Origin: Minisyncoccota bacterium
Lineage (GTDB): Bacteria; Patescibacteriota; Minisyncoccia; Phycocordibacterales; CAIJYI01
Reading direction: 5' to 3'
Assembly: GCA_023229825.1 (NCBI GenBank)
Contig: JALNYN010000002.1
Span: 17,789-81,788, forward strand
Length of the DNA stretch: 64,000 nt
Shown here: in pieces, positions 1-64,000 of the stretch
Position numbering within the stretch: the stretch's first letter is position 1
Layout of the letters: every line of letters begins with the position of its first letter
Position numbers and translations under genes: made by a program
Notes under the pieces: generated by a model
Database searches by the model: none
Seen by the model: the letters and a program-made list of their open reading frames with translations, nothing else
What the model was told of the DNA's origin: nothing

Positions 1-357
1 AAGCACTCGCTGTCCAACATTCCCGAACTCATCTTCAAAAACAAGTTTTAATCCATATGGATGAAATATAACCACTTCTGATTGACCGACAGTAAGTTTT
101 CTAATTTTTTTAAGCGGAATATCCTTTCCATTCAGAAACGAAGCTTTCCCTTTCAGTTTGTCATCTTGAATAAGAAAGTATGTTCCCTTTCTTTCAAGAA
201 AATAAAGAGTGCCACAAACTATCCAAAACCAAAAAGTTGATTGCAAAAATGGTAATTCGGAGAAGATAATATATTGTGCGAAGAAAAAATATATTATCCC
301 ATAACCGAAGAGTAGCTGTTTCTTACTGGGAGATAAATAATGATAGTTATTTTTCAT
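1..357 (-). CDS. Hypothetical 2-TM membrane protein, 5'-partial in window (runs off start); candidate immunity protein for the upstream RHS toxin
   Basis: Manual translation of minus strand from ATG at 355-357: MKNNYHYLSPSKKQLLFGYGIIYFFFAQYIIFSELPFLQSTFWFWIVCGTLYFLERKGTYFLIQDDKLKGKASF..., no stop to position 1. Two hydrophobic helices then a soluble part. Starts 8 nt after the TAA stop (366-368) of the RHS gene. Not in the supplied ORF track because it has no stop. Confidence 0.45.
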   Translation of the reverse strand, partial: MKNNYHYLSPSKKQLLFGYGIIYFFFAQYIIFSELPFLQSTFWFWIVCGTLYFLERKGTYFLIQDDKLKGKASFLNGKDIPLKKIRKLTVGQSEVVIFHPYGLKLVFEDEFGNVGQRVL

Positions 358-365
358 AAGGCGAT

Positions 366-3300
366 TTATTTCTTTTCGGTTTTTGTTGATAATGTCGCCA
401 TCATAGACGTCAGTACTTGAGTAAGTTGACCTAACTGTGCTCGAAGTTGCTCCGTTACAGATCGCGCACTTCCGAGAGATGCACCAATAGAAACGGGGGC
501 TCTACCAGCGGGATTTGGAATTTGTTGACCGATACGAGTACCTATAAATCCACCGAGAAAATCTCCAAACAGAGCAGTGGAATTAATTTGTCCAGTTGTT
601 TGATTTTTTGCATTCCCGTTTGCAAGGGAAACAGCAACATTTCCAAGTCCGCCAGTTGCGGCCGTTAACACCTTTGATCCTTGCGTTGTAATCGCTCCCG
701 CTACTGCAAGTCCATCAAAATATAGACCCGCTCCGACTACTCCGGCGGCAAGTAATGCTGCCGTTGTTGCATCTTTCGCGTACCGAATACCTGGGTACTC
801 TCCTCTTGCTTGAAGTATCGGGGCATCAGGATTTCTTCCTGAAACTATATCCTGATAGTTCTGATAGATATCACTTCCCCGATTCCATGTTACAGAGGTT
901 ACATAAGCTGCACCGGCGGCAATTATGAAAGGATTTCTTCCGTTCGGATCTTTGTTTGTTATTGGATTTCCGTTCGCGTAACTATAACTGTTTTGTGCCT
1001 GTGGATTAGTAAGTACGCTTCGTCCATCTCGAGTAAGACCTATCTCCCAAAATACGGGGTCTTGTGAGATGAACCGCCCACGCGCCCCCTCATAGTACCT
1101 CGCCTGCATATAATTGAGACCGCTCAGGCTGTCATTTTCCGTCCCCGTATACTTCCTTTTCTCTGCATAAGAACCTACTTTATCATCTACCCTCATTGTA
1201 CCATACGGATAGTAATCCACCGCTTCGACAAGGTTTCCATTCTGATCGGTCACCACATTCGTCCCGCCAAGATGGTCGGTATGGATATACCTCACCGTAC
1301 TCGTAGCGGTTGCTTCTTCTCCATTAGAAGAAATGAGCCGTATATCATCCCAATACACCGTCCCCGCACTCGCTCTCATTCCGGCAAATCCGGTAAGCGT
1401 CGTGCTTGCGGCCGATAGATCGGCAAGCGGAATGTCGACGTCATACCACGTATTTGCGGAAAGCGAACCGCCGGGAATGTAATCTGCGAGAGTTATCTGG
1501 GCGAGCCAGCCGTCCGGTCCGTACGAATCGATGTAAATGCCCGCATCGGCGTCGGGTACGCGGACAGAGAAGGAGAAATGAGTGGAAGTCGCGGTACTTA
1601 CTCCTGAACTATGAAGATAGAGCCCTGTCCATGAATCAGAGTGGGTCGCTTTGAGTGAATATGTTCCGATGCGTACAGGGCTTGAGTTGGAAGGATCGAG
1701 AGTTGTCCCCCAAGACCAGTTATCCCAACCGTTTATGGAATCGGAATAGATGGAAGAAACGGTGGTCGTGCTTTGATTTTGAGTATTTTTGGACTCTATG
1801 GTAGATACGAGAAGATCTCCGGCAAAGATGTGTTTGGTGATTGTGCCGGTAGTGCCTATTTGGTTAAAGTATTTATTCGGGAAATATGTCGTGGTACCAT
1901 CTTCTGTCAGTTTAACACGATTTCCGGAGTGATCGTAGGTGTAGGTTGAGGTGCTGGTAGCGCTGGTGCTTTGTATCAGTCGGTTTTTGTAGTCCCACGA
2001 ATAAGCGAGTGTTCCGTCCGAGGTGAGGTTGCCATTCGCATCATACGAAAGGGTTGTGGTGGATGTTCCGCTTGTCGTGGTCGTGGCGGGGGCGAATGTG
2101 GCGAGCGAATGCGCGGCGCAGTCGTAGGAAGCGGTCGTTTCTTTCATAGTATACGTACCGGAAGATGTGGCGAGTTTATAGCTTCCGATACCGGTGCCGC
2201 CGGATAAATTCATGAGAGCCGTCTGTCCTGCCGCAATAGAGAACGATCCGATATTGCCGTTCAAAGCGTCGATCACAAGCGCTCCCGACACAGTGGAGGT
2301 TGAAACGGAATGATCCATGACCCAATCCGTATTGGCGCCGGCATTCGAGTACGGCTGGCCGGTTTGCGCCACGCCGGTGAAGGTCGAGGCATAGGAGTCG
2401 ATGTTTGTCACGGAGCCGGTAAGCGTAATGACAACGTTGTGCGATCCCGATGCAGGATCGGGAAGATACCAAAGTTCGGAACAGCCGCTTATCGAATCGT
2501 AATCGTCGGCACGGACTTTGGTTAGCGATGCGCCGTTATAGGTTACGCCCGAGACTACGCGGTTTCCGGGGGTGCCCGGCTCATAGATCGATGTTCCCAC
2601 CACGAGCATTCTGTTATTTCCGCTTCCGGTCGTATGGCTGAAAGTAACCGAGCTCACTCCTTGAGATGAATCTGTCGAAGTCGCCTCGAAAGCGATCGTT
2701 TCGGTGCTGGTGGTTGCCGGTTTGAATGATGCCGTGAGCATGGACCAGTCTTGGCTTGCTGACCCGGTATAGATATCGGTGTAATTTCCGGTTGTGGTCG
2801 CGATACCATAACTTGCGGCGGCGAGGGTTGAACCGGTGAAGTCTTTAAAGAGCGAGGTTTTTGAAGTGGTGGCATTTGCGGTGGAGAAACGCGAAAGGGT
2901 TGAAACCACAATGTCGTTTACGTTCGGAACAGAGAGCGTGGTGCTCGGGTTTCCATTCGTACCGGTGGCGGAAGCGATGGCATCGGGCGAGGTTGCCGCG
3001 GCGTTCGTAAAGGAACTGGCGGAGAGTTTTATCGCATCGGTATCGCCCGTTATATTGACGGACATCGTTTTTGCGCCGGTGGTGGTGGCAAAAAGATACC
3101 AGATCTCCGATGACATCCCCATCATTCTCGTTGAACTTGCTTTTGTGAACGCGCCGCCGTTCCATGTGGCGGAAGATATTGAGCCGGTGCCGGCAACATC
3201 CTGCCAGATGTCAGCAGTAAGGATAATGATCGGATTTGTTCCCGTTACGGTATGCATCCAGGTTTTTGTAGTGGAGCCGCTCCAGCCATTCGATATGCTT

Positions 3301-6300
3301 GTCGTGGTCGAATCGAGCGCAGGGGTGGAAGCGGAAACACTTCCATCTGATCCGTTCGCTGTTATCGAAGTCACCGCATGCGGATTCGCGTAGTTGGTGC
3401 CGTCATACGCATATACTCCCGCTAAAGTTGAAGACGAGATGTTTCCAATGGCATTGTAAGTGAAGGTTTGACTAAAAGGCGTGGAGCTCGCCATCGTCGT
3501 CGAAGCGGTAAGCAAACGATTCAGATCGTCATAAGTGTAGTTGATGGTTTTTGCTAATCCTGTATTAGCGGAAGCATCTGCGATCTGTGTGATGTTCGCG
3601 TTTTCGTCGTAGGAGTAGGAGATATTTTGAATAGTGCCGTTTGATGTATTTTTATTATTTAAGCGATATAAATGATCCTCGTCATACGTATTTGTCGTTA
3701 CAACTCCGTTCGTATAATTTATAACCGTCGGCTGACCTGTCGGCGAATAATCAAAGTTCGATACTACATTACTGAACGATCCTCCGTTTTCTTTTTCTTC
3801 GACTTTTTCAATGAGATTTGCGGCATTGTAGGTGTATTTTATTTGAGAACCGTCGGGATGCGTGATGAATGTTTGATTGCCTTGTCGGTCGTAGTCGTAA
3901 GCGGTCGCGTATGGCGTTCCGGAAATGGTCGATGTCGCGATCTTGGTTTGTCCGATCGGCGTGTACTCATAAGATATGAGGGTTGCGGTTGAACTCGCAG
4001 TACAAAGACGCGTTTTTCCGTTCGTACAGTTGTCGTAGGTGTAGGTTGTTTCCGTACCTGATTGACCCATGTAATCTTCCGTTGATGGGCGATTAAGCTC
4101 GTCAAAAGTGTAATTCACGGTCTGACTCTTCGGATCAACGGACTGTGTTTGATTATTGGCGTCATCATACGCATAGGTCCATGTTCCATAGGTGCCGTCG
4201 CCGGAAGCGTGGAGGTCTTCGGCGGTTGTGCGTCGTCCGAGTTTGTCGTAGGTGAAATTGCGGATATTTGAAAGCGCGTCGGTAATTTTTGTGAGGTTTC
4301 CCAACAAATTATATTCGTAATTCGTGGTATACGTGTCGCCGCTGTTTTTTTCTTCCACCTTCACGAGATTTCCGTACGCGTCTTTGGTGAGTATTTTTTG
4401 TTTTCCGCGCGCATCTGTGGTAGTAACTTTCCAGTCATCGTAGGCGTTGGTTGTACTACCAACCGCGTTTAATATTTCCGTTACGCGTCCGAGCGGGTCA
4501 TAGGTATATGTTGCGTACAAATTAGTTTCTGCTGTGGCACTCGTTCTCGCAGTACTCGAAGCGAAATATGGGAGCGATTCTTTTTCTATCAAGCCGCGAT
4601 CATTGAACGACACATCTCTTACTGCATACGTATTACTCCCTTCCGATTGCGAACGGATTTGTATCGTTCTACCAAGGCCGTCTTTATAGACGTAAACAGT
4701 ATTCGTTAAGGATGGATTGAGATAATTTGTTTTTTGTACTGCAACCTCAAGTGGCGTATCGGTATAGGTATACGCTGATTTGGTTACGAGTGTTCTGGGA
4801 TTTGTTTGATCGGGCTGTTTTTCCGCGACGACGCGATCTATGCCGTCATACTCAACGGCAAAAACTAGTCCGTTTTCATCGGTCGTGGTCGCAACTTTTC
4901 CGGATGAATAATCGTAAAGGAAATTTTGTGTTTGTCCGAGCGAGTTAGTGGATGTGGCAACAAAAAGATCATACGTGTCATACGAATAGTTCGTCGCATT
5001 TCCTCGCGGGTCTGCCTGTTGTGTGACGAGCCCATAGGTTCCGTCGTAAACTTTGGTAGTGCTAGCATACGCACTACCTGAAATAAGTTTTTCTTCTTTG
5101 GTCGAGTTTCCCGCCGAGGCATAACCGAAGGAAAGTCCGTCGTAATACCATTTCGTATCTTTGACGGTATTGTCGGATTGATCGGTTACCAACTGGCGCG
5201 ACGGCAAAGAAATTACGCTATTAGTGGAACTGGCCGCATAACTGTAGGCGTAGGTGGCCTTATCAGTACCAGTATCGGTAAATGATCCGTCATTGCTTCC
5301 ACTTACTTCGCCCCATAATACTTTCTGAGAAAGGTTTCCGGTGCTGTCGTTATGGGAATACGCTTCGGCTTTATCCTTGTGTGTTCCATTCCCATCAAAA
5401 TCTTCTTCGGTCGATTGGACGAGTTTTACAAAAGTAGAGCTTGCAGTAATGCTGTATTTGTCCCACTTGTTGACGGTCAGCGAATAGAGATTATTGGCGT
5501 CGTCATATTTTTCAACACGATAGGGTTTGTTTATTTTTGAAATGTGATCGTTGTATTCGCCGTTCGTTGAGTCGGATGTGTTGCCTTGGTGATAATAGGT
5601 TTTTGTAACATTTCCTTCTTCATCGGTTTTGGTTATTTTCGCGAATCCTGCAAATTTTTTGTCGAGCGGATCGGAATGGTAATATACTCCGTCGGAATAG
5701 AGATAGGTTGTCGTCGAAACCGTTCCTCCAAAACCCGCATCCGTTGCAATTCCTTTTACAACTGTGAAATTATATTGCAAATTCGGATTCGGTTGTGAAT
5801 CGTCGTCGGCAAGCTCGGCGCTATTCGCATATTCGACCGTCGTTACCGCCCCTTGTTCTCCAGTAATGCGATTCAAGAGATCGGCTTTTTCTCCATTTTT
5901 GATCCAAACATAATGATTTTGATAATCATTCCTTATTACATCAGGAAGACCATCACCATTGACGTCTTCGACGTTTACCCCAAGGTCTTTAAAAATGTTC
6001 CCTCCTTGGTATTCCATTACATCTGTAGGAAAAGTCGACGATGCTTCCACCCAACTCGAACCGGTATTAATATAAACATCGCGCCCATCCGCACTACCGA
6101 CAAAGTCAGTAAATCCATCACCATTAACATCAGCAAATCGGTAACCCGTATCCCACCCAATTCCATCTAAAAAAATTGTAGGAGGTACAAATGATGGAGT
6201 TTCTTGCCAGCCGTGTCCTATATTTAAATATCCAATATGCTTTGGTAAATACGCGCCACCGATATAATCTCGAGACACCAACACGTCCGCAAGTCCATCA

Positions 6301-8105
6301 TTATTCAAATCCACAATACGCACCCCCGCATCATTTCCACCAGAAACAACTTCCGTCGGAAACGTCCACGAAGTATCCTGAACAAACTGACTTCCGTTAT
6401 TTATATATGTCCCATCATCTCCCGTAATGTCAGTTAAACCGTCTCCATTAACATCCACAAGGCGCACACCACGATCGATTGATGAAAATCCGTTTGTGTT
6501 CACAAAATATACGGGAGGCGTCCAGTTGTTCGTGGCGGACCAGCCGCTTGCGCTTCCCAAATAGACAGCTTTATATGAAGCTCCTTGCCATCTCGATACT
6601 ATTTCATCAACATATCCATCGCCGTTCAGGTCGACAAAACGTAGTCCTGAATCATAAGGTTGCATAAATAATTCCGGTGAATCATATCCCGTTGTAGTCG
6701 CCCATGTCAATCCGGTATTCTCATGTTCGTAATAGACGGGATACAGACCTCCCCAGCTCCAGTTGAGATCAGGAAGGCTGTCTCCATTGAAATCAAGTAC
6801 TCTTCCACCGCCGTCTCCTCCTGTTGGTCCGGTAAAATAATGACCACCGGGCAATCGCCATTTATTCGGATCGGTATTTTCGGTCCAACCTTCCGTACTA
6901 GTGGAATATCCGAACTCGACGGCGGGAAGCGTCGTTGTACCGAGACTGCTGTCCCAGCCCGATTCTTCGGCGGAAACAAGAAGCGAGCGCAGTCCGCTGT
7001 TGCCTGCGTCATATGACAATACGTATCTATGTGTAACTTCTCCGTTCGTTTTGATACGAATTTCTTTTATTTGCTTTTTTGTGGCGACAGAAAAGCCTGA
7101 AACTGAAGAAGTTGCTACATCATTGCGATCTTCCCGTAAAAATTCAACAAGAAAAATACCGGAAAGGCTCGGATTATTGGTATATGAAATGGAAGAAGGA
7201 TAGATCTGTCCTGCGTCTTTATAATATGAATAATCTACCGAGTTGCCGTTGGTATCGCGAACTTGTTCGAGCATCCATTTATATATTTGCGAACCATCAG
7301 ACGGATTATCTTGTCTTGTTGAAGTGGAATAGCCGAGCGAGTATGTATTGCCGGACTTTGTTGTAATAAGCCACGCGTTATTCGTCAAAAGATATGAATT
7401 AAAATTTCCATTTTCAACTTTTGCGCGGTAGGTACTCGTTGATGTTTGTACCAGTTCACCATCCAAGCTGGAAGTAAAATAATTTTGACCGAACATTTTA
7501 TCCGTACCGGTCTTATTCATGCGTTCTATGTAAGGAATATTATGGGACCATCCGTATCCAAAGATCGAATTTTCTTTACTTTGGCTATTGTACCGCAGTG
7601 CGAGGCCTGGTTCCATTCCGTTTCTTCCGGGAGGAACTTTGATCGGGTATTCGTAAACGAGAGCACCGGTGAGCTCATCGGTTTTTATATTTTTTCCATT
7701 TACAACATTCTCAAGCGGTCTTGGACCGCCTTCATCCCCAGTAAGTGTCGACATCGATTCCGACTCTGTGGGGGTTTCTTCCTGTGACAAAGGCGTATCT
7801 ACTGCAGGCTCTATTGAGTCTTCAGAAGGAGAAACCACTTCTTCGGAAGTTTCAAGCGCCGGACCCTCGACAATCGGGGTTATTTCACTACTTCCCGGCA
7901 AAGCATCACCGGAACCCAAAGAGTCAATTGCTTCTTCTAAATTGAGCGACGCAACCGGCTCTGCGGGCGTAATTGCTTCCGAAGAAGTATTGGTTATCTC
8001 CGGAGCACTTATCGATTCTTCCGCAAAAACTTGGGACAGCGGAAAACTTAGGGTGATATTAATAATAGTTACGACGCTTACAAAAACTTTTTTTATACGG
8101 AACAT
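366..8105 (-). CDS. Giant secreted RHS/YD-repeat polymorphic toxin (TcB/TcC-like fusion): signal peptide, acidic linker, SpvB/TcdB N-terminal domain, FG-GAP beta-propeller repeats, YD repeats with inserted beta-sandwich domains, RHS core, variable Gly/Ala-rich C-terminal toxin domain
   Basis: Signal peptide MFRIKKVFVSVVTIINITLSFPLSQVFA. SpvB-type motif: YEYPIKVPPGRNGMEPGLALRYNSQSKENSIFGYGWSHNIPYIER. Six VDxNGDGxxD (FG-GAP) repeats. Many YD repeats (YTYDPLGRVTEI, FTYDKLGRRTT, YTYDHSGNRVKL). RHS core RYIHTDHLGGTNVVTDQNGNLVEAVDYYPYGT...RYYEGARGRFISQDPV. About 250 aa follow the core with glycine-zipper-like stretches (AAGVVGAGLYFDGLAVAGAI, GGLGNVAVSLANG). An internal duplicated domain pair (two WYL-containing ~150-aa segments) lies inside the repeat shell. 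Confidence 0.9.
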   Translation of the reverse strand: MFRIKKVFVSVVTIINITLSFPLSQVFAEESISAPEITNTSSEAITPAEPVASLNLEEAIDSLGSGDALPGSSEITPIVEGPALETSEEVVSPSEDSIEPAVDTPLSQEETPTESESMSTLTGDEGGPRPLENVVNGKNIKTDELTGALVYEYPIKVPPGRNGMEPGLALRYNSQSKENSIFGYGWSHNIPYIERMNKTGTDKMFGQNYFTSSLDGELVQTSTSTYRAKVENGNFNSYLLTNNAWLITTKSGNTYSLGYSTSTRQDNPSDGSQIYKWMLEQVRDTNGNSVDYSYYKDAGQIYPSSISYTNNPSLSGIFLVEFLREDRNDVATSSVSGFSVATKKQIKEIRIKTNGEVTHRYVLSYDAGNSGLRSLLVSAEESGWDSSLGTTTLPAVEFGYSTSTEGWTENTDPNKWRLPGGHYFTGPTGGDGGGRVLDFNGDSLPDLNWSWGGLYPVYYEHENTGLTWATTTGYDSPELFMQPYDSGLRFVDLNGDGYVDEIVSRWQGASYKAVYLGSASGWSATNNWTPPVYFVNTNGFSSIDRGVRLVDVNGDGLTDITGDDGTYINNGSQFVQDTSWTFPTEVVSGGNDAGVRIVDLNNDGLADVLVSRDYIGGAYLPKHIGYLNIGHGWQETPSFVPPTIFLDGIGWDTGYRFADVNGDGFTDFVGSADGRDVYINTGSSWVEASSTFPTDVMEYQGGNIFKDLGVNVEDVNGDGLPDVIRNDYQNHYVWIKNGEKADLLNRITGEQGAVTTVEYANSAELADDDSQPNPNLQYNFTVVKGIATDAGFGGTVSTTTYLYSDGVYYHSDPLDKKFAGFAKITKTDEEGNVTKTYYHQGNTSDSTNGEYNDHISKINKPYRVEKYDDANNLYSLTVNKWDKYSITASSTFVKLVQSTEEDFDGNGTHKDKAEAYSHNDSTGNLSQKVLWGEVSGSNDGSFTDTGTDKATYAYSYAASSTNSVISLPSRQLVTDQSDNTVKDTKWYYDGLSFGYASAGNSTKEEKLISGSAYASTTKVYDGTYGLVTQQADPRGNATNYSYDTYDLFVATSTNSLGQTQNFLYDYSSGKVATTTDENGLVFAVEYDGIDRVVAEKQPDQTNPRTLVTKSAYTYTDTPLEVAVQKTNYLNPSLTNTVYVYKDGLGRTIQIRSQSEGSNTYAVRDVSFNDRGLIEKESLPYFASSTARTSATAETNLYATYTYDPLGRVTEILNAVGSTTNAYDDWKVTTTDARGKQKILTKDAYGNLVKVEEKNSGDTYTTNYEYNLLGNLTKITDALSNIRNFTYDKLGRRTTAEDLHASGDGTYGTWTYAYDDANNQTQSVDPKSQTVNYTFDELNRPSTEDYMGQSGTETTYTYDNCTNGKTRLCTASSTATLISYEYTPIGQTKIATSTISGTPYATAYDYDRQGNQTFITHPDGSQIKYTYNAANLIEKVEEKENGGSFSNVVSNFDYSPTGQPTVINYTNGVVTTNTYDEDHLYRLNNKNTSNGTIQNISYSYDENANITQIADASANTGLAKTINYTYDDLNRLLTASTTMASSTPFSQTFTYNAIGNISSSTLAGVYAYDGTNYANPHAVTSITANGSDGSVSASTPALDSTTTSISNGWSGSTTKTWMHTVTGTNPIIILTADIWQDVAGTGSISSATWNGGAFTKASSTRMMGMSSEIWYLFATTTGAKTMSVNITGDTDAIKLSASSFTNAAATSPDAIASATGTNGNPSTTLSVPNVNDIVVSTLSRFSTANATTSKTSLFKDFTGSTLAAASYGIATTTGNYTDIYTGSASQDWSMLTASFKPATTSTETIAFEATSTDSSQGVSSVTFSHTTGSGNNRMLVVGTSIYEPGTPGNRVVSGVTYNGASLTKVRADDYDSISGCSELWYLPDPASGSHNVVITLTGSVTNIDSYASTFTGVAQTGQPYSNAGANTDWVMDHSVSTSTVSGALVIDALNGNIGSFSIAAGQTALMNLSGGTGIGSYKLATSSGTYTMKETTASYDCAAHSLATFAPATTTTSGTSTTTLSYDANGNLTSDGTLAYSWDYKNRLIQSTSATSTSTYTYDHSGNRVKLTEDGTTTYFPNKYFNQIGTTGTITKHIFAGDLLVSTIESKNTQNQSTTTVSSIYSDSINGWDNWSWGTTLDPSNSSPVRIGTYSLKATHSDSWTGLYLHSSGVSTATSTHFSFSVRVPDADAGIYIDSYGPDGWLAQITLADYIPGGSLSANTWYDVDIPLADLSAASTTLTGFAGMRASAGTVYWDDIRLISSNGEEATATSTVRYIHTDHLGGTNVVTDQNGNLVEAVDYYPYGTMRVDDKVGSYAEKRKYTGTENDSLSGLNYMQARYYEGARGRFISQDPVFWEIGLTRDGRSVLTNPQAQNSYSYANGNPITNKDPNGRNPFIIAAGAAYVTSVTWNRGSDIYQNYQDIVSGRNPDAPILQARGEYPGIRYAKDATTAALLAAGVVGAGLYFDGLAVAGAITTQGSKVLTAATGGLGNVAVSLANGNAKNQTTGQINSTALFGDFLGGFIGTRIGQQIPNPAGRAPVSIGASLGSARSVTEQLRAQLGQLTQVLTSMMATLSTKTEKK

Positions 8106-8343
8106 ATAAAAACAAAAAAGGTTGATAAAAAATACTCAAATTAAAAAAATATTGCAATGATATCATTATCATAACAGAGAGCAGATAAAATCCTGATAAA
8201 GTCTCATAGGGAGATTTCATTATTATTTGTGGCTCTATTTTTGCTTTTTTTAATTTTTTTTATATTTTTTATGAAGTTATCCACAGGTACTTTTTGACAG
8301 TATTTTTAAACAAAAATTATTCGGGATAACATCTAGTCGACAA

Positions 8344-8384
8344 CAACGTGGATCCCGGGTCGCAGCCCGGGATGACGACGACTT
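8344..8384 (-). repeat. GC-rich double-hairpin palindromic element (family C: ATCCCGGG-N6-CCCGGGAT core), partial copy, reverse orientation
   Basis: acaacgtggatcccgggtcgcagcccgggatgacgacgac is the reverse complement of the consensus seen at 23167, 54543, 42914 and 58128. Confidence 0.7.
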
Positions 8385-8457
8385 TAAAGAGGTCTATCAA
8401 AAAACAACGCGAGAAACTCGTGTTGTTCGTTTAATTGTTCCCTTGTTCGTATCCGTT

Positions 8458-8715
8458 TTACCGTATGTCTTTAACGGTCTTTTCCTTTAATATATTGTTT
8501 ATTTTTTCAAGTATTCCGCGTTTGTTCATATACACCTCGTTTTTTACAGCGGAAGGAACTAAAAGAAACAAAACTCCATCTTTTACCTCCATTTCCTGTT
8601 TATCTATCTTTATACCGACCGCCTCAAAGATCGCGGGCTGTGCCGCTTCTTTTACGGTATCTCCCGGCGGTTCGATCCGTTTGAATTTTTCGAGATAAGA
8701 GGAGATGTTGAACAT
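8458..8715 (-). CDS. Small DUF721/DciA-like protein downstream of dnaN
   Basis: 85 aa. The position after dnaN on the same strand is typical of the dnaA-dnaN-DUF721 arrangement. Sequence ...VKDGVLFLLVPSAVKNEVYMNKRGILEKIN... Family assignment is from memory of context, not a search. Confidence 0.5.
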   Translation of the reverse strand: MFNISSYLEKFKRIEPPGDTVKEAAQPAIFEAVGIKIDKQEMEVKDGVLFLLVPSAVKNEVYMNKRGILEKINNILKEKTVKDIR

Positions 8716-8814
8716 TCGAAGTTATAAAGTTTATCAAGTTCATCAAGTTTATAAAGTCCACCGATCGCCGTACGTACTTGATAAACTTGATGAACTTTAT
8801 AACTTGATAAACTA

Positions 8815-9918
8815 TTATGTCGTGAGAGGCATCACCAAGTACATAAATGACTGATCCGATACCCCGCGTATCACCAGAGGCCTTCCCTCGCCTGAGAAAC
8901 GGAAAGTGATGCTGTCTTGCTTAAGTGATTGAAAACAATCGATAAGATATTTCTGATTAAAACCGCACGAGATATTTTTTCCAGACAAAGAAGCGTCTAC
9001 AACGGTCATATTCTCGCCGGCTGTGGAATTTTTTGATTCGGTGATAAATTTCTTTCCGGAAACATCGACGGAAACATCGACCCGATTGAATTTGTCGGAA
9101 AACAGATTGGTTACCTTGAGTGCGTTCATGATATCCTGCTTTAGAACAGTCGCTTCCGTCGCATAATCTTTAGGGATTATTTGCTGATAATCGGGAAAAA
9201 TACCGTCAACGATCCGAGAGGTCACGTAAATATCTTTATCGGCAAGAGAAAAAGATATCTGATTCTTGCTCACATTGATATTCACACTTCCGGTTACTCC
9301 ATCAAATACGCGAAGTATTTCCACGATATTTTTTTGAGGTATCAATACGTGTTTGAATGAGGTTTTTTCTTTAAGGAACACTTTCTTTTCCGCCAGACGG
9401 AAAGAATCGGTCGCGGCAAAAATGATATTTTCCCCCTCGGAATAGATGCAAACGCTCGCTATCTCCGGCTTCATATCGGAAATGGATGCGCTATACCAAA
9501 CGCTTTTCACGCCGTCCACAAACTTATCCACCGGCATAGCAAAGGCATCGGTACCGGAAACGACGGGAAGCGTCGGAAAATCCTCGTGCGGAAGGCATTT
9601 AAGCACGGATCGCCCATTGGAAGACTTTAATACCATATTCTCAGAAGATGTTTCGAGCGAAACTTTTTGGTCATAGATCGAGGATAGAACGCCGGAAAGA
9701 AGATTACCCTGAATGACCAGCGTACCCTCCTCGGAAACCTGTGCGGGAATCTCCATTTCAATACCGACATCCAGATTGGTGGCGCGAAGAAGAAGTTTAT
9801 TGTTTTTTGCCGAGAAGAGTATTCCCCCAAGTACCGGAAGAGACAGATTTTTTCCGACCATCCTTTCGGCTAGTCCGACCGCATTTTTAAGTACGTCTTT
9901 TGAGCATTCTAGTTTCAT
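8815..9918 (-). CDS. dnaN: DNA polymerase III beta subunit (sliding clamp)
   Basis: 367 aa, MKLECSKDVLKNAVGLAERMVGKNLSLPVLGGILF... is a typical DnaN N-terminus with a three-domain length; sits directly downstream of dnaA. Confidence 0.9.
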   Translation of the reverse strand: MKLECSKDVLKNAVGLAERMVGKNLSLPVLGGILFSAKNNKLLLRATNLDVGIEMEIPAQVSEEGTLVIQGNLLSGVLSSIYDQKVSLETSSENMVLKSSNGRSVLKCLPHEDFPTLPVVSGTDAFAMPVDKFVDGVKSVWYSASISDMKPEIASVCIYSEGENIIFAATDSFRLAEKKVFLKEKTSFKHVLIPQKNIVEILRVFDGVTGSVNINVSKNQISFSLADKDIYVTSRIVDGIFPDYQQIIPKDYATEATVLKQDIMNALKVTNLFSDKFNRVDVSVDVSGKKFITESKNSTAGENMTVVDASLSGKNISCGFNQKYLIDCFQSLKQDSITFRFSGEGRPLVIRGVSDQSFMYLVMPLTT

Positions 9919-9989
9919 AAATCAAAGTTGTTAACAACTACTATAATATAAGTATTTATTTTTTTAGAAACGATTACTATTATTAGGAC

Positions 9990-10165
9990 TGTTGATAAGT
10001 GGATAAACCGATTATATCCTTATTTGAATTGGTAATTTAGATTTCGCTCTGTGGATATTCGGCGCATTGCGTATTGGATATAAATGAACAACTTTCGCTT
10101 TTATTTTTTTATTCGATTTTTTCCACAACGATATTAACTTTTTTCCACAGGGTTATACACAACAC
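9990..10165. promoter_or_regulatory. oriC: DnaA-box cluster in the dnaN-dnaA intergenic region (candidate oriC core)
   Basis: Five 9-mers within 1 mismatch of TTATCCACA: agtggataa 9998-10006, tgtggatat 10050-10058, ttttccaca 10117-10125, ttttccaca 10141-10149, ttatacaca 10153-10161. Followed (10170-10245) by A-rich heptamer arrays (AAAAGTn) on both strands. Confidence 0.7.
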
Positions 10166-10238
10166 AGTCAAAAGTTAAAAGTAGAAAGTAAAAAGTGTTA
10201 GTCGTCGTTCTTTTAACTTTTAACTTTCCACTTTTTAC

Positions 10239-11588
10239 TTACAATAGCGCCCGTATCTGTGACAGCTCCTCGACTAACACATCATCGTCTTTGATCGAGC
10301 TTTTTATTTTATCGCACGAATGTATTACGGTCGTATGGTCTCTTCCTCCGAATTTTTCTCCGATCGTCGGATAAGAAACAGTGAAGTCCTCGCGAAGAAG
10401 ATACATGGCTATCTGACGGGGTTTTACGATCTCTTTCCTCCTTGTTTTTTCATAGATCGCTGATTCGTCGATATGGTAGAATTCAGAAACGACCTTAATG
10501 ACATCCTTAATTGAAGCCGTCTTTTTGGGTATTATATTGTTTTTTATCAGAAGTTTGATCTCGGTTTGCTGGAGTTCCCTGTTTTTGAGCCTGGCTTGGC
10601 ATATAATGGAATTGATAATACCTTCCAGTTCCCGAATACTGCACTCGAGCGATTCGGCAATGAATTTTACGCTGTCATCGTTGAGAGAAAAGTTACTCGA
10701 TTGGATCTTTCTTCTGATGATCGCCATTCTTGATTCGTATTCGGGTGTCGTGATGTCCACGATCATTCCGGCGCCGAAACGCGATTTAAGGCGATCTTCC
10801 AGTCCATGGATGTGGTTCGGATGGCGATCGGATGAAAAGATGATCTGTTTATTGTTTTCGTAAAGAATATTAAAAAGATGGAAAAGTTCTTCTTGAGTCT
10901 TTTCTTTTCCTGAGAGGAACTGAATATCATCCATGATAAAAACATCGTATTTTCGATATTTTTCTTTAAAATCATGTACTCGGTTGTTCTGAACGGAGTT
11001 GATGTAGTCCATCGAAAATTTTTCCGATGTGATGTAGTAGATCTTTTTACCGGATTTTTCCTCTTTAAGCTTGTTTCCCACCGCCTGCGCGATATGTGTT
11101 TTTCCAAGTCCCACTCCCCCATGGATAAAAAGCGGGTTGTAGGTTTGACCGGGGTGCTTTACCACTGCTTGCGTGGCGGCATAGGCCAATTCATTGAATG
11201 ATCCGATGACGAGCGTGTCAAACGTATATCTTGGATTCAGATTATCTTCTTTATTTATATACAGGTCGCTCAAAGGAAGTTCTTGCACATAAGGCTGTCC
11301 GGTTCGCGAAGGAGATGAATCCTGGCTTTTTTCTTTCATGGTCGGCGTGACGATCACATATTCGACGCCTCGGACGCCTTCGGAAATATTCCGGAGCGTC
11401 TTTAATATAAACTTATCGTATTTTGAATACAGCCATTCTTTTACAAATTCGTTCGGCAAACCGACGTATACGATCCCATTTTCGTGTTTAATGATCCGAG
11501 TGTTTTTGAACCACGTACTGAAGTTTGCTCGCGAAACAGTGAGCTCTACCTCCGCTAAGACGCTATCCCAAAGTTGCTTATTATCCAT
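10239..11588 (-). CDS. dnaA: Chromosomal replication initiator protein DnaA
   Basis: 449 aa. Walker A GVGLGKTHIAQAVGN, Walker B/sensor FIMDDIQFLSGKEKTQEELFHLFN, C-terminal DNA-binding helix IGEKFGGRDHTTVIHSCDKI. Confidence 0.95.
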   Translation of the reverse strand: MDNKQLWDSVLAEVELTVSRANFSTWFKNTRIIKHENGIVYVGLPNEFVKEWLYSKYDKFILKTLRNISEGVRGVEYVIVTPTMKEKSQDSSPSRTGQPYVQELPLSDLYINKEDNLNPRYTFDTLVIGSFNELAYAATQAVVKHPGQTYNPLFIHGGVGLGKTHIAQAVGNKLKEEKSGKKIYYITSEKFSMDYINSVQNNRVHDFKEKYRKYDVFIMDDIQFLSGKEKTQEELFHLFNILYENNKQIIFSSDRHPNHIHGLEDRLKSRFGAGMIVDITTPEYESRMAIIRRKIQSSNFSLNDDSVKFIAESLECSIRELEGIINSIICQARLKNRELQQTEIKLLIKNNIIPKKTASIKDVIKVVSEFYHIDESAIYEKTRRKEIVKPRQIAMYLLREDFTVSYPTIGEKFGGRDHTTVIHSCDKIKSSIKDDDVLVEELSQIRALL

Positions 11589-11806
11589 CTTCGGTTTTGA
11601 TATGATTAAACGTAATCATATTATACGCGCGAAGTGAAAAATAGAAAACTTGTTCAACCTCTATTCATATGTTGATAAGATGTTTATAACTTGGGGATAA
11701 GAAATTTACCTGATCTTTAACTGGTGTTTCTTGAGAAAATAAGGATTCAATACTTGAATAATTTTCAATTTACAATTTTTAATTTTCAAACACGGTTCGT
11801 TTAGGT

Positions 11807-11870
11807 TTGAAAATTTTTACTTGAAAATTCATTGAAAATTGAAAATTCGTACATTGAAAATTATTTTTAC
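11807..11870. promoter_or_regulatory. AT-rich TTGAAAATT 9-mer repeat array in the dnaA/rpmH divergent intergenic region (candidate DNA-unwinding element and promoter region)
   Basis: At least 5 copies of ttgaaaatt between 11807 and 11870. A TTATCCCCA-like box (tggggataa 11689-11697) lies upstream. Confidence 0.4.
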
Positions 11871-11912
11871 AAAAAGCTTGATTTATCTAGAGTTTTGTTC
11901 TATACTCCCCAT

Positions 11913-12047
11913 ATGTCTCAAACATACCAACCTAAAAAGAGGAAAAGAGCTAAAACGCACGGTTTTCTCGTACGGACAAGAACCGTCGGAGGGCGCAATG
12001 TGTTGAAGCGCCGAAGACAGAAAGGACGCGCGAAGCTTGCTGTTTAG
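11913..12047 (+). CDS. rpmH: 50S ribosomal protein L34
   Basis: [44 protein letters not shown]. The internal ATG at 11913 is the true start; the track ORF begins upstream at 11832. Confidence 0.95.
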
Positions 12048-12070
12048 CTTTTGTTTTACGAATAAAAAAC

Positions 12071-12096
12071 AAAACCCCTTGTTTTTAGGGGTTTTT
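12071..12096 (+). terminator. Rho-independent terminator after rpmH
   Basis: aaaacccct-tgttttt-aggggtttt followed by a T-run. Confidence 0.6.
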
Positions 12097-12284
12097 GTGA
12101 ATAAATAGCGAGTAAAATTTCCAATACCCAATTACCAATTTCCAATAAAATATCCAATGTTCAATAGTTAGTTTTTTTGGAAATTAGATATTTGATATTT
12201 GAAATTTTTTAGAAAATAGTGTGATATACTAAGTAATTAGTGATATATTCAACGAAATTTTAAATAATCACAATAAGTACCACT

Positions 12285-12629
12285 ATGTTCCCCAAGAAAA
12301 ATCGCATTTCAAAAAGAGAATTTGATGGACTGATGAAAAACGGCCGCGTTTTTCATTCCCCGTTTTTTTCCCTGCGCATTATGAGGGGCGGTAAGGATAT
12401 GTCTAAATTCGCGTTTGTTATCTCAAAAAAAGTGGCGAAAAATGCGGCAGACCGGAACAAACTGAAAAGAAGAGGATTTCACGCGCTGCGAGAAATCATT
12501 TTTACGCCAAAAATGGATATGAAAGGATATATGGCGGCCTTTTTCTATAAAAAAGAAGGAAAGAATATGGGGTTTGATGAAATAAGAGGAGAGATACAGG
12601 GATTGTTGAAGAAAAGCGGGGTTTTGTAA
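12285..12629 (+). CDS. rnpA: Ribonuclease P protein component
   Basis: 114 aa, basic; FVISKKVAKNAADRNKLKRRGFHALRE; in the conserved rpmH-rnpA-yidD-yidC order. Confidence 0.9.
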   Translation: MFPKKNRISKREFDGLMKNGRVFHSPFFSLRIMRGGKDMSKFAFVISKKVAKNAADRNKLKRRGFHALREIIFTPKMDMKGYMAAFFYKKEGKNMGFDEIRGEIQGLLKKSGVL

Positions 12630-12633
12630 AAAA

Positions 12634-12718
12634 TGATTTACGGATTTAATGATTTATAGATTTAAGAATACGATATGGATCGTAAATCCGTAAATCCGTA
12701 AATCCTTAAATCTGTAAA
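12634..12718. repeat. Inverted arrays of the GATTTACG 8-mer in the rnpA-yidD spacer
   Basis: Left gatttacggatttaatgatttatagatttaag. Right cgtaaatccgtaaatccgtaaatccttaaatctgtaaa is the reverse-complement array. Same 8-mer as the tandem array at 61295-61384. Confidence 0.8.
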
Positions 12719-12723
12719 ATATT

Positions 12724-12951
12724 ATGAAATACTTCCTCCTCCACCTCATAAAGATCTATAAAAAGATATTTTCCCCTGATAAGGGTATATTTCGCCGCCG
12801 CATGCCAACCTGTGCCTTCTTCCCTACTTGCTCCGATTATGCCGAGGAAGCGATAAAAAAGCATGGTGCGGCAAAAGGATCATTATTGGCGTTCAGACGA
12901 ATCCTGCGCTGTCATCCGTGGCAAAGCGAGCATTTTGATCCGGTACCGTAA
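12724..12951 (+). CDS. yidD: Membrane protein insertion efficiency factor YidD
   Basis: 75 aa; IYKKIFSPDKG...CAFFPTCSDYAEEAIKKHG is the hallmark YidD motif. Confidence 0.9.
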   Translation: MKYFLLHLIKIYKKIFSPDKGIFRRRMPTCAFFPTCSDYAEEAIKKHGAAKGSLLAFRRILRCHPWQSEHFDPVP

Positions 12952-12972
12952 AAAAGTTTAAAGTAAAAAGTA

Positions 12973-12997
12973 AAACCGCCGGATATTCGGCGGTTTT
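12973..12997. terminator. Bidirectional rho-independent terminator between convergent yidD and the 13003 gene
   Basis: aaaaccgccg-gatatt-cggcggtttt hairpin flanked by A/T runs on both sides. Confidence 0.6.
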
Positions 12998-13002
12998 GTA
13001 AT

Positions 13003-13491
13003 TTATGGCGCGAGTTTTGAGGGAAATGGTATTCCGTCCGGACAAAAACTTAAATGATAATCCGTTCCGGAAATATCATAGTCTGTGTCGATCGGTACGG
13101 TAACCGCCACGAATAATCGGCAGGCCTCATGTCTTCCAACATCAAGAACATCCAATAAACCCTGTTCTGCTTGTTTCCTTGTGTTTTCAAGGTTTCCTCC
13201 AAGCAGCGATACAATAAAACTTTGACAGTACTCATCGACTTCGGGGCATTTTTGATTGGAATAGAATATGATCTGATAATCTTTCTCTTTTACTATGATC
13301 GCGTCATATTCTTTACTCAGGATTTGATCCTGGGGCAGATTAAATAAAAAGTTTTTGACGGAAACTTTTCCATGGTTCAGCGCATTGGGTTTCCCGATAT
13401 CCTTTGCTGAAACAAGAATTCTTCCCGTACAAGCCGACAGTGAAATTGCCACAAAAATGGCAAGTATCAGGTGTATAACATATTTCTTCAT
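13003..13491 (-). CDS. Small secreted protein, paralog of the C-terminal part of the 16722..17339 product
   Basis: Signal peptide/lipobox-like MKKYVIHLILAIFVAISLSAC. C-terminus ACRLFVAVTVPIDTDYDISGTDYHLSFCPDGIPFPSKL aligns with ACKLYVALTVPFTVSEKAAGTDYHLSFCPNGIPLPKNL of the 16722 ORF. Confidence 0.6.
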   Translation of the reverse strand: MKKYVIHLILAIFVAISLSACTGRILVSAKDIGKPNALNHGKVSVKNFLFNLPQDQILSKEYDAIIVKEKDYQIIFYSNQKCPEVDEYCQSFIVSLLGGNLENTRKQAEQGLLDVLDVGRHEACRLFVAVTVPIDTDYDISGTDYHLSFCPDGIPFPSKLAP

Positions 13492-13617
13492 TGCCTATTT
13501 CTCCAAGTAAATGAACTATATTTTGTCACTAAATTAACAAAATAATGAAGTATTGTCAAGTTTTCATGAACTGCTCACGCTTTTTACCAACCAAAAAATT
13601 TCCTTTTCGCCGCTGCA

Positions 13618-13680
13618 CCAAGGACTGTCCTTTCCCCGTCATTCCGCTACGCTCTATTCCTCCTTAAGGACAGTCCTTGG
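13618..13680. repeat. 13-bp perfect inverted repeat (ccaaggactgtcc / ggacagtccttgg) with a 37-nt loop
   Basis: Loop contains cgtcattccg, the 5' signature of the family-C hairpin element. Upstream of the 13819 gene. Confidence 0.7.
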
Positions 13681-13818
13681 TTCCGCTATTTCTGCAGTAA
13701 AATTAGGAAATTTTAGGAGTATGAGCAGATACTTCATGAAGCGAAAAATTTGATTAATTTGATTATATATGCTATACTATATCAGGTTAAATTATGACCG
13801 GAAACAGGAGTTCTTTTT

Positions 13819-14250
13819 ATGAACGATATCGACAGAAGACAAGCAGAAGAAGACAGAAGAAAAGAATTGGAAAGACGCATCGCAGAGCTGGAAACGGAAA
13901 ATGGTGTTTTGCGTTCCCTTCTCGATAGAAGACAGCCGGAAGAAAGAAGACTGACGGTGGACGAAGGCGCGGGGTCTTATCTTTCGATGAGAAAGTGGAG
14001 CCTGATGGTTTTTATCTTATTTTTAGTCTTTGAAGAATGGGCTAGAACGAAGGGTAATTCCATTGTGAACACACTTGGGCCATATTCTCAGGATTACATG
14101 TTCTATGCGAACATTATGATCTATTCCCGTTTAGGGATCGCCGCCTCATTTCTTTGGGGTACCATCGGTTCCATTTTTCTTTACTTTAAAAGAAAGAGCA
14201 ATAAAAAATTAATAGCGGAAAACGAAAAAAAATATAAAGATCATTCGTGA
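13819..14250 (+). CDS. Hypothetical membrane protein with N-terminal coiled-coil (RRQAEEDRRKELERRIAELETENGVLRSLL)
   Basis: 143 aa, two hydrophobic helices in the C-terminal half. Followed by a strong terminator (14259-14290: cggcggaaggt-tcg-accttccgccg + T7). Confidence 0.55.
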   Translation: MNDIDRRQAEEDRRKELERRIAELETENGVLRSLLDRRQPEERRLTVDEGAGSYLSMRKWSLMVFILFLVFEEWARTKGNSIVNTLGPYSQDYMFYANIMIYSRLGIAASFLWGTIGSIFLYFKRKSNKKLIAENEKKYKDHS

Positions 14251-14314
14251 TATTTGCACGGCGGAAGGTTCGACCTTCCGCCGTTTTTTTGCGACAGAAG
14301 TTGCTGTAGTACTC

Positions 14315-15061
14315 TTGTTATTCTTGCCATTTTCGCATACAATTAGCACTATGCAAACAATATTTCACAACGTATTTTACCTTCCCATGTACAATTTCCT
14401 TGTTTTTTTGGTGGATATTTTACCCGGAGGTAATATTGGACTTGCGGTAATTATTCTCACGATCATCATTAAATTGGCCCTTTTTCCGCTTTCTCAAAAA
14501 TCCATTACCACACAGGCTAAAATGCGCAAGATCGAGCCGGAAATGAAAAAAATAAAGGAAAAACATAAGGATCAAAAAGAACAGGCTCAAAAAATCATGG
14601 AATTATATAAAGAACATGATCTCAATCCTTTTTCCGGTTGCTTTCTTATGCTGCTGCAGCTGCCCGTCATATTCGCGCTTTATTACGTTTTTCTTCAAGG
14701 GTTTAAATTTGATACCGCCTCACTGTATTCTTTCGTTACATTACCCGAAACGATAAATTCTCAATTCTTGGGGATCGATCTTTTTGGAAAAAGCGTTATT
14801 CTTGCTCTCATTGCCGGAGCCTCGCAGTATTATCAGCTTCGTTACGCGATGCCTGCCGTTACTCCGGTCGAGAAGGGTAAGAATCTCACTTTTCAGGAAG
14901 AATTCACGAGAAATATGACGCTTCAAATGAAGTATATTTTTCCCGTCATGGTATTTTTTATCGCCTATACGATATCATCAGCCATCGCGCTCTATTGGAT
15001 CGTCAGCAATCTCTTTGCTATCGCACAGGAATTGTACGTAAGAAAACAAGCTGCTAAATAA
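14315..15061 (+). CDS. yidC: Membrane protein insertase YidC/Oxa1 (short, Gram-positive/CPR type)
   Basis: IILTIIIKLALFPLSQKSITTQAKMRKIEPEMKKIKEKHKDQKEQAQKIMELYKEHDLNPFSGCFLMLLQLPVIFALY is the conserved YidC core; multiple TMs. The true start may be the internal Met at 14348. Terminator at 15069-15093 (atcgacc-acag-ggtcgat + T7). Confidence 0.9.
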   Translation: MLFLPFSHTISTMQTIFHNVFYLPMYNFLVFLVDILPGGNIGLAVIILTIIIKLALFPLSQKSITTQAKMRKIEPEMKKIKEKHKDQKEQAQKIMELYKEHDLNPFSGCFLMLLQLPVIFALYYVFLQGFKFDTASLYSFVTLPETINSQFLGIDLFGKSVILALIAGASQYYQLRYAMPAVTPVEKGKNLTFQEEFTRNMTLQMKYIFPVMVFFIAYTISSAIALYWIVSNLFAIAQELYVRKQAAK

Positions 15062-15098
15062 GAAAAAAATCGACCACAGGGTCGATTTTTTTGAATTT

Positions 15099-15782
15099 CT
15101 ATCTCTGTATCGCTTTACAATCATCTAAAGCTGATCCCGTGAACACCAATGCCGCCTGACAGGTAACAATTGAGTCATAACAAGACGATACCGCTTGGGT
15201 TTGTATGTGAACGAAACAATATTTTGTGACGGTCGGTGCCGCAAAATCTCTCGCCTCACAGTTACTGCCTCCATAGCTCGCAGCCGCTTGGCATTGATCA
15301 GGCGTGTCAAAACACATATACGCCGAAAGGTTTCTGTTGTCGATGGTGTGTTTGCAGTATTTTGTCGTGTTGGTGGGTTGTTGCTGTTGTATTGTTTGTG
15401 ACGGAGCTAACTTTACCAAATTCAACCCTGTTCTCATAAGATCCGGATTGATGGTAACGATGATGACGGTTGATATCAGAAGAATCAATAGTCCGAATAT
15501 TGCCTCCCCCATCTTCTTTTTTCCCTCGGCTTTTGCGGAAGGGACGGCCGCAGTGACGTACCCGAGCGCTCCAATGATGATCATGATCACCGCCGCGATG
15601 ATGGCAAGACCTACTCCGGCGACAAAAACACCTTTCATGTATTCCACAAGCGTGGGGGTAGCGGATGTTGTCGGTATTGGGGCAAGAAGGGTGTATCCCG
15701 GATTTTGCGCAAAAGCGAAAAGCGGAGAAAAGAAATAGGCGCCGGGTATAAAATAGAAAATTGTTTTTTTTGCGTAATTCAT
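15099..15782 (-). CDS. VirB2/TrbC-like pilin-family protein, paralog 1: shared N-terminal module plus Cys-rich C-terminal domain
   Basis: Signal peptide, then LLAPIPTTSATPTLVEYMKGVFVAGVGLAIIAAVIMIIIGALGYVTAAVPSAKAEGKKKMGEAIFGLLILLISTVIIVTINPDLMRTGLNLVKLAP. That is two hydrophobic helices separated by a short basic loop (VirB2/TrbC topology). C-terminal 90 aa has 10 Cys. Confidence 0.6.
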   Translation of the reverse strand: MNYAKKTIFYFIPGAYFFSPLFAFAQNPGYTLLAPIPTTSATPTLVEYMKGVFVAGVGLAIIAAVIMIIIGALGYVTAAVPSAKAEGKKKMGEAIFGLLILLISTVIIVTINPDLMRTGLNLVKLAPSQTIQQQQPTNTTKYCKHTIDNRNLSAYMCFDTPDQCQAAASYGGSNCEARDFAAPTVTKYCFVHIQTQAVSSCYDSIVTCQAALVFTGSALDDCKAIQR

Positions 15783-15814
15783 GATCGAGGATAAATATGG
15801 TAAGTATTTGTTTG

Positions 15815-16720
15815 TTATTTAACTAAAACATCCCAATGATCGCTTTCCATGGCATAAATTGCACCGCTCGGGGATTGATATTGCAGCGCTCCATCGCTTC
15901 TTCTTCCAATATTGGTATAGTTATCCATAATGTAATTTGAAACGGAACTTGTTGTCCTAAGGTCAACTTTATATCCGTTAGCATGACTGTAGGTGCCATC
16001 GGCATGACCGGGTTCGGAACCTGCCGTAACGACGATATCGGCCCCGGATTGCTGTTGAAGATTTAACACCTCGTGAAGAGTTGATTCGTTGACGCCCGCC
16101 AATATGGTTTGCGGCGGTTGTGCATTTACTGTGATATGGCCCGTATCGGTAAGCAGAGATCGGTTCGCTTGTTCATTGCCGGTTGATTGTTGTGTTCCCG
16201 TTTGTGTTTGCGGGGGCGGGTTTGTCGTGCAAGTGTATGACCGCTGCGGACCTTCACACTCCGCCAGAGTTGAGTAACAGGCATTATTAAGAACGCCGGT
16301 ACGGCAATACTGGGTCGCGGTTTGCTGCTGTTGCTGTGTTACCGATGTCGGAGCTAACTTTACCAAATTCAACCCTGTTCTCATAAGATCCGGATTGATG
16401 GTAACGATAATAACCGTCGATATCAGAAGAATCAATAGTCCGAATATTGCCTCCCCCATTTTCTTTTTACCTTCAGCTTTTGCGGAAGGGACGGCTGCTG
16501 TGACGTACCCGAGCGCTCCAACGATGATCATGATCACCGCCGCGATGATGGCAAGACCTACTCCGGCGACAAAAACACCTTTCAAATACTCTACGGCCGA
16601 TGGAGCCGCTGATGTTGTCGGTATTGGGGCAAGAAGTTTATATCCCCGTGCAAAAGCGAAAGTTGGGAAAAAAATACTTAAACAGGTAAAAAAGGTAAAG
16701 TAACTTTTTTTTCTTTTCAT
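15815..16720 (-). CDS. VirB2/TrbC-like pilin-family protein, paralog 2, with a different C-terminal domain
   Basis: Same N-terminal module (…LLAPIPTTSAAPSAVEYLKGVFVAGVGLAIIAAVIMIIVGALGYVTAAVPSAKAEGKKKMGEAIFGLLILLISTVIIVTINPDLMRTGLNLVKLAP). About 290 nt (16350-16640) is ~95% identical at the DNA level to 15404-15700. C-terminal domain ...GHADGTYSHANGYKVDLRTT...ESDHWDVLVK is unrelated to paralogs 1 and 3. Start set at ATG 16718-16720 (MKRKKSYF), 1 nt after the stop of the upstream gene; the track ORF extends to 16801. Confidence 0.6.
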   Translation of the reverse strand: MKRKKSYFTFFTCLSIFFPTFAFARGYKLLAPIPTTSAAPSAVEYLKGVFVAGVGLAIIAAVIMIIVGALGYVTAAVPSAKAEGKKKMGEAIFGLLILLISTVIIVTINPDLMRTGLNLVKLAPTSVTQQQQQTATQYCRTGVLNNACYSTLAECEGPQRSYTCTTNPPPQTQTGTQQSTGNEQANRSLLTDTGHITVNAQPPQTILAGVNESTLHEVLNLQQQSGADIVVTAGSEPGHADGTYSHANGYKVDLRTTSSVSNYIMDNYTNIGRRSDGALQYQSPSGAIYAMESDHWDVLVK

Positions 16721-16721
16721 A

Positions 16722-17339
16722 CTAATCATTGAGATTTTTTGGCAAAGGTATTCCGTTGGGGCAGAAACTGAGATGATAGTCTGTACCGGCAGCTTTTTCA
16801 CTTACGGTAAAAGGAACGGTAAGCGCGACGTAGAGTTTGCATGCATCCTCTTTTGTGATCTCCAGTTTATCCAGAAAAGCCTGCTCAGCTTCTTCTCTTG
16901 TGATATAAAGATCGCCGCCCTCCAAGCTGATGTAAAAACTCTGATACTTTGCGTAGAACATGAAACTGTAGTTTACTCCTTCTTTAACTACGGCGTCATT
17001 ATCTTTATCGATGATCCTTGTGTAAGGGCTGAGATAGAAATTTTTCATTGAGAGCGTTTCCCCTTCCATGGTGGTCACTTTTATATTTTCAGGCGATTCC
17101 GCTTTTTTGGGCGCTGTCGACGTGCTCGTTTCATCCGGTTTTGCGGCGGCTGGCTTAGGAGTGGATCCGTTATTTTTTTGACTTACCGGAAAAGTGGGGT
17201 AATTAGTGTCGGATGGCTGTACTTCCGGAGCGTTTTTTTGCATTTTCCAATAAATGAATCCGCCGATGATGAGGATAACCGCCAAAATGTTGAGGGTGAT
17301 AATGATCTTTTTATTCATAGAGATCGATATTAAAAACAC
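16722..17339 (-). CDS. Secreted protein (N-terminal TM/signal anchor), paralog of 13003..13491
   Basis: 205 aa; MNKKIIITLNILAVILIIGGFIYW...; C-terminal homology to the 13003 product (GTDYHLSFCPNGIPLPKNL). Translationally coupled to pilin paralog 2. Confidence 0.6.
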   Translation of the reverse strand: MFLISISMNKKIIITLNILAVILIIGGFIYWKMQKNAPEVQPSDTNYPTFPVSQKNNGSTPKPAAAKPDETSTSTAPKKAESPENIKVTTMEGETLSMKNFYLSPYTRIIDKDNDAVVKEGVNYSFMFYAKYQSFYISLEGGDLYITREEAEQAFLDKLEITKEDACKLYVALTVPFTVSEKAAGTDYHLSFCPNGIPLPKNLND

Positions 17340-17342
17340 TTA

Positions 17343-18287
17343 TTAACGCGTAAAACCGCACTTCGAGTTCGCTCCCCATTGACCCCAATGGTTGCCGCCA
17401 TTCGATATTTCTACCGCCTTGGCAATATTGATATCCGGGTCAGTCGCAGCTGAAACACACTTTTGATATTGAGATTGTTCTATTACTGTGCAATCGTAAT
17501 TCGGCGCGGAAAAAGGGTGTAAAGGGTCGGCTTTATGATACTTATAGAGACATATCAATCCTCCAAGATCGTGCATGGTAAGATTGACCTGAAAAAGACC
17601 GAATGAGAATGAATTTCCGTCTCGGCATCGGTCTACCCTGCTCGCCAGTGACGCGTTCCCTCCACTTTCCGCATTGCAGATGGATGATGCCTTTTCTGCG
17701 TTCGCTCCAAAATATTTTGTAAGCGCTTGAACACTGCAAGGCCCCGGAGTGGTGATAGGTTTGCATTGTCCGCTGCCTGCTCCACCGCCCCCGCCTCCTC
17801 CGCCTCCGCCACCACCAGAACCGCCGCCTCCTGTTCCGTTGCCATATGGGTTGTATACGATGGGCAGCGGTGGCGATGGTGGGAGTTTTGCGAGATCCAT
17901 TCCTGCGGTTAACAGATCAGGATTAAGGGTGAAGAGTAACAGATAGGAAAAAATTGCCACAAAAAGTCCGCCGATCGCTTCAAATATCTTTTTCTTTCCT
18001 TCAGATTTTGCTGATGGAACCGCCGCCATGACATACTGAATACCTCCTATAACTATCATTATGACAGCAAAAATGACTGACATGCCGACAAACAATACCA
18101 CCAGTCCTTTTATGTAGGTCGGGAAAGAAAGAGATCCCGCGTTTGAAATAGTCGGGATCTCTGCGAGTAATTCATACCCCCTTTGCGCGAATGTGCTTTT
18201 GGCGGATAATACAAAAGAATAAAGCAACACAAGGAGAGCCGGGAGGAAGATATAAACGATATTTTTTTTATTTTTCTGTGACATCAT
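17343..18287 (-). CDS. VirB2/TrbC-like pilin-family protein, paralog 3, fused via a poly-Gly linker to a lysozyme-like/transglycosylase-like C-terminal domain
   Basis: N-terminal module LLAEIPTISNAGSLSFPTYIKGLVVLFVGMSVIFAVIMIVIGGIQYVMAAVPSAKSEGKKKIFEAIGGLFVAIFSYLLLFTLNPDLL. Linker GGGGSGGGGGGGGGGGAGSG. C-terminal CNAESGGNASLASRVDRCRDGNSFSFGLFQVN resembles the ES...G(L/F)(M/F)Q catalytic signature of lytic transglycosylase/Rpf-like lysozyme folds; this is inference. Confidence 0.55.
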   Translation of the reverse strand: MMSQKNKKNIVYIFLPALLVLLYSFVLSAKSTFAQRGYELLAEIPTISNAGSLSFPTYIKGLVVLFVGMSVIFAVIMIVIGGIQYVMAAVPSAKSEGKKKIFEAIGGLFVAIFSYLLLFTLNPDLLTAGMDLAKLPPSPPLPIVYNPYGNGTGGGGSGGGGGGGGGGGGAGSGQCKPITTPGPCSVQALTKYFGANAEKASSICNAESGGNASLASRVDRCRDGNSFSFGLFQVNLTMHDLGGLICLYKYHKADPLHPFSAPNYDCTVIEQSQYQKCVSAATDPDINIAKAVEISNGGNHWGQWGANSKCGFTR

Positions 18288-18317
18288 ATTTTCGGCTTCA
18301 CCGGCTGATTTTAAGTT

Positions 18318-18437
18318 AAAATTTAAAATGAAAAACTAAAAACGACAAGGTAAAATTAAAAAGACCACAAAACACTATTTGGAAATAATTTTTCCTTTTT
18401 AATTGTCGTTTTTAGTTTTTCATTTTTCAATTTTAAT
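18318..18437. repeat. ~30-bp-arm inverted repeat built from A-rich heptamers (ttaaaatttaaaatgaaaaactaaaaacgacaa ... ttgtcgtttttagtttttcatttttcaattttaa)
   Basis: Near-perfect arms separated by ~52 nt. The 26-mer ttgtcgtttttagtttttcattttt recurs at 33301-33327. Related A-rich heptamer arrays at 10196-10245, 12960-12985, 23128-23160, 23920-23950, 24925-25055 and 25484-25515. Confidence 0.8.
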
Positions 18438-18489
18438 TGAATAAACATTAAACAAGATCTATTTGTGTAAGCAGGTATGATTCTCGTCC

Positions 18490-19782
18490 TTACGCCTCCG
18501 CCTTATGTACCTCAAATGCCCAAAGAGATGAGTCTTTTTTGTTGGTAAAATAAATGAAATCCTGAAGCGGTGATATCACAAGCGAGGTCATATCCATAAG
18601 TTCCACCGTGAAACTTGAAGGAACAAGAATAACTACCGACTTCCCCGTGTTTGCATCTACTTGCCAAAGGTTATCTGAAAAAGAAACAGTCCCCTGATAC
18701 CAGGCATCAGGATAGGCGGTTCCGGGAAGATTTTGCGGAGCGGCGCAGTAGATGGTAAGGCTGTCGCTTTTCCATGCGCATTTTTCCGGCAAGGTCTGGA
18801 GGATCAGATTAACGGTAGTATTATTTGAAATATTATGGATACCAAGCGTTAATCCGCCTTTTGTGCTTTCTGAATAAAGAATGCGTTGTCCATCCGTGCT
18901 TGGGAGCGTCGTGAGCCCTTTTTTGTCGCCGAGGATCTTTTTAAGGACCCCGCTTTTTATATCGAATGAGTAAAGAAAACCGGGAACGTTTTGCGATGCT
19001 TTGGTTTGAAGGAGTACGTTTTTTGAGTTAACGGCAACCGGGAGCCATTCGGAAAAAGGAGACTGAAAGACTTGAGATCCGCTATTCTTTTCAAAATTGA
19101 ATATCGATCCAAAAGAATTTCTGTTGCTGAATTCACCAGTTCGCGTCAGATAAAAAGCCGTTTTTTCATCTGCCGATACTTTTAGGTCAGCAATATCCGG
19201 AGGAAGGAACCGTCCATTCGGAACAGATGCGCTGGTGGTAGCGTTATCAGATGATAAAGCGCCGGCTCTCGGGATATCAAGAACGAATGTGGAGATCGTC
19301 TCCCCTTTGCTTTTGAGATAACGCATTACGACCGATCTTCCGCTATTGGCAAACTGCGCTTCATAGATCCTCGGCATTATGGAATGAGAGATCCTGTTCG
19401 TTTGCATATCTTCGAGCCTGGTTTCAAAAACATTACCGGTCTCTTTTTCGACATAATTTACATACTCCTTTCCTGATTTCTGGGTTGCATATGATCCGGC
19501 TACGGCATTTTTGGTGACCTGACGTAAGATCGGAAGATCTTTATTGCCGACATACGCGGGAATATCAGAATTGTTATTTATCACATTTCCCGAAGGAGAG
19601 GTCCCATTGGGGTTAACTTTGGTACTGTCTGAGTTTCCAAAAGGAAAAAATCCATTAGGTTCCTGACCAGTCTCTTTTGGGGTGTTATTTCCGCCCCTCG
19701 TTAAAATGAATGACGCAAGGAAAAAACCGATGGTGATTATTGCGAATATTCCTACGATTATATAAAGCTGTTTTTTTGACAT
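18490..19782 (-). CDS. Bitopic membrane protein (N-terminal TM, ~400-aa beta-rich extracytoplasmic domain); possible T4SS-like structural component
   Basis: 430 aa; MSKKQLYIIVGIFAIITIGFFLASFILT; embedded in the virB4/virB6/pilin cluster. No recognisable family motif. Confidence 0.4.
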   Translation of the reverse strand: MSKKQLYIIVGIFAIITIGFFLASFILTRGGNNTPKETGQEPNGFFPFGNSDSTKVNPNGTSPSGNVINNNSDIPAYVGNKDLPILRQVTKNAVAGSYATQKSGKEYVNYVEKETGNVFETRLEDMQTNRISHSIMPRIYEAQFANSGRSVVMRYLKSKGETISTFVLDIPRAGALSSDNATTSASVPNGRFLPPDIADLKVSADEKTAFYLTRTGEFSNRNSFGSIFNFEKNSGSQVFQSPFSEWLPVAVNSKNVLLQTKASQNVPGFLYSFDIKSGVLKKILGDKKGLTTLPSTDGQRILYSESTKGGLTLGIHNISNNTTVNLILQTLPEKCAWKSDSLTIYCAAPQNLPGTAYPDAWYQGTVSFSDNLWQVDANTGKSVVILVPSSFTVELMDMTSLVISPLQDFIYFTNKKDSSLWAFEVHKAEA

Positions 19783-19789
19783 ATCCTTT

Positions 19790-20839
19790 TTAGTTATCGT
19801 ATGACATCATAACGTTTTTTGATGCGGTCTGAAGATCATAGCCCAGGTTGTTTATCGCGAGATTCAGCTGAAATCTTCCGCTCCCCTGTTCCGGCTTCCT
19901 GAAAGTGAACTCGGTTTTGTTGTCCGGATCGGTCTCGAGTTTTTTACCGTCAATTTTCCATGAAAAAGAGGCGGTGTTGTTGTTTAATCCCGGAAGTGCA
20001 AAATAGAAAGGCGCGGCGCGAACCGTGAGCTCTTTATCGGTGAACCGAAAAGCTTCACCCAGACTATTTTCAAATCTCATACCTTCGAGCGGTTTGTTCT
20101 GATAAAACACGATCTTCGGTTCGCTGACATAGATCGGGACCTTTTTACTGATCGATAATCCGGTATCCAGTGTGGAAACGGTGACCTCTATTTGGTCTGT
20201 ATTGTAGGTATAGCCGGTTTTGTAAATAAAAATATTTTTTCCATATCCGGAATCATTCGGATTTCCAAAATAGCCGGCTTTCCATTTATAGACGAGATTG
20301 GAGGAATTGTAGTAGCCATCTTGACCGACAAATGATGGAAATGGTACGACGCGCACAGAACCTTGCGACGACGGCAGAGCTTTTCCTTTGTAAAACGGCG
20401 GAACGTACGTATCTGCTTCCCAGAGCACATCAAGATCGGTCGGCGTTATAGTGACCTCTTTGGTTATATTGCCGAATGACGGCGCGTCTGCTGATATTTT
20501 TATGACTGATTGGTTGCCGACATTACCTGTGGTAAAAGTAAAGCTTTTTTTACCCAACCCTGTCAGTTTCATTTGTCCGTCGACATACCAAGTAATGGTA
20601 GTTTTATCGAGATTTACCTGAAAGGACGAAGCATTTACGGTTGTGCTCTGTAATGCTCCCGGAAACTTCGGGGTGTAAGAAAGAGTTATGATATTGCTGC
20701 TTTTTCCCATTATGGAGTCCAGTTGTCCGTATGCGTATCCAAACACGCTAAAAAATACAAGAAACACAAGTGGAAAATATATTTTCTTCATACCATTATT
20801 ATATAGGAAAAAACATCCGCAAAAAAGCAGGTTATCCAC
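19790..20839 (-). CDS. Secreted hypothetical protein (beta-rich)
   Basis: 349 aa; probable true start MKKIYFPLVFLVFFSVFGYAYG near 20791 followed by a signal peptide. Confidence 0.45.
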   Translation of the reverse strand: MDNLLFCGCFFLYNNGMKKIYFPLVFLVFFSVFGYAYGQLDSIMGKSSNIITLSYTPKFPGALQSTTVNASSFQVNLDKTTITWYVDGQMKLTGLGKKSFTFTTGNVGNQSVIKISADAPSFGNITKEVTITPTDLDVLWEADTYVPPFYKGKALPSSQGSVRVVPFPSFVGQDGYYNSSNLVYKWKAGYFGNPNDSGYGKNIFIYKTGYTYNTDQIEVTVSTLDTGLSISKKVPIYVSEPKIVFYQNKPLEGMRFENSLGEAFRFTDKELTVRAAPFYFALPGLNNNTASFSWKIDGKKLETDPDNKTEFTFRKPEQGSGRFQLNLAINNLGYDLQTASKNVMMSYDN

Positions 20840-20856
20840 TAGGCGGACGAGTATCA

Positions 20857-20885
20857 GGGATTAGTATCAGTATCAGGGACGACGG
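20857..20885. repeat. Left inverted repeat flanking the four-helix-bundle gene 20913..21275 (partner at 21281-21306)
   Basis: gggattagtatcagtatcagggacg versus the reverse complement of cgtccctgatactgatactaattccc: 25/26 match. Confidence 0.8.
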
Positions 20886-20912
20886 ACGTCCCACACAATA
20901 CTTATTCCTTTT

Positions 20913-21275
20913 TTATTTATTCATCGCGGATCTTATCAGACCGGAAATAAGTCGAATAGCGATACGTATGGAATTGTTTATATCATTAAAGTTTTTTTCA
21001 TCCAGATACCCGAGATCTTTTGCTACAAGAAGCTGGCTTTCGACCTCAAGAAGCGATCCTTTTGCGATAGCATAAAACTGAGATTTATCTTTTCCTGAAT
21101 TTCTTCCAAAACCCTCAGCAATATTCGACACTATTGAAACAGAAGCTCTGCGAATTTGATTCGTCAGACCAAACTTTTCATCCGAAGGAAACATTTTTGT
21201 AGTTTTATAAACTAGAATCACTAGTTTTTGTGATTCTTTCCATGCTTCTAAATCTGTAAAATTATGAATAGTCAA
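20913..21275 (-). CDS. Four-helix-bundle protein (23S rRNA intervening-sequence protein family)
   Basis: 120 aa; RRASVSIVSNIAEGFGRNSGKDKSQFYAIAKGSLLEVESQLLVAKDLGYL is the family signature (SNIAEGFGR). Confidence 0.8.
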   Translation of the reverse strand: MTIHNFTDLEAWKESQKLVILVYKTTKMFPSDEKFGLTNQIRRASVSIVSNIAEGFGRNSGKDKSQFYAIAKGSLLEVESQLLVAKDLGYLDEKNFNDINNSIRIAIRLISGLIRSAMNK

Positions 21276-21280
21276 TTTAT

Positions 21281-21306
21281 CGTCCCTGATACTGATACTA
21301 ATTCCC
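21281..21306. repeat. Right inverted repeat flanking the four-helix-bundle gene
   Basis: See 20857-20885. Confidence 0.8.
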
Positions 21307-21318
21307 GATACTTATGCT

Positions 21319-23175
21319 TTATTGATTCGTCGACTGTTCGGCGTATTCGTTTCTTGATTTTTTGATCGCTAATACTTGCGATGGGTCGGAGGTGATGATC
21401 TGATCCTCTGTGTAAGACGAAATAACCTTAATGGCAACATGTTTTGACCCGGCAAAGAAGATACCCTCTCCTACTCCCGATTCAAGTAAAAGATATTTTT
21501 CCTCATCCGTAAGATTGAAGGTTTTTTGAACGATCTCAACGGAAGACGGGGATTGTTTCATAAGGAATTGCAGCGAGGAGTTCGTTATGATCGGCAAACC
21601 GTACGGACTTCGTAAAAAGTCTTCGACGTCCTGTGTGATCGTGGCGATCCCCAGAAAGTATTTTCTTCCTCTTTTTGCCAAACTAAAGAGAAAAGAAGCC
21701 GTATCTTCGGATTTCATCATCCACCATGCCTCGTCGATAACCATGAGCCGTTTGCGGAGCTCTTTGCGTATGGCACCCCAAATGTAGTGAGTAATGATAT
21801 ACATGGCCACCGGTTTCAGCTCATCTTCCATGTCTCGGACTGAAAAAACGATGAATTTCTTATTGATGTCGATATTCGTCGGCTTGTTGATGAAATTCGA
21901 CCATGTTCCCTTCGTGTATTTTGTGAGGCGCTGAACCAGTGATTCCGCACCATCCATTCCTGTGAGAACCAGCTCAAAGTCGCCCAGGATCGGCGGATCG
22001 ACCTCTGCAAAGTTGGATTCAGCGGTAATATCTTTCATTGCATAGGTTTCCGTAATGGCGCGATCGATGATCGCATCTTCTTCCGGAGTAAGGCCGCTGA
22101 ACATGATACGAAAGAGGCCCACTAGGTTGATGATATGAGACCGAAGAACATCGGACGCTGATTCATCTTCTCTTGGAACGGGAAGATCAAAAGGATTGAT
22201 GTGGTGCCCTGACGTAAGCGAAATATTGAAATATCTGCCGCCGGTAGCCTCCGCCATATATTCATATTCCCTTTCCGGATCGATAACAATGACTTCCGTA
22301 TCGAGCATGAGCGTTCGAAGTATTTCAAGCTTTGTTGTGTAGGATTTACCGGATCCGGACTTCGCAAAGATGATCGAGTTATAGTTTTCGAGAGAAAAAC
22401 GGTCGAATAGAACAAGACTGGAATTGTGTCGATTGACGCCATAGAGAATCCCCTTATCGGAGGTGAGGTCGAAAGAAACGAACGGAAACATGCTCGATAG
22501 AGGCGAAGAATTGAGCTTGGAATGGATCTGGAGGTCGTCTGTTCCGGTCGGTATAACACTATGAAAGCCGATCTCTTGCTGAAAGAGCGCCGGTTTTACA
22601 TAGACGAGCTTTGATTCCAAAAGAGATTTTATCTGAGATTCGAATTTATCCAATTCAGCGTCATCCGATCCATAAATGGTGACATACAGGCCGACATCGT
22701 AGAGTTTTTCCGTCGCCTGCTGCAGTTTGTCGCGCAATTCCTCAAGATCGCGAAAAGCAGTTTCAAGGATCGGATCGCGAACGAAACCTTTTTCTTCCCT
22801 CTCACTGATCTGGCTTTGTACTTCCGTCACCTTTTTCTGGAATTGTTTGAGTACGGTTCCGGTATCGATCGGATGCACGAAGATGGAAATATCGAAAACG
22901 CGGTCAAGATTGATGATCGGAGAGAACCAGCTGTCGGAAAGATAACGAGGATAAGAGATAACAAAGAATGTCCTTGCGATCTTTTCGCCGAGATTCAGCT
23001 GCTTCGGAGTGATCTTGAGCGCGGCCGGAGCGAGCACATCGCGCAGTTCGAGAACGCCGGATTCATATATTTCCTGCGGCAGGATCGGTACGATCTCTTG
23101 TTTATTCGATTTGTTTCCAAAAAATCCCATATAAAAAAGTAAAAAGTTAAAAGGTGAAAGTTTTTTCGTTGTCAT
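21319..23175 (-). CDS. virB4: VirB4/TrbE/CagE-family type IV secretion ATPase (short Gram-positive-like form)
   Basis: Walker A FAKSGSGKSYTT; Walker B LMVIDEAWWMM, where DEAW is the VirB4 signature; ~600 aa. The track ORF starts at a GTG (23199) inside the family-C repeat. First in-frame ATG (MTTKKLSPF) is at 23175 and a later Met (MGFFGNK) at 23130. Confidence 0.85.
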   Translation of the reverse strand: MTTKKLSPFNFLLFYMGFFGNKSNKQEIVPILPQEIYESGVLELRDVLAPAALKITPKQLNLGEKIARTFFVISYPRYLSDSWFSPIINLDRVFDISIFVHPIDTGTVLKQFQKKVTEVQSQISEREEKGFVRDPILETAFRDLEELRDKLQQATEKLYDVGLYVTIYGSDDAELDKFESQIKSLLESKLVYVKPALFQQEIGFHSVIPTGTDDLQIHSKLNSSPLSSMFPFVSFDLTSDKGILYGVNRHNSSLVLFDRFSLENYNSIIFAKSGSGKSYTTKLEILRTLMLDTEVIVIDPEREYEYMAEATGGRYFNISLTSGHHINPFDLPVPREDESASDVLRSHIINLVGLFRIMFSGLTPEEDAIIDRAITETYAMKDITAESNFAEVDPPILGDFELVLTGMDGAESLVQRLTKYTKGTWSNFINKPTNIDINKKFIVFSVRDMEDELKPVAMYIITHYIWGAIRKELRKRLMVIDEAWWMMKSEDTASFLFSLAKRGRKYFLGIATITQDVEDFLRSPYGLPIITNSSLQFLMKQSPSSVEIVQKTFNLTDEEKYLLLESGVGEGIFFAGSKHVAIKVISSYTEDQIITSDPSQVLAIKKSRNEYAEQSTNQ

Positions 23176-23248
23176 CCCGGGCAACGACCCGGGATCCACG
23201 TTGTTACTGTATTGGACGACGTGGATTCCGGATCAAGTCCGGAATGAC
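23167..23248. repeat. Family-C double-hairpin element, complete copy
   Basis: cgttgtcatcccgggcaacgacccgggatccacgttgt (stem atcccggg/cccgggat) + spacer + acgtggattccggatcaagtccggaatgacg (stem attccgg/ccggaat). Overlaps the annotated 5' end of virB4. Confidence 0.85.
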
Positions 23249-23266
23249 GGAATAATAAAGGACGAA

Positions 23267-23917
23267 TTAATGTACATTTTCGAGAGGGATCGGTTTATCG
23301 ACCTCGCCCGGATTAAATATTTTATAAAAAAGTTCGACGATCTCTTCCGTTCCGAGCTGTGCTACGCGTATTCCGAATCGCGATAATCCTTGTTCGATCA
23401 CCGAAACCCTCTGCTCTATTTGTGTCTTGCTTTCTTCGAAGTTCTCCAGCCATTCTTTTGTTTTTGCCGTTGCGGGAGTTCCTCCTCCGGAAGTGAAGCT
23501 CCATTTGCTTTTAACGCTGGAACTTATGTTCGATGCATACGGAACGACCACGAAGAAGCTTTTAGACATAATATTTGTGGAGTCCGTAAAATTCTTAATA
23601 AAGTCGATGTATTCGCGTGTCTGTATCCGCATAAGCTCGTTGATCTGGTCTCTTTCCTTTTCCTCCAAAAACGCGATATACGGGCGAATATCCAAACGGC
23701 GCGATTGAATATAGAATTGGATGGAAAATTCGAGCGAATTGAGAAAATTCTGGAATTGACCGATGATGGCCTCCTGTTCGTCTTGCGATTTAAGCGCTAT
23801 GTTCAAAGAAGAAGTCATAAGAACAGCGCGAAAAGAATTGTCTTTCATGATGACGATCCCGTCGCGTATCTCTTTGATCGGTATGAAGTCTTGAGCTGGT
23901 TTAGATTTTTGAGCCAT
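23267..23917 (-). CDS. Hypothetical cytoplasmic protein in the T4SS-like cluster
   Basis: 216 aa, no TM, no recognised motif. Confidence 0.4.
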   Translation of the reverse strand: MAQKSKPAQDFIPIKEIRDGIVIMKDNSFRAVLMTSSLNIALKSQDEQEAIIGQFQNFLNSLEFSIQFYIQSRRLDIRPYIAFLEEKERDQINELMRIQTREYIDFIKNFTDSTNIMSKSFFVVVPYASNISSSVKSKWSFTSGGGTPATAKTKEWLENFEESKTQIEQRVSVIEQGLSRFGIRVAQLGTEEIVELFYKIFNPGEVDKPIPLENVH

Positions 23918-23962
23918 GTTTCAATTTAAAAAGTAAAAATGAAAAAGTAGATCGTTAAATGG

Positions 23963-24340
23963 TTAAATGGTTAAATTGTTGTTTGTAAATTGGATCAGCG
24001 TGTTGATTTCCTTTGAAAGAGAGTTGAGACATTTGTATATTTTATCGTATTCCTCTTTTTTTATTAGTTTTCTGATTTTTGCTTTCTCGTTCCAATCAAG
24101 AGATTCTTTTACGGAACCGCGGCTATAATAGTAAAATTTTATCTTGTCTTTTTTTCCGTATCTTCCAAATCCTTCGGCGATATTAGCTGAAATAGAATCA
24201 ACCGCTCGTACAAACTGTTTTCCAACGGTATCTTTTTCAAAATAACCCCAAGAACAAACAATACCCCATATACAATTGCTTAAAATAAACGATTTTTTGT
24301 ATGCAGAAATGTCATTCAGTGCAAGATATTTTTTATCCAT
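23963..24340 (-). CDS. Four-helix-bundle protein (23S rRNA IVS protein family), second copy
   Basis: VDSISANIAEGFGRYGKKDKIKFYYYSRGSVKESLDWNEKA. The track start (24349) is a TTG; first ATG gives MDKKYLALN. Flanked by inverted ttaaatgg-unit repeats (23954-23981 and 24350-24379). Confidence 0.8.
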   Translation of the reverse strand: MDKKYLALNDISAYKKSFILSNCIWGIVCSWGYFEKDTVGKQFVRAVDSISANIAEGFGRYGKKDKIKFYYYSRGSVKESLDWNEKAKIRKLIKKEEYDKIYKCLNSLSKEINTLIQFTNNNLTI

Positions 24341-24382
24341 ATTTTTCAACCATTTAACAATTTAGCCATTTAACAATTTTTC

Positions 24383-24895
24383 CTACAAGTCCTTCAATAG
24401 CGGTGCGTGTCCTTTTTCTGATATTTGGGATCTTTTTCCGTATTGGTCTTTATCTTTGATGTCTAAACTCCACGCAAGATCTTTCAGATTGCTTTCCGAT
24501 AAAGGCGGAACATAGGCGCCGTTTACTCCCGAATCTTGCCCTTTCATGGATGAGGAGGAACTTTCCGGTTTTCTGGGTTCTTTTTTCCAGATATAAAGCC
24601 GGGGCGACGAAAAATATGTCAGAAATGCTTCAACCATAAACATGAACGGTTTGTTGTATGGCCGGTAAAAAGCAAGCGCCACCCCGAACGATATCGAGAG
24701 CACAATAAGAGGAAGAGCAAAATATATTTTTAAGTAAGTGTAGGCAAGGTATGAAACAGCCAGACTTCCCAAAATATAGAGAAACTGCTTCATTGTAATA
24801 AATCCGAAGACCTTGTCTTCCACTTCAAGAAATTGAGGTACGTGGTATTGCATAATATTTTCTATACTATAAATATACCACGAAAAACAATACAA
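24383..24895 (-). CDS. Small 2-TM membrane protein, possible VirB3/PrgI-like T4SS component
   Basis: 170 aa; two hydrophobic helices (FLYILGSLAVSYLAYTYLKIYFALPLIVLSISFGVALAFY). Placed between VirB6-like and VirB4 genes as VirB3 usually is. Inference only. Confidence 0.35.
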   Translation of the reverse strand: MYCFSWYIYSIENIMQYHVPQFLEVEDKVFGFITMKQFLYILGSLAVSYLAYTYLKIYFALPLIVLSISFGVALAFYRPYNKPFMFMVEAFLTYFSSPRLYIWKKEPRKPESSSSSMKGQDSGVNGAYVPPLSESNLKDLAWSLDIKDKDQYGKRSQISEKGHAPLLKDL

Positions 24896-25057
24896 CCAAA
24901 GTGAATGACGGGGCGGTCGTTGAAAATAGTTAAAAAGTAAAAATGAAAAAGAAAAAACTACAACTAAAAAGTAAAAATTAACACAAAACTCGAGCGAGTG
25001 GTCAATTTTTAATTTTTCCTTATCGTTTTTAATTTTTCGATTTTACTTTTTAGTTTT

Positions 25058-25480
25058 TTATATTGCCTCCTTATATGGATCGACAGGTTTATTGATCTCG
25101 GCGGGCGCTTGTTCCGGTTTTATTTCAAGCTTTTTTTCTTCCGCTGAGTTTGCTTCCGCGGTCATTTTATGGATCTCCATCAAAGAATGACGGACGTTTT
25201 TGAAGATCTTTTCGTTTATTATGCCGGCGATCTCTTTGGCTGTCGGCGCCGGAATATTAAGTGTTTTTTCTACAATGGAAATGAATTTTTGCGGAGGGGT
25301 GGCTCCCAGCATAAGCATCCCGACTTCCGCCGAAAGATCGCCGACCTGGTCGATGTGAAAATGGTATTTTTCCTGTATTCCCTTAAGAACATCCACGGTA
25401 TCCACCGAAGTCATCGCGTCTTTGACATCGTCGGGAAGCTCCGCGAACATTTTATCGAGTTGAGATTTTGTGTAGGGCAT
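25058..25480 (-). CDS. Hypothetical soluble protein
   Basis: 140 aa, acidic, no motif recognised. Confidence 0.4.
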   Translation of the reverse strand: MPYTKSQLDKMFAELPDDVKDAMTSVDTVDVLKGIQEKYHFHIDQVGDLSAEVGMLMLGATPPQKFISIVEKTLNIPAPTAKEIAGIINEKIFKNVRHSLMEIHKMTAEANSAEEKKLEIKPEQAPAEINKPVDPYKEAI

Positions 25481-25561
25481 GTTTCAAATTAAAAACTAAA
25501 AATGAAAAAGGAAAAATTGTTTTAAAATTTACTTTTTTCACACCATTCTCTTAACTATTCT

Positions 25562-25622
25562 GTCGCCGGACTGGGGTTGCCACCGCAGCGTGCGGGGTCC
25601 CGCTTGCGAGCGGGATACCCCT
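25562..25622. repeat. Composite GC-rich palindromic element (family A-like half + family B-like half) just past the stop of the VirB6-like gene
   Basis: gtcgccggactggggttgccaccgcagcg (compare REP copies at 32301 and 32637) followed by gtgcggggtcccgcttgcgagcgggatacccc (compare 36496-36540). Confidence 0.7.
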
Positions 25623-25639
25623 ATCCGAAAACGTTTGTG

Positions 25640-28141
25640 TTATTTCTTTCTTTTTCCTTTACCGTCTTCCTTCCAGGTCCATTGAGGTTTTTCTTCCGTG
25701 GTTTTACGGTCTGCCGTTGCATTTTTTGGAGCAAGGTCCAAATATTCTTTTGCTTTCTGGTCAACACCGTTCTTAACGGCTTCTTTTATTTCCGCCCAGT
25801 GCTCGTCGGTAAGATTGAGAGTGTTCGATCTGTTTATCTTTTCCAATTGCGTCTTGGTAAGGTGTTTCGCTACAAGCGGATTAGCGAGATCCTCTTCTTC
25901 TAAGGTCGCTATTCGGTTGTCACCCATTTTTTTAACCAGTTCTGTAACCTCCTCTCTTGTTTTCTCTTGATCCGCTTCGGTAAGAGCGCTATATTTCGCA
26001 AGCTTATCTTTCAGGTCGTTTCTGGCCTCTCGGAATCCTTCTTCTTTTTCGAAGTTTCGTCTTTCTATCTTCGCGGCATCCTGCTGGAGCGGTTTGAGTT
26101 TTGCGAAGACTGCGGTGTTTAGTTCTTTGATCGCTCCGTAATCTGTCGACTTGATCTGTTCCTTAACTTCTTCGAGCTGCTTTTCTATTGCTGTGCGCTC
26201 CTCTGCCCCCAAATTCTTATCGCTCAATTTCTTTTCCTTTTCAGCCACATCGGCTTGCATTGCTTTTACCTCTGACGTTCTCAAGTTTGCTTCGATCTGT
26301 GCGCGTTCCTTCTCTGTCATCCCTTTCAGGACTGCACGCATCTCATCGTCTGTGCGGCCGCGGACCTTATTTCCGTTCGCATCGATCGATTCATTACGCA
26401 AACCGGCAATAAGCGCAGCTTGTTTCTTTGGATCGCCTTCCAGACTCTTGTAACGTTCGACAACCGCCGGGGGCGAGAAGTTTATTTCACCGAGATCAGC
26501 GTTGAGTTGGCGCATGAACTGCTTGTCGTCTCCATCTTTGGCGCTCTCTATCAATTTCAGGCGCTCATTAACCGGCAGCGAAGCCATGATCTTTCTGGTG
26601 GAAACACCGAAGTCAAGCGGATGGGTAGGGCCTTTGCCCATAATATTGGGGCTGTAAACGCTTTTGAGATACGCAATTTTCTGTTGATCGGTTTTAAGGC
26701 TCTGGAATGTTTTGAGTTTTTCATCATCGCCCTCTTTTTGTTTTTGTGCATAGGTTTTAGCGGTACCAACGCCCAAGTTAAGTCCGGCGTTGCCGGCAGC
26801 TTGTTTAAATCCGCCGGTATTTCTGATATCGAAGCTTGAATTTTGCGCCTTATCAAGGGAAGAAAGTGCAAAACGACCAGCTATCGAAGTTTTCATATTA
26901 TCGATCCTGCCCTCTCTTTCCCATTTATCCTGCAGATATTGCGCCGATCTTCCAACACCACCCCTCATTGCCATTGCGCCGAAACCAAGAGCAGCCCCCG
27001 TCCCCATAGAAAGATATTTTGATGCGGCTGCTCCCGCCTGACCCGCCATTCCGGTCGCCATTTTCAGTCCATACATGAGGAATGCTCCGACAATGGCGAT
27101 TTGAAGCATTGCAGGAATAAGTGCGGTAAGCGCCCCTTGTTCGGCATTCGGCGTCCCTGTATTTAAACGAAAAGTCGTACCGGTTGCCTGAACGAGGCGC
27201 GAAGCGATGTAAACAAAAAACAAAAAAGGCGCGGGAAAAAAGACTTGCTTGGTCAGTTCGCTGAGCCATGCGCCGAATTTACTGCTGAACTGCGGAGTGG
27301 CGTAGGAAAAAAATGCCAGCGGTGAAATGATCATCAGCGCCCATATCATGGCAACGCGCCCGATCATGAGGAATGATGCCGCCAGCATGACAAAAATGAA
27401 AATGATCATCAAAACTCCGCACAGAAAATACACAAAAGCGATCCACGCCCAATGATCTTGCGATAAATTGAGATGGACAAGAGCGTCTTGTACCGGAATG
27501 AGAACCGCATGTAAAAAACCGCCGGTAATATTATGCTGCTCAATTCCATTAAAATCGATGTATAAGCCGCTTTCATCAGGAAAGGCATTATAGAATTCGA
27601 TCGCGACCATGTTTCCGACATCGACGATGAACCGGGTAATATACATGCTGAAATTCATGAAAAGCGCAACGACAATGACCGACATAAGGAGTTTTTTGGT
27701 TTGGCCGGACAGTTTCCCTAAGATCGTCATGATGGCGATATAAAGAAGGATGAAAATAAAGAACGTATTGGCGACATCACGACAGATCACCCAGCCGATA
27801 TTGATGAATTGCCGATCGGGAGCAAGATTATCTTGCTGATAACTGCTGCTGTTCAATCCGTACGCAAAGAGGGCGTTACTGGCGAGACTCGCAAATTCTG
27901 CGAGCCACGAAGGTACTTTAATAAAGAGGAAATAGGCACTGTAAACAATAATACAAGGACCCAGGTTGGTAACACAATTAATAAAACCAATAGGGTCTGG
28001 GGCAGCAGTTGAGTTAATACCTTGGGCATGAGCCACGGACTGATCAGGATCCCACGGGGCCGACATCGTAAAAAGAACCGGTGTAATGACAAGAACCAGA
28101 AATATGCGCGCGATTATTCTTTTTACCTTTGATGATAACAT
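25640..28141 (-). CDS. TrbL/VirB6-like polytopic membrane protein with ~430-aa charged coiled-coil C-terminal extension
   Basis: N-terminal ~400 aa with at least 6 TM helices (…AASFLMIGRVAMIWALMIISPLAFFSYATPQFSSKFGAWLSELTKQVFFPAPFLFFVYIASRLV…). C-terminal half is K/E-rich. Position next to virB4 and pilins. Confidence 0.55.
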   Translation of the reverse strand: MLSSKVKRIIARIFLVLVITPVLFTMSAPWDPDQSVAHAQGINSTAAPDPIGFINCVTNLGPCIIVYSAYFLFIKVPSWLAEFASLASNALFAYGLNSSSYQQDNLAPDRQFINIGWVICRDVANTFFIFILLYIAIMTILGKLSGQTKKLLMSVIVVALFMNFSMYITRFIVDVGNMVAIEFYNAFPDESGLYIDFNGIEQHNITGGFLHAVLIPVQDALVHLNLSQDHWAWIAFVYFLCGVLMIIFIFVMLAASFLMIGRVAMIWALMIISPLAFFSYATPQFSSKFGAWLSELTKQVFFPAPFLFFVYIASRLVQATGTTFRLNTGTPNAEQGALTALIPAMLQIAIVGAFLMYGLKMATGMAGQAGAAASKYLSMGTGAALGFGAMAMRGGVGRSAQYLQDKWEREGRIDNMKTSIAGRFALSSLDKAQNSSFDIRNTGGFKQAAGNAGLNLGVGTAKTYAQKQKEGDDEKLKTFQSLKTDQQKIAYLKSVYSPNIMGKGPTHPLDFGVSTRKIMASLPVNERLKLIESAKDGDDKQFMRQLNADLGEINFSPPAVVERYKSLEGDPKKQAALIAGLRNESIDANGNKVRGRTDDEMRAVLKGMTEKERAQIEANLRTSEVKAMQADVAEKEKKLSDKNLGAEERTAIEKQLEEVKEQIKSTDYGAIKELNTAVFAKLKPLQQDAAKIERRNFEKEEGFREARNDLKDKLAKYSALTEADQEKTREEVTELVKKMGDNRIATLEEEDLANPLVAKHLTKTQLEKINRSNTLNLTDEHWAEIKEAVKNGVDQKAKEYLDLAPKNATADRKTTEEKPQWTWKEDGKGKRKK

Positions 28142-28142
28142 T

Positions 28143-29114
28143 TTACAAATTCCTCAAGTCCATGTTTCCGAGCCATCCTACGATCGTTTGATAAAGAGTC
28201 GTTACTGCAGGAGCCATTGCTTCATCCAATTCGTCGGCCGAGTCAAGCTGAGTCAGCGATTCCTCGAGATAATTATCCATTGAGGCGGAAACGCTGCTTC
28301 CCGGGGTAATGGAAGTACATCCGATATAATGTCCGTAGACGCAGTCGGTTTTCACATCGCGATATCCTTGTCCTGCCTGAACTTCCGCCTGGGTGTGGGT
28401 GAGCGCTTCGTTTACTTGCCTGTTCAACTCGGCTGCCGTTCTTTCTTGTACGGAAAAAATGTCATTTTTTGGCGACTGCAGAGCGTTCCAGCAATCCCAG
28501 CCGTTTCCGGTCGGGCAGGCATTCCAATCATTCATAAAGGCTTCATATCCGGCGTCTCCCCCCGGAAAATCAACTCCCTCGGAAATATTTTGAGAAAAAG
28601 GCGTTGTTTTCTGTTCCAGAACATTTGCTCTCGCTTGACCTTTGACGAAATCAAGCATTCCGGTGGTATTGGCGTAATCATTCGCAAAGAAATAATCCGT
28701 CACTTCGCCGTTTATGGTGGTGTAGTAGCCCTGCGGATTATCAATAAAAGAGGAATTTCCAAAAAATCCTGTCTGTGCCATCGTTTTCATTCCCTCGAAT
28801 TGCACACTGATCAAAGCTTTTGCCGCGAACCACGCGATGGAATCCCAGCTGCATCCGGTTCCGAGCACTCCGCCCGCGCCTCCGAACGATCCGCCGCCGG
28901 TGAGTCCGCCGAGAATATTACCGGTGTTGCTGATAAGATTCGCAATGCACGAATCGAGATCCTTCTCTTCCACGAGAGGCGTTCTCATTTCCGCGATGGG
29001 GACGAGAACCTGAAGCGGGGTCTTTCCCTGCGCAAGCGCTCCATTCGCTGATGTTAGAAAAAGCGAACCGGCCAATGAAAAGATCAAACCAATGGCGATG
29101 TTTTTATTAAACAT
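28143..29114 (-). CDS. Secreted Gly-rich hypothetical protein immediately upstream of the VirB6-like gene (VirB5/TrbJ-like position)
   Basis: 323 aa; signal peptide MFNKNIAIGLIFSLAGSLFLTSANGALA; the functional analogy is positional only. Confidence 0.35.
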   Translation of the reverse strand: MFNKNIAIGLIFSLAGSLFLTSANGALAQGKTPLQVLVPIAEMRTPLVEEKDLDSCIANLISNTGNILGGLTGGGSFGGAGGVLGTGCSWDSIAWFAAKALISVQFEGMKTMAQTGFFGNSSFIDNPQGYYTTINGEVTDYFFANDYANTTGMLDFVKGQARANVLEQKTTPFSQNISEGVDFPGGDAGYEAFMNDWNACPTGNGWDCWNALQSPKNDIFSVQERTAAELNRQVNEALTHTQAEVQAGQGYRDVKTDCVYGHYIGCTSITPGSSVSASMDNYLEESLTQLDSADELDEAMAPAVTTLYQTIVGWLGNMDLRNL

Positions 29115-29152
29115 ACATTTTTAATTTATTTATATTTTTAGTTATAAAAAGA

Positions 29153-30154
29153 CTATTGTGCCGCCGGGAACGCGTTATAAAGGAGAGAAGCATTTTCTGT
29201 TGCGGTAAAGCTGATGCCGGAGTTGTCAAAATGGGTGGTTACGGAATCGAGAGTTATTTTCATTTTTGTCATGGTGCTTTTGTATTGCTGCATGCCGATG
29301 AGTCCGCGGGCCGGATCGGAAACCATGTATCCGATATTTTCGATCGCAATAACCGTGTCGGACAATTGATTGAGCAGGTTAAGATGGATGGGTGCCAGAT
29401 ACTCAGGAACTTTCAATTTTGAAACGGCGGAAATTTGATCTTTTCTTGCGCTTATCAATTTTGGCAATGTTTCAAAACTGGCGGAATCCCTTGTTTTTAG
29501 CGAAACCAATACCATGTACAATATTTTTTGCTGTTCATCGTTTTGATTGCCGAATTTTTTAAAAGTTACCCCGAGATCATTTCCGTATTGTTTCAATGAG
29601 GCTGACGTTTCCGTAACTGTGTTGATGTCTCTCAATTTAAACACAGCCGGAAGCTCCCCCGCTTTCTTATTGAAATCTTCCATTATGTTTTTAGCGACGG
29701 TCTTTGGAAAATCCGGATCATCCTGTGTGTCGCGGCCCGCAACGGTGAGCATTTCTCTCATCATCTTTTCCGTTAGGGTAAGATCTTCCAAAGAAGAGAT
29801 CGTCGGCGTCGTGGAGGAGTTTTTGATACTCGTATAGTTCATGTAATCATTCGGGCCTTTGACGAGAGGATCTCTTCCGAGCGATATCTCGACGCCATCG
29901 GGCGTACCGTCTGCGTCAGTGTCGGCCTTTTTTGAGTTCGTGCCCAGTTTTGATTCTTCCCAATCAAGCAAGCTATCGCCGTCCGAGTCGGTATTTGCGT
30001 TCGAAATGGCGAATTTTTCTATCTTTTCCAGCGCCAAACGATTCTTCTCCGCTCGGACATTTTTTCGCCATGCCGTGAACCCATAACCAACACCGGTGAT
30101 GACCGCGAGCGAGACAATAACGATAAAGAATCTTTTACTGGGAAGGTATTGCAT
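29153..30154 (-). CDS. Bitopic membrane protein with Asp-rich (Ca-binding-like) repeats
   Basis: 333 aa; TM FFIVIVSLAVITGVGYGF; TDSDGDSLLDWEESKLGTNSKKADTDADGTPDGVE resembles thrombospondin type-3/Ca-binding repeats. Confidence 0.4.
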   Translation of the reverse strand: MQYLPSKRFFIVIVSLAVITGVGYGFTAWRKNVRAEKNRLALEKIEKFAISNANTDSDGDSLLDWEESKLGTNSKKADTDADGTPDGVEISLGRDPLVKGPNDYMNYTSIKNSSTTPTISSLEDLTLTEKMMREMLTVAGRDTQDDPDFPKTVAKNIMEDFNKKAGELPAVFKLRDINTVTETSASLKQYGNDLGVTFKKFGNQNDEQQKILYMVLVSLKTRDSASFETLPKLISARKDQISAVSKLKVPEYLAPIHLNLLNQLSDTVIAIENIGYMVSDPARGLIGMQQYKSTMTKMKITLDSVTTHFDNSGISFTATENASLLYNAFPAAQ

Positions 30155-30302
30155 AAATATTTTTGTAAGGAAGTAAACTCCTCCTATGATAAATAGTATA
30201 TCAGTATTTTTATCTTATAAAAATTAAAAAAGTGGATAAATGATATTTTTTGTTCGCGTTCCATGATATTATATTGGTAACGTCATCGTTCTTTATCTGA
30301 CG

Positions 30303-31244
30303 ATGAAAAAACAATCAAATATGCACCATAAAAAAATAAAAATTTTAGCGTCGATCTCTCTATTTTTTGTTTTTGCCACTACCGTAGCGTTCAGTATTAA
30401 CAGCGCAAGGGCTACGTCTGAGACGACCGAATTTGCGACGCCTCCAGTGGATGATGCCGCCCTTCTGGAACAGCAAAAAGCGAAACTTTTATTTCTGGAA
30501 CAGACTCTGAAGGGTACGATGTCTGATGAGGCTTTATACGCCATTACCAGACCGACTCAAGTTTCGGGAACGGCGGCTGCGTCCACGGGAACGGGTTATG
30601 TTTTTTCAAAGAATTTGAAGCTCGGCGACACGGATGCCCAAGTTCTTGCTCTTCAAAAGGTTTTGAATCGAGATACGGCTACCGTGATCTCAACCACCGG
30701 TCCGGGTTCTTTAGGTAATGAAACCACCTATTTTGGCCTAAAAACAAAGACAGCGCTCATTAAATTCCAAAACAAGTACGCGAAAGAAGTACTTATTCCG
30801 AATGGGCTTACTGTCGGTACCGGCTATTTTGGCGTTTCCACCCGCACCTTATTAAATACTTTGAACGCAAAGACCGCCGGAACGACTCCGGCCGCGGTTG
30901 TAATGGAAAAATTAACAATAACGGCGCTGGAACCTACTCACGGAAAAGATGGCACCGTGGTGACCATTCGCGGCACGGGGATCACTAAAACCGCCAATAA
31001 GATCATTGCTGGGGGCGTTACGGTATATAATGCGACTTCCACTGACGGAAAAACACTGACTTTTACTATGAGATCGGGTGTAACTTTCCCTGTTGACTCA
31101 GGAATGTCCGAAGCGAGTACGACGTACATCAAAGAACATTTCAAGGAATTTGTTACTGATACTTTCCCTCCTCTCAAGTATCCCGTGTGTATTTCCAACG
31201 ATAATGGCATGAGTAATTGCGCGTTTTTTACCATCGATCTCTAA
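30303..31244 (+). CDS. Secreted protein with peptidoglycan-binding (PG_binding_1-like) and IPT/TIG-like domains
   Basis: LKLGDTDAQVLALQKVLNRD...GYFGLKTKTALIKFQNKYA is a PG-binding motif; LTITALEPTHGKDGTVVTIRGTGI is IPT-like. Signal peptide after MHHKKIKILASISLFFVFATTVAFS. Confidence 0.55.
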   Translation: MKKQSNMHHKKIKILASISLFFVFATTVAFSINSARATSETTEFATPPVDDAALLEQQKAKLLFLEQTLKGTMSDEALYAITRPTQVSGTAAASTGTGYVFSKNLKLGDTDAQVLALQKVLNRDTATVISTTGPGSLGNETTYFGLKTKTALIKFQNKYAKEVLIPNGLTVGTGYFGVSTRTLLNTLNAKTAGTTPAAVVMEKLTITALEPTHGKDGTVVTIRGTGITKTANKIIAGGVTVYNATSTDGKTLTFTMRSGVTFPVDSGMSEASTTYIKEHFKEFVTDTFPPLKYPVCISNDNGMSNCAFFTIDL

Positions 31245-31258
31245 AAAGATAAAAATAT

Positions 31259-31735
31259 ATGTTTCAAAAAATAAAAAAAGTAATGCGGTCGAAGGTGTTT
31301 CTCCTTTCATTTTCTCTTATATTGAGCGCATCAATGATAGCCGGAGCGTTCGTGTATAAAACAAGGATCGTAAACGCGACCATCGGTTCGAATGGCATGC
31401 TTATTTTTGGAGGAAGAATACAAATGATGCAACTTTGCTGTAATGGCTTGAGACTTCAAATTGGTCCTCCTGTCGAAGCGGATGTTATATTTACTTGGCC
31501 TATTTCACAGCTCTATATGTGGTGGAATCTCACGATGGGACAATGCGTGCTCGGTGACGCATACCCGTTCGGCGTATGCGTCAGTCCGTTTTCGTGGCCT
31601 CCTTGTACGCGATCTGAAACAGTTGACGGAACCATACGACAGGTGGGGACGACGCTGACCGGTCCGCTCTCCGGCACCTGCCAACGAAGCGGCGGTTTGG
31701 TTGAAGGCGGAGGGTATAGTGGCACCAGTTTTTAA
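31259..31735 (+). CDS. Small secreted Cys-rich hypothetical protein
   Basis: 158 aa; signal peptide; 9 Cys. Confidence 0.4.
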   Translation: MFQKIKKVMRSKVFLLSFSLILSASMIAGAFVYKTRIVNATIGSNGMLIFGGRIQMMQLCCNGLRLQIGPPVEADVIFTWPISQLYMWWNLTMGQCVLGDAYPFGVCVSPFSWPPCTRSETVDGTIRQVGTTLTGPLSGTCQRSGGLVEGGGYSGTSF

Positions 31736-32607
31736 TCAGAAAGCTTTTTCCAGTCCGATAAAGAAAGATCTTCCGCTCTCACTGTTTCACTAATTCCGCT
31801 CTCTTTCATTTTGTTTCGTAAAATATTTTCATCGAAAACAGCTCTCAGGTTTGAAAAGAGCTGTTTTCTTTTGTGCGCAAAGCCCGCATGAAGTATTTCA
31901 AAAAATCGTTCTTCTTGTGATAGGGTCGTTTCTTGCCGGACGCGGGTCTCCGACCCCGTCCGGAACGTTTCGGACGGGGTCGGAGACCCGCGTCCGGCGT
32001 CGAAAAATTTTCTTGAAATGTTATCTATCAGAAGGATCGCCGAATCAACCGAAGGTGCAGGCGTAAAACTTCCCGCTTTGACCGTTTTTATATATTTCGG
32101 CTCGCCGTATGCTTTAACGCTGAGGGAAAGCAAACTTTCCTTACCATCTCGCGCGACGATGCGCTCGGCGACCTCCTTTTGAACAAGCAGAACCATTTTT
32201 GAAGGTTGTTTTTCTGATGTGAGGAATTTTCGAATGATCTGCCCGGTAATGTAATACGGAATATTGGCAACCAATTTATATTGTCCGTCGTTGTTTTTAC
32301 CGCCGGACTGGGGTTGCACCCCTGTCCGCAATGTTTGGAAATTAAGGACATCATCATGTATTAAAGTAAGGCGTTTTTCAAAAATTTCTTTGGCGAATTT
32401 TTCTTGCAGGAGCGGTATCAGGTCACCATCTTTCTCGACAGCAATAACTCTCACATTCCTTTTTAAGAGTTCTTCTGTGAGTATTCCCCTCCCCGGTCCG
32501 ATCTCAAGCACGGTTTCTCCAGCAACAAGAGAAGCGGCATCGACGATTGACGCGACAATGCCAGTATTAGTTAAAAAATTCTGTCCAAGAGATTTTTTAG
32601 GTATCAT
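31732..32607 (-). CDS. ksgA: 16S rRNA (adenine1518-N6/adenine1519-N6)-dimethyltransferase KsgA/RsmA, carrying two in-frame palindromic-element insertions
   Basis: SLGQNFL, VLEIGPGRGILTEEL, VANIPYYIT motifs. Inserted segments are TLRTGVQPQSGGKNNDG (DNA 32301-32338, a REP family-A copy) and DAGRGSPTPSETFRTGSETRVRQE (DNA 31936-31998, a 63-bp near-perfect palindrome). Confidence 0.85.
   Translation of the reverse strand: MIPKKSLGQNFLTNTGIVASIVDAASLVAGETVLEIGPGRGILTEELLKRNVRVIAVEKDGDLIPLLQEKFAKEIFEKRLTLIHDDVLNFQTLRTGVQPQSGGKNNDGQYKLVANIPYYITGQIIRKFLTSEKQPSKMVLLVQKEVAERIVARDGKESLLSLSVKAYGEPKYIKTVKAGSFTPAPSVDSAILLIDNISRKFFDAGRGSPTPSETFRTGSETRVRQETTLSQEERFFEILHAGFAHKRKQLFSNLRAVFDENILRNKMKESGISETVRAEDLSLSDWKKLSD
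31936..31998. repeat. 63-bp near-perfect palindrome inside ksgA (gccggacgcgggtctccgaccccgtccggaacg / cgtttcggacggggtcggagacccgcgtccggc)
   Basis: 31-bp arms with one mismatch; translated in-frame within KsgA. Confidence 0.9.
32301..32338. repeat. REP-like palindromic element (family A) inserted in-frame in ksgA
   Basis: cgccggactggggttgcacccctgtccgcaatgtttgg versus the RAYT-flanking cgccggttcggggttgtaccccgaaccgaaacgttgg. Confidence 0.85.
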
Positions 32608-32636
32608 AAAATTTTTGCTTATTATTTTTTAACACC

Positions 32637-32675
32637 GTCGCCGGTTCGGGGTTGTACCCCGAACCGAAACGTTGG
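32637..32675 (+). repeat. REP element (family A), left flank of the RAYT gene
   Basis: gtcgccggttcggggttgtaccccgaaccgaaacgttgg; 10-bp stem cggttcgggg/ccccgaaccg. Confidence 0.9.
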
Positions 32676-32691
32676 AATCTTTCGCATGTCA

Positions 32692-33195
32692 TCATTCATT
32701 CACATTATCTGTTTTCAACTCGCATTTTTCGTTTGCCGACGACCAATACCAAAAGGATGAATCCGAAACATAGTTTTTTCGAACAGGATTTTCTAAAATA
32801 TAATTCAATTTTTGCTGAAAAAATTTTTCGCTTTGAAGAATGATAGGCATATTGGTATCTTGCCAAATGGAATAGGTTTCGTCGGTTTCAACGAATAATT
32901 TTTCAATATTCGGTTCAGTTGCAACTATATTTTTATGTATTTCGCGGGATGTATGCCTTTTAAAATCCCTGACAAATCCGGAGGTATCGCAAGATTCTGT
33001 AATAAGATGAATATGGTTAAGCATAAATACAAAACCGTATAGTTTGAGACCCTTCTTCTTTTGGCAAAAACGGAGAGATTCTGCAATAATATTCCAGCGA
33101 TTATGCCGGTCAAAAAGGTAATACCATTTCTTAATGGTAAAAGTGAGAAAGTATGTGGAAGAATTTAATTCTTTTGATATTTTTTTGATCGGCAT
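32692..33195 (-). CDS. IS200/IS605-family HUH tyrosine transposase, REP-associated (RAYT-like)
   Basis: 167 aa; HUH motif FVFMLNHIHLIT; C-terminal IWQDTNMPIILQSEKFFQQKLNYILENPVRKNYV carries the catalytic Tyr and NP. Flanked by identical REP palindromes in inverted orientation (32637-32675 and 33231-33270). Confidence 0.85.
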   Translation of the reverse strand: MPIKKISKELNSSTYFLTFTIKKWYYLFDRHNRWNIIAESLRFCQKKKGLKLYGFVFMLNHIHLITESCDTSGFVRDFKRHTSREIHKNIVATEPNIEKLFVETDETYSIWQDTNMPIILQSEKFFQQKLNYILENPVRKNYVSDSSFWYWSSANEKCELKTDNVNE

Positions 33196-33230
33196 TAATG
33201 ATTACTATAAAGAAATTTTTAATCAAATAC

Positions 33231-33270
33231 AAACGTTTCGGTTCGGGGTACAACCCCGAACCGGCGAAAG
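33231..33270 (-). repeat. REP element (family A), right flank of the RAYT gene, inverted relative to the left copy
   Basis: Reverse complement reads ctttcgccggttcggggttgtaccccgaaccgaaacgttt, identical core to 32637-32675. Confidence 0.9.
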
Positions 33271-33334
33271 AGGATCTTGCGGCAATTTTAAATTTTACAT
33301 TGTCGTTTTTAGTTTTTCATTTTTCCTTTTTACT

Positions 33335-36300
33335 TTAAATATACACCACCCTTCCTCTCGTTTCACCTTTCCTTTCCTCTATTTCCACCAGCTCCTCCGG
33401 TATATCATTCAAAAATTCCGATGGTACTGTCATGTTTCTTGAGCCAAAAACGGTTCGTACTGAGGCGTAGGTTAAAAACAGTCTTTGTTTTGCTCGCGTG
33501 ATGGCGACATAAAAAAGCCGCCTCTCTTCTTCTTTGTGGTTCTGTGAATCGCCAGATTCTCCGAAACTTCGATGCGGGAAAAGTCCGTCTTCGAGTCCGG
33601 TAATGAAAACCGTTTCAAATTCCAATCCTTTTGACGCGTGCACGGTCATGAGACGGACGCGCGGTGTATCGATCTTTCCGTGCATGAGCGAATCTTGATC
33701 GCTTGCCAGAGCGGCATCTTCGAGGAGTTTCTGTATTCCCTCTTCCGGCGGATAGGCATCGTATTTTGAAGCCAGAGAAACTAATTCGTAGAGGTTCTCT
33801 ATCCTTTCTTGCTCCTCTTCTCCTCCGAGCGATAACCCCTTTTCCATCCCCGTTTCTTTGAGAATATATTTTACCGTATCGCTCGGTTTTTTTTCGGCGG
33901 CGATAACCCGTATTTTTTCAAGAAGCGCGAAAAAGTCAGAAACTTTTGTTTTTGCCGCCGCTGGGAGCATATCTCTTTGTCCGGCAAGGATCTTTTTCAG
34001 GGTGACTTCCCCGAGGCCTCTTGCTGGAACGTTTATGATGCGTTTCAGATCGAAAGCGCTTTCGGGATTGAATGCGGCGCGAAGATACGCAAGAACATCT
34101 TTCACCTCTTTTCTCTCAAAGAATTTTGTCCCGAGTACCTGATACGGAATGTCGGCGGACAGCATTGCCTCTTCGAGAGCGCGAGATTGATAATTGGCGC
34201 GAAAGAGCACGGCTATATTTTGGTAAGAAACTCCTTTTCTCACAAGTTCTCGCACTTTTTCGGCCACGAAAGAAGCCTCGTCATTTTCGTCGTACGCTTC
34301 ATAAAGCGATATTTGTTCTCCTCCCGGAATTTTGGTAAAGAGATTTTTTGGCACCCTCAGCTTATTTTTTTGAATGACGCTATTTGCCGCCGAAAGGATA
34401 TTCTGTGTGGAGCGGTAATTTTCTTCAAGAAGAACGATCTTCGATCCGGGGTAATCTTTTTCAAAATGAATAATGTTTCTAATGTTAGCGCCTCGCCACG
34501 AATACACGCAATTATGTACCGGTATGGAGTTAACAATATAGTTATGAGTTTTGGCAATATCAAGGTCATAGACCAATCCTTCATATTTTACCCGCTCTAT
34601 CTTTTGAATTTCATCAGTAATTATTTTTCCATTTTGAATGAGCGCAGTTTCCATTTTTTCCCGAAGGCTTGCCGCCGGAAAAAAATTAAATCTCCCTTTT
34701 TCCGTAAGGAGTGCGGTACGATTCAGGATAAGTTTGGGATTGATCGCAAGTATTTTTTGCGCGATATTTTCAGCTTCGCCATAATCCAACTTTGCGATTT
34801 CCAACCGCCAGTCGTCCCTTTTTCCTTTTCTTGTTTTAAAACCCGCCAATTCGAGTTTCTCTTTCAGTTTTTTGTCGGTTGTGTTGATGGAAACGCGGCT
34901 TAACCCGAATGGGTGCAAAACGCTTTTTCTTTTGTCACTGAACATGGTGAGTCGGACGTTGAGTCGATTGTTTTCCGTGTTCCCTTGCGTTGTTCCTTGC
35001 GGGGTGTAGTGTGGAAAATCAAATGAAAGTCCTGTTTCTTCAAAAAGTCGTTTCGCGTTTTTTTCCGTATCTATCATTCCAAATAAATCGTCAATCTGCT
35101 TTTGAGCAAGGGAGAGTTTTCTGCCGATCGTATGGAACACTATCGTTGGAATTCCGTAGAAAAAAGAATAATAGTTTTCCCATAAAATCGCCTCCGGTTT
35201 TGTTTCGCATACTCTTATTACCCACATCCGATCCGCTTTTTCTTGATTGCTTCGCACCAAAAAACCGACCTTTACATCCCCGTTCCCGTTTCCCGGGACT
35301 CGTGCGCTTTTTACCATGCCAACCCGAAATCCTTTCGTTCTTTTGTACATGAGATACACATAATATACGTTGTGTTGAAGTGAAAAACGGGAAAAGAAAA
35401 TATGCTCGGGCGTCGTTTTTATTATTCTCCCGCTTTTTGTTGTGATTTTTATCATATCCCCGTCATATTTTTTCTCTATGACTCGCGTAACTTTTGAGAG
35501 GCAAACATCTCCGTTTCCGGCGGCGCTTTTTACTTCGTCGCCCGTCTTGATATCTTCTATTTTTTTCTCGCCATTTTTGACGGATACTCGCGTATTTTTC
35601 GGAAAACACTGGTCCCCATCGCCGACGACGCAGATGTTTCGGTCTTTTCCGGCGAGCAGTCTTGAAAGTTCGTATTGAACGGTATTCGTGTCTTGATATT
35701 CATCAATGTGCACATAGCGCCACATTTCTTGGTATTTTTCACGGATAGCCTCGTTTTCGCGCAGGAGAAGCAGAGTTTTTAGGAGAAGATCATCAAAATC
35801 GAAAGCCGATGCTTTTTTTGTTCTTTTTTCGTAATCAAGCCACACTTCGGCGACGATGCGCGGGAAAAAAGCGGTGTTGGAATTCGCGTAAAAGGTCTCT
35901 GCTGAAACACACTCTCCTTTTTGCCGCGAAATAATACTTTGTATCTTTTTCGGATCGAATTGCTTCGGATCGAGATTCCTTGCTTTTATGGCATCTTTGA
36001 TAAGCGAACGAGAATCGTTTTGATCTAAGATCGTAAAGTGCTTCGGAAGGCCGAGCGCTTCGTTCTCTTTTCGAAGGATATATACTCCAAGCGAATGAAA
36101 GGTCCCGATAAACGGTTCGTTGCCGTATCCGATGATATTTTCTTTTTGAAGGAGCGTGTTTATCCTTCCCCTCATCTCTTGCGCAGCTTTATTGGTGAAT
36201 GTTACGGCGAGTATTTGATGCGCGGGAACACCGCTTTGTATGAGCTGAATGATCCTGTGCGTCAAAGTTTTTGTTTTTCCGGCCCCCGCTCCGGCAACGA

Positions 36301-36373
36301 TCAAAAGAGGGCCGTTTTTGTGAAGAACGGCCTCTTTTTGCGGTTCATTTAATCCTTCTGTGTAGTCATGCAT
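33335..36373 (-). CDS. ATP-dependent DNA helicase UvrD/PcrA family, interrupted by an in-frame intein
   Basis: Motif I AGAGAGKTKTL, motif II DEYQDT, motif III region VVGDGDQ|CFPKN...(366 aa)...IPVHN|CVYSWRGANI, motif IV/V and a C-terminal UvrD_C region. Total 1012 aa versus the typical ~650-750. Confidence 0.9.
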   Translation of the reverse strand: MHDYTEGLNEPQKEAVLHKNGPLLIVAGAGAGKTKTLTHRIIQLIQSGVPAHQILAVTFTNKAAQEMRGRINTLLQKENIIGYGNEPFIGTFHSLGVYILRKENEALGLPKHFTILDQNDSRSLIKDAIKARNLDPKQFDPKKIQSIISRQKGECVSAETFYANSNTAFFPRIVAEVWLDYEKRTKKASAFDFDDLLLKTLLLLRENEAIREKYQEMWRYVHIDEYQDTNTVQYELSRLLAGKDRNICVVGDGDQCFPKNTRVSVKNGEKKIEDIKTGDEVKSAAGNGDVCLSKVTRVIEKKYDGDMIKITTKSGRIIKTTPEHIFFSRFSLQHNVYYVYLMYKRTKGFRVGMVKSARVPGNGNGDVKVGFLVRSNQEKADRMWVIRVCETKPEAILWENYYSFFYGIPTIVFHTIGRKLSLAQKQIDDLFGMIDTEKNAKRLFEETGLSFDFPHYTPQGTTQGNTENNRLNVRLTMFSDKRKSVLHPFGLSRVSINTTDKKLKEKLELAGFKTRKGKRDDWRLEIAKLDYGEAENIAQKILAINPKLILNRTALLTEKGRFNFFPAASLREKMETALIQNGKIITDEIQKIERVKYEGLVYDLDIAKTHNYIVNSIPVHNCVYSWRGANIRNIIHFEKDYPGSKIVLLEENYRSTQNILSAANSVIQKNKLRVPKNLFTKIPGGEQISLYEAYDENDEASFVAEKVRELVRKGVSYQNIAVLFRANYQSRALEEAMLSADIPYQVLGTKFFERKEVKDVLAYLRAAFNPESAFDLKRIINVPARGLGEVTLKKILAGQRDMLPAAAKTKVSDFFALLEKIRVIAAEKKPSDTVKYILKETGMEKGLSLGGEEEQERIENLYELVSLASKYDAYPPEEGIQKLLEDAALASDQDSLMHGKIDTPRVRLMTVHASKGLEFETVFITGLEDGLFPHRSFGESGDSQNHKEEERRLFYVAITRAKQRLFLTYASVRTVFGSRNMTVPSEFLNDIPEELVEIEERKGETRGRVVYI
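34511..35608 (-). mobile_element. Intein (366 aa) inserted in helicase motif III of the UvrD/PcrA gene
   Basis: N-terminal Cys (codon 35606-35608), block B TPEH, C-terminal VHN followed by +1 Cys (codon 34508-34510). Interior long enough for an endonuclease domain (KLELAGFKTRKGKRDD is LAGLIDADG-like but degenerate). Confidence 0.8.
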
Positions 36374-36475
36374 GGGAGTATGATAGCATACTTACGATTA
36401 AAGATTAAAGATTATCGATTACCGATCACATATAAAAAATGATCCGCCTTCTGCGGATCGTTTTTTCTGGTCTCG

Positions 36476-37948
36476 TTAATCGGTAATCTTTAATCGGCCA
36501 CCGCCCGTTGGCGGGGTCCCGCTCGCGAGCGGGATAATCCTTTTTAGCGCACTGATGAGATACTTATTTCCCCTGAATATCTTATCAAGGGTGAGAATAT
36601 CTTTGGGGAGAATATGGACCTGGCCTTTCTTCATCCCAAGTTCTTCGGGGTGATCGCCGGAAAGAGCGTTGAAGGCATCGTTCATGCTGTCGAGTATAAA
36701 GTTTTTCTGTCTGGGATCGAGAGTTTGGAATTTCTGAATATCCTCAAGCTTTGTTTCCAGGATCTTCCTGATAACGTCGCCTTCTTTTACGGTATAGGGT
36801 TCGCTAAGTTTTTGAAGCGATTCTTCCGGGGTTACGGGCTTATGATCCAAAGGTGATTCTTTTGTTTGCGTTTCTGGTCTTTCCGTTTGAGCGGCAGGTA
36901 TCTTATCTTGAACATCTGATGGTTTGGGTTCGTTTGGCGCGATAACTTCCTCGTTATTGTTCGTTCGCGGAGAAAGCCGTTGTTTTAACCATGCGAACGG
37001 AAAGCCGAGAAATACTTTTGGCGATCCATCAGGTGTTTTATCGGGGGTCTTTGATTCCGGTTTTTCATCCATGCTCGATATTTTAGCCGTCTCTTTCTGT
37101 ATTTCTTGAGTAACGCGGTCTATTTTTTCCTTCACTTCCTCTATTTTTTGCGCATCAATTTTCGCTGCCTGAATATCGGAGGGTTTTTCTTTTGTTTCGC
37201 CGTCAGCGCTCTCTTTTTCGGCGGCTTTTACCGCCTCCGTATTTGTCTCTATTTTTTCCACAACTTTATCATCACCGATCTTCTTGTCCAGTTCAGAAAG
37301 CTCCGCCTGTAACCGCTTGAGTTTATCGGACGGTGCACTATGCATTTTTTCATTAAGCTTTTTTTCTTCAAAGATCGCCACGCGCAGATACACCCGCTGT
37401 TTTCTCCAATCTTTCAAGAGTTCAGGGTCAGGGAGATCGATATTTGAGATCTTTTTATCATCAACTTTTGTTTGATCCGGTTCTTCGTTCGGAGTTTTGT
37501 CTCGAAGATCTTTCAGTTTTTGGATCAAATTCTGCGCCGTATCGTTCGGGTCAATATCATGATCCTTTACGATCTTTGTAAGCGTGTTGGACCTGAGGGG
37601 AGGGATCCTATCATTATCTATATCGGTAAGAAGATGGTGTGCTTCATCCGTGATACCCGTTTCTGCCGATTTTTCGGGTTCTTTCCGGTAAAACTTCTTG
37701 AGTTCGCCCAGTATTTGCTCGATCGCCGCTAAGACGGCTTCATCTGTGTCGAGAGCGACTGCTTCTTCAACGGATCTTGTCGTTTTCTCTATCTGCTCTT
37801 TTGCTGAAAAATTATCGAAAAGAATATTTTCGATCTCTCCCATTTTTTTATTGATCGCGGACTCAAACTCTTCCGGTGTTTTCATTCCGAGATCTTTTTC
37901 CGTCGCGGATGTTTTATTGTCGGTCACTGGTTGTTGTTGGGTATCCAT
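36476..37948 (-). CDS. Acidic coiled-coil hypothetical protein whose last ~19 codons are encoded by a GC-rich palindromic element
   Basis: 490 aa, E/K-rich. C-terminus ...IPLASGTPPTGGGRLKITD is translated from repeat 36496-36540 (ggccaccgcccgttggcggggtcccgctcgcgagcgggataatcc). Confidence 0.5.
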   Translation of the reverse strand: MDTQQQPVTDNKTSATEKDLGMKTPEEFESAINKKMGEIENILFDNFSAKEQIEKTTRSVEEAVALDTDEAVLAAIEQILGELKKFYRKEPEKSAETGITDEAHHLLTDIDNDRIPPLRSNTLTKIVKDHDIDPNDTAQNLIQKLKDLRDKTPNEEPDQTKVDDKKISNIDLPDPELLKDWRKQRVYLRVAIFEEKKLNEKMHSAPSDKLKRLQAELSELDKKIGDDKVVEKIETNTEAVKAAEKESADGETKEKPSDIQAAKIDAQKIEEVKEKIDRVTQEIQKETAKISSMDEKPESKTPDKTPDGSPKVFLGFPFAWLKQRLSPRTNNNEEVIAPNEPKPSDVQDKIPAAQTERPETQTKESPLDHKPVTPEESLQKLSEPYTVKEGDVIRKILETKLEDIQKFQTLDPRQKNFILDSMNDAFNALSGDHPEELGMKKGQVHILPKDILTLDKIFRGNKYLISALKRIIPLASGTPPTGGGRLKITD

Positions 37949-37984
37949 AGGATAATGAAAACTAATTATATTTTAGGATCTTTG

Positions 37985-38254
37985 TTAAAGACTTATTACT
38001 TTTACCGGACCATCTTCTCCATTATCGGCTTGTTCATTTTTACTATTCTCGGTCGAGTTCGCCGGCAGATCTTCGGTTTCAATTTCAGGGTTTTCGCTGA
38101 TAATCTCTATTCCATTTTCATGCAGAAGGTCTTTATGTAAAAAATCGATCTTTTCGTCTTTATTTTGCGGTTTTTTTTGCTCGGCAATAAGGTCGACCCC
38201 GAATTCGGAATAGGCGGGGTGTGATGATGGTTTTGTTATATCTTTGCTTGTCAT
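37985..38254 (-). CDS. Small acidic hypothetical protein
   Basis: 89 aa; same operon as the 36476 and 38263 genes. Confidence 0.35.
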   Translation of the reverse strand: MTSKDITKPSSHPAYSEFGVDLIAEQKKPQNKDEKIDFLHKDLLHENGIEIISENPEIETEDLPANSTENSKNEQADNGEDGPVKVISL

Positions 38255-38262
38255 GGTATGTT

Positions 38263-39570
38263 TTATGGCTGTTTGGTGTTTTCATTCACTCCCGCCCGGA
38301 TTATCGCGGGGTATATTCGTTTTATATAATCGAGAACCGACTCATAATCTTCCGGATCAGTGACGCTGCTGCTTCCAAGGGCGGTTTTTGCCTGCCATTT
38401 GAGCTTAATAATATAAGCCTGAAGGCGGTCTTTCCATAATTTATCGGGATCATTGATCGACACAACAGATAAAAGAAGCGTTTTTGCCGGCATTTTTTCC
38501 AGCGTCATCTTCGTCCTGTTTGAAGCATTTTCAAAGACTTCATGCATTTGTCCTTCAATGATCTTCGATTTCAGTATGTCGCCCATTTCATTTTCCTTCA
38601 GAGGTGCGACCGGATGAGGAAAAGGCGATCTTATCGGTTCATCGGGGATCGGATCGACAGGTACAGGCGTCTCCGTTTTTTTATTTTTTGACTCGTATCG
38701 AGGAAGGCGTATCCGTTCCGGCTTGATCAGGGTTGGATCTTGAACCGGAGGTTTTGGTATTTCTGCCGCAAGTACTTTTGGAGTATCGGGAATTGTTTGA
38801 GTCGAAATATCCGCATTGTTTTGATGGTCCGGTTTTTTGGGTACCGGAATGAACAGAGACGGGCTGATATCTTTCGGCTCTTCCGGGGGCGGTATCGAAA
38901 TATGTTCTGCCGGTTCAGACGGGATCTGACGGGGAAAGATCGGGGTTGTGGTCGGTTCCGGTTTTTTGGGCACCGGAAGCGTTTCGGTCTCCTCATGGGG
39001 CTTTTCAGGGATCGCGCTAATGGGGTGCTCCGGTATGGCGCTCTTCGTTTCTTGCTTTTGCTCACTAGATATTTCATCGTTGATCCGCGTTGGAAGGACG
39101 GCTTCCGCAGCACTTTCTTGTTTTTTGGGAATGGTGAGCTCGGTATCTTTTATTTCCAAAGGCGTTCTTCCGTCAGGGAATTCACCGAAGAATATCGCTC
39201 TGGTCCACATTTCGTTCTCTTGTTCTTCGTTGATCTTCGTTTTACTCTCATCGCTTTCAACTTTCAAGGCATAGCTGACAAAAGCGTTGGCATTTTCTTC
39301 GAAATGGGCTTTTACGTGATCGGGAAGAGTTTTTTTTCTGGGACGCGCTTCTCCCGGCACCTCCTGCATATCGCTGATAATGGAAACTTTACCATCCGAC
39401 AAATTTTTAATAAATTCATTGGGTTTAGGGGTCTCTGGCAATAAAGGGTGTTCATTGCCGGCGAGAAGATTATCTTCCCGCATATTATCGATCGAGATAA
39501 GGGGATTTGCCGCCGCAGGACGGATGACTTGGCTGTCGCTATTCGATGTTGATGTAAAAGGGTTTGTCAC
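38263..39570 (-). CDS. Pro/Glu-rich hypothetical protein
   Basis: 435 aa; extended PEKP/PKKP-type low-complexity region; conserved-looking C-terminal ~100 aa. Confidence 0.4.
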   Translation of the reverse strand: MTNPFTSTSNSDSQVIRPAAANPLISIDNMREDNLLAGNEHPLLPETPKPNEFIKNLSDGKVSIISDMQEVPGEARPRKKTLPDHVKAHFEENANAFVSYALKVESDESKTKINEEQENEMWTRAIFFGEFPDGRTPLEIKDTELTIPKKQESAAEAVLPTRINDEISSEQKQETKSAIPEHPISAIPEKPHEETETLPVPKKPEPTTTPIFPRQIPSEPAEHISIPPPEEPKDISPSLFIPVPKKPDHQNNADISTQTIPDTPKVLAAEIPKPPVQDPTLIKPERIRLPRYESKNKKTETPVPVDPIPDEPIRSPFPHPVAPLKENEMGDILKSKIIEGQMHEVFENASNRTKMTLEKMPAKTLLLSVVSINDPDKLWKDRLQAYIIKLKWQAKTALGSSSVTDPEDYESVLDYIKRIYPAIIRAGVNENTKQP

Positions 39571-39951
39571 AGAGTTTAAAAGTTATGTTGGACGCCTCAT
39601 TTTCGGATGAGAGTTCCCTACATTATATATTTTACGCCTATGTTCCCGGGAACACAATTCATTTTATGTGTAAAACGTGCTCATCTTCAAATAAATGCTC
39701 ATCTAAAAAGTCAAGAAAGTTTTCCACAGAATGAATATCATTTGTTGACTCGACTCCCCGTGTTTTTTATACTGGTTTTATGGTGGTAATGGCAGAATTG
39801 CGGGTACTATGCGCTATTCGCAAATGGTTGTTTTGACTAATAAAATAGGCTTATTTTCCTAAAAAAAATTAATTCTGATCCTGTATTTACTGACACGGTA
39901 AACGGATTACATCATCGGAACAATAGCAACAGCAAAAAGTCCTTTTTCGGT

Positions 39952-40968
39952 ATGGGACTGTTTTTTGCCGTCTCCTTCGTTTGTATCTTCACCCTATTGG
40001 CGCCAGCTCATTATACGAGAGCTTGCTGGCTTTTTTGCGGGGAGACCGTGATAGCGGAAACAGGGGGAGCAGGACGAGAGATAAATTCCCAGAACATGCT
40101 TCTTGCAGAGGCAACGCGCAACCCGAATTTAAACCAGGAAAATGACGAGATCGGATCGATCGCCGCAATGGAAGGCTCCGCCCTGTCCGCCGTGCGTTCC
40201 GTTTCTTCCGCCAATAGCGATAAACCGATCAATTCGGGGGATCAGATCAGCGTTTATGTCGTCAAAGAAGGCGATACCCTTTCTCAGATCGCCAAAATGT
40301 TCGGTGTGAGCGAAAACACCATTCGTTTCGCGAATGATATATCCAGAGGCGGATCGATCAGACCCGGACAACAACTTGTCATCTTGCCGGTATCCGGAAT
40401 TCAATATACGATCAAAAAAGGCGACACTATTAGTAAGATCGCGAAGAATTATTCTGCTGATGCTCAAGAAATTCGAGATTTTAATGGGATAGATGACGCT
40501 TCTCTTGCGATCGGCGATACTATTATCATACCGAACGGTGTTGAGGCGCCAAAACCGGCCTCGGTGGTTACTTCGGTGAAAAAATTCATCAGCAATATCA
40601 TTTCTTCCGATTCCGGCGTGCAGACGAGCGGCTACTTCGTTCGTCCGGCAAAAGGCGGAAAAACACAAGGAATTCACGGACACAACGGAGTCGATTTCAG
40701 TGGAAGAGGCGGGCTATCCGTCGTCGCGGCCGCATCCGGAAAAGTGCTCATCAGCCTCAGTTCGGGATATAATGGAGGCTATGGTAAGTACGTCGTGATC
40801 GCGCACCCCAATGGAACGCAAACACTCTACGCGCATCTTTCGGCCAATTTCGTTTCCGCCGGAGAATCAGTAACCCAAGGACAGCTGATCGGAAATATCG
40901 GCAATACCGGATTATCGACCGGTCCCCATCTTCATTTTGAAGTTCGCGGAGCAAAAAATCCATTTTAA
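39952..40968 (+). CDS. LysM-domain M23-family metallo-endopeptidase
   Basis: Two LysM motifs (YVVKEGDTLSQIAKMFGVSENTI; YTIKKGDTISKIAKNYSADAQEI) and an M23 core HGHNGVDF...GYGKYVVIAHPNGTQTLYAHLS...GNTGLSTGPHLHFEVR. Confidence 0.9.
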   Translation: MGLFFAVSFVCIFTLLAPAHYTRACWLFCGETVIAETGGAGREINSQNMLLAEATRNPNLNQENDEIGSIAAMEGSALSAVRSVSSANSDKPINSGDQISVYVVKEGDTLSQIAKMFGVSENTIRFANDISRGGSIRPGQQLVILPVSGIQYTIKKGDTISKIAKNYSADAQEIRDFNGIDDASLAIGDTIIIPNGVEAPKPASVVTSVKKFISNIISSDSGVQTSGYFVRPAKGGKTQGIHGHNGVDFSGRGGLSVVAAASGKVLISLSSGYNGGYGKYVVIAHPNGTQTLYAHLSANFVSAGESVTQGQLIGNIGNTGLSTGPHLHFEVRGAKNPF

Positions 40969-41035
40969 AAAATGAAAGTTTATAAAAAAAGGCAAAACGA
41001 TTATCGTTTTGCCTTTTTATGTTTATGCCCATATT

Positions 41036-41362
41036 TTAAAGCAAACCTTCTTTGTCTGCCAGCTTTTTGCGTTCCTTCATGTTTATTTTATTCTGGCGGT
41101 GAGAAAGCACCATAAAGATCATACTGCATGGCACGACGGGTAAAAGTTCAAGCGTGCCATTGATCGCCGACATCGAGGTTGTTTTTCTCATGTCATACCC
41201 CACCAGCCAAAACGACAGTTTCATAAGCGAAATATAAATAGTCCCCAGAATAGGAACAAGAATTCCTATCAAGTCGACAACAAATGCCACCATCATTCCT
41301 CCGGCAAAAGCCATTCCTGACATTTCTTTTGTGCCTTCGTTCATGTGATCATTATATACCAA
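41036..41362 (-). CDS. Small hypothetical membrane protein
   Basis: 108 aa, 3 hydrophobic helices. Confidence 0.4.
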   Translation of the reverse strand: MVYNDHMNEGTKEMSGMAFAGGMMVAFVVDLIGILVPILGTIYISLMKLSFWLVGYDMRKTTSMSAINGTLELLPVVPCSMIFMVLSHRQNKINMKERKKLADKEGLL

Positions 41363-41476
41363 AAGAAAGATGTCATGCTCTTTTAACTGGGGATATGTGC
41401 CTTCAATACATTGATAATAAGGTGAAAGTCTGTTATTATCGTTTCGGAGTGAAGGTGACTTTGAACGGGGGATGAT

Positions 41477-41860
41477 ATGGATGAATTATTGAAAGGCTTG
41501 GAAAAGATGTCTTCTTGGTGTGAATATGAGATCGGTATGGGAATTTTACTTGGTGTTGAACGAAGATCTTTGACCAAAAATGTTCTTTTTAGCGCGCAAA
41601 GAGCTTACCTTTTCGATGAAGACCAGAATAAGATAGGAGAGGTCGGTTATTGTGAAAATGAAAAACCGTTCGATCTGTTTCACTTCTCTACGTGGAGACG
41701 TTCTTGGGTGATAGACGATGAAACGCTCATAGACGCGATACAACGCCTCGAAAAAGAGAATAGGAAGATCAAATATGTCGTGAGATTCCACTGCGAAGGC
41801 ATCAACGCCCTCGAGCTTAGTGCGATCGGATTCTTTAGCGCTTGGGTCTACGAAATTTAA
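41477..41860 (+). CDS. Hypothetical protein
   Basis: 127 aa; followed by terminator 41877-41905 (ctccaaca-aa-tgttggag + T7). Confidence 0.4.
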   Translation: MDELLKGLEKMSSWCEYEIGMGILLGVERRSLTKNVLFSAQRAYLFDEDQNKIGEVGYCENEKPFDLFHFSTWRRSWVIDDETLIDAIQRLEKENRKIKYVVRFHCEGINALELSAIGFFSAWVYEI

Positions 41861-41969
41861 ACTTTTGTATAAATTCGGCTCCAACAAATGTTGGAGTCTT
41901 TTTTTGTGTTGACAGAAGAAAGATAAAGTGTAACGTGGAACATAGAGATAAGCAAAAAGGAGGTATAAA

Positions 41970-42869
41970 ATGCCTAAAATAGCGAATGATCGCAAAAAAA
42001 TATATATCTTGGGCGCATCCGGATATCTGGGAAGTTTATGCGCGGATCACATGAGATCGCATGGACATATCGTATTCACGGAGCGCGTTGAAATAACAAA
42101 TTTTTCAGCTTTAATAAGAGCTTTCAAGATATTTAACCCGACCGTTGTGATCAGTTGCGCGGGAGCAAAAGCCCATCCTACCGTTGATTGGTGCGAGGAT
42201 CACAAGGAAGAAACCGTACGGATCAATGTGGCCGGTCAAATACTCGCCGCGACCGCCGCGATAGAATGCGGGGCGTATCCGATACAGATCAGTTCCGGTT
42301 GCATATATCAAGGTACTCCGGGATATATTCACGCGGAAGACGACAAACCGGATTTCGACGGGAGTTATTATTCCCGAATGAGGATAGTCATGCAGGAAGC
42401 GCTCAAAGAATTGCCGGTTATGCAGGCGCGAATACGGATGCCATTATCATCTGTACCGCACGAACGCAATTTCTTGAATAAAATAATCGGCTATAAAAAG
42501 ATCGTTTCCGTTCCGAATTCGATTACCTATTTGGATGACTTGTGGCCGGCGCTTGAAATTCTCATGCAAAAAAAACCGACGGGAATATTTAATCTTACGA
42601 ACAACGGATATGTTACAAACGTACAGGTATTGGAAGCATATAAAGCGGTCGTTGATCCGCATCATACTTTTGAAGTCATTCCTTTGTCTGAATTTCAAGG
42701 GATGTATGTCAGTATCGTAAAAGCTAAAAGAAGCAATTGTGTTCTTTCCAACGCCAAATTGGCAAAACTCGGCATAGAAATGCCGGAATTGAACGATAAA
42801 CGTCTTAAGGAGATCATGCAAAAATATAAAATGGAGCTTGAGCGCAGGTCGTATTGGAAAAATAGATAA
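41970..42869 (+). CDS. NAD(P)-dependent sugar epimerase/reductase (RmlD/dTDP-4-dehydrorhamnose reductase-like SDR)
   Basis: Rossmann motif KIYILGASGYLGS; ~300 aa extended-SDR size; terminator 42883-42907. Confidence 0.6.
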   Translation: MPKIANDRKKIYILGASGYLGSLCADHMRSHGHIVFTERVEITNFSALIRAFKIFNPTVVISCAGAKAHPTVDWCEDHKEETVRINVAGQILAATAAIECGAYPIQISSGCIYQGTPGYIHAEDDKPDFDGSYYSRMRIVMQEALKELPVMQARIRMPLSSVPHERNFLNKIIGYKKIVSVPNSITYLDDLWPALEILMQKKPTGIFNLTNNGYVTNVQVLEAYKAVVDPHHTFEVIPLSEFQGMYVSIVKAKRSNCVLSNAKLAKLGIEMPELNDKRLKEIMQKYKMELERRSYWKNR

Positions 42870-42913
42870 TATAAAACAAAACAGGCGAACAATTCGCCTG
42901 TTTTTTCTTGTTT

Positions 42914-42948
42914 ACGTCATTCCGGCCCGCGAGCCGGAATCCACGTCG
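42914..42948. repeat. Family-C-related hairpin element (acgtcattccggcccgcgagccggaatccacgtcg) between convergent genes
   Basis: Same cgtcattccgg...ccggaatccacg frame as 58128-58161 and the second hairpin of 23167-23248. Confidence 0.75.
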
Positions 42949-43029
42949 CGAATCTAAGTCGATCGACAAAGGCGAAGGTATAAAACAAAACACCATTAAT
43001 TATGGTGTTTTGAGGATAAAAATTTCCTT

Positions 43030-44364
43030 TTATGCGACAGCAACAGCTTCGGCCTCCTTCGGTTCCTCGGGAATTTCCACGGCGATAAGCTGATCGCGTT
43101 TTTTCTTTTCACTTATTTCATGCGCTACAAATGAGAAAAGAGAATTCGGATCTTCCATCTGCTGTTTTGCGCTTTCCCAGTCAAAATTGCCTCGGACATA
43201 GCGTCTGGTATCTCGCTGTTCTCCTTGAGACAGGTCATTTTCCATTCCGATCTCCTCTCCGTAGTAGATGATCGGCGTCCCTTCGATAGAGAGAAGCATT
43301 TTAAACGCGTTCTCGATCGGTTTTCTTTCTCCGTTGAAGATCGTCGCCATGCGGGCTGCCAAGCATAATTCATCGCGGAATTTGAATTGCGCAAGGCGGC
43401 CGTCGCTTCCAAGAAGTTCCCCTCTCTCTTCGTCGGTAAGCTGGATCACAAGATCGTCATGATTTCTGAGAAAGATCGCCCAGTGGCAAGTATCAGGAAT
43501 GGGTAATTTGGTTGAAATATCCTCAACCGTCGTTTCGTTTCGTTTTGCGGCAAGGATCATCCTTGGCGCCATCGGAAATTTATAGGCGAGCTGGCATTCG
43601 TCTCCGTTGCCGAAATAATTCATGGTGGTATCGAGCGTATCGCAAACCACCTCGGCGAGAAGCGCAACCTCCGGATTTTTTTCGTTTAAATGAGCTCTCA
43701 ATTTCTTTAAAACTTCATGCGTCTCCGGAAGACTTTCGCATTTTGTTCCTTCTTTTTTGATCAAGAAAGAGATCGCATCCAAACGGAATGCGTCGACCCC
43801 GATGTCGATCCAGAAATCCATAACAGAATACATATCATCCACGACTTTCTGGTTATTCCAGTTCAGATCGGGCTGTTCCGCATAAAAGGTCGCATAATAG
43901 TAATCCTGGGTCGCTTCATTCCAGATCCAATTTTTTGGTTTTAAATGAGGAAAAGCGTTATTCCCGAGCTCGTACCCCTCCCCCTTTTCCGACCAAAGGA
44001 AATAATCCCGATAGGGGCTCTCTTTTGAGGAACTTGCGTCGACAAACCACGGATGCATGGAGGAAACATGATTCAAGATCATATCTGCCAAAACACGAAT
44101 ACCCCTTTTATGCGCTTCCTCAATGAACTTTTTAAAATCGTCGAGCGTTCCCAGCTCCGGTTTAACATTCTTATAATCGGAAATATCATATCCATCGTCC
44201 ACCATCGGAGAAGGATAATGCGGAAGCAGGTGCAGACACGTTACCCCGAGCTTCTCAAAATAGTCGAGCCGATCCGCGAGATTGCTAAAATTGCCCGCAA
44301 ATTTGTCGACATACAACTCATAAAAAACGGCATTTTGCCACCATTTGTTTTTATTTTTATTCAT
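43030..44364 (-). CDS. GH13 alpha-amylase-family glycoside hydrolase (trehalose synthase/alpha-glucosidase/amylosucrase-like)
   Basis: LGVTCLHLLPHYPSP...DDGYDISDYKNVKPELGT, GIRVLADMILNHVS, GVDAFRLDAISFL are GH13 regions I and II. Confidence 0.8.
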   Translation of the reverse strand: MNKNKNKWWQNAVFYELYVDKFAGNFSNLADRLDYFEKLGVTCLHLLPHYPSPMVDDGYDISDYKNVKPELGTLDDFKKFIEEAHKRGIRVLADMILNHVSSMHPWFVDASSSKESPYRDYFLWSEKGEGYELGNNAFPHLKPKNWIWNEATQDYYYATFYAEQPDLNWNNQKVVDDMYSVMDFWIDIGVDAFRLDAISFLIKKEGTKCESLPETHEVLKKLRAHLNEKNPEVALLAEVVCDTLDTTMNYFGNGDECQLAYKFPMAPRMILAAKRNETTVEDISTKLPIPDTCHWAIFLRNHDDLVIQLTDEERGELLGSDGRLAQFKFRDELCLAARMATIFNGERKPIENAFKMLLSIEGTPIIYYGEEIGMENDLSQGEQRDTRRYVRGNFDWESAKQQMEDPNSLFSFVAHEISEKKKRDQLIAVEIPEEPKEAEAVAVA

Positions 44365-44448
44365 ATCCCGCAGTATAACAAATTCTTATAATTTTGCACA
44401 CGAACCGCGGCGTGAATATCGTCCACGGAGATCTTTGAGGTATGTACT

Positions 44449-45783
44449 TCACACGCGATTGAAAAGCTTCTTAATTTCAGAAATGTTTGGAAGGTAAACT
44501 TTTTTCTTTCCTTTTTTAAACTCGATCAGTAATCCTCTTTCTTCCAACAACATCAGGTCCTTTCTCGCTGTTTCATAAGAAGTGGCATTTTTTATTTGAT
44601 AGGTTTTTACTTCAAGGGGGTATTCCGGATGACCTTCTGCATATTCAAGAACCGCCGCCTGTCTTTCATTAATGTCTTTGTATATTGCAGTAATTCGTTT
44701 ATTCATTTCCATTTCATGTGTTTTTTTCTTATAGTGCTCTTTGAGGTTTTCAATGGCTTTTTGAATAGTCGCCGTCGAGTGATAGAGGAAGTACGTTAAA
44801 TCACCGCCATCATATTCCGAGAAAAGAAAAGCGTTGTCATACGACACCCTTGAATTCTTAATCACGGACGAGATAGAAAGATACTCAAACAGCCAATAGC
44901 CGCGTTTTCTGAGGTACCAATAAAAAAGAGCGCGTGCAGTTCTTCCGTTTCCATCCGGAAAAGGGTGCAAATATGCCAACCAAAAATGTATGATAGTTGC
45001 TTTGATAACAGGGTGCACAAAAGATTCACCCTCGCCGTCTTCTTTGTTGGCGTATTTAACAAGATTTTTTATACCTTCTATCATTTCATCAGCTGATGGC
45101 GGGGTGAAAATAATTTCCCCCGTAAGTTTATCTAAAACAACTATCGGATCATTTTCCTCGCGAAATTTACCGCAATCATCAGTATTATCGAGAGTGTCTC
45201 GAGTGATTACTTCTTGAATTTCCAACAACATTTTTTCTGAAAGATCAAGATCTTTCAGTGTGTCAATTCGTTTCATCAAATGATAGTTATTCATTATCAT
45301 TTGCTCGCTTGTTGTCCTTGGTTTTCGCCCCGAATAGATCATTTCCTTTGCAATACGCCGCGTAGTGCTGGCACCTTCAAGTTGGCTTGACGCGATAGCT
45401 TCTTCAGATAGTCCGCTCACAATAAGTTGTTCTTTCTGAAGCCCGGCAGGCTTATCTGTTAGGGTTTGTATAAAACCCGCCGTATGTGTATCAATATGAC
45501 TCAGTCTTTCATAGAGAGTTTTTGTCATTGTGTACTCAAAAATTTCTCTTTTTGTCGAGACGATAGGGGTTTTTTCTCTTTGGTTTCGATAAAATATTTT
45601 TAAAGCAGCCCATGCTTCTTCAATACTTAGATCAAGAGGGGGCTTGTGGTACTTAAAATCCTCCCAATATAAATATTTTTCTTGAATCGTATTAGCAAAT
45701 TCACGAAACTCATCGGAGCTTATAACTTTTTGGATAAGGCTTGAACTTATGTAATCTTGCCAAGCTGGCGGTTGTTTAATCAT
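44449..45783 (-). CDS. Fic/DOC-family protein (AMPylase-type) with C-terminal winged-helix
   Basis: Canonical Fic motif HPFPDGNGRTARAL; 444 aa. Confidence 0.85.
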   Translation of the reverse strand: MIKQPPAWQDYISSSLIQKVISSDEFREFANTIQEKYLYWEDFKYHKPPLDLSIEEAWAALKIFYRNQREKTPIVSTKREIFEYTMTKTLYERLSHIDTHTAGFIQTLTDKPAGLQKEQLIVSGLSEEAIASSQLEGASTTRRIAKEMIYSGRKPRTTSEQMIMNNYHLMKRIDTLKDLDLSEKMLLEIQEVITRDTLDNTDDCGKFREENDPIVVLDKLTGEIIFTPPSADEMIEGIKNLVKYANKEDGEGESFVHPVIKATIIHFWLAYLHPFPDGNGRTARALFYWYLRKRGYWLFEYLSISSVIKNSRVSYDNAFLFSEYDGGDLTYFLYHSTATIQKAIENLKEHYKKKTHEMEMNKRITAIYKDINERQAAVLEYAEGHPEYPLEVKTYQIKNATSYETARKDLMLLEERGLLIEFKKGKKKVYLPNISEIKKLFNRV

Positions 45784-46013
45784 AGTATTTTTATGTATTA
45801 CTAGTTTATTACTAATTTATACTAAATTAGTAATAAAGTCAATACATAAGTAATAAAGCCATATTTTTGACTGTTTATTTCTCAATTACTACTTTAGTAA
45901 ATTATAGTAATATATGGTACTTGTGATTTTTTATCGCCAATTTCGACCAACTCCGTTAGTGTAGGTATTGCGATACAAAAAAAGAGGAAGTAATCGACGA
46001 ACTTACTCAACAA

Positions 46014-46591
46014 TTATGGTTTTATATATTGTCTACGAATGAGTAAAAATACCGCGAAACTGCCGTTTACCAATGCTAAAACTAAAGGAAAAAGCCAAGT
46101 GGTTAAGCTGTAAGACTGAAGAGCGACTATGCCGAGAAAAAACTTTACGGAATTCAATATCCACATGCTCACCGTTTCTTCGTGAGGTTTATGATAACCT
46201 TTGCGAAAAGTCGGGATAAACGCAACTATATCCACCAAGGAAATAATTATGACTGGCAGAAGCAAAGAATCGGTTGTTTTCCAGATCAGTATTCCAAAAA
46301 GCGCGCCGAGAAAACAAAACCGATCAAGCGGCCGTATATCTTGCTCTTTTTGAAATCCCGCCAAAAACGTTATTATCGCACAGTTCAACGCCGTGCTCCC
46401 GTTACCCAAGCACCAACACTGCCCCCGTCTTTTATCTGCGCGTAAAAACCAAAGCTTATAATGATCGTGATAATAAGCCAAGTAAAAACATGCGGTTTTG
46501 TTTTCCCGCGAAAAATGTCCCGATAGTAAGGAATGTACCCAATAATACCAAAAAACAGTGCAAAGTATCCGATAAGTAATTTATATTCCAT
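46014..46591 (-). pseudogene. Polytopic membrane protein gene apparently split by a frameshift (ORFs 46385..46591 and 46014..46481 overlap in different frames)
   Basis: Upstream piece MEYKLLIGYFALFFGIIGYIPYYRDIFRGKTKPHVFTWLIITIIISFGFYAQIKDG... continues as membrane helices in the second ORF. Could equally be a sequencing error. Confidence 0.4.
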
Positions 46592-46622
46592 GTTTACGCT
46601 ATTGTGAAGTTCGAAATATTCA

Positions 46623-46955
46623 TTATTGTTGCTTCATAGCTTGTTTTACGATCGTCGCAACATGATCTTGTCGTGCTTCCGCTAAAACGGGTAACGCCGC
46701 AAGTACGGATGCGTTTTGGGTGGGAAGCAATATCACATTTCCGTTGTTAAAATCCGTCAGTTGCGTTAGAAATTCGTCTAACCATGACGGGGTAACGGTA
46801 AGGACATCACTAAAATCAATTTGAACCGTCTCGTTTGGATCAAGTTGAGGTCGAATAGCATTAAAAGCTTCCAGTCCTGCCGGACGAGAAACCAGAACGT
46901 TGCCAAATTTGTTGAGATGAATTGTTTGCATATATTTTAAAATATTATTACGCAA
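46623..46955 (-). CDS. STAS-like (DUF4325-type) small protein, likely partner of the upstream GHKL ATPase
   Basis: 110 aa; overlaps the upstream gene by 19 nt (translational coupling); family name from memory. Confidence 0.4.
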   Translation of the reverse strand: MRNNILKYMQTIHLNKFGNVLVSRPAGLEAFNAIRPQLDPNETVQIDFSDVLTVTPSWLDEFLTQLTDFNNGNVILLPTQNASVLAALPVLAEARQDHVATIVKQAMKQQ

Positions 46956-47659
46956 TATGTTCCACGAATATTATTATCTGCCATAGTAATTTCCATCTTT
47001 TTTGATGGGAAAATACTTACGAGACCTATACCGGAACGAAAGATGAAATTGATCTCGTTCGATTCCAATACTCTTCGGACGACTTTTAATCCATTACCTC
47101 TTTTTTCAGGGTTTCTTCCGGAAATAACTTCTGTGAAGGCTACAGTAAGTGCCTCCAAGTCTGTTGAAATGCTCGGTCGAATTTGTTGCAATGTTGCCTT
47201 TATTCCGCGTCCGCGGTCAGCAAGAACAATAATCCTTTTTGTAAAATCATAAGCATAAAAAATACCTGTCGCGTCCGGCCAATTGCCTATATTGTGCGCA
47301 AAAGAATTATCTCCGATCTCCCCCACAACAAGAGTAATAAGAGAAGCAAGGTCTTGGGATACATTTTCCGTTCTTAATAGAATCTCCCCCATTTTTGATA
47401 GTCGGCTGGTAAAACGATCGGCCCTTTCGCAATAATATTCACTCGGGAGATCCGGGGGTATCGCGCTTATTGACCAAGCTAATCCAAGTTTTTGAATATC
47501 AAGGGCGAATTTATTCAGGGTTTCCAATGAATAATAACGTTGTTTACCAACGCTTCGTTCGGGCACGATTTTGCCGGATCTCTCCCAGTTGCGAAGGGTT
47601 TGGGTGGTTACCCCAAGTATTTTTGCCGCCTCACCTATGCGTATTTTATCTTCATTCAT
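46937..47659 (-). CDS. MerR-type HTH fused to a GHKL (anti-sigma-factor/Ser kinase-like) ATPase domain
   Basis: N-terminal IRIGEAAKILGVTTQTLRNWERSGKI (MerR HTH); GHKL N-box VVGEIGDNSFAHN, G1 LADRGRGI, G2 GRNPEKRGNGLKVV. Confidence 0.6.
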   Translation of the reverse strand: MNEDKIRIGEAAKILGVTTQTLRNWERSGKIVPERSVGKQRYYSLETLNKFALDIQKLGLAWSISAIPPDLPSEYYCERADRFTSRLSKMGEILLRTENVSQDLASLITLVVGEIGDNSFAHNIGNWPDATGIFYAYDFTKRIIVLADRGRGIKATLQQIRPSISTDLEALTVAFTEVISGRNPEKRGNGLKVVRRVLESNEINFIFRSGIGLVSIFPSKKMEITMADNNIRGTYCVIIF

Positions 47660-47907
47660 GTATTAAGTATAGGCTATAAACCTATAAAAGTCAAGAATTT
47701 TTTATAAGTTTATACATTAAACCTATAAAAATAAATCTATCTTTATAGGTTTGTTGCAAAAAGCTAATATTATTAAAGTGGATAAAATATGTATAGTATA
47801 TGTATAAACTATACATATTTATGTTAAAAAAGATTGAAAAACCTGACATTTCTAACATCGACATCAATAAAAAAAGAGCAGTCGTTGAAGTCTGCTCTTT
47901 TAAAAAA

Positions 47908-48464
47908 CTACGTGATTATTTTTGCTTTTAATTTTTCACCTTTATAGACGACAATCTCCATTGCGCCACACTCTGCAAAACTCGTGTGAATCGCGAGTTC
48001 TTCTAATGGGGGAAACATTTCCCGTATAATGCAGTTTAAAACCAGATCATGAGAAAGGACGAATACATTTTTTGATTTTTCTATTCTGCTTATGACCGCT
48101 TCCGCCCCTGATTTTCCGATAATTTCCAGGAGGTGCGCATTTTTATGAGACAGAAAATTATAAAGTGTTGCCGGGGCAAGTTCTTTATACATTTCTAATA
48201 CCTGCCTCATATCTTCTTCTCTCGGGAGTTCGTATAGTTCGTTCAAAAAAACAACTTCTTGTTTTTTTCAAATAAACAAAAGATTGTTTCTTTTGCTCGG
48301 TTACTTGAAGAGCAAAGTATCGTATCAAAGTAGATTTTTCGTATCCTCTTTTTGAGAACCGCTGCTTGTGCTCGGCCAGTTTCGGTAATTTTACGTTCTT
48401 TGTCAATTGGGTTTTTATCAGTATTTGCATGGCGCGCAAATATGAAACGTCTTATCATTGCCAT
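47908..48464 (-). pseudogene. Histidine phosphatase (SixA/phosphoglycerate-mutase-like) gene split into two overlapping ORFs
   Basis: 48243..48464 carries the catalytic FARHANTD (RHG motif) and LCSSSNRAKET. 47908..48246 carries VFVLSHDLVL (second catalytic His). The two overlap by 4 nt in different frames, so either a frameshift or a sequencing error. Confidence 0.5.
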
Positions 48465-48533
48465 GTTTCCCTCTTAACCAAGTGGATAATCTTATGGCAT
48501 TGTTGCACGGAAGATTTATTATGTCAATTTTTT

Positions 48534-50111
48534 TTAATTCTTCTTTTCTCTATACCCCAGCGCTTCGAGCAGATGTTTTTCTTGGATATTTTCACTTCCT
48601 TCCAAGTCTGCGATCGTTCTGGCGAGTTTTATGATCCTATGATATGCGCGCGGCGAGAGCGACATTCTTGTGGCGGCGGCGTTTAGCATATTCTTTTCTT
48701 TCTCTCCGAGTGGAGCGAATTTCTCCAAGTCTTTTGCGTTCATTTCGGAATTGGTACTTATTCGCCTTCGCCCGTCCGTAGCCTTTGGCGAAGGCGGGTT
48801 TCCTTCGAAACGTTTTTCCTGAATTTTTCTCGCTTTTAAAACTCTGTTTCGTATATTTTCGCTCGTATCCGTCCCCTCCGGCGCTTTGTCCGAAAGTTTT
48901 TTGTAATCGACTTCGGCGACGTTTAAGAAAATGTCGATGCGATCCATGATCGGGCCCGACAATTTTCGTTCATATTTATAGATATCTCCAGCCGAGCAAA
49001 TGCATTCTTTTTTGGTTCCCTTGTGTCCGCACGGGCAGGGATTCATGGCGGCAACTAAAATGAAATTGGCGGGAAATACCTCCGTTCCCTTTGCGCGGGA
49101 AATGCTCACGAATTTTTCTTCGAGAGGTTCGCGAAGCGATTCCAAAACGCGCTTTTCAAACTCCGGAAATTCGTCGGTGAATAAAACGCCGCGATGCGCA
49201 AGGGTGATCTCTCCTGGTTTCGGAAAAGCGCCGCCCCCAATGATGGAAACATAGGAAGAAGTATGATGCGGGGCGCGAAACGGCGGTTCGGTAATGAGCG
49301 ATCCTTTGAGTGTGCCGGCGATGGAATGAATTCCTGTGATCTCCAGTGCTTCTTCAAGAGACAAAGACGGAAGAATTTGTGAAAAGGCGCGAGCGAGCAT
49401 GGTTTTTCCCGTCCCGGGCGGACCGAACATGAGAACGTTGTGCCTTCCCGCCGCGGCGATTTCGAGACCGCGTTTAGCCGTTTCCTGCCCGCGGACATCT
49501 TCAAATCCGTAATCGCGGATAACTTTTTCGCGGTGAATTTCTTTCGTTTGGTGGACGGGAATCTCTTGTTTTGCGCCGTTTTCCGGCGGCCGTATGACAT
49601 TCAGATGCTCGATGACCTCGGCAAGCGTTTTACAACCGTACACATTGATGCCGGAGATCATTGACGCTTCGTCCGCATTTCCGAACGGCAGAAAAACTTC
49701 TTTTGCGCCGCGTTCTTTCGCCTTTTTAACCAGAGGAAGCGTGCCGCGTATGGTTCGAAGCTCGCCGTTCAATCCGAGTTCTCCGAGAAAGATCTTTTTT
49801 GAGGAGTCGAACTTAATTTCACCGCCTGCTAAAAGATACCCGAGCGCCATCGCGAGATCGAAGTTCGTTCCCTCTTTTTTGATATGCGCCGGAGTAAGCG
49901 AAATGATTATTTTTTGATTTTTCGCCTTGGGTGATTTGAATCCCGAATTTTTTATAGCCGCCGAAATGCGATCTTTTGATTCATCCACCGATTTATCCGG
50001 CAGCCCGACGATAGAAAACGAAGCCAATCCTTTTGAAATATCAACTTCGACACAAACAATATGAGCGTTCAAGCCGACGGCTTGAGCGCTGTAGCATTTT
50101 GAAAAACCCAT
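48534..50111 (-). CDS. comM: YifB/ComM-family Mg-chelatase-like AAA+ ATPase
   Basis: 525 aa; N-terminal Lon-like domain, Walker A LMFGPPGTGKTMLA, C-terminal region with Cys cluster CPCGHKGTKKECIC. Confidence 0.85.
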   Translation of the reverse strand: MGFSKCYSAQAVGLNAHIVCVEVDISKGLASFSIVGLPDKSVDESKDRISAAIKNSGFKSPKAKNQKIIISLTPAHIKKEGTNFDLAMALGYLLAGGEIKFDSSKKIFLGELGLNGELRTIRGTLPLVKKAKERGAKEVFLPFGNADEASMISGINVYGCKTLAEVIEHLNVIRPPENGAKQEIPVHQTKEIHREKVIRDYGFEDVRGQETAKRGLEIAAAGRHNVLMFGPPGTGKTMLARAFSQILPSLSLEEALEITGIHSIAGTLKGSLITEPPFRAPHHTSSYVSIIGGGAFPKPGEITLAHRGVLFTDEFPEFEKRVLESLREPLEEKFVSISRAKGTEVFPANFILVAAMNPCPCGHKGTKKECICSAGDIYKYERKLSGPIMDRIDIFLNVAEVDYKKLSDKAPEGTDTSENIRNRVLKARKIQEKRFEGNPPSPKATDGRRRISTNSEMNAKDLEKFAPLGEKEKNMLNAAATRMSLSPRAYHRIIKLARTIADLEGSENIQEKHLLEALGYREKKN

Positions 50112-50203
50112 TGTAAAAAAAGCTTTTAGCTGTTAGGTTTTAGGTGTTAGCTTGCCGACGGTCGTTGTCGTGAAGCTAAAACCTAACAGCTAAAACCTAA
50201 AAC

Positions 50204-50566
50204 CTAGTTATTAATGTGCTCCTTGCACGTTTCTGCTGCAGGATTCGCGTCGAGACGGTCGTCCTCTATTTCCTTTCCGCAAATTTTGCAAATACCGAAT
50301 TCTCCATTTTCGATCTTTAAAAGAGAGTTTTTTACCTCATTGAGACGCGCTTCGAGTTCTCCTTCGACGGCGCTTCTCTCCTCAAATTGTTCGAATTTAT
50401 CCGCCAATGAATTTTCATCCGCATCATCCACATTGTCCGCGTTGCCGGGCGTCCCCTGCCAATCATTGGGGTTTTCAGGATTTACGCGTCCAACACTGCG
50501 AAGCTCTTCTTCGAGTTTCGTCTTTTCTTTGGTGAGCAGTTCCTTATATAATTCAATGTTTTTCAT
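50204..50566 (-). CDS. DksA/TraR-family C4 zinc-finger protein
   Basis: C-terminal CKICGKEIEDDRLDANPAAETCKEHI; coiled-coil N-terminus; 120 aa. Confidence 0.75.
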   Translation of the reverse strand: MKNIELYKELLTKEKTKLEEELRSVGRVNPENPNDWQGTPGNADNVDDADENSLADKFEQFEERSAVEGELEARLNEVKNSLLKIENGEFGICKICGKEIEDDRLDANPAAETCKEHINN

Positions 50567-50639
50567 ATGATCTCATCTTAGCAAATAATAGCAAAAGGGC
50601 AATATAATAAATGATTCTCGTTTCTGATAATGAGAATTT

Positions 50640-50800
50640 TCTGAAAATTTGCCCTTATGGTGCAAAATTCCTAATTCCTAATTCCTAATTTCCAATTTCT
50701 AATAAAATGTCCAATTACAAAATTTCAAACCGTTTTTATATTTAGTCATTGGACATTTTATTAGAAATTTGAAATTGGGAATTGGAAATTATTTAACAAA
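50640..50800. repeat. CCAAT-rich imperfect palindrome (arms share 24-bp perfect ccaatttctaataaaatgtccaat / attggacattttattagaaattgg)
   Basis: Lies between two (-) genes. A related CCAAT-unit palindrome is at 12120-12230 after rpmH. Confidence 0.7.
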
Positions 50801-50862
50801 CAGCAGCAAGAATTACTTAAGGGGACATTCGAATTACTGACCTCTGAAACTACCAGTAACGA

Positions 50863-52239
50863 TCATTTCTTCTCCAGTGTGAGATCGAGCCGTCTCGCGA
50901 CCTCAAAAAGAGTATTTTCGCTCGTGCTCAAGATAATCGTATTTTGATCTTTAAATATATAAACCAACACCGTTTCATCACTGAAATCTTTCAATTGACG
51001 CGTGTCTTTGTTCTTTGCCACAACATCAACCCACGCTCTCCCGCGGAGGTCATCGGCGGTCAAAAGCCTGAAAAGCGGGTATATATCATCAAGCATGGTC
51101 GGTTCCCACGACAGCATTTCAGCAAAAGCTGAGTCATAATAATCAGTTTTGAGCACAAGGAAAGGCTGATTGCCGTTGAAATTATGGAATCCGAACATGT
51201 AGTCCGTCTTAAGCGAACGGAGCAGGTTTTGAGGGATCGGTATGTGTAAAATATTAAACAGATCGTCGATGCGAAGGATCGTTTTGGTTTCAGTGACCCC
51301 GTCTTCTGTGGTGACCGTATCTTTATTGACAAAATAGACAAATTCGATCGTATCAAGCTTAATGTCGCCGTTGATATTTCTGCTTATTTCGCTTGATAGG
51401 TCTTTCGCTGATTTTCCCGTTACCACGATCTCTTTATTGTGTTCTGTTCCGAGAAGCGGAACGACGTTGAGTTCTGTGAAAACGTTATTCTTATCCACAG
51501 GACGGAAGAACGCGTAATAAACGACTCCAATGGAAAGCAACAGGAAAACAACCGAGAAAAGGATAAGAGGAAGATTTTTTCCCGACTGAGGAGATTCGTT
51601 CAACTCTCTTTTTGCGCGCGCTTTTTCTTCTTCTAAAACCATACGTACCAGCGAAGTTTTTTGATCCTTGATCGTTCCGGCAACGTCTTTTTTGTAGGTG
51701 CGCAACGTGGGCAGTGCGGAAATATCCTCTGCTTTGGATTCGGGAACCTTCTCTTTCGGTGTTTTGGTCGTGTTTGAAGGACGTGTGATTGCCGGACGAT
51801 TAATAGTCGGAGGTATCACATTTTGCCTTTTAGGAGAAAGATCTTCCGCGTCGACGTTAACCGTAGGCGTCAACGTTTTCCAGCCAAGGTCTTTTTTCGG
51901 CAAGATGGGCGCGCTTTTTAGAGAAAGGTCCTCTCCTCCCGTCGCTTTATCCATCAGTTTTGATTCGATATCCGGTTTCTTCGGTACTCGAAATTCTTTT
52001 TTGGGCGGAAGCGTTTCGGCAATATTTATGGGTGTATTCGGAGGGATGTCGGGAAGTGTTTTTGCGTCCGATGTCGGCTCATTTTGAGACACGACGGAAA
52101 GAGGAAGATTTTTCAGACCAAACAAGGCCGCTTTTTCATCCTCCGTTTTATCTTTTTGAGGTACGCTCAAAACCGTCGGATCTTTTGTGTCCGCTGTTAA
52201 TATATCGCCGGTGTTATTCTTCGGCAGGTCAGTATCCAT
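50863..52239 (-). CDS. Hypothetical bitopic membrane protein (Pro-rich N-terminal region, single TM, C-terminal domain)
   Basis: 458 aa; TM LPLILFSVVFLLLSIGVVYYAFF. Confidence 0.4.
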   Translation of the reverse strand: MDTDLPKNNTGDILTADTKDPTVLSVPQKDKTEDEKAALFGLKNLPLSVVSQNEPTSDAKTLPDIPPNTPINIAETLPPKKEFRVPKKPDIESKLMDKATGGEDLSLKSAPILPKKDLGWKTLTPTVNVDAEDLSPKRQNVIPPTINRPAITRPSNTTKTPKEKVPESKAEDISALPTLRTYKKDVAGTIKDQKTSLVRMVLEEEKARAKRELNESPQSGKNLPLILFSVVFLLLSIGVVYYAFFRPVDKNNVFTELNVVPLLGTEHNKEIVVTGKSAKDLSSEISRNINGDIKLDTIEFVYFVNKDTVTTEDGVTETKTILRIDDLFNILHIPIPQNLLRSLKTDYMFGFHNFNGNQPFLVLKTDYYDSAFAEMLSWEPTMLDDIYPLFRLLTADDLRGRAWVDVVAKNKDTRQLKDFSDETVLVYIFKDQNTIILSTSENTLFEVARRLDLTLEKK

Positions 52240-52278
52240 GTTGTGAATGGAGAACCGCTGTGAGTGGGGGGAAGTTTG

Positions 52279-54450
52279 TTATTCCGTTGCGGCGACTGTC
52301 GGGGCGGCTGGCTTGGGCGCCATTTCCGCCATTTTTTTCTTTGCCCAATCCGGATCTGCTTTTCTGATGGAAAGGCTGAGTCTCGATCTCTCGTCAATTT
52401 CTTTGACGATAACGGGGACGGTATCTCCTTCCTTTATAATATCACTTACTTTGTTTACGCGAAATGGTGCGATCTCGGAAATGTGGACAAGTCCTTCTGT
52501 GTTGTAGCCTATCTTAACAAAAGCTCCGATCTCGATGATCTTGGTAACCACTCCTGTATAGCGTTCCCCCGCTTTGTAGACATGCGTCATACCTTCGATG
52601 ATCTTCTTCGCTTTTTCGGCGGCACCGTTCTTTCCGGTAATAAATACCGTTCCATCTTCCTCGATATCGATCTCAGATCCGGTAGCTTCGCGAATTTTAT
52701 TGATCACCTTGCCTCCGGGGCCGATGATCCCGCCGATCTGGTCAGGCTGTATCTTTGCCACGAGTATCTTCGGTGCGACTGACGCGATATCCGCGCGCGG
52801 AGCGGGAATTGCTTTTTCTATAACATCAAGTATCTGAAAGCGAGCCGTTTTTGCTTTGACGAACGCTTCGGAAAGGATCTTTACCGGAATACCGTCGACT
52901 TTCACATCCATCTGAATGGCGGTAATTCCTTCGCGAGTTCCAGCAACTTTGAGGTCCATATCTCCATGGTGGTCTTCCGGACCTTGAATATCCATTAAGA
53001 TCTTATACGTTTTTTCATCTTCCATCATAAGACCCATGGCGATGCCGGCGACGGGCGCTTTGATCGGTACTCCGCCATCCATAAGGGCGAGCGTGGAACC
53101 GCAAACGGAGGCCATGGACGTAGAGCCGTTGGAAGCCATGGATTCGGAAACGACGCGAATGGTGTAAGGAAAAGTTTGCTTGTTAGGAAGAACAGGAATA
53201 AGCGCTTTTTCAGCAAGTGCTCCGTGCCCTATCATGCGTCGGTTCGTTCCGCCCATTCTGCCGGTTTCACCGCCGGAATACGGAGGAAAATTATAGTGGT
53301 GCATGTAGGTCTTGTCTTTTTCCGTTCCATCTATGGTCTGTGAATCTTTCGGTCCTCCAAGAGTCAGTACTGAGAGAACGTGCGTTCCGCCTCGATAAAA
53401 GACGCCGGTTCCATGGAGGATCGGCGAAATCCCTCCCGCCTGCGCGCTCAAATTGCGCAGTTCGTCCATGCCGCGTCCATCAGGCCGGCAATTATTCTTT
53501 ATCGCCTCTTTATGGAGAAGTTCATTCACCTGATGATGGAAATATTCCTTCGCCTTCCCCACGTCTTCTTCAGGTAATTTTTCCTCCACCATCTTCCCCC
53601 ACTCCGCCTCAAGCTCGTATCCGACTTTGCTTCCCGGCCCGACGTAGAGTTTCTCTTTTAATGTTTTAAGGATTTGGTCGGCAAAAAGTTTTTTCACGGC
53701 ATCTGAATGATCTTCTTTCGCAAATACCATTTTAGTTTTTCCCAATTCCTTGATGATCATTTTCTGGAAATTCTGTATTTTTTCGATCTCCTCCTTCCCT
53801 TTTTGGAGCGCGAGACTAGCGACATCTTCGGTGATCTCTTTTCCCCCGAGTTCGATCATGTTGATGTTTCCGTCTTTTCCGCAGAGGGTCATATCCATTT
53901 CGTAATCAGCCGATTCCCTTTCCTCATTTGAAGGATTGACGATAAATTCATTGCTTCCTTTCTTTTTTCCGAGACGAACCGATGAAACAGGTCCGTTAAA
54001 AGGAATATCCGAGGTGGCGAGTGCGAGCGATGCGGCGCTGACGGCAAGCACATCAGGCTCATAACCGTTCATCGCAAGAATAGTAATAACCACCTGAATT
54101 TCGTTTCTGATATGCTGATCAAAAAGAGGTCGAATGGTTCGGTCGACGACTCGTCCGGAAAGAATTCCTTCGCTTGAAGGTTTCCCTTCTCTTCTCACGT
54201 AACGGCTGCCCAATATTTTCCCGGTCGCATAAAAGCGATCTTCGTAATCAACCGTGAGCGGCAAATAATCAATTCCATCCCTTTTGTCTCCGCCGATCAC
54301 GGCAGTGGCGAGCACCATCGTATCGCCGTAGCTTATTATGACCGAACCGTTGGTTTGATCCGCGAGGTCCGTAAATTGGGCGACAAGTTTTTTACCCCCA
54401 ATTTCCACAGAATATTCTTTGCTTTGCATGTTTTTATTGCGTGTGGTCAC
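52279..54450 (-). CDS. pnp: Polyribonucleotide nucleotidyltransferase (PNPase)
   Basis: 723 aa; two RNase PH domains (RPDGRGMDELR), KH (GKVINKIREATGSEIDIEEDG) and S1 (ERYTGVVTKIIEIGAFVKI). Confidence 0.95.
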   Translation of the reverse strand: MTTRNKNMQSKEYSVEIGGKKLVAQFTDLADQTNGSVIISYGDTMVLATAVIGGDKRDGIDYLPLTVDYEDRFYATGKILGSRYVRREGKPSSEGILSGRVVDRTIRPLFDQHIRNEIQVVITILAMNGYEPDVLAVSAASLALATSDIPFNGPVSSVRLGKKKGSNEFIVNPSNEERESADYEMDMTLCGKDGNINMIELGGKEITEDVASLALQKGKEEIEKIQNFQKMIIKELGKTKMVFAKEDHSDAVKKLFADQILKTLKEKLYVGPGSKVGYELEAEWGKMVEEKLPEEDVGKAKEYFHHQVNELLHKEAIKNNCRPDGRGMDELRNLSAQAGGISPILHGTGVFYRGGTHVLSVLTLGGPKDSQTIDGTEKDKTYMHHYNFPPYSGGETGRMGGTNRRMIGHGALAEKALIPVLPNKQTFPYTIRVVSESMASNGSTSMASVCGSTLALMDGGVPIKAPVAGIAMGLMMEDEKTYKILMDIQGPEDHHGDMDLKVAGTREGITAIQMDVKVDGIPVKILSEAFVKAKTARFQILDVIEKAIPAPRADIASVAPKILVAKIQPDQIGGIIGPGGKVINKIREATGSEIDIEEDGTVFITGKNGAAEKAKKIIEGMTHVYKAGERYTGVVTKIIEIGAFVKIGYNTEGLVHISEIAPFRVNKVSDIIKEGDTVPVIVKEIDERSRLSLSIRKADPDWAKKKMAEMAPKPAAPTVAATE

Positions 54451-54542
54451 CGGATTCTAGTACTGAAATATGATCGATCGTATTTCAATCCTATGATCCG
54501 CCGGCCACGATTAAACCTATAATACACTCTTCAAAAGTCGCT

Positions 54543-54620
54543 TGTCGTCATCCCGGGCAACGACCCGGGATCCATGTTATACCGCCGAACATGGATTCCG
54601 GATCAAAGTCCGGAATGACA
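54543..54620. repeat. Family-C double-hairpin element, complete copy, upstream of pnp
   Basis: tgtcgtcatcccgggcaacgacccgggatccatgtt ... catggattccggatcaaagtccggaatgac. Confidence 0.85.
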
Positions 54621-54788
54621 AAAATACGAATAAAACGACTTTTGAAAGAGCACTAATGAAACCACTATATCAATGTTTTATAAAGAAAACAAAGTTGACC
54701 CAGCTAGAAAATCGTGTTTTTTGGAGATGTTGACAAAAACAAATTTTTATCTTAAGATGTTTCAGGAATTGTCCAAAGGAGAACAAAC

Positions 54789-55052
54789 ATGCCATACGTT
54801 AAAATTAACGGAGAACAACAGTACTTGCTTGATAAACACGAATTTGAGCGTCTTGTTTCAGAAAGAAGCAAAATAAGCGCCGAAATCGAGGCTCTCAAGG
54901 CGGTCCGTTTCGTGGAAAATGTCTTTTTTACCGGAAGACTTTCGCTTGAAATTTCTTCCCGTGAACAAAAAATAAAGTCAATTGATCTCGCCCTTGCTGA
55001 TCATCGCAAAAAACTCGGCATCGAAACGCCGACCATTCATACGGAATTATAA
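54789..55052 (+). CDS. Small hypothetical protein
   Basis: 87 aa; terminator 55062-55088 follows. Confidence 0.4.
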   Translation: MPYVKINGEQQYLLDKHEFERLVSERSKISAEIEALKAVRFVENVFFTGRLSLEISSREQKIKSIDLALADHRKKLGIETPTIHTEL

Positions 55053-55130
55053 AGTTTCGAAACACCGCGAGTATTCGCGGTGTTTTTTAATTCCTTGCCG
55101 TATTCCCTTCTCTCCATTATTCTTAATGTT

Positions 55131-55904
55131 ATGAAAATCATTTCTTGGAATGTGAACGGTCTGCGCGCCGTACATAATAAAAACTTGTTTCTCCCCTTTG
55201 TTTTGAGGGAAAAACCTGACATTTTGTGTCTTCAGGAGATCAAAGCGCAAGCGCTGCAATTACCCGCAGAAATAGCCGTCATGCCCGGATATCATGCCTA
55301 TTTCTCGTCCCCAAAGGTGAAAAAAGGATACAGCGGCGTTGCACTGTATTCAAAAACAGAGCCGGAAAAAGTCGAATATGGCATAGGTATTCCCAGATTC
55401 GATGACGAAGGACGGATCCTTATCGCCTATTATCCGGAATTCACGCTTCTCAATATCTATTTTCCGAACGGCGGAAGCGGTGAGGAACGACTGAAGTATA
55501 AACTAGACTTTTATGATGCGTTCCTCTTATTTATTGATAAGTTAAAAAAAGGAGGACAGAAGATTATTTTCTGTGGAGACATCAACACGGCTCATGAAGC
55601 GATCGATCTTGCACGTCCGAAACAGAATGAAAACAACACCGGCTTCCTTCCTGAAGAACGCGCATGGATCGACGAGGTGATCGCGCACGGATATTCCGAC
55701 ATCTTCAGAGGCCAATATCCGACTAAAAAAGATGTCTATACTTTTTGGGATATGAAGACGGCGTCGAGAGAAAGAAATGTAGGCTGGAGGATCGATTATT
55801 TTTTCATAAGCAACAATATTTCTCCGAAAAAAATATCAACAGGAGTGTTATCAAATGTATACGGTTCGGATCACTGTCCAATTTCCCTTTTATTAGAGCC
55901 GTAG
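55131..55904 (+). CDS. xth: Exodeoxyribonuclease III (AP endonuclease, Xth family)
   Basis: MKIISWNVNGLRA, LCLQE, GDINTAHE, SDHCP; start taken at the internal Met (the track ORF starts at 55080). Confidence 0.9.
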   Translation: MKIISWNVNGLRAVHNKNLFLPFVLREKPDILCLQEIKAQALQLPAEIAVMPGYHAYFSSPKVKKGYSGVALYSKTEPEKVEYGIGIPRFDDEGRILIAYYPEFTLLNIYFPNGGSGEERLKYKLDFYDAFLLFIDKLKKGGQKIIFCGDINTAHEAIDLARPKQNENNTGFLPEERAWIDEVIAHGYSDIFRGQYPTKKDVYTFWDMKTASRERNVGWRIDYFFISNNISPKKISTGVLSNVYGSDHCPISLLLEP

Positions 55905-55932
55905 TTTAGATTGTCTTTTAAGGAAATTTAGT

Positions 55933-55951
55933 TATCCACAGTTATCCACAG
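55933..55951 (+). promoter_or_regulatory. Two tandem perfect consensus DnaA boxes (TTATCCACA x2, 10-bp spacing) outside oriC
   Basis: gTTATCCACAgTTATCCACAg at 55932-55952. A further perfect box (tgtggataa) is at 61477-61485. Confidence 0.6.
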
Positions 55952-56197
55952 TAAAGGACTTGCACATAAAGGACACGCGAGTATAATAATAATCAGATAG
56001 TGATTTACAAATAGATTACCAAAGGAACAATATGTTCCACCGCGATAACCATCGCAAACAATCTATAAAAACACAATCAAAAAACAAATCGCATTAGTTC
56101 TTTTCTCTAAAAGACAAATAAATATACAGCAAGGGCCATCTTATCGTGGCCCTTTACTTTATTCTGTGAGCATACGGCGAGTCGTCTTTTTGGCGAT

Positions 56198-56277
56198 CTT
56201 CGTTTTGTTTTTTAAAAATTATGTCGGGGCAGTACTACTGTACAGCCCCGACATAATTTTTAAAAAACAAAACGAAT
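56198..56277. repeat. 33-bp perfect inverted repeat (ttcgttttgttttttaaaaattatgtcggggc ... gccccgacataatttttaaaaaacaaaacgaa) with a 14-nt loop
   Basis: Located in a ~520-bp non-coding stretch with the tandem DnaA boxes. Confidence 0.85.
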
Positions 56278-56427
56278 CTCATCCAAAAATCCCGCCTCTT
56301 GAAGGTTATAACTTTTACGAGTAAAAAATTATTAGAACAAAACAATATTCATTGACAAGCTTTGTTTTATCCAATAATCTTGTAGTGGATACGCAAAACT
56401 TCCAAACAAGCAGAAAAGGAGGAATTT

Positions 56428-56739
56428 ATGTCATTTTATAGAGATGTAATGACAAAAATTGTGCACGATAATGAAGTGTTTAACTATAGTACAACAGAAA
56501 AACGCCTCACCAGTTATTTTTATATAACACATGTAGCCGAGAAAGAAGAAGTTCAAAACGCTATCCACACGTTAGTTGCGATCGGTCTTGTTAAATGCGT
56601 TCTACGCAGAGGTCCATCTCACTGGGATGTGGCATATCGCGAAGGAACCAGCGATGAGATCGTTCCTACCGCATTCGCTCTTCGGCTTATGAAAAAATAT
56701 GTATTGAGGAATTATTTCATGGATAAAGGGTTATATTAA
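56428..56739 (+). CDS. Hypothetical protein
   Basis: 103 aa; terminator 56743-56770 (aagggg-ctagata-gcccctt + T8) shared with the convergent cca. Confidence 0.4.
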   Translation: MSFYRDVMTKIVHDNEVFNYSTTEKRLTSYFYITHVAEKEEVQNAIHTLVAIGLVKCVLRRGPSHWDVAYREGTSDEIVPTAFALRLMKKYVLRNYFMDKGLY

Positions 56740-56768
56740 CCAAAAAGGGGCTAGATAGCCCCTTTTTT

Positions 56769-58589
56769 TTATTTCACTCCGTGTTTTTTTCGTATTTCCT
56801 TCAATTCTTCTTCTTCCACCTCGGCTTTCTTCTCTTTCCCTTCTTCCCCTAGTTTTTTAAGCTCTTCTTCCGGGAGTTTAATGAGTTCCAGCGTGCGTTT
56901 TTCAAGATATTCTTCGGTATTTACCTTCGGATCTTCTAAAACCTCCTCGAGTAAGGCGTGAAGGATCAAGCCGAGTTTTGGTCCGGGTGTTTCATGTGTA
57001 ACCTCCATTATCCTCGTTCCGTCAATTTTAAGCATCCCCACAGACACCGGCGAGCGCATCGCCTCCTCGATCATAGCCTCATATTTACGCAAACGATAGG
57101 GTTTTTCAACCGGTCGTCCCATTCCCGTACGGTCGCAGGCGCGAATCTTCATAAGATCCCACACATTTTCAGCGCCGACATTAGCCACGATCCTTCTGAC
57201 TGCTGAAAGCGTTATTTTCTCGATATCTGAGAAAAACATGTGATATTTCACGAGAGCCGAAACCGTCTGGGTTAGTTTCACGGGAAACTTTAATCGTTCC
57301 ATTATCTTCTTTGAAACTCTGCCTCCGACAACGTCATGCCCATAAAACGTCCATTTATCCTTCTCTTGTGACCATCTGCGCGTCTCAGGTTTGGAAATGT
57401 CGTGCAATAAAGCCGCAAGCCGAATGTGGAGCGGCCATCCGTGTTTCACCGCAGTATCAAGTGCGCGCAGATTGTGCTCCCAGATCGTATAAATATGCAT
57501 GCCTTTCTGCTCAAGACCGATCCCTTTTTCCAGTTCCGGAACGATAAATCGAAGCAAATTAAGCTCATGAGCCAAGATAATACCGCTCATGGCGTTATCC
57601 GACATAAGTATTTTTATGAATTCATCACGAATTCTTTCACATGAAACACTTTTCAAACTATCCGAAAGCCGAATAATGGCCTCTTTTGTCTCCTTTTCGA
57701 TCATAAAACCAAGCTGTGCCGAGAAACGAACCGCGCGCAAAAGGCGGAGGGCATCCTCACCAAAACGTTCCTTCGGCTTCCCTACTGTTCTGATTATTTT
57801 GCTATCAATGTCATTTTGTCCTTTATAAAGGTCAACGAGCGTTCCGTCGAACGGATTATAAGCCAAAGCGTTTATGGTAAAATCTCGCCGTTTCAGGTCA
57901 TCCTCAAGTTTTTTACTAAAGATCACATGATCCGGGTGCCGGCTGTCGCTATAGTCAGATTCAGTGCGGTAAGGCGTAACCTCCACGATGACGGTTTCGT
58001 CTGAAACATAGTTGCCTGTTTCATGTGCAACATTAAGTTCCTCTTTTTCCACTTGTACTGAGTTATGCCGAAGGGTTTCATCCTCCTCCGCTGAAGCTAT
58101 GGAGGACATGTGTGTAACTTCCCCACCCGTCATTCCGGACAGGGATCCGGAATCCACGTCGTTTGTTGCCTTCCTTGAGCCATGCCGAAGGGTTTCATAT
58201 GTAACGTTATTTTCCTCTTTTCCTTCAGTTTCACGTGACACTATTTGATTGATCGCTCGCGTGGCTCGCTGGGGCGTAGGGGCCAGTCTGAGGACTGGCG
58301 TATGAAGGTCCGAGGTTTCGACACTTTCCCCTGTTTCATGTGTAACATCATCTTCTGTTTTTATCACTACGCCAACGGTTCCGTAGTCATTTTCATAAAA
58401 TGTCTTCTCAAATAACCCGATTATTTCTTCCGGTACGGCATTCGTGGTAACATCCCAATCTTTAGGGATTCTTCCCAAAATCAGATCTCGCACGCACCCT
58501 CCAACCAAATACGCCTCAAAACCGGCACCCCGCAAGGTCTCGGTTACACGTGTAACATATGACGGAATTTTCGATTTTAAGTCGTTCAT
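56769..58589 (-). CDS. cca: CCA-adding enzyme/poly(A) polymerase-family tRNA nucleotidyltransferase with HD domain, carrying a ~115-aa in-frame insertion built from repeat elements
   Basis: N-terminal LVGGCVRDLILGRIPKDWDVTT (NTase glycine motif); after the insert RRDFTINALAYN and HD-domain LAALLHDISKPETR. Insert translated from 58010-58350 contains repeat-derived peptides PTPQRATRAINQIV (family-B element 58247-58282), DVDSGSLSGMTGG (family-C hairpin 58128-58161) and repeated VTHETG/ETLRH units. Confidence 0.85.
   Translation of the reverse strand: MNDLKSKIPSYVTRVTETLRGAGFEAYLVGGCVRDLILGRIPKDWDVTTNAVPEEIIGLFEKTFYENDYGTVGVVIKTEDDVTHETGESVETSDLHTPVLRLAPTPQRATRAINQIVSRETEGKEENNVTYETLRHGSRKATNDVDSGSLSGMTGGEVTHMSSIASAEEDETLRHNSVQVEKEELNVAHETGNYVSDETVIVEVTPYRTESDYSDSRHPDHVIFSKKLEDDLKRRDFTINALAYNPFDGTLVDLYKGQNDIDSKIIRTVGKPKERFGEDALRLLRAVRFSAQLGFMIEKETKEAIIRLSDSLKSVSCERIRDEFIKILMSDNAMSGIILAHELNLLRFIVPELEKGIGLEQKGMHIYTIWEHNLRALDTAVKHGWPLHIRLAALLHDISKPETRRWSQEKDKWTFYGHDVVGGRVSKKIMERLKFPVKLTQTVSALVKYHMFFSDIEKITLSAVRRIVANVGAENVWDLMKIRACDRTGMGRPVEKPYRLRKYEAMIEEAMRSPVSVGMLKIDGTRIMEVTHETPGPKLGLILHALLEEVLEDPKVNTEEYLEKRTLELIKLPEEELKKLGEEGKEKKAEVEEEELKEIRKKHGVK
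58010..58350. repeat. Composite repeat insertion inside cca: short GTTACACATGAAAC-type units, a ~112-bp internal tandem duplication (gccgaagggtttcat... at 58066 and 58178), one family-C hairpin and one family-B element
   Basis: Seen directly; stays in-frame across the whole insertion. Confidence 0.8.
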
Positions 58590-58672
58590 ATTTTTGTGTT
58601 CTCATTATACATTATTTTTGTTCACTTTTCCACATTGATTCTCTTGAACCAAGGAAGTATAATAAATGTAAC

Positions 58673-59347
58673 ATGAAATCCAAGGTTTCAGAAAAAATGA
58701 AAGTAATTGAGCTAAGAAAACAAGGGCTCAGTTATAAAGAAATACTAGAAATAGTTCCGGTTGCAAAAAGTTCGCTATCAGGATGGTTAACAAATCTTGA
58801 CCTAACGGATGAACAAATTTCTGCATTAAAAAAGAGGGCAGTGGATGGACGCACTCTTGGGGTATTTAATGCTGTTATTTCAAACAGAAACAGACGAATC
58901 GCTCGAGAAGCATCAATTTTTAAAATTGCAAAAATAGAATTTGAAAAGTTTAAAGATGATCCGTTTTTTGTTTTGGGGGTAAGTCTTTACTGGGCGGAAG
59001 GAACTAAAAAATTTTCTGAGTTTCAGTTTATTAATTCAGATCCGCAAATGATTAAAATTATGGTTCGTTGGATAAAAGAATATATGGGTTTCAGCAAAGA
59101 GTCTTTAAAAATAAGGTTATTTATACATCAACCATACGCAGACGAAAAATGTGAGGAATTTTGGTCTGATATTTTAGGAATTCCATCAAATACATTTTAT
59201 AAAACCATATATAAACAAACGCCGCATAATGTTAAAAAGAACCCTAAATACAAAGGTTGTTTAAGAATTGGTATCGGTAAAATCGAAAATCTGAGAAAAG
59301 TGCTTGCATGGCAACGATTATTATGTGATTATTATTCTGTAAGCTAA
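58673..59347 (+). CDS. HTH-domain protein, paralog of 60087..60770; possible degenerate LAGLIDADG-type endonuclease
   Basis: N-terminal resolvase-type HTH VIELRKQGLSYKEILEIVPVAKSSLSGWL; central FFVLGVSLYWAEGTKK (compare LFIAGIMLYWGEGDKV in the paralog). Start at ATG 58673; the track ORF starts at 58559. Confidence 0.4.
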   Translation: MKSKVSEKMKVIELRKQGLSYKEILEIVPVAKSSLSGWLTNLDLTDEQISALKKRAVDGRTLGVFNAVISNRNRRIAREASIFKIAKIEFEKFKDDPFFVLGVSLYWAEGTKKFSEFQFINSDPQMIKIMVRWIKEYMGFSKESLKIRLFIHQPYADEKCEEFWSDILGIPSNTFYKTIYKQTPHNVKKNPKYKGCLRIGIGKIENLRKVLAWQRLLCDYYSVS

Positions 59348-59356
59348 ATGAATTAC

Positions 59357-59428
59357 GTCCTCGTAGTGAAACGGATATCACGCAACGCTTCGAACGTTGT
59401 ATTCCAGGTTCGAGTCCTGGCGAGGGCA
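59357..59428 (+). tRNA. tRNA-Arg (anticodon UCG)
   Basis: Manual fold: acceptor gtcctcg/cgagggc (one G-U), D-stem gtga/tcac, anticodon stem caacg/cgttg with loop cTTCGaa, T-arm ccagg-ttcgagt-cctgg, discriminator A; no encoded CCA. Confidence 0.7.
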
Positions 59429-59580
59429 CAGTAGCGAAGCGGATGTGGCCTCGAGCAAGTGACCTGCGTCACTTGCGCCCAGGACTCGAAAGGGTTTTCG
59501 TTATTTGTGAGGATCGTAATCCGAACAAATCGGAAACCACCCGCGACGGTAGTCGAGAGTCCTGGCGAGGGCACTATTTG

Positions 59581-59634
59581 GTTGATCGCTCGCGCGGCTC
59601 GCTGGGGCGTAGGGAGTCGGCTGTGGGCCGACAG
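59581..59634 (+). repeat. Family-B GC-rich element (gttgatcgctcgcgcggctcgctggggcgtagg + hairpin gtcggctgtgggccgac)
   Basis: Conserved 34-nt 5' part shared with 58247-58300 and 63362-63414, each followed by a different short hairpin. A duplicate of the tRNA-Arg 3' end (tcgagagtcctggcgagggcac, 59555-59576) lies just upstream. Confidence 0.8.
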
Positions 59635-59670
59635 GTGAAAACCAATGGTTTTCATACTTTCCTTTCGTGA

Positions 59671-59994
59671 ATGAAAAAAAATAATATGGCTAAAACACTC
59701 AAAGAACTACAAGAAATAATGGTTATTCAATTGAAACGCCGTGGATTTTATCCGAAAGATGATAAAGAAGTTTTGTTACGATTAGGAGAAGAGGTTGGAG
59801 AAGTTATGGAGGCGGTTCGAGAAAATCAAAGTAAGGAGGATTTGAGTCATGAAATGGTGGATGTTTTTTGGAACCTTCTTCGTTTGGCGGAATTGAAAGA
59901 TATAGATTTGGAAAAAGCGTTTATTGAAAAATGGGAAATAAACGAAAAACGTCCGATAAACAAAGTCGTTATGGATATTTCTGAGAATAGTTAA
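59671..59994 (+). CDS. MazG-like nucleotide pyrophosphohydrolase domain protein
   Basis: LRLGEEVGEVMEAVRENQSKEDLSHEMVDVFWNLLRLAE matches the MazG/NTP-PPase helical core. Confidence 0.6.
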   Translation: MKKNNMAKTLKELQEIMVIQLKRRGFYPKDDKEVLLRLGEEVGEVMEAVRENQSKEDLSHEMVDVFWNLLRLAELKDIDLEKAFIEKWEINEKRPINKVVMDISENS

Positions 59995-60086
59995 TTTTAA
60001 AAAATTATGGATAAGTATTATATCCACAATTTTTTATAGTAAAAACCGAAACCCCGTGATATACTAATACTATAACAAATAAAAAA

Positions 60087-60770
60087 ATGAGAAAAGATAA
60101 AGAAAAAGCGATACAATTAAGGCACGAAGGGAAGAGCTATCGAGAAATTAAGAAAGAATTGAGTGTTCCTTTGAGTACACTTTCAGAATGGCTCGCTCCA
60201 TACGATTGGTCGAAAAATATTGCGCATTCATTAGCGGAGATCGCAAAAGAAAAAAATACCATTCGCCTCCGTTCTTTAAATGGAATTCGGAATGAACACT
60301 TAAGACACGCTTATGAGGATGCACGCAGTGAGGCGGTGGAAGAATTTCAGGTTTTAAAATATCACCCATTATTTATAGCTGGAATTATGTTGTATTGGGG
60401 AGAAGGAGATAAAGTAACCAAAGGTCACGTTAAACTAACCAATACCGACACGGCAATGGTAAAAATTTATGTTAATTTTCTTTTAAGTGTTTGCCGAGTA
60501 GAAAAAGAAAAAATACGATGTTCTTTGTTGCTCTATCCGGATCTTGATGACGAAGTGTGTAAAAACAACTGGAGAAAAAATGCCGGACTCGAAAACATTC
60601 ATTTTGGCAAAAGTACGGTAATACAGGGAAGACATAAAACAAAGAGATTACAAACGGGAATTTGTATAGTAAGCGTTTCAAGTAGTTATTTTAAGGAAAA
60701 AATATTAATTTGGACAAAAATGCTTGCCGAAGAACTTATATCTCCAGATTATTATAATTTTAGGTTGTAA
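60087..60770 (+). CDS. HTH-domain protein, paralog of 58673..59347
   Basis: AIQLRHEGKSYREIKKELSVPLSTLSEWL; LFIAGIMLYWGEGDK. Confidence 0.4.
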   Translation: MRKDKEKAIQLRHEGKSYREIKKELSVPLSTLSEWLAPYDWSKNIAHSLAEIAKEKNTIRLRSLNGIRNEHLRHAYEDARSEAVEEFQVLKYHPLFIAGIMLYWGEGDKVTKGHVKLTNTDTAMVKIYVNFLLSVCRVEKEKIRCSLLLYPDLDDEVCKNNWRKNAGLENIHFGKSTVIQGRHKTKRLQTGICIVSVSSSYFKEKILIWTKMLAEELISPDYYNFRL

Positions 60771-60829
60771 TAATTTTATTTTTAAGTATACTTAGATTTA
60801 TACAAAATACAAAATTGCAAATACTTGAC

Positions 60830-60900
60830 GCGGGTATAGTTTAGTGGTAGAATATGACATTGCCAATGTTAAGGCGCGGTTTCGATTACCGCTACCCGCA
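60830..60900 (+). tRNA. tRNA-Gly (anticodon GCC)
   Basis: Manual fold: acceptor gcgggta/tacccgc, anticodon stem tgaca/tgtta with loop tTGCCaa, T-arm gcggt-ttcgatt-accgc, discriminator A. Terminator 60908-60934 follows. Confidence 0.75.
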
Positions 60901-60983
60901 CAGTGAGAAAAAACCGCTATATAGCGGTTTTTTTGTTACGCGGGAAACTTTATTTCAGAGATCGTTTCGTGTATACTATAACT

Positions 60984-61295
60984 ATGGAAATTAAACCTGA
61001 ATTTGAATCCGCCCTTATATTGCATAACGTTCGCGAATTTGTCATGGATAAGAGAAAGTTTGACGAATGCATACCGGAAAACCTGAAAGAGGGAAGAGAG
61101 TATGGTTTTTTGGTGTCGGGACAGCGAAACTATTGGATCCTTGGAAAATTTCCGTTACACGAGAAACTGGAGGACGGAACCACATCAGAAGACCCACGCG
61201 CCATCATCAATATTTTTGAGGTAACTCACTTTATCGATAACGGACAGATATGCACGAAGGGGAAATATAAGATACTGCAGGTTGTTGGACAATAG
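60984..61295 (+). CDS. Hypothetical protein
   Basis: ~103 aa from the internal ATG (MEIKPEF...); the track ORF start overlaps the tRNA-Gly terminator. Confidence 0.4.
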   Translation: MEIKPEFESALILHNVREFVMDKRKFDECIPENLKEGREYGFLVSGQRNYWILGKFPLHEKLEDGTTSEDPRAIINIFEVTHFIDNGQICTKGKYKILQVVGQ

Positions 61296-61384
61296 GATTT
61301 ACGGATTTACGGATTTACGGATTTACGGATTTACGGATTTACGGATTTACGGATTTACAGATTTAAGGATTTACGATTTAAGAA
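61295..61384 (+). repeat. Tandem array of the 8-mer GGATTTAC (8 perfect plus ~3 degenerate units)
   Basis: ggatttac x8 then agatttaaggatttacgatttaag; the same unit forms the inverted arrays at 12634-12718. Confidence 0.9.
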
Positions 61385-61690
61385 TGTGGATGGACACTCT
61401 GTCCGGCGATAGAACTGATTTTGTAGCTGATTCCGTTCGTTTTCCCTTATACTTATACTAATCCCTTATACTTTTGTGTGGATAACTCAGGGGATATGTG
61501 TATAAAAGACATTGAAATTTGTCCTTCGCAAGCATTCATCTTTTGACCGATTGTCAATAAATGTGGCTAAAAATAACAATATTTGTTTCGGTCGTCAAGG
61601 AAAAAGTCCTTCATTATGAAGGAAATAAATCGACGTTTCACATGAAACGTCGATTTTGTTAATTTTTCTCAAAAGGAGTATTCTTTTGAT

Positions 61691-62206
61691 ATGAAGAAAG
61701 TGAAAAAGAAGACTGAAAAACGAAAAATAGGGGATATGGGGGAGAAGATCGCCGGACGTTTTTTGCAATCCAAGGGGTTTGAAATTGTTAGTTGGAATTA
61801 CTTAAAACCATGGGGAGAAATTGATATTATCGTTCGGAAAAAACGGAAGATACATTTTATTGAAGTAAAGACAGTATCCGTTACCGGCTTTGTTTTTTTG
61901 CAAGAAACACCGAATTTTTTACACAAATGTAAAACTTTTGTGGCAGACAAAATATCTCGTCCGGAAATGGCTTATAGTATTCGAGAAGTTTCAGGTGAAA
62001 CATTATCTCTCGAAATTGACGGTTATCGTCCGGAAGATAATTTGCACCCATGGAAACTTAAACGGTTAAAACGAGCCATTCAGTCATATTTAGCCGAAAA
62101 AAGGATCTCGGAAGAAGATGACTGGCAATTTGATGCAGTGACGGTAAGGATCGACGAGGAAGGAAAGACCGCCCTCGTCGAATATCTGGAGGATATTATT
62201 CTATAG
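61691..62206 (+). CDS. yraN: YraN/UPF0102-family endonuclease-like protein with C-terminal extension
   Basis: GDMGEKIAGRFLQSKGFEIVSWNYLKPWGEIDIIVRKKRKIHFIEVKT matches the family core. Confidence 0.65.
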   Translation: MKKVKKKTEKRKIGDMGEKIAGRFLQSKGFEIVSWNYLKPWGEIDIIVRKKRKIHFIEVKTVSVTGFVFLQETPNFLHKCKTFVADKISRPEMAYSIREVSGETLSLEIDGYRPEDNLHPWKLKRLKRAIQSYLAEKRISEEDDWQFDAVTVRIDEEGKTALVEYLEDIIL

Positions 62207-62247
62207 ATCTCCCAACGTTGGAAAAAGAGGGATCTTAAGATCGTGTA

Positions 62248-62673
62248 TTACCGATTGAGGTAGGTAATCGTTAATTGGAGCACGGTCGCGAAGGAAACCC
62301 AGAGGAAATAGGGAGCCTGAAGATAAGCGACCCATTTCACGTGAGGATATATGGCGATGATCGCCCAGATGAGCGTGCCGAGGACGAGGAGGATGTCAAG
62401 GGATGCGAGAAGGTTATTTTTTAGACCGAACTGAATGGGGGAGAAAGCAAGATTGAAAACAAGATTCAAAATAAAAGGAATAGCGATGGCGAACGGTAAT
62501 TCTTTGTTCCAAGCCATGATGAACACTTTCCCGAATGAAATTATGATCAGGGCATAAAGAAAGGTCCAAGCCGGCCCAAAAACCCACGAGGGCGGCGCCC
62601 ATGAAGGTTTTATTAATTGAGAATACCATGTAATTGTCTTATCCATAGCTTTACTATAACATAGTAGCTTCAT
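62248..62673 (-). CDS. tspO: TspO/MBR-family tryptophan-rich membrane protein
   Basis: 141 aa, 5 TM, Trp-rich (WYSQLIKPSWAPPSWVFGPAWTFLY). Confidence 0.75.
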   Translation of the reverse strand: MKLLCYSKAMDKTITWYSQLIKPSWAPPSWVFGPAWTFLYALIIISFGKVFIMAWNKELPFAIAIPFILNLVFNLAFSPIQFGLKNNLLASLDILLVLGTLIWAIIAIYPHVKWVAYLQAPYFLWVSFATVLQLTITYLNR

Positions 62674-62724
62674 ACTGTGAATTTTCTCTTTACTTTTTAC
62701 ACATTAGTGCTATACTGTAAGTGT

Positions 62725-62845
62725 ACGGCGGGGACGCGAACAGAAGAGGGGATGTCACAGGACGAAGGGTCTCCCGCCACGAAAGCAACCTGAAAAGGGT
62801 TTCTAGCGCGGTTCCTGAACTTGCGTCCGCCGTACACAAAAGAGC
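62725..62845 (+). ncRNA. Candidate structured small RNA (~120-nt extended hairpin), identity unresolved
   Basis: GC-rich island in an AT-rich region. Terminal pairing gtgtacggcgg/ccgccgtacac and ggacgc/gcgtcc with internal loops; no ORF; followed by a T-run (gggtgttttttt). Could not be matched by eye to SRP, 6S, tmRNA or RNase P consensus. Confidence 0.3.
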
Positions 62846-62914
62846 ATCCCTTAGGGTGTTTTTTTGTTCCTTTTATGGTAGGATTAAGCGAAAGTCGAAA
62901 AAAGTTAAAAGTAC

Positions 62915-63360
62915 CGGTAGTATCCTGCTTCGCCAGAGGCTACGCAGGACGCGGCGTCTGCTTTGGGGTCGAATGTATAATTGTTTCTTTAAGCTCTTCT
63001 ATAAAATAATAACTACAGTGTCGGGGCGTAGTATACCGGTAGTACGTCTGCTTTGGGGTTCGTTTTTATTGTCGGGGTGTAGTATACCGGTAGTACGTCT
63101 GCTTTGGGAGCAGATAGACCGAGTTCGATTCTCGGCACCCCGACAATAAAAAAGAACCGGAAACATCCTAAATGTTTCCGCGGCCCGAAGGGAGATAGAC
63201 CGAGTTCGATTCTCGGCGCCCCGACACTGTAGTTATTTTTAGATCAGAGGAGCTTAAAGAAACAATTATATATTTGACCGGAAGTGTCTAAACACTTCCG
63301 TGGCCCGAAGGGAGATAGACCGAGTTCTCCGCCAGCTGGCGGATCGGGGCCCCGACAATC
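62915..63360 (+). repeat. Cluster of tRNA-Pro-derived fragments and short hairpins surrounding the intact tRNA-Pro
   Basis: 5'-half copy 63020-63058 (gtcggggcgtagtataccggtagtacgtctgctttgggg). 3'-part copies 63186-63226 and 63303-63356 (…gggagatagaccgagttc…ccccgaca), each preceded by a ccggaa…ttccgg hairpin. Further fragment 62917-62970. ctacagtg/cactgtag at 63013 and 63228. Confidence 0.8.
63073..63143 (+). tRNA. tRNA-Pro (anticodon UGG)
   Basis: Manual fold: acceptor cggggtg/caccccg, D-stem gtat/gtac, anticodon stem tctgc/gcaga with loop tTTGGGa, T-arm ccgag-ttcgatt-ctcgg, discriminator A. Confidence 0.7.
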
Positions 63361-63361
63361 T

Positions 63362-63414
63362 GATTGATTGCGAGCGCGGCTCGCTGGGGCGTAGGAGTCA
63401 GTCTGCTGACTGAC
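63362..63414 (+). repeat. Family-B GC-rich element (gattgattgcgagcgcggctcgctggggcgtagg + hairpin gtcagtctgctgactgac)
   Basis: Third copy of the conserved 5' part, with its own hairpin. Confidence 0.8.
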
Positions 63415-63535
63415 GGGAAAAACCTGCGGGTTTTTCGAAAAAAACGTGAAATAAAAATATATGAGTAACGAAACAAGTAAAAATCATCTTTTGTAAGAAA
63501 TTACGATCTTGTTCGTCTTTACAGGTGTACAACCC

Positions 63536-64000
63536 ATGCAAGAAAAGGAAAATCAGTTTTTGGTAAGTTATGATGCGCATGCGGACGCGCTCTTTCGGTT
63601 TGCCTATTTTCAGGTGTCGGACAGGGAAGCGGCGAACGATATTGTGCAGGATGTTTTTATGGAGACATGGAAATACCTTTCAGAAGGAGGAGAAATAGAG
63701 AATTTTCGGGCTTTTCTGTATCGCGTTGCACGAAATCGAATCATCGATCATTATCGAAAACATAGATCTCAGTCGCTTGATGCCATTCAAGAAAGCGGAA
63801 TGGATTTTTCAGACGAGCGAAGCAGAGAAGTATCGGAAGCCCGGTCGGAAGCGATGCATATACTCCGACTCCTTGATCGCGTCGATAAAAAATATCGGGA
63901 ACCGGTATTACTCAGGTATATGGAAGGAATGGGGGTGAAAGAGATCGCACAAATTTTGGATGAGTCCGAAAGTAACACGTCGGTTTTGATCCATCGCGGG
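63536..64000 (+). CDS. RNA polymerase sigma-70 factor, ECF subfamily (3'-partial, runs off window end)
   Basis: Region 2 DIVQDVFMETWKY...FLYRVARNRIIDHYRK and region 4 PVLLRYMEGMGVKEIAQIL; ATG at 63536; no stop before 64000. Confidence 0.8.
   Translation, partial: MQEKENQFLVSYDAHADALFRFAYFQVSDREAANDIVQDVFMETWKYLSEGGEIENFRAFLYRVARNRIIDHYRKHRSQSLDAIQESGMDFSDERSREVSEARSEAMHILRLLDRVDKKYREPVLLRYMEGMGVKEIAQILDESESNTSVLIHRG

Follow-up and report, generated by a model that had tools for sequence, protein, structure and literature searches.

The TcB-TcC cocoons (YenB/YenC, TcdB2-TccC3 and B-C fusions) are among the closest described systems to the locus analysed here. They share with it the order of SpvB domain, beta-propeller, RHS shell, core and hypervariable tip, as well as the cleavage context PxxxxDxxG described for TcC/Rhs proteins (PMC7861908), in which the P-1 residue is basic. 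In contrast to them, the protein encoded here has its own signal peptide, an immunity gene and three extra shell beta-domains; no TcA was found in the window (the whole 64,000-nt stretch of DNA that was analysed), relatives carry orphan arrays, and the lineage is Patescibacteria. Tse5 (PA2684) of Pseudomonas aeruginosa has a YD shell and a C-terminal plug in which two catalytic aspartates free the tip (PMC10684867), and both have counterparts here, as do its small tip and its cognate immunity gene (Tsi5); membrane action has been shown for Tse5 and is proposed for the present tip. On the other hand, a T6SS delivers Tse5, whose N-terminus is a plug domain (DUF6531). It lacks the SpvB domain, propeller and lectin-like inserts of the 2579-aa protein, and the two tips have no detectable sequence similarity.

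Like the present system, the WapA-type toxins of monoderm bacteria (Bacillus subtilis; Streptococcus suis, PMC12704120) carry a Sec signal peptide and a YD shell, end in a polymorphic C-terminal toxin and have the immunity gene as a direct neighbour. A dedicated secretion system is absent in both cases. WapA carries wall-binding repeats, its known tips are nucleases, and it is not known to have the SpvB/propeller N-terminal half. A predicted secreted Rhs-type toxin of ~2500 aa has been mentioned in passing for the saccharibacterium 'T. rhizospherense' (Starr et al. 2018; PMC6031116). Compared by description only, it shares RHS/YD repeats, accessory domains of lectin type (PA14 and galactose-binding) and an immunity gene alongside, and differs in which accessory domains it carries and presumably in its tip. 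The 2579-aa protein is a fresh example of an already known kind of Rhs toxin; the type of weapon is ordinary, and the unusual part is the rare helical tip together with the sugar-binding-like shell domains.

The gene (ORF 366..8105, minus strand, ATG start) comes from a Candidatus Paceibacterota MAG, and its product is named by NCBI as an SpvB/TcaC N-terminal domain-containing protein, i.e. an SpvB/TcaC/RHS protein. From the N-terminus onward, the gene and the candidate immunity gene that follows it comprise the following features, in window coordinates:

8022..8105, minus strand: signal peptide, aa 1-28 (MFRIKKVFVSVVTIINITLSFPLSQVFA, followed by EE), read from the sequence by its basic n-region, hydrophobic core and VFA cleavage-type motif
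7731..8021, minus strand: acidic low-complexity linker rich in Glu/Ser/Pro/Thr, aa 29-125, by composition
6846..7688, minus strand: SpvB/TcB N-terminal domain, ~aa 140-420 (Pfam SpvB, PF03534, E 2.6e-17, best stretch aa 146-231)
5886..6818, minus strand: FG-GAP beta-propeller, ~aa 430-740 (Pfam FG-GAP 5.8e-10 and FG-GAP_3 4.9e-9, four stretches)
3357..5768, minus strand: YD/RHS repeat shell, ~aa 780-1583, ending in …YANPHAVTSI (RHS_repeat, PF05593, E 1.5e-24)
2706..3323, minus strand: beta-sandwich insert copy 1, aa 1595-1800
2076..2696, minus strand: beta-sandwich insert copy 2, aa 1804-2010, 29% identical to copy 1 (pairwise BLASTP E 6e-10)
1794..2054, minus strand: final YD-repeat stretch, aa 2018-2104 (TLSYDANGNL … HIFAGDLLVSTIE), by similarity to the relative L003
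1296..1793, minus strand: CBM-like insert, aa 2105-2270 (~166 aa), by tblastn similarity
936..1295, minus strand: Rhs-associated core (putative plug and aspartyl autoprotease), aa 2271-2390, by TIGR03696 and PF03527
369..935, minus strand: C-terminal tip of 189 aa (aa 2391-2579), rich in Gly/Ala and helical by prediction
1..357, minus strand: candidate immunity gene, of whose 173 codons the window covers the first 119; two TM segments and then a soluble domain

The initial annotation had read the gene as encoding a giant secreted RHS protein with an SpvB domain, an FG-GAP propeller, a YD shell and an RHS core, and this reading is upheld by the ORF itself and by matches to HMMs and PDB sequences. 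The first 100 aa contain 14 E and 16 S, and the acidic linker (aa 29-125) had no family match in the HMM search. In phmmer comparisons with PDB sequences, residues 338-736 of YenB (TcB) align with aa 357-771, and the shells of Tse5 and RhsA are both matched, that of Tse5 aligning to aa 1227-1597 with an E of 1.4e-13. The shell is also recognised by YD_repeat_2x (TIGR01643, E 4e-11) and, as a partial match, by the RHS_core model NF041261. The final YD-repeat stretch, with a YxYDxxGN motif at aa 2055, is 53% identical to its uninterrupted counterpart in L003.

An HMM search for the RHS core, suggested earlier as a check, supported its presence: TIGR03696 (Rhs_assc_core) matches aa 2298-2389 with an E of 1.1e-15 and a score of 57.9 bits (cutoff 32.5), and PF03527 matches aa 2271-2304. 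The core contains D2349, D2386 and the motif P-ITNK-D-PN-G-R, which fits the published PxxxxDxxG (PMC7861908, PMC10684867), and its last residues, …NPITNKDPNGR, end at aa 2390 and are followed by NPF. The spacing between the two aspartates is 37 aa, longer than the enterobacterial x18 (PMC10684867), and the first Asp motif reads DPVF, as against the expected DPxG. From these residues we infer that the protein is cleaved autoproteolytically after the core motif.

Towards its C-terminal end, the shell carries inserted modules of two types. The first had been described as a duplicated beta-sandwich pair of ~150 aa, of which the duplication and the all-beta nature stand and the size does not, each copy comprising ~206 aa. 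The AF2 model of this insert is all-beta with a pLDDT of 92, and the domain is also present in other, non-Rhs proteins. The duplication was seen by pairwise BLASTP and by local jackhmmer (domain E 2.8e-60 for copy 2), and was missed by a self-BLAST of the insert region run with composition-based statistics and SEG both off. The second type had been taken for a lectin/CBM-like segment of ~180 aa; it is in fact ~166 aa long (aa ~2105-2270), and related modules stand at the N-terminus of glycoside hydrolases. By tblastn, identities of 31-34% (E 1e-9 to 1e-13) link it to the N-terminal module of a GH44 enzyme (L013) and to modules of other proteins from unrelated phyla (Verrucomicrobiota, Opitutus and an unclassified bacterium); the homologous modules give weak MAM-domain matches in Pfam. 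Both types of insert, searched in isolation against Pfam at E up to 10, returned nothing meaningful, and the insert profile had no significant match among PDB sequences. Inserted beta-domains were found in other patescibacterial SpvB-RHS proteins too, for example Gly_rich_2 and Ig_Rha78A_N in L020 and L010.

A variable region behind a conserved core had been expected among related genomes, and the relatives indeed bear unrelated tips (HNH, colicin-DNase-like and several unassigned) on the same conserved core, which is 43-64% identical in L002-L004, L010, L011, L018 and L019. In L002 and L004, three or four cassettes form an array, their tips unrelated and each with small ORFs after it, the Saccharibacteria relative L010 contains HNH and colicin-DNase orphan tips and a DUF2750 gene, and the JGI fragments P0018-P0025 have the end of the shell in common and differ in their tips. 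The anticipated synteny of the downstream ORF was likewise found, the ORF following the tip family at every locus with a readable 3′ neighbour and at four levels of divergence. Compared with the pair in the window, tip and ORF are 61% and 56% identical in L002-L005, 51% and about 25% in L018/L019, and 41-42% and 27-29% in L017. In relatives, the window-type tip and its ORF sit within orphan Rhs tip/immunity arrays alongside different tips, and the orphan tip cassette with its small ORF is promoter-less. L003 and L004 are 99.3% identical from the core of orphan 3 onward, and what lies upstream in L003 is the main rhs gene; as judged from this alignment, the L003 haplotype is the main gene recombined onto an orphan tip. 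Orphan cassettes and recombinational displacement are documented by the relatives only, in the L002/L004 arrays and the L003 recombinant. Because the RHS-core HMM, the variability of the tips and the synteny of the ORF were all found and none spoke against it, the locus is very probably a genuine Rhs polymorphic toxin-immunity module.

As for the immunity gene, the initial annotation had pointed to a small two-TM ORF 8 nt downstream, and both the spacing and the two TM segments were upheld. Its ATG lies at position 357, 8 nt past the rhs stop, and the ORF is cut by the edge of the window, beyond which it reaches a full length of 173 aa (contig L001, 8018-8539). Two strongly hydrophobic segments are kept in all four full-length homologues, a soluble C-terminal domain of ~115 aa is conserved, and the family comprises only 3 clusters in 5.8 billion proteins. 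The candidate has two clear TM segments, and its matches to bPH/EbsA-type families are all sub-threshold: three of five family members hit EbsA (0.002 being the best E), bPH_4 reached 0.06, and PDB chains with PH domains had E values of 0.4-0.5. A PH-like domain in the 173-aa protein is possible. The small ORF gave nothing meaningful in Pfam at E up to 10, its profile had no significant match among PDB sequences, and scans of metagenome contigs with the protein or its alignment found nothing that extended the source locus.

The Gly/Ala-rich character of the tip was confirmed (A+G = 28%); its length was not, as the core extends to aa 2390 and leaves 189 aa in place of the ~250 aa first given. 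Structure prediction, another of the checks suggested earlier, gave a helical tip and no significant fold match: the model, of moderate confidence (pLDDT 65, pTM 0.57), contains five Gly/Ala-rich helices with long helical hairpins, and its Foldseek hits all had E > 1 and a TM of at most 0.27. PDB-sequence and profile searches found no sequence similarity to Tse5-CT or known pore-formers, a tip profile had no significant match in the PDB, and the isolated tip gave nothing meaningful in Pfam at E up to 10. The tip family is rare (14 representative clusters in 1.84 billion proteins); its members were retrieved by an exhaustive profile search, whereas a word-indexed search, saturated by low-complexity words, gave one match. 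On the Wimley-White octanol scale, the most hydrophobic tip segments score between about -0.6 and +4 kcal/mol, none being clearly TM, and one segment is KD-hydrophobic. The five helices, the Gly/Ala richness, the KD-hydrophobic segment and the two conserved TM segments of the partner would suit a Tse5-CT-like pore-former, but the Wimley-White values are near zero. The helical model (pLDDT 65) and the membrane immunity partner suggest a membrane-active tip, and we regard action on the membrane as an even bet. An ADP-ribosyltransferase-type R-S-E motif in the tip was also considered and rejected, the composition and the helical model being unfitting.

The alternative that survives best, which we nevertheless consider unlikely, retains the same module and makes the tip an enzyme or binder of new fold with an intracellular target; immunity would act via the soluble PH-like domain, and the Gly/Ala richness would reflect staying unfolded in the cocoon and then translocation. 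Two polar motifs conserved in the tip family, RIGQQIPNP and TEQxRAQ, and the invariant E162 within the latter could mark an enzymatic or binding site. The marginal Wimley-White hydrophobicity, the conserved soluble domain of the immunity protein and the HNH or DNase tips in neighbouring cassettes of relatives point in the same direction, and enzymes form the majority of characterised Rhs tips. However, the tip matched no catalytic family in Pfam, NCBIfam or PDB sequences, His, Cys and Asp are absent from its invariant positions, long helical hairpins are the predicted fold, and no translocation machinery is evident within the 64-kb window. Membrane-anchored immunity proteins are also the more typical partner of membrane-acting toxins, which again argues against an enzyme or binder.

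The reading that we prefer, with a probability of roughly 0.6 for the explanation as a whole, is a Sec-exported Rhs toxin of the TcB-TcC-fusion type with a cognate immunity gene and a membrane-acting tip. The signal peptide would export the protein from a monoderm-type cell, and the acidic linker could act as a spacer from the surface. By homology to YenB, Tse5 and RhsA, the SpvB domain, the FG-GAP propeller and the YD shell may form a closed cocoon. The Rhs core would plug this shell, with D2349 and D2386 cutting after …DPNGR, as the conservation of the motif suggests, and after cleavage the 189-aa tip would lie within the shell as a free polypeptide. The two ~206-aa modules and the CBM-like module appear to occupy two loops close to the shell's C-terminal end, and the three probably bind glycans of the target surface, replacing a receptor-binding subunit of the TcA type; the action would be contact-dependent. 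The freed five-helix tip would most likely enter the cytoplasmic membrane of the target and dissipate its potential, by analogy with Tse5-CT, and the 173-aa two-TM protein would neutralise it in the membrane of the producer and its siblings. Tips and immunity genes could be swapped as cassettes via recombination at the conserved core, as shown in relatives.

Whether the module is aimed at relatives or at a host bears on a second alternative, which we hold to be less likely still, namely that an epibiont uses it chiefly against its host, as a weapon or adhesin. Here the lectin-like inserts would bind the host envelope, the tip would permeabilise the host for nutrients, immunity would serve only against self-harm, and competition with kin would be secondary. 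Patescibacteria have reduced genomes and are described as colonising host bacteria (PMC13622651), and the Paceibacterota source, the carbohydrate-binding-like inserts and the T4SS-like genes near the rhs gene would suit such a role, as would the large investment (7.7 kb here; 9.4 kb, about 1.4% of a ~660-kb scaffold, for the related gene in L020). Nevertheless, the tight tip-immunity pairing, the orphan arrays and the cassette swaps are the signature of competition among relatives, and the present data do not tell the two types of target apart. A more far-reaching proposal, which we rate as improbable, is that the tip family represents a new class of small helical membrane channel, loosely like the four-helix pores of the Tim17/OEP16 type, which patescibacteria would deliver into the host bacterium's membrane, out of a Sec-exported Rhs cocoon decorated with lectins, to make the host leak its metabolites, with the two-TM/PH-like protein shielding the epibiont. 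If true, the tip would be a nutrient-harvesting pore and not a killing weapon.

It is highly improbable that the protein serves as the BC part of a genuine Tc (ABC) complex whose TcA translocator is encoded elsewhere in the genome. SpvB domain, propeller, RHS repeats and core do follow the TcB-TcC order, YenB aligns, and natural tcB-tcC fusion genes exist (PMC7861908); however, no TcA-like or TcA-sized ORF is present in the 64 kb or in the flanking DNA read for L010 and L020, the protein bears its own Sec signal peptide, and antibacterial Rhs systems typically have an immunity gene downstream as well as orphan arrays. A TcA-dependent Tc toxin was rejected because TcA was not found in the 64-kb window. 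Least probable of all is that the hydrophobic, helical C-terminus anchors a large, non-toxic surface adhesin in the membrane or serves in its assembly, the small ORF being an unrelated membrane protein, as the tip comes after an intact autoprotease motif, relatives swap in other tips at exactly that junction, and the tip occurs with the small ORF as a promoter-less orphan cassette.

With the toxin-immunity module as the preferred reading, a Paceibacterota lineage would keep a complete Rhs polymorphic-toxin system. The Patescibacteria (CPR) make up a large part of bacterial diversity, with tiny genomes and poorly understood cell-cell interactions, and the orphan arrays and tip switching of the relatives suggest that antagonism among close relatives, or attack on a host, is worth so large a gene. 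The locus also offers three uncharacterised and tractable modules, i.e. the helical tip family, the two-TM immunity family and the ~206-aa beta-sandwich domain. Its value is incremental, and the understanding of Rhs systems is unchanged.

The initial annotation had further stressed the position of the gene next to the replication origin. The adjacency itself holds, the following neighbours lying beside the rhs gene:

8458-8715: DciA-like ORF
8815-9918: dnaN
10239-11588: dnaA

DnaA-box-like sites are clustered in the dnaA-dnaN spacer. The position looks incidental, because neither in L010 nor in L020 is the related gene flanked by dnaA/dnaN, and a functional link to oriC was dropped on the same grounds. 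Besides the rhs gene, the largest ORF in the 64-kb window is UvrD, with 1012 aa.

The 366-8105 gene is best read as encoding a Sec-exported Rhs polymorphic toxin of the TcB-TcC-fusion type, accompanied by a cognate immunity gene. The same protein is deposited at NCBI for Candidatus Paceibacterota (MCK9351296.1, MFA6493432.1) under the names 'SpvB/TcaC N-terminal domain-containing protein' and 'RHS repeat-associated protein'. Its architecture is as follows.

Features of the Rhs protein, from the N-terminus
366-8105, minus strand: rhs gene, a real ORF of 2579 aa
N-terminus, minus strand, MFRIKKVFVSVVTIINITLSFPLSQVFA followed by EE: signal peptide of typical Sec type, read from the sequence
about 100 aa after the signal peptide: acidic linker rich in Glu, Ser, Pro and Thr
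SpvB/TcB N-terminal domain: Pfam, E = 2.6e-17
FG-GAP repeats: Pfam; with their flanks (aa 357-771) aligned by phmmer to the TcB subunit YenB
YD/RHS shell: RHS_repeat (E = 1.5e-24), YD_repeat_2x, partial match to NF041261
aa 1595-1800 and aa 1804-2010: two beta-sandwich modules of about 206 aa each, 29% identical to each other (E = 6e-10)
aa 2018-2104: shell stretch between the two insert sites
aa 2105-2270: CBM-like module of about 166 aa
aa 2298-2389: Rhs-associated core, TIGR03696, 57.9 bits against a cutoff of 32.5

The RHS core proposed in the initial annotation is backed by an HMM score well over its cutoff, and the shell aligns by phmmer to those of Tse5 (8cp6) and RhsA (7q97). The core terminates in …NGNPITNKDPNGR before NPF, in agreement with the PxxxxDxxG context and basic P-1 residue of TcC/Rhs autoproteolysis (PMC7861908). 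D2349 and D2386 are the counterparts of the catalytic Asp pair in the DPxG…DPxG motif of Rhs proteins (PMC10684867), although here they are separated by a longer spacer and DPVF stands in place of the first motif. Because the core ends at this point, the predicted toxic tip comprises aa 2391-2579, i.e., 189 aa rather than the roughly 250 aa first estimated. The protein would be exported, would form a cocoon and would release its tip by autoproteolysis.

The tip belongs to a small family, with 14 homologous proteins at E <=1e-3 when 1.84 billion representatives were searched exhaustively with its profile, and no relative in Pfam, NCBIfam or PDB sequences. Nine of the 12 homologues read retain upstream sequence, and in all nine the tip is C-terminal, directly following an Rhs core that ends in DPxG[KRQ]; the other three are short tip-only fragments. 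Two large proteins, P0011 (2139 aa) and P0017 (1166 aa), contain many short matches to the tip profile (15 stretches to profile positions 1-44 and seven to positions 36-83), which could reflect either repeated use of a tip sub-motif or low complexity in common.

The expected pattern of a variable tip on a conserved core was found in contigs L002 and L004, from metagenomes of one study, which carry an array of Rhs C-terminal fragments. Each fragment begins within the last shell or insert region and continues through a conserved core into an unrelated tip, after which come small ORFs. In cassette 3 the tip is 61% identical to ours, and the 173-aa ORF that comes after it shares 56% identity with the small ORF downstream of the rhs gene. 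More distant tips also have a homologue of this ORF on their 3′ side: P0005 (L018/L019) has a tip of 51% identity and an adjoining homologue of about 25%, and P0007 (L017) has a tip of 41-42% and a homologue of 27-29%. Tip and small ORF diverge in parallel, and the synteny anticipated for an immunity gene holds at every locus where the 3′ neighbour of the tip is readable. Cassette exchange can also be followed among the relatives. L003 (1809-8158) and L004 (4360-10722), two related metagenome haplotypes, share 99.3% identity that begins with the first bases of the orphan-3 core; in L003, the sequence preceding that core is the 3′ portion of a full-length rhs gene. The main rhs gene has recombined onto the orphan-3 cassette at the conserved core sequence, and the haplotype pair seems to have captured a case of tip displacement through core recombination. 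In L008 (656-1156), a protein 59% identical to the 173-aa immunity candidate is encoded without a tip gene upstream, possibly an orphan immunity gene as in orphan-immunity islands. Within the relative's orphan array, the 173-aa homologue is in each case followed by a 153-aa ORF and a 335-aa HATPase_c protein (L002 6233-7701, L003 3361-4829), and the array ends with an IS200-type Y1 transposase.

The small ORF begins with an ATG at 357 on the minus strand, 8 nt after the rhs TAA stop (366-368). It is cut by the window edge, and its full 173 aa were supplied by an identical 8.6-kb contig, L001. Its annotation as a two-TM protein is borne out by strongly hydrophobic segments at about aa 15-33 and 35-54, which each of the four full-length homologues retains. 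A conserved soluble domain with a Lys-rich tail at its end accounts for the other ~115 aa; mutually consistent, sub-threshold matches to EbsA, bPH_4 and the dynamin-2 and Bem3 PH domains hint at a PH-like fold. The family is very rare, with three clusters among 5.8 billion proteins.

As for the mode of action, the AF2 model of the tip (11 sequences; pLDDT 65, pTM 0.57) contains five long helices, and Gly and Ala make up 28% of its composition. Mean KD hydropathy reaches 1.75 in one segment, AALLAAGVVGAGLYFDGLAV, yet Wimley-White octanol energies are near zero. About eight positions are invariant, four Gly plus F126, Q137, S153, E162 and Q167, in motifs such as F..GF.GTRIGQQIPNP and TEQxRAQ. 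These features are suggestive, not proof, of a membrane-inserting helical toxin. The main rival, a tip of a new enzymatic or intracellular type, is held to be about half as likely as a pore former. The helical model, the small-residue-rich composition, the few invariant residues that are candidates for catalysis and the membrane-embedded partner favour a membrane-depolarising pore former, to which we assign a probability of about 0.5. The pore-forming tip of Tse5 is a precedent for such an action.

The inserts near the C-terminal end of the shell were initially regarded as unusual. The beta-sandwich pair lies between …YANPHAVTSI (aa ~1583) and TLSYDANGNL (aa 2018); its duplication is upheld, and the proposed ~150-aa size gives way to ~206 aa per copy. 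The high-confidence AF2 model (12 sequences; pLDDT 92, pTM 0.91) is all-beta with 15 strands, and Pfam and PDB sequence searches returned no match. Single copies occur immediately 5′ of the core in many metagenomic 'RHS repeat-associated' fragments, and the module is also present in the non-Rhs proteins P0024 (two copies; by our reading, its N-terminus resembles a signal peptide) and P0027. The second insert shares 31-34% identity with the module found at the N-terminus of a GH44 glycoside hydrolase from a Pyrinomonadaceae MAG. Comparable similarity links it to modules, N-terminal or internal, of proteins from Verrucomicrobiota, Opitutus and an unclassified bacterium; weak MAM-domain matches were obtained for the GH44 and Verrucomicrobiota proteins. 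We keep the label CBM-like since a homologous module is attached to a glycoside-hydrolase catalytic domain, and not on the strength of a named CBM family; the inserted modules may bind glycans. Comparison with the L003 relative defines two insertion sites: in L003, site 1 is empty and site 2, occupied by the CBM-like module in our protein, holds beta-sandwich modules. Different inserts, e.g., Gly_rich_2 and Ig_Rha78A_N, are present in other patescibacterial SpvB-RHS proteins, so inserts recur among relatives and are not an oddity of this gene.

The same system-level layout is seen in two other patescibacteria. In L010, a Saccharibacteria relative, the gene encodes 3117 aa; downstream of it lie small ORFs and orphan tips that include HNH and colicin-DNase domains, with a DUF2750 gene after the last tip. 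L020, on a ~660-kb scaffold, combines a gene encoding 3137 aa with an immunity gene and a single orphan. The signature of immunity genes and orphan arrays suggests that relatives are one target at least; the sequence would suit a sibling or competitor and a host bacterium alike. Systems of this kind are well known: a comparable giant Rhs protein, which has lectin-type domains and a neighbouring immunity gene, has been reported from a Saccharibacterium (PMC6031116), and B-C fusions are known to occur naturally (PMC7861908). What is new is the rare tip family, its immunity family, the unclassified beta-sandwich module and the clear Rhs cassette dynamics in Patescibacteria.

Genomic neighbourhood of the rhs gene
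8458-8715, minus strand: DciA-like ORF of 85 aa (Pfam DciA, E = 2.5e-5, just above cutoff)
8719-8748 and 8776-8805: inverted repeat between the dnaN stop and the dciA start
8815-9918: dnaN, upstream neighbour
10239-11588: dnaA, upstream neighbour
14315-15061 (plus), 17343-18287 (minus) and 21319-23199 (minus): ORFs of a T4SS-like region
33335-36373, minus strand: UvrD-family helicase of 1012 aa, the largest other ORF, with an intein (Intein_splicing/Hint, aa 254-621)

Upstream of the rhs gene the order is dnaA-dnaN-dciA, and the dnaA-dnaN spacer contains a cluster of six DnaA-box-like sites (9990-10161), all of which differ from the consensus at a single position, and a 22-nt tandem repeat (10110-10153). 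This places the gene next to the probable origin, as initially proposed. A perfect DnaA box lies upstream of rhs (8277-8285); window-wide, 41 DnaA-box-like matches were observed against 14 expected, including two adjacent perfect boxes (55932-55950) and a small cluster (61477-61570) far from dnaA. Since neither dnaA nor dnaN occurs in the flanks of the related L010 and L020 genes, the origin-adjacent position is regarded as incidental. The inverted repeat (30-nt arms, 93% complementary, 27-nt loop, TTATCAAGT-like units) could be a terminator or a protein-binding site. No TcA-like gene was found in the 64-kb window. At a distance of 6-15 kb from rhs are yidC and T4SS-like genes, which encode a T4SS_pilin plus lysozyme-like SLT_3 protein as well as a VirB4/TraG-type P-loop ATPase; several large ORFs around the T4SS-like genes, including 25640-28141 (833 aa), have no Pfam match. 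A 444-aa Fic/DOC-domain protein (44449-45783, minus strand) adjoins an alpha-amylase-family gene (43030-44364).

Follow-up and report, generated by a model that had tools for sequence, protein, structure and literature searches.

The 64-kb stretch of DNA analyzed here (the window) carries three genes on its minus strand, p1, p2, and p3, which encode predicted pilin-like proteins and lie at the distal end of a chromosomal Patescibacterial T4SS cluster near oriC, adjoined by dnaA, dnaN, and yidC (Table 1). VirB4 and PrgI genes lie on the same strand 3–9 kb upstream of the pilin genes, and this synteny is kept in two related loci, L084 and L085, whose VirB4 shares 95% amino acid identity with that of the window. 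A terminator-like hairpin lies downstream of p1 and closes the minus-strand operon. The larger ORFs scanned in the window included no recognizable relaxase or coupling protein. A separate LysM-M23 hydrolase is encoded in the window away from the pilin genes. An independent Logan assembly contains the same p3, the same 205-aa gene, and the same p2 start, and the identical p1 protein is found under two NCBI accessions, both from Candidatus Paceibacterota bacterium, on 2 contigs, making an assembly artifact unlikely.

The three genes were described as tandem in a reading of the sequence alone (the sequence-only reading), but they are not strictly so, as the non-pilin gene g205 separates p3 from p2. 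The p2 start is most likely the ATG at 16720, which opens a protein beginning MKRKKSYF... with an ...AFA cleavage motif and lies one base past the TAG stop of g205. The GTG at 16801, to which the ORF extends, is a less likely start.

Table 1. Features of the pilin genes and of the surrounding T4SS cluster, in window coordinates.
Feature	Coordinates	Strand	Remarks
lipoprotein paralog of g205	13003-13491		
yidC	14315-15061	+	convergent with p1
terminator-like hairpin	15063-15092		bidirectional, 13-bp stem; between convergent yidC and p1
p1, 227 aa	15099-15782	-	ORF; module HMM E 3e-54; NCBI label 'hypothetical protein'
p1 Gln-rich linker and two 4-Cys mini-domains	15102-15401	-	4-Cys units at about 15258-15359 and 15117-15224
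p1 VirB2-like hairpin	15402-15707	-	
p1 homogenized tract	15405-15641	-	79 codons, YMKG to ...NLVKLA
p1 signal peptide	15708-15782	-	
p2, 301 aa	15815-16720	-	from ATG 16720
p2 LAS-fold zinc-peptidase-like domain	15818-16177	-	H239, H246, D253, E292, H295, D297
p2 Gln-rich linker, one 4-Cys unit, Pro/Gln/Thr linker	16178-16342	-	
p2 hairpin	16343-16648	-	
p2 homogenized tract	16352-16588	-	
p2 signal peptide	16649-16720	-	
g205, 205 aa	16722-17339	-	membrane-anchored; between p3 and p2
p3, 314 aa	17343-18287	-	
p3 lysozyme/SLT-like domain	17346-17774	-	E207-S208, G230-L-F-Q233, conserved Cys
p3 Pro/Gly-rich disordered linker	17775-17876	-	
p3 hairpin	17877-18185	-	
p3 signal peptide	18186-18287	-	
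g430	18490-19782	-	secreted or anchored; between VirB4 and pilin genes
g349	19790-20839	-	secreted or anchored; between VirB4 and pilin genes
VirB4-type T4SS ATPase	21319-23199	-	PF19044 P-loop_TraG, E 7.8e-26
TraC-like protein, 216 aa	23267-23917	-	T4SS core
23S_rRNA_IVP gene	23963-24349		inserted within T4SS core
PrgI/VirB3-like protein	24383-24895	-	T4SS core
140-aa protein	25058-25480	-	T4SS core
polytopic membrane protein, 833 aa	25640-28141	-	T4SS core; candidate VirB6

The shared hairpin module

Hydropathy analysis resolved a common module in the three proteins: after a Sec-type signal peptide come two hydrophobic helices joined by a basic loop, with NPDL at the end of the second helix, and the hydropathy segments are accompanied by AxA-type cleavage motifs. 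The loop AAVPSAK(A/S)EGKKK is invariant in p1, p2, and p3, and the two helices span residues 55-87 and 91-121 in the AF2 model of p3. Searching the window with an HMM of the module retrieved exactly these three proteins and no other ORF. Against PF18895 (T4SS_pilin), p3 scored 27.6 bits, above the gathering cut-off of 26.6, whereas p1 (20.4 bits, E 5.5e-4) and p2 (17.9 bits) fell under it. When a profile of the three modules was used as the query, 142 of the best 149 relatives matched PF18895 (E≤1e-3) and 10 matched TrbC (PF04956). Together with the location in a T4SS cluster, these matches support the VirB2/TrbC-type hairpin that the sequence-only reading had proposed, with PF18895 as the probable family.

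A generic two-helix membrane anchor for housekeeping hydrolases of growth or division, with no tie to the T4SS, would be compatible with the scores of p1 and p2 below the Pfam cut-off, and short hydrophobic hairpins are easily over-assigned. This explanation is very improbable, as the genes stay closely linked to VirB4 over several classes, the module profile retrieves PF18895 proteins almost exclusively, and the LysM-M23 hydrolase is encoded separately, elsewhere in the window.

Patescibacterial VirB2-like pilin arrays belonging to the same family are described in the accessible text of two reports (Wang et al. 2023, PMC10633639; Quinonero-Coronel et al. 2025, PMC12102498). The Southlakia array pilins SEML1_0017-0019 are listed there as 381-417 nt, or about 126-138 aa (PMC10633639), whereas the precursors described here, at 227, 301, and 314 aa, exceed the roughly 100-150 aa of a small hairpin-only pilin and extend 100-190 aa past the hairpin. 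Amino acid identity within the published arrays, as far as these texts give it, is at most 54%, in contrast to 97% between the p1 and p2 hairpins.

Domains beyond the hairpin and conversion of the anchor

The C-terminal domains of the three paralogs had been described as divergent, and the tails do differ, although the 4-Cys unit found twice in p1 also occurs once in p2. An ortholog of p1 (P0014) was found in locus L082. The remainder of the p2 tail, previously left as unknown, is now assigned to the Hedgehog/DD-peptidase (LAS) fold on the basis of a predicted structure with pLDDT 92. Its six catalytic-type residues (Table 1) are invariant across 9 homologs, with the spacing H-x6-D...E-x2-H. 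No Pfam match to this tail or to any of 8 homologs was obtained even at E≤10, and no PDB sequence match was found. The structural model makes the p2 tail a Pfam-invisible candidate for a LAS/MEROPS M15-like zinc peptidase, which would form a subfamily, marked by SHANGYKVD...ESDHWD, distinct from VanX, VanY, MepA, the Streptomyces DD-carboxypeptidase, the phage L-Ala-D-Glu endolysins, and the Hedgehog N-domain. Free-standing homologs of this domain type occur in Actinomycetota and in one fungus. Between p2 and the corresponding gene of L084, four-fold sites of the LAS domain are 40% identical, similar to VirB4 (36-42%), which points to old, vertical descent and no recent cassette transfer.

The p3 tail, for which the motif ES...GLFQ had suggested a lysozyme/SLT-like domain, showed a lysozyme-like fold, and the residues E207, S208, and G230-L-F-Q233 do not vary among 17-20 homologs. 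PF18896 (SLT_3) matched the tail with 30.3 bits against a gathering score of 27, in an alignment confined to the final 28 of the 89 profile positions. The motif was aligned by hhalign to ES...GLMQ of Pfam-SLT-positive relatives with a probability of only 24%. Among the top 149 relatives, SLT_3 recognized only 7 (E≤1e-3) but phmmer matched the tails of 16 to the p3 tail; the SLT_3 model under-detects this subfamily. With the LAS fold assigned to p2, two of the three paralogs are predicted to carry complementary wall hydrolases. Foldseek and PDB sequence searches gave no matches.

In contrast to the tails, the hairpins of p1 and p2 are nearly identical. Aligned with a fixed shift of 947 nt, the two copies of the tract agree at 224 of 237 positions (94.5%), with 97% amino acid identity and 86% identity at third positions, compared to 24-67% at third positions for all other module pairs. 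Identity drops to about 40-43% directly flanking the tract on both sides, with a sharp 3' edge directly past the codons of ...KLAP; random 237-nt pairs of the window averaged 25.6% and did not exceed 40%. The block and its edge noticed in the sequence-only reading are thus real, but the ~95% identity it gave for ~290 nt holds only over these 237 nt and falls to 90.6% (269/297) over 15404-15700. Homogenization was also claimed for the shared module as a whole, whereas the p3 module, with 54% amino acid and 58% nucleotide identity to p1, is not homogenized. At four-fold sites, the p1 and p2 hairpins are 81% identical, versus 33-45% for each gene in the comparisons between genomes. Since both types of tail are old, the higher value indicates recent homogenization of the two hairpins by gene conversion, with the old, unrelated tails retained.

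Spread of the architecture and the variable last slot

In related genomes, which the sequence-only reading had proposed to survey, the same module is joined to other tails. Among the 150 closest family representatives, a sample biased to modules resembling the query, 110 bear a tail of 80 aa or longer, in most cases a predicted wall hydrolase; these tails include 35 of the p2-type LAS, 16 of the p3 type, 9-10 SLT, and 1 YkuD. When all tails of 60 aa or longer are grouped, 123 proteins yield 42 clusters. In loci of Moraniibacteria, Saccharibacteria, Wolfebacteria, and Paceibacterota, a pilin-LAS gene follows VirB4 at a distance of 1-4 kb, and in Saccharibacteria and other CPR loci it has homologs of g349 and g430 as flanking genes. 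The layout of a pilin hairpin with a putative wall hydrolase is, judging by these sequences, widespread in Paceibacterota/CPR bacteria.

The slot beside yidC varies between close relatives. It holds a LAS-type gene in L084 and L002, a gene with two Cys units in L082, and one with a single Cys unit in L083; in L085, it is of the Cys type, in a sequence that ends after the first unit, and the window has both types. A conserved N-terminal part, a variable C-terminal part, a sharp junction, and an anchor that serves as a recombination substrate recall the polymorphic toxin systems Rhs and CdiA, a likeness already raised for this locus. Under such a scheme, the hairpin would serve to deliver or anchor the tails, which would be antibacterial effectors exchangeable for one another, and g205 would be the cognate immunity protein or inhibitor. 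One anchor is indeed joined to many tail families, the last slot is LAS (L084, L002) or Cys-only (L082, L083, L085) despite the 95% VirB4 identity of L084 and L085 to the window, and g205 is conserved beside the pilin-hydrolase genes in close relatives; in L075, a distant locus, a g205-like gene is also found downstream of a Cys+LAS gene. However, the LAS domain is as saturated at synonymous sites as VirB4 in comparisons between genomes, with no recent cassette exchange visible, and no orphan tail cassettes were seen. Beyond close relatives, a g205 homolog was found only in L075 among the fetched loci, and g205 is at most a putative immunity gene. The tails are mainly predicted peptidoglycan hydrolases or Cys-rich units, not nucleases or deaminases as in Rhs and CdiA, and such VirB1-type activities are expected of any T4SS. 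We therefore keep the single anchor, the tail diversity, and the variable slot from this analogy and consider the effector scheme itself improbable.

Possible roles of the pilin-anchored domains

We suggest, with a probability of roughly 0.6, that p2 and p3 are pilin-anchored VirB1 equivalents of Patescibacterial T4SS, that is, hydrolases held at the machine. In the accessible text of the 2025 survey, most Patescibacteria with VirB2 homologs have no detectable VirB1 (PMC12102498), a gap that pilin-hydrolase fusions would fill. All three proteins would be Sec-exported helical hairpins of the VirB2/T4SS_pilin type, with the N-terminus outside, the basic loop in the cytoplasm, and the C-terminus outside, and a flexible Gln-, Pro-, or Gly-rich linker past the hairpin would lead to an extracytoplasmic module. 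The p3 tail would cut glycan strands, the p2 LAS domain would cut peptide stems or cross-links, and p1 would present two disulfide-rich units. As a common, recombining anchor, the hairpin would keep both complementary hydrolases at the T4SS, either in the adjacent membrane or as minor pilus subunits, so that the wall may be opened only locally. The leading candidate for the role of structural (major) subunit is p1, which has the smallest tail. To our knowledge, no characterized conjugative pilin bears a C-terminal extension of 100-190 aa, and polymerization of p2 and p3 is for this reason sterically doubtful.

The module HMM detected no tail-less pilin in the window, a result that counts against this proposal with respect to the pilus shaft. 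It would suit a pro-protein model, in which the tails are cleaved off after export to leave a short mature pilin and free hydrolases or Cys-rich peptides. C-terminal processing during maturation is established for TrbC/VirB2-type pilins and provides a precedent, and conservation ends sharply past NPDL...KLAP, followed by low-complexity linkers. Nevertheless, neither a protease gene nor a conserved cleavage motif was identified, and linker length and composition vary between orthologs, leaving such cleavage rather unlikely.

An unlikely, though somewhat better placed, alternative to hydrolases held at the machine is that p1 polymerizes and p2 and p3 sit along the pilus or at its tip and cut the wall of a host bacterium, opening a path for uptake or delivery. 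Both hairpin termini are predicted to be outside, and with long disordered linkers the domains could reach outward. Evolution is fast in the extracellular parts (43-70% amino acid identity, versus 95% for VirB4), as expected for host-facing surfaces, and the p2-type LAS domain is free-standing in Actinomycetota, a group known to include hosts of Saccharibacteria. Epibiotic growth of Southlakia needs pilin arrays and a T4SS, and the idea of the pilus as a conduit is discussed in the literature. On the other hand, no demonstrated pilus was found for any Patescibacterial T4SS in the literature examined, a bulky domain on pilin subunits would be unprecedented, and remodeling of the cell's own wall fits the same data, which do not distinguish the target wall. 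The picture of a T4SS pilus as an "enzymatic drill", with tethered lysozyme-like and LAS subunits boring through the host wall, is given the same low probability. If true, an ultrasmall epibiont would bore through the wall of its host, and the hairpin would be a scaffold on which lineages shuffle wall-specific tools.

With respect to novelty, the sequence-only reading went too far, since SLT_3 is already in Pfam, and a T4SS-adjacent lysozyme-like protein and a Hedgehog/DD-peptidase are listed as essential in Southlakia epibionticum ML1 in the supplement of PMC10633639. These proteins, SEML1_0006 (lysozyme-like domains, 643 aa) and SEML1_0007 (Hedgehog/DD-peptidase at residues 951-1105; 1113 aa), adjoin virB4 and belong to the same two fold classes as the p3 and p2 tails; they differ in being large multidomain proteins, and no PF18895 match is listed there for either. 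Pilin arrays and T4SS-linked hydrolases are thus already published, and the new element is their fusion. No published description of a pilin-hydrolase fusion was found in the searchable literature, and a term search of the 2025 survey (PMC12102498) returned no passage on it. The same survey, in the text available, describes the monoderm VirB1-type hydrolases PrgK (pCF10) and TraG (pIP501), which have SLT and CHAP domains. Both systems combine a glycan cutter with a peptide cutter, encoded in the T4SS locus and membrane-tethered. They differ in that the predicted activities are here divided between two proteins, with a LAS instead of a CHAP/NlpC domain and a pilin-type hairpin as the anchor.

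The hairpin module and its T4SS locus

Three minus-strand genes, p1, p2 and p3, share a layout of signal peptide (AxA-type end), hydrophobic helix, basic loop and second helix ending in NPDL, and the loop AAVPSAK(A/S)EGKKK is invariant across them. Motifs, hydropathy segments and a module HMM bear out the three paralogs with a common N-terminal layout that an earlier sequence-only reading had described; run against the ORFs of the 64-kb window, the HMM matched p1, p2 and p3 and nothing else. The tandem arrangement is correct in that all three lie on one strand, but a 205-aa non-pilin gene, g205, separates p3 from p2. The start of p2 is most likely the ATG at 16720, one base past the TAG stop of g205.

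Against Pfam T4SS_pilin (PF18895), p3 scored above the gathering score and p1 and p2 just below it, and NCBIfam returned weak matches to a Mycoplasma ICE pilin-like protein. An exhaustive search of 1.84 billion representatives with the module profile, superseding a word-indexed search with the hairpin alone that gave only 3 proteins, identified 25,798 matches at E ≤ 1e-3 and 9,757 at E ≤ 1e-10. PF18895 was matched by 142 of the best 149, 10 of which also matched TrbC/VirB2. In two array pilins of Southlakia, the same residues match both Pfam families (PMC10633639). On the basis of these matches, the proposed VirB2-type pilin family membership is sound by homology, and p1–p3 may function as pilins. 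Polypeptides with many pilin modules were also seen (among P0012, P0013, P0022, P0030, P0034 and P0136): 18 of the 150 best family members contained 2–9 modules by local HMM at the domain cut-off, hmmsearch found up to 17 matched stretches in P0030 (1775 aa), and P0012 has an SLT domain at its end. Such proteins could be "polypilins" or the product of fused gene calls.

The window is part of the chromosome of an uncultured Candidatus Paceibacterota (Patescibacteria/CPR) bacterium, the name under which NCBI lists exact matches to its p1 and DnaA proteins. Its minus strand bears a type IV secretion system (T4SS) cluster, in the order 833-aa polytopic membrane protein, 140-aa protein, PrgI/VirB3-like protein, 216-aa TraC-like protein, VirB4 ATPase (P-loop_TraG match, E = 7.8e-26), g349, g430 and then the p1–p3 genes. 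A bidirectional terminator on the yidC side closes the cluster, dnaA and dnaN follow a few kb beyond, and no coupling protein or relaxase was found among the larger ORFs scanned in the window. The locus is the oriC-proximal, relaxase-less, monoderm-type T4SS known from Patescibacteria (PMC12102498). Two genes for 23S rRNA-intervening sequence proteins (four-helix, bAvd-like) flank VirB4 inside the cluster; both positions lack a gene in the syntenic locus of the relative L084, and the two genes may be mobile or accessory insertions.

Positions of the features discussed, in window coordinates
Feature	Position	Strand	Description
p1	15099-15782	minus	hairpin module, 4-Cys tail
p2	15815-16720, or to 16801 with alternative start	minus	hairpin module, predicted LAS tail
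p3	17343-18287	minus	hairpin module, lysozyme-like tail
p1 copy of p1/p2 tract	15405-15641		237 nt
p2 copy of p1/p2 tract	16352-16588		237 nt
p3 poly-Gly coding DNA	17770-17832		repeat family D3
g205	16722-17339	minus	205-aa protein
g205 paralogue	13003-13491	minus	lipoprotein
g430	18490-19782	minus	exported protein, 430 aa
g349	19790-20839	minus	exported protein, 349 aa
23S rRNA-intervening sequence protein gene	20913-21275	minus	bAvd-like
23S rRNA-intervening sequence protein gene	23963-24349	minus	bAvd-like
2579-aa protein gene	366-8105	minus	SpvB, FG-GAP, RHS-repeat
dnaN	8815-9918		
UvrD-type helicase gene	33335-36373	minus	split by intein
LysM-LysM-Peptidase_M23 gene	39952-40968	plus	wall hydrolase

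Tail domains and their spread

The differing C-terminal domains proposed earlier are found as lysozyme/SLT-like, LAS (Hedgehog/DD-peptidase zinc-peptidase fold) and 4-Cys tails; the observation is real and its structural reading essentially right. In the predicted structure of p3, a linker of ~45 disordered residues (pLDDT <50), Pro-rich at first and then running into poly-Gly, leads to a 143-aa domain with pLDDT of 81–97. This domain passes Pfam SLT_3 (PF18896), aligned over the last 28 profile positions only, and E207-S208, G230-L-F-Q233 and six or seven Cys are invariant in 17–20 homologues, which upholds the lysozyme-like reading of the ES...GLFQ motif. With hhalign, ESGG...GLFQ of p3 aligned weakly (probability 24%) to ESGG...GLMQ in the tails of Pfam-SLT-positive relatives. 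A literature search for SLT_3/PF18896 gave unrelated papers only. The DNA coding for the poly-Gly run is an imperfect GC-rich short repeat; linker length varies widely between p3 orthologues, consistent with slippage-prone variation.

The p2 tail, at first called unknown, is now assigned to the LAS fold by structure prediction (pLDDT 92.4). Its homologues have an invariant H and the motifs SHANGYKxD and ExxHxD, and the H246-x6-D253...E292-x2-H295 spacing equals that of the zinc ligands and catalytic Glu of VanX. The tail is without a Pfam or PDB sequence match: Pfam at E ≤ 10 gave nothing relevant for the p2-type LAS subfamily, and neither the p2 and p3 tails nor profiles A2 and A6 had a meaningful hit among PDB sequences. 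Two copies of a ~30-aa 4-Cys unit make up the p1 tail, for which a word-indexed homologue search was empty. One such unit lies between hairpin and LAS in p2, and in other family members it precedes the hairpin; at either position it would be extracytoplasmic under the predicted topology.

A survey for other cargos on the same module, suggested earlier, revealed tails of at least 80 aa beyond the last module in 110 of the best 150 representatives, with several fold types. Among these tails, the p2-type LAS profile matched 35 (E 1e-25 to 1e-46), the p3-type tail 16, Pfam SLT 10 and YkuD 1, and a further cluster of 14 with an H...CxD...HxH-like pattern looks LAS-like by inspection of the sequences. 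None of the LAS tails was recognised by Pfam. Full-length pilin-LAS genes are present in GTDB genomes of Paceibacterota, Moraniibacteria, Saccharibacteria, Wolfebacteria and Liptonbacteria. On contigs long enough to show it, the gene lies 1–4 kb downstream of VirB4 with g349 and g430 homologues flanking, and VirB4, g349, pilin-LAS and g430 are suggested to form a conserved four-gene core; that the hairpin is an anchor unrelated to the T4SS is a less likely reading. The order in Saccharibacteria is VirB4–g349–pilin-LAS–g430 (L005, L037, L062; window counterpart 18490–20839, minus strand). The p2-type LAS domain (SHANGYKVD...ESDHWD) also exists on its own, as small secreted proteins, in many Actinomycetota (Nocardioides, Actinomadura, Streptomyces, Kitasatospora) and in one fungus, Desarmillaria (free-standing set including loci L007–L050; P0005, P0009).

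Published work already covers Patescibacterial pilin arrays and T4SS-linked hydrolases, and databases contain many examples of the fusion architecture. As far as the searchable literature goes, the fusion, its dominance in this family branch, the LAS subfamily missed by Pfam and the conversion tract are undescribed; term searches of a 2025 survey (PMC12102498) found no passage on pilin-hydrolase fusions.

Recombination and conservation of the locus

The p1 and p2 modules are 94.5% identical at the DNA level over 237 nt (13 of 237 positions differ), and identity falls to ~40% within 20 nt on both sides; random 237-nt pairs never exceeded 40%. The previously noted ~95% identity is therefore accurate for a shorter tract than the ~290 nt described, the value over 297 nt being 90.6%. 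Likewise, recent homogenisation of the shared module applies to p1 and p2 but not to p3, whose module is only 54% identical to theirs. Between the p1 and p2 modules, 81% of four-fold sites are identical, and each of the two shows the same identity (72% nt) to its orthologues in the relatives L082 and L083. The simplest reading is that one hairpin was gene-converted by the other, with putative breakpoints where the hairpin meets the signal peptide and the linker. An assembly artefact was rejected, given the differences between the copies and the agreement of an independent Logan contig and NCBI records with the window: the contig (L001) reproduces p3, g205 and the start of p2, and an identical p1 protein, annotated "hypothetical protein", is recorded on 2 contigs under two NCBI accessions. 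A pair of direct repeats at a distance of 947 bp would favour deletion to a single chimeric gene, and such a deletion may be the origin of the one-gene states of relatives. The tract shows the hairpin to be a substrate for recombination, through which paralogues can arise, be homogenised or be lost.

Relatives with 95% identical VirB4 retain the order VirB4–g349–g430–pilin-SLT3–g205–pilin-X–yidC. The X slot, the pilin gene next to yidC, carries LAS in L084 and L002, two Cys units in L082 and one in L083; the X copy of L085 leaves the contig after the first Cys unit. In the window, LAS-type and Cys-type genes are adjacent and both present. Four-fold sites between genomes are saturated (33–45% identical) in VirB4, YidC and the LAS domain alike, which makes both types of tail old. 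Between p2 and L084, the LAS domains share 82% identity and the modules only 56–61%. Recent lateral transfer of a LAS cassette was rejected: synonymous sites of the LAS domain show no sign of it and are as saturated as those of VirB4, so the module simply evolves faster.

The g205 protein is membrane-anchored, with a ~110-aa domain ending in GTDYHLSFCPxGIP. Its gene lies beside pilin-hydrolase genes in every close relative, is tandemly doubled within one ORF in L084 (9034–9993) and is paralogous to a lipoprotein gene elsewhere in the window; on a distant CPR contig, a g205-like gene (L075 600–1085) comes after a Cys+LAS gene. It is possibly a partner or inhibitor. That g205 provides immunity in a polymorphic-effector system is less likely.

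Putative anchored hydrolases as proposed VirB1 equivalents

The signal peptide and the positive-inside rule would put both hairpin ends outside, with the tails on 30–70-aa flexible linkers on the outward-facing side of the membrane. Anchored by their hairpins, p3 would be a glycan cutter and p2 a peptide cutter; p1 is the most likely structural subunit. A pro-pilin whose tails are cleaved off is less likely. PrgK and TraG, VirB1-type proteins of monoderm systems, combine glycan- and peptide-cleaving types in one chain, the same pair as p3 and p2 (PMC12102498). Therefore, the reading of p2 and p3 as pilin-anchored VirB1 equivalents is ranked first, with a probability of about 60%. The most interesting alternative, that the enzymes ride on the pilus and cut the host wall, is considered rather improbable. 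As reported in PMC10633639, lysozyme-like and Hedgehog/DD-peptidase proteins adjoining virB4 are essential in Southlakia, but neither has a PF18895 match listed there. Most Patescibacteria with VirB2 lack a detectable VirB1, and other hydrolases may substitute (PMC12102498).

Patescibacteria (CPR) account for a large share of bacterial diversity, and their T4SS, essential for epibiotic growth in the single species tested, stands out for combining pilins with a monoderm-type organisation and for the seeming absence of VirB1 from most genomes. Judging from sequence, the hairpin of a large branch of the "pilin" family would be an anchor for peptidoglycan hydrolases, several of them undetected by current Pfam models. 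This would account in concrete terms for the "missing VirB1", and it cautions that many supposed pilins may in fact be anchored enzymes. It also provides testable candidates for a glycan cutter and a peptide cutter that could open the own or host wall at the contact site.

The cell also has conventional peptidoglycan hydrolases besides p2 and p3, since a LysM-LysM-Peptidase_M23 wall hydrolase is encoded ~20 kb from the p1–p3 genes. Elsewhere in the window, a UvrD-type helicase gene is split by an intein: Intein_splicing and Hint matches separate the N-terminal from the C-terminal helicase domain. Finally, the 2579-aa protein encoded ~700 bp from dnaN contains SpvB, FG-GAP and RHS-repeat domains and resembles a giant polymorphic toxin or surface protein of the Rhs type.

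Follow-up and report, generated by a model that had tools for sequence, protein, structure and literature searches.

A very probably vertically inherited, non-conjugative type IV secretion locus in a Paceibacterota genome, with IVS-type cassettes in its spacers

The region from 15099 to 30154 of a 64-kb stretch of DNA (the window) is very probably a vertically inherited chromosomal type IV secretion system (T4SS) locus typical of Patescibacteria, non-conjugative, in which genes of the PF05635 family are separate passengers. The source MAG belongs to Candidatus Paceibacterota, as two proteins of the window were 100% identical to its proteins. The cluster lies on the minus strand, with genes running from 30154 down to 15099 in the order claimed by the first-pass annotation. 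It is flanked by ksgA on one side and by yidC, rnpA, dnaA and dnaN on the other, beside the replication origin, as is usual in the ultrasmall Patescibacteria. The synteny comparison proposed in that annotation revealed that this core-chromosome arrangement, from ksgA to yidC, is kept throughout the Parcubacteria and Paceibacteria genomes retrieved. VirB4 was 74-92% identical in the best 80 loci (Parcubacteria, Paceibacteria and related MAGs), and the composition of the window gave no sign of a compositional island at the locus.

In synteny and repertoire the locus matches the Patescibacteria T4SS of Quinonero-Coronel et al. 2025, and it is therefore a further member of an already described kind. 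The repertoire reported for these systems consists of TrsD (the most abundant component), PrgI, VirB6 and VirB2 arrays. The relaxase is nearly always missing, VirD4 homologs are distant from virB4 in many genomes, the T4SS of Paceibacteria is located near dnaA/dnaN/rnpA/ksgA, and the system is regarded as co-opted for a non-conjugation role (PMC12102498). The window shares with these systems a VirB4 with an adjacent separate TrsD, PrgI/VirB3, a VirB6-like protein, a VirB2-like pilin array, a cell-wall hydrolase function adjoining virB4 (noted for Paceibacteria) and the chromosomal site, with no relaxase or coupling protein (T4CP) nearby. It differs in having only three pilins, one fused to a lysozyme domain and two with Cys-rich or further C-terminal domains. 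Its conserved proteins with an anchored beta-propeller, Ig repeats or Ca repeats and its conserved helical secreted protein were not found named in the text of PMC12102498, in which there is also no mention of the two IVS-type cassettes or of the hairpin repeats of the locus.

In this locus PrgI/VirB3, a TrsD-like protein, the ATPase VirB4 and a channel protein of the extended VirB6-like kind make up a minimal membrane translocon, the ancestry of which is monoderm (MPF-FATA). The VirB4-family ATPase (21319..23127, minus strand) belongs to the CD1110/MPF-FATA type; its Walker A motif reads AKSGSGKS and its Walker B motif VIDEAW. Its initial assignment, which cited a DEAW Walker B, was validated by the HMM NF045971 (365.5 bits, cutoff 325), and P-loop_TraG scored 91 bits. 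The single VirB4 described initially was corrected to two ORFs, a TrsD-like N-domain and the ATPase. The former (23267..23917, minus strand; 216 aa) is the VirB4 N-terminal domain as an ORF of its own: it matched NF041427 TrsD/TraD (9e-8), Mbov_0397 (7e-15) and PF26593 TraC-like, and aligned with positions 1-126 of the CD1110 VirB4 model. In 77 of 79 loci, TrsD and VirB4 are encoded by separate ORFs. A small PrgI/VirB3-like membrane protein is encoded at 24383..24895 (minus strand; PF12666, 32.5 bits, cutoff 27). Its homologs align only from residue 13-15, and translation probably begins at the ATG at 24853. A soluble protein of 140 aa (g140; 25058..25480, minus strand) keeps its place upstream of PrgI in most of the related loci (40 loci counted); no PDB relative was found for it.

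Conjugative T4SSs of the MPF-FATA type are known from pGO1/pSK41 (Trs), pCF10 (Prg), C. difficile CTn2 (CD1110) and a Mycoplasma ICE (Mbov_0397). The VirB4 of the window passes the CD1110-family model, its VirB3 is of the PrgI type, the split of its VirB4 N-domain is TrsD-type, as in pGO1, and one pilin weakly matches the Mbov_0395 pilin-like protein. In contrast to those systems, the window yielded neither a relaxase or T4CP nor a surface adhesin or VirB8-like PrgL, and the cluster sits in the core chromosome instead of on a mobile element. It also encodes pilins, described as exceptional for monoderm systems (PMC12102498, PMC12857230).

The VirB6-like component is a polytopic membrane protein of 833 aa with at least six TM helices (25640..28141, minus strand), which did not match any Pfam model. 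The earlier description of a VirB6-like protein with a charged tail stood as far as the tail is concerned, as the last 363 aa contain 38% K/R/D/E. The assignment to divergent VirB6/TrbL-like proteins holds only transitively, through the 7 of 33 family members that match PF04610 TrbL (best 5.7e-8). Like the Extended VirB6 proteins of, for example, Rickettsiales, defined by at least five TM helices and a large hydrophilic C-proximal domain (PMC12857230), the protein combines a membrane part with a hydrophilic extension. It differs from them in its low-complexity charged tail and in that its similarity to TrbL/VirB6 is transitive only.

Lineage-specific envelope or surface proteins are also encoded. 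The first gene of the conserved cluster (29153..30154, minus strand) specifies a bitopic protein of 333 aa with an N-terminal TM helix at 4-22 and DxDxDG repeats of the thrombospondin-type-3-like, calcium-binding type (weak TSP3_bac, MtsD and CglD repeat matches); its syntenic homologs are 23-51% identical. It is followed by a secreted Gly-rich protein of 323 aa (28143..29114, minus strand) with a signal peptide, mostly alpha-helical, the stop codon of which lies 1 nt from the VirB6-like start. This candidate for the VirB5 position has 16 homologs, all Paceibacteria-type, and its AF2 model was helical, with a pLDDT of 51, too low for a fold search.

Two further proteins had been proposed as VirB8-10 analogs, and this proposal was rejected, as neither has a fold or sequence relationship to VirB8/9/10. 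One is a secreted protein of 333 aa with tandem Ig/PKD-like domains (19790..20791, minus strand; Hoc Ig repeats 8e-4). BiPBP_C was present in 11 of its 36 homologs, and the gene is preceded by a TATAAT box and by the conserved motif TAGTGGATAAC. In the other (18490..19782, minus strand; 430 aa), a TM anchor is joined by ~50 aa of disordered linker to an extracellular beta-propeller with seven blades (AF2 pLDDT 84.8). Its fold matches were generic propellers (E ~1e-10); a weak TolB match was obtained, and PG_binding_1 occurs in some homologs.

The locus encodes three VirB2-like pilins, one with a lysozyme-like domain, in agreement with the pilin triplet recognised earlier. All three matched PF18895, and the Pfam cutoff was passed by the protein at 17343..18287 (minus strand) alone (T4SS_pilin 27.6 bits, cutoff 26.6). 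In this protein a signal peptide and two TM helices precede a poly-Gly linker and a lysozyme-like SLT_3 domain (30.3 bits, cutoff 27), which is predicted to be the VirB1-type function. The other two are below the cutoff and are clear paralogs: a direct repeat of 300 nt, with 88% identity between the copies, is common to both. The paralog at 15815..16729 (minus strand; T4SS_pilin 17.9 bits), a gene call of 304 aa, carries a Cys-rich module and a C-terminal domain of ~130 aa for which no match was found. That at 15099..15782 (minus strand; 20.4 bits) carries two Cys-rich modules and is the one with the weak match to Mbov_0395, a pilin-like conjugal transfer protein. A bitopic protein of 205 aa (16722..17339, minus strand), with homologs only in the two closest relatives, is encoded between the fusion and the paralogs.

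Profile searches of the ORFs of at least 100 aa in the 64-kb window revealed no T4CP, relaxase, VirB11 or reverse transcriptase, which bears out the earlier statement on VirD4, relaxase and VirB11. No P-loop was detected in the three large ORFs without family matches, and no VirB8 homolog was found in the window. By analogy with published work on other classes, VirB4 would power the building of a pilus or conduit that crosses the wall of the cell itself, with help from the pilin-fused hydrolase, and the apparatus may serve contact and macromolecule exchange with a host cell and not conjugation. The T4SS of Southlakia is essential for epibiotic growth, independently of ComEC (review PMC12857230; the locus of Southlakia epibionticum is that of Wang et al. 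2023, in the summary given there). Tubular structures at a parasite-host interface may be T4SS pili (preprint 10.64898/2026.06.21.733656).

Alternatively, the locus might encode a DNA-uptake (competence) machine like Helicobacter ComB or archaeal Ced, importing environmental or host DNA, and the relaxase and T4CP would be missing from the window because the system imports DNA. VirB4 matched the DNA-import ATPase CedB weakly and partially (NF041017, 9e-9), but the match is limited to the generic P-loop region and, at 34 bits, is far under the cutoff of 700. In the ABY1 class the T4SS adjoins comF, recG and radA (PMC12102498), whereas no com genes were found in the window. Moreover, in Southlakia, a member of another class, deletion of comEC abolishes competence and leaves viability unaffected, while the T4SS is essential (PMC12857230). 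DNA uptake is thus considered unlikely. Of the two roles suggested initially, DNA uptake or contact instead of conjugation, the non-conjugative part is upheld by the missing conjugation functions in the window and the core neighbourhood, and uptake is disfavoured by the Southlakia genetics.

The two four-helix-bundle genes with inverted repeats of their own were confirmed as PF05635 members (84 and 129 bits; PDB 2GSC match E=3e-32). Cassette 1 (20850..21312, minus strand; 463 nt) contains a 120-aa ORF (20913-21275) between inverted repeats of 33 nt (20850-20882/21280-21312, 94% complementary). It folds with an MFE of -138.7 kcal/mol (z=-5.9), the terminal stem closing the element. Cassette 2 (23951..24377, minus strand; 427 nt) contains a 128-aa ORF (23963-24349). 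Its inverted repeats (26-31 nt; 23951-23981/24347-24377, 31 nt and 87% complementary) are composed of TTAAATGG units, and the terminal stem was seen in both the MFE and the centroid folds. This architecture matches that of the 23S rRNA intervening sequences (IVS) with an S23p/PF05635 ORF of Coxiella burnetii and Leptospira (PMC4990558): the size is similar (428-444 nt in Coxiella), terminal inverted repeats form a stem of ~28-33 bp closing the whole element, and the internal ORF is of the same family (2GSC relative). The cassettes differ in their site, which is not helix 45 of 23S rRNA but the intergenic spacers of a protein-coding mRNA operon. The proteins also belong to the four-helix-bundle superfamily of Avd from diversity-generating retroelements (bAvd 1.6e-4, PHROG Avd 1.5e-7), but the window is devoid of any detected reverse transcriptase.

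Inverted-repeat flanks are a family-wide trait of PF05635 genes. A score of at least 24 was reached by 81% of 98 family genes and by 3.4% of 238 size-matched control genes (Mann-Whitney p=2e-34), and the sequence type of the repeats co-varies with the protein subfamily. Neighbouring genes, of very diverse families, were co-oriented in 93% of cases upstream and 84% downstream, with gaps of ~35 nt. In Coxiella, the 28-bp terminal stem of an IVS of the same size is cut by RNase III (PMC4990558). Here, RNase III may cut the cassette stem in the polycistronic RNA, which would make the insertion harmless to the flanking genes. Comparison of sense and antisense stem stability gave no strand bias and so does not separate a role at the level of RNA from one at the level of DNA.

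The first-pass annotation had presented these genes as interleaved with the cluster. They are sporadic selfish passengers in operon spacers and not T4SS parts, inserted in a minority of the orthologous loci and in varying spacers: the VirB4-centred loci contained 20 such genes among 81. The closest relative lacks both cassettes; in relative L001 a terminator-like hairpin after virB4 stands where cassette 1 lies here, and cassette 2 is missing from its spacer in L001 and L002. That the proteins are instead T4SS accessories or regulators, for example through RNA-binding control of virB3/trsD/virB4 expression, is very improbable. Selection on the proteins is evident from conserved residues, among them the SNIAEG motif. 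Of the 20 genes, 18 fall in the four spacers that begin at g140 and end at the gene following virB4; all 18 are co-oriented with the operon, and these spacers are about a quarter of all those sampled. Conversely, ~5 of 80 IVS-centred loci lie beside T4SS genes (four PrgI/TrsD/VirB4, the fifth a g140 homolog). However, the genes are found in only about a fifth of the orthologous loci, and their position varies over the four spacers. The family also occurs in unrelated operons (PFOR, thymidylate synthase, SecDF, LexA, type IV pilins) and in rRNA genes of CPR bacteria, and in further genomes these spacers hold different small cassette genes (DUF559, GxxExxY). PF05635 cassettes recurrently, though not exclusively, use the spacers around virB3/trsD/virB4 as an insertion site.

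An ordinary conjugative element (ICE or integrated plasmid) with relaxase, T4CP and oriT outside the 64 kb of genome inspected is extremely improbable, in spite of the homology of VirB4, TrsD and PrgI to conjugation proteins of Firmicutes and Mycoplasma ICEs, given the flanking core genes, the recurrent synteny with its high VirB4 identity, the window free of any detected integrase or compositional island, and the 2025 survey, in which only 15 of 109 relaxase homologs in 103 genomes were near virB4 (PMC12102498).

Further repeats were observed in the spacers of the chromosomal, non-conjugative locus favoured here. The 139-nt spacer between the TrsD-like ORF and the VirB4 ATPase carries an inserted copy (23171..23248, ~80 nt) of a dispersed palindromic repeat, which aligns with copies at ~54.5 kb and ~8.3 kb (6 matches at 3 loci, 0.07 expected). 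An A/U-rich long hairpin with 59-nt arms (24924..25059) occupies the g140-PrgI spacer, and its U-rich arm holds a repeated 22-nt leader motif. A second one, with 53-nt arms (18310..18441), lies in the spacer ahead of the pilin genes. A bidirectional terminator-like hairpin (15063..15092) separates the last pilin gene from yidC, which converges on it.

The T4SS cluster comprised 15 consecutive genes on the minus strand, running from 30154 to 15099, with ksgA on one side and yidC, rnpA, dnaA and dnaN on the other. The gene at 21319-23127 (minus strand) was identified as a VirB4-family ATPase of the CD1110 family (NF045971, 365.5 bits against a cutoff of 325; P-loop_TraG, 91 bits). Both the Walker A (AKSGSGKS) and the Walker B (VIDEAW) motifs are intact, and the VirB4 assignment of the first-pass annotation thereby passes the NCBI curated model. 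Directly upstream of virB4, profile searches revealed a TrsD-like ORF of 216 aa (23267-23917), which aligns with the first ~126 positions of the CD1110-type VirB4 model and with the TrsD/TraD family known from staphylococcal plasmids. VirB4 is thus split over two ORFs. A VirB3-like partner is present near it, namely the small membrane protein PrgI (24383-24895; PF12666, 32.5 bits, above the Pfam cutoff of 27).

The gene at 17343-18287 encodes a fusion of a pilin and a lysozyme-like domain, in which T4SS_pilin (PF18895) and SLT_3 each exceed the cutoff. Two further pilin genes follow; these paralogs have the T4SS_pilin domain in common but score below the Pfam cutoff; they share a 300-nt repeat (88% identity) and differ in their C-terminal modules. 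The previously proposed pilin triplet was thus borne out. To the eye, the pilin at 15815-16729 seemed to end in a LAS/M15 metallopeptidase domain; Pfam, PDB and PHROGs gave no support, and the idea was dropped. For the unassigned cluster proteins, PADLOC and PHROGs yielded nothing useful. The VirB6-like protein (25640-28141, 833 aa) has no Pfam or NCBIfam match itself, and 7 of its 33 homologs match PF04610 (TrbL/VirB6). Its hydrophobic helices number at least six, and 38% of the residues in its 363-aa tail are charged. These traits fit the extended VirB6 described in PMC12857230, with a tentative TrbL membership via the homologs. A simple hydrophobicity scan agreed with the initial bitopic, secreted and soluble calls.

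Neither a coupling protein nor a relaxase, VirB11, integrase or reverse transcriptase was found in the scanned ORFs of at least 100 aa in the 64-kb window, and a P-loop was absent from its three large ORFs without family matches. The initial claim that VirD4, relaxase and VirB11 are missing holds for this set of ORFs. A conjugative element (ICE or plasmid) carries a linked relaxase, a T4CP and integrase/att sites, whereas the cluster stands without them in the window. The non-conjugative nature of the T4SS is supported. In this respect the first-pass interpretation stood, since it described a T4SS cluster without conjugation functions; it failed on the VirB8-10 analogs and on the interleaving of IVS-type genes. 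No cluster protein gave a profile match to a VirB8-like bitopic NTF2-fold protein. The 430-aa bitopic protein (18490-19782) was modelled with high confidence (pLDDT 84.8) as a seven-bladed beta-propeller that a disordered linker joins to a TM helix; the propeller resembles generic ones, TolB among them, and the 333-aa secreted protein (19790-20791) consists of Ig/PKD-like repeats. The supposed VirB8-10 analogs are thus not homologs. The 205-aa bitopic protein had no informative match, and the Gly-rich secreted protein in the VirB5 position (28143-29114) yielded a low-confidence model (pLDDT 51).

For two of the cluster proteins, a Candidatus Paceibacterota MAG encodes hypothetical proteins with 100% identity. 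When one genome per species was scanned, the VirB4 piece had more than 580 relatives. The best 80 showed 74-92% identity and all came from MAGs of Parcubacteria, Paceibacteria or other Patescibacteria, which lends indirect support to a place of this VirB4 in the monophyletic Patescibacteria clade. The recurring gene order among them was ksgA, Ca-repeat protein, VirB6-like protein, g140 (a soluble 140-aa protein), PrgI, TrsD, VirB4, Ig-repeat protein, pilins/propeller and yidC. TrsD and VirB4 were encoded separately in 77 of the 79 related loci, with a usual gap of 1-20 nt. The cluster is a conserved chromosomal apparatus, inherited vertically, and is not a mobile element. Divergent from it, on the plus strand at 30303-31735, lie two genes, for proteins of 313 and 158 aa that each begin with a signal or anchor sequence; the first has weak PG-binding and endolysin-like matches. 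Both are syntenic in the closest relative (L001), and several other relatives also have the 313-aa gene; because of this synteny they may belong to the conserved neighbourhood.

This T4SS was described in a genome survey of Patescibacteria (Quinonero-Coronel et al. 2025, PMC12102498), in which the VirB4 clade was monophyletic and related to MPF-FATA conjugation systems. According to that survey, TrsD is the most abundant associated component, accompanied by PrgI, VirB6 and VirB2-like pilin arrays; VirB1-type hydrolases are linked to virB4, in Paceibacteria especially; relaxases are near-universally absent, and the locus lies near dnaA, dnaN, rnpA and ksgA. The cluster agrees in its separate TrsD adjoining virB4, in its PF18895 pilin genes near virB4 and in its chromosomal position close to the same four genes without a relaxase nearby. 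The kind of system is therefore already known, and the cluster is a further member of it.

A DNA-uptake or contact apparatus had been suggested on the first pass. In Southlakia epibionticum, the T4SS and pilin array are essential for epibiotic growth, whereas competence is ComEC-dependent and yet dispensable for viability (PMC12857230), which speaks against DNA uptake being what the T4SS is chiefly for. Tubular structures at a parasite-host interface, possibly T4SS pili, were reported in a 2026 preprint (10.64898/2026.06.21.733656). By analogy with other classes, VirB4 would drive a pilus or conduit that serves contact and exchange with the host. Patescibacteria T4SSs are among the few molecular handles on the life of ultrasmall host-dependent bacteria, and in the only species amenable to genetics the system is essential (PMC12857230). 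The present cluster adds nothing categorically new; it is a clean Paceibacteria example with three useful features. The propeller, Ig-repeat, Ca-repeat (29153-30154) and helical secreted proteins make up a defined, conserved extracellular set and are candidates for the host-contact part of the machine. The other useful features are the pilin-hydrolase fusions and the separate TrsD and VirB4 ORFs. Some potential for novelty is confined to the biology of the IVS-type cassettes, which is incidental to the T4SS.

Both cassette genes encode bona fide PF05635 four-helix-bundle proteins. The cassette after virB4 (20850-21312, 463 nt) is bounded by 33-nt inverted repeats (20850-20882 and 21280-21312, 94% complementary), and the one between PrgI and TrsD (23951-24377, 427 nt) by 31-nt repeats (23951-23981 and 24347-24377, 87% complementary). 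The terminal stem closes both cassettes in the minimum-energy as well as in the centroid RNA folds. They resemble the 23S rRNA IVS in having a PF05635 ORF inside terminal inverted repeats that form a closing stem; in Coxiella and Leptospira, these sequences are 428-444 nt long with a 28-bp stem cut by RNase III (PMC4990558). The difference is that the window cassettes lie between protein-coding genes and not inside an rRNA gene, and no rRNA gene is present in the 64-kb window. They also differ from a diversity-generating retroelement, as no RT domain accompanies the Avd-like PF05635 genes among the scanned window ORFs. Flanking inverted repeats characterise the whole PF05635 family: a flank score of at least 24 was obtained for 81% of 98 PF05635 genes and for 3.4% of 238 control ORFs matched in size (p=2e-34). 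The repeat sequences vary between cassettes but co-vary with the protein subfamily: MKQFRF... proteins come with CAAC-rich arms and another subfamily with A-rich arms. This suggests that stem and ORF travel together. In a test for RNA-level selection, the duplex energies of the cassette flanks showed no bias between sense and antisense (6 vs 13), a comparison in which RNAduplex over-extends the pairings; action of the stems at the RNA level is accordingly hypothetical.

In L001, whose VirB4 is 92% identical, only 17 nt separate PrgI and TrsD, and a terminator-like hairpin stands at the place of the post-virB4 cassette. Across 81 VirB4-centred sequences, 20 PF05635 genes were detected in varying spacers (TrsD/VirB4, 7; PrgI/TrsD, 5; upstream of PrgI, 5; after VirB4, 1; elsewhere, 2), and all 18 of those in T4SS spacers were co-oriented with the operon. 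An IVS-centred sample was assembled from 80 metagenome loci picked by similarity to the cassette protein; a 5-member IVS subset was used for the locus search, the 20-member IVS alignment being too diverse. In these loci, the neighbouring genes were on the same strand upstream in 93% and downstream in 84%, at median gaps of ~35 nt, and belonged to very diverse families. About 5 of the 80 had T4SS genes as neighbours: PrgI/TrsD/VirB4 in four of them, and a homolog of g140 in the other. A specific tie of IVS genes to the T4SS was rejected in view of these diverse neighbours. With their sporadic occurrence, the cassettes are not part of the conserved T4SS, and a functional link is unlikely. Of the earlier description of interleaved IVS genes, what survives is the PF05635 genes with their own flanking inverted repeats, lying sporadically and outside the conserved system. 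We conclude that the cassettes are selfish or neutral, with a landing site in the T4SS operon that is recurrent and not exclusive.

A broader proposal, which we regard as rather doubtful, is that PF05635, DUF559 and GxxExxY genes form an undescribed class of stem-closed promoterless cassettes in operon spacers, excised by RNase III and preferring the virB3/trsD/virB4 spacers. Such cassettes would colonise spacers in operons of Patescibacteria and other bacteria, and not rRNA genes alone. They would be tolerated since the host RNase III would excise them from polycistronic RNA, and in the Paceibacteria T4SS operon they would favour the virB3/trsD/virB4 spacers as a landing site. Stem and ORF would move as a unit with no need for a transposase in cis, which would be the meaning of the subfamily co-variation. 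Should RNA-level excision from mRNA operons occur, a 30-year-old rRNA curiosity would become a general class of selfish elements; the cassettes could also serve as natural markers of operon processing. Small genes at L014:8053-8415, L015:8715-9122, L133:785-1141 and L099:11164-11535, in other genomes, are also flanked by inverted repeats. By eye, their motifs suggest DUF559-type endonucleases or GxxExxY/PD-(D/E)xK-like proteins, and those of L014 and L015 occupy the same T4SS spacers as the IVS cassettes.

Further repeats were observed in the cluster spacers. A palindromic repeat of ~80 nt is dispersed in the window, with copies at ~8.35 kb and ~54.55 kb and one in the 139-nt spacer between TrsD and VirB4; two A/U-rich hairpins with arms of 53-59 nt lie in other spacers. 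The 22-nt U-rich motif CTTTTTCATTTTTACTTTTTAA is found in three sense copies with 0-1 mismatch, against 0.01 expected by chance. These are located on the minus strand at 23926-23947, 24930-24951 and 25489-25510, immediately upstream of TrsD, PrgI and g140 (25058-25480), respectively. At g140 and TrsD, CTTTTTCATTTTTACTTTTTAA is followed by wTTGAAAC-ATG and no Shine-Dalgarno sequence, and the motif is complementary to A-rich arms in neighbouring spacers. The palindromic repeat, the A/U-rich hairpins and the 22-nt motif are all absent from the L001 spacers. Across the window, intergenic regions commonly carry long hairpins with low-complexity arms, which are therefore a genome trait rather than a T4SS trait. 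They have arms of 27-58 nt built of short tandem units, with a different sequence at each site (for example 8719-8805, 11746-11865, 12114-12208, 36403-36495, 50127-50206, 50672-50791 and 56187-56288).

The sigma-70 promoter scan performed at chance level (28 found, 28.1 expected), so that the operon boundaries are defined only by a TATAAT box located by comparison with L001 and by one terminator. This box and a TAGTGGATAAC motif are conserved upstream of the Ig-repeat gene (20792-20850 in the window, L001:11880-11930), which suggests that the distal half has a promoter of its own. By eye, TAGTGGATAAC resembles a DnaA box.

Beside the cluster, ksgA (31732-32607, minus strand) contains a near-perfect, in-frame GC-rich palindrome of 64 nt (31935-31998, 97% complementary), which adds 25 residues that are missing in L001 KsgA and resembles the Rickettsia palindromic elements inserted in genes. 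A gene for a REP-associated tyrosine transposase (32638-33267; NF047646, 84 bits against a cutoff of 80) lies between 41-nt inverted repeats of a GC-rich hairpin whose style recalls the ksgA palindrome. A UvrD/PcrA-type helicase (33335-36373, minus strand) is interrupted by an intein, with Intein_splicing and Hint domains at residues ~254-621. The gene at 366-8105 (minus strand) encodes a polymorphic-toxin-type protein of 2579 aa (SpvB, FG-GAP, RHS-repeat), the C-terminal ~275 aa of which are uncharacterised; the 173-aa gene downstream could be an immunity gene. Finally, tRNA-Pro(UGG) (63073-63144) is enclosed by three nested inverted repeats (62967-63279), a region with an extreme RNA fold (-171 kcal/mol, z=-18.7). 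The region reads as an outer tRNA-Pro-like gene split in the anticodon loop (5' half ~63022-63058, 3' half ~63193-63230) by an insert of ~135 nt, which contains the complete inner tRNA-Pro and a small hairpin.
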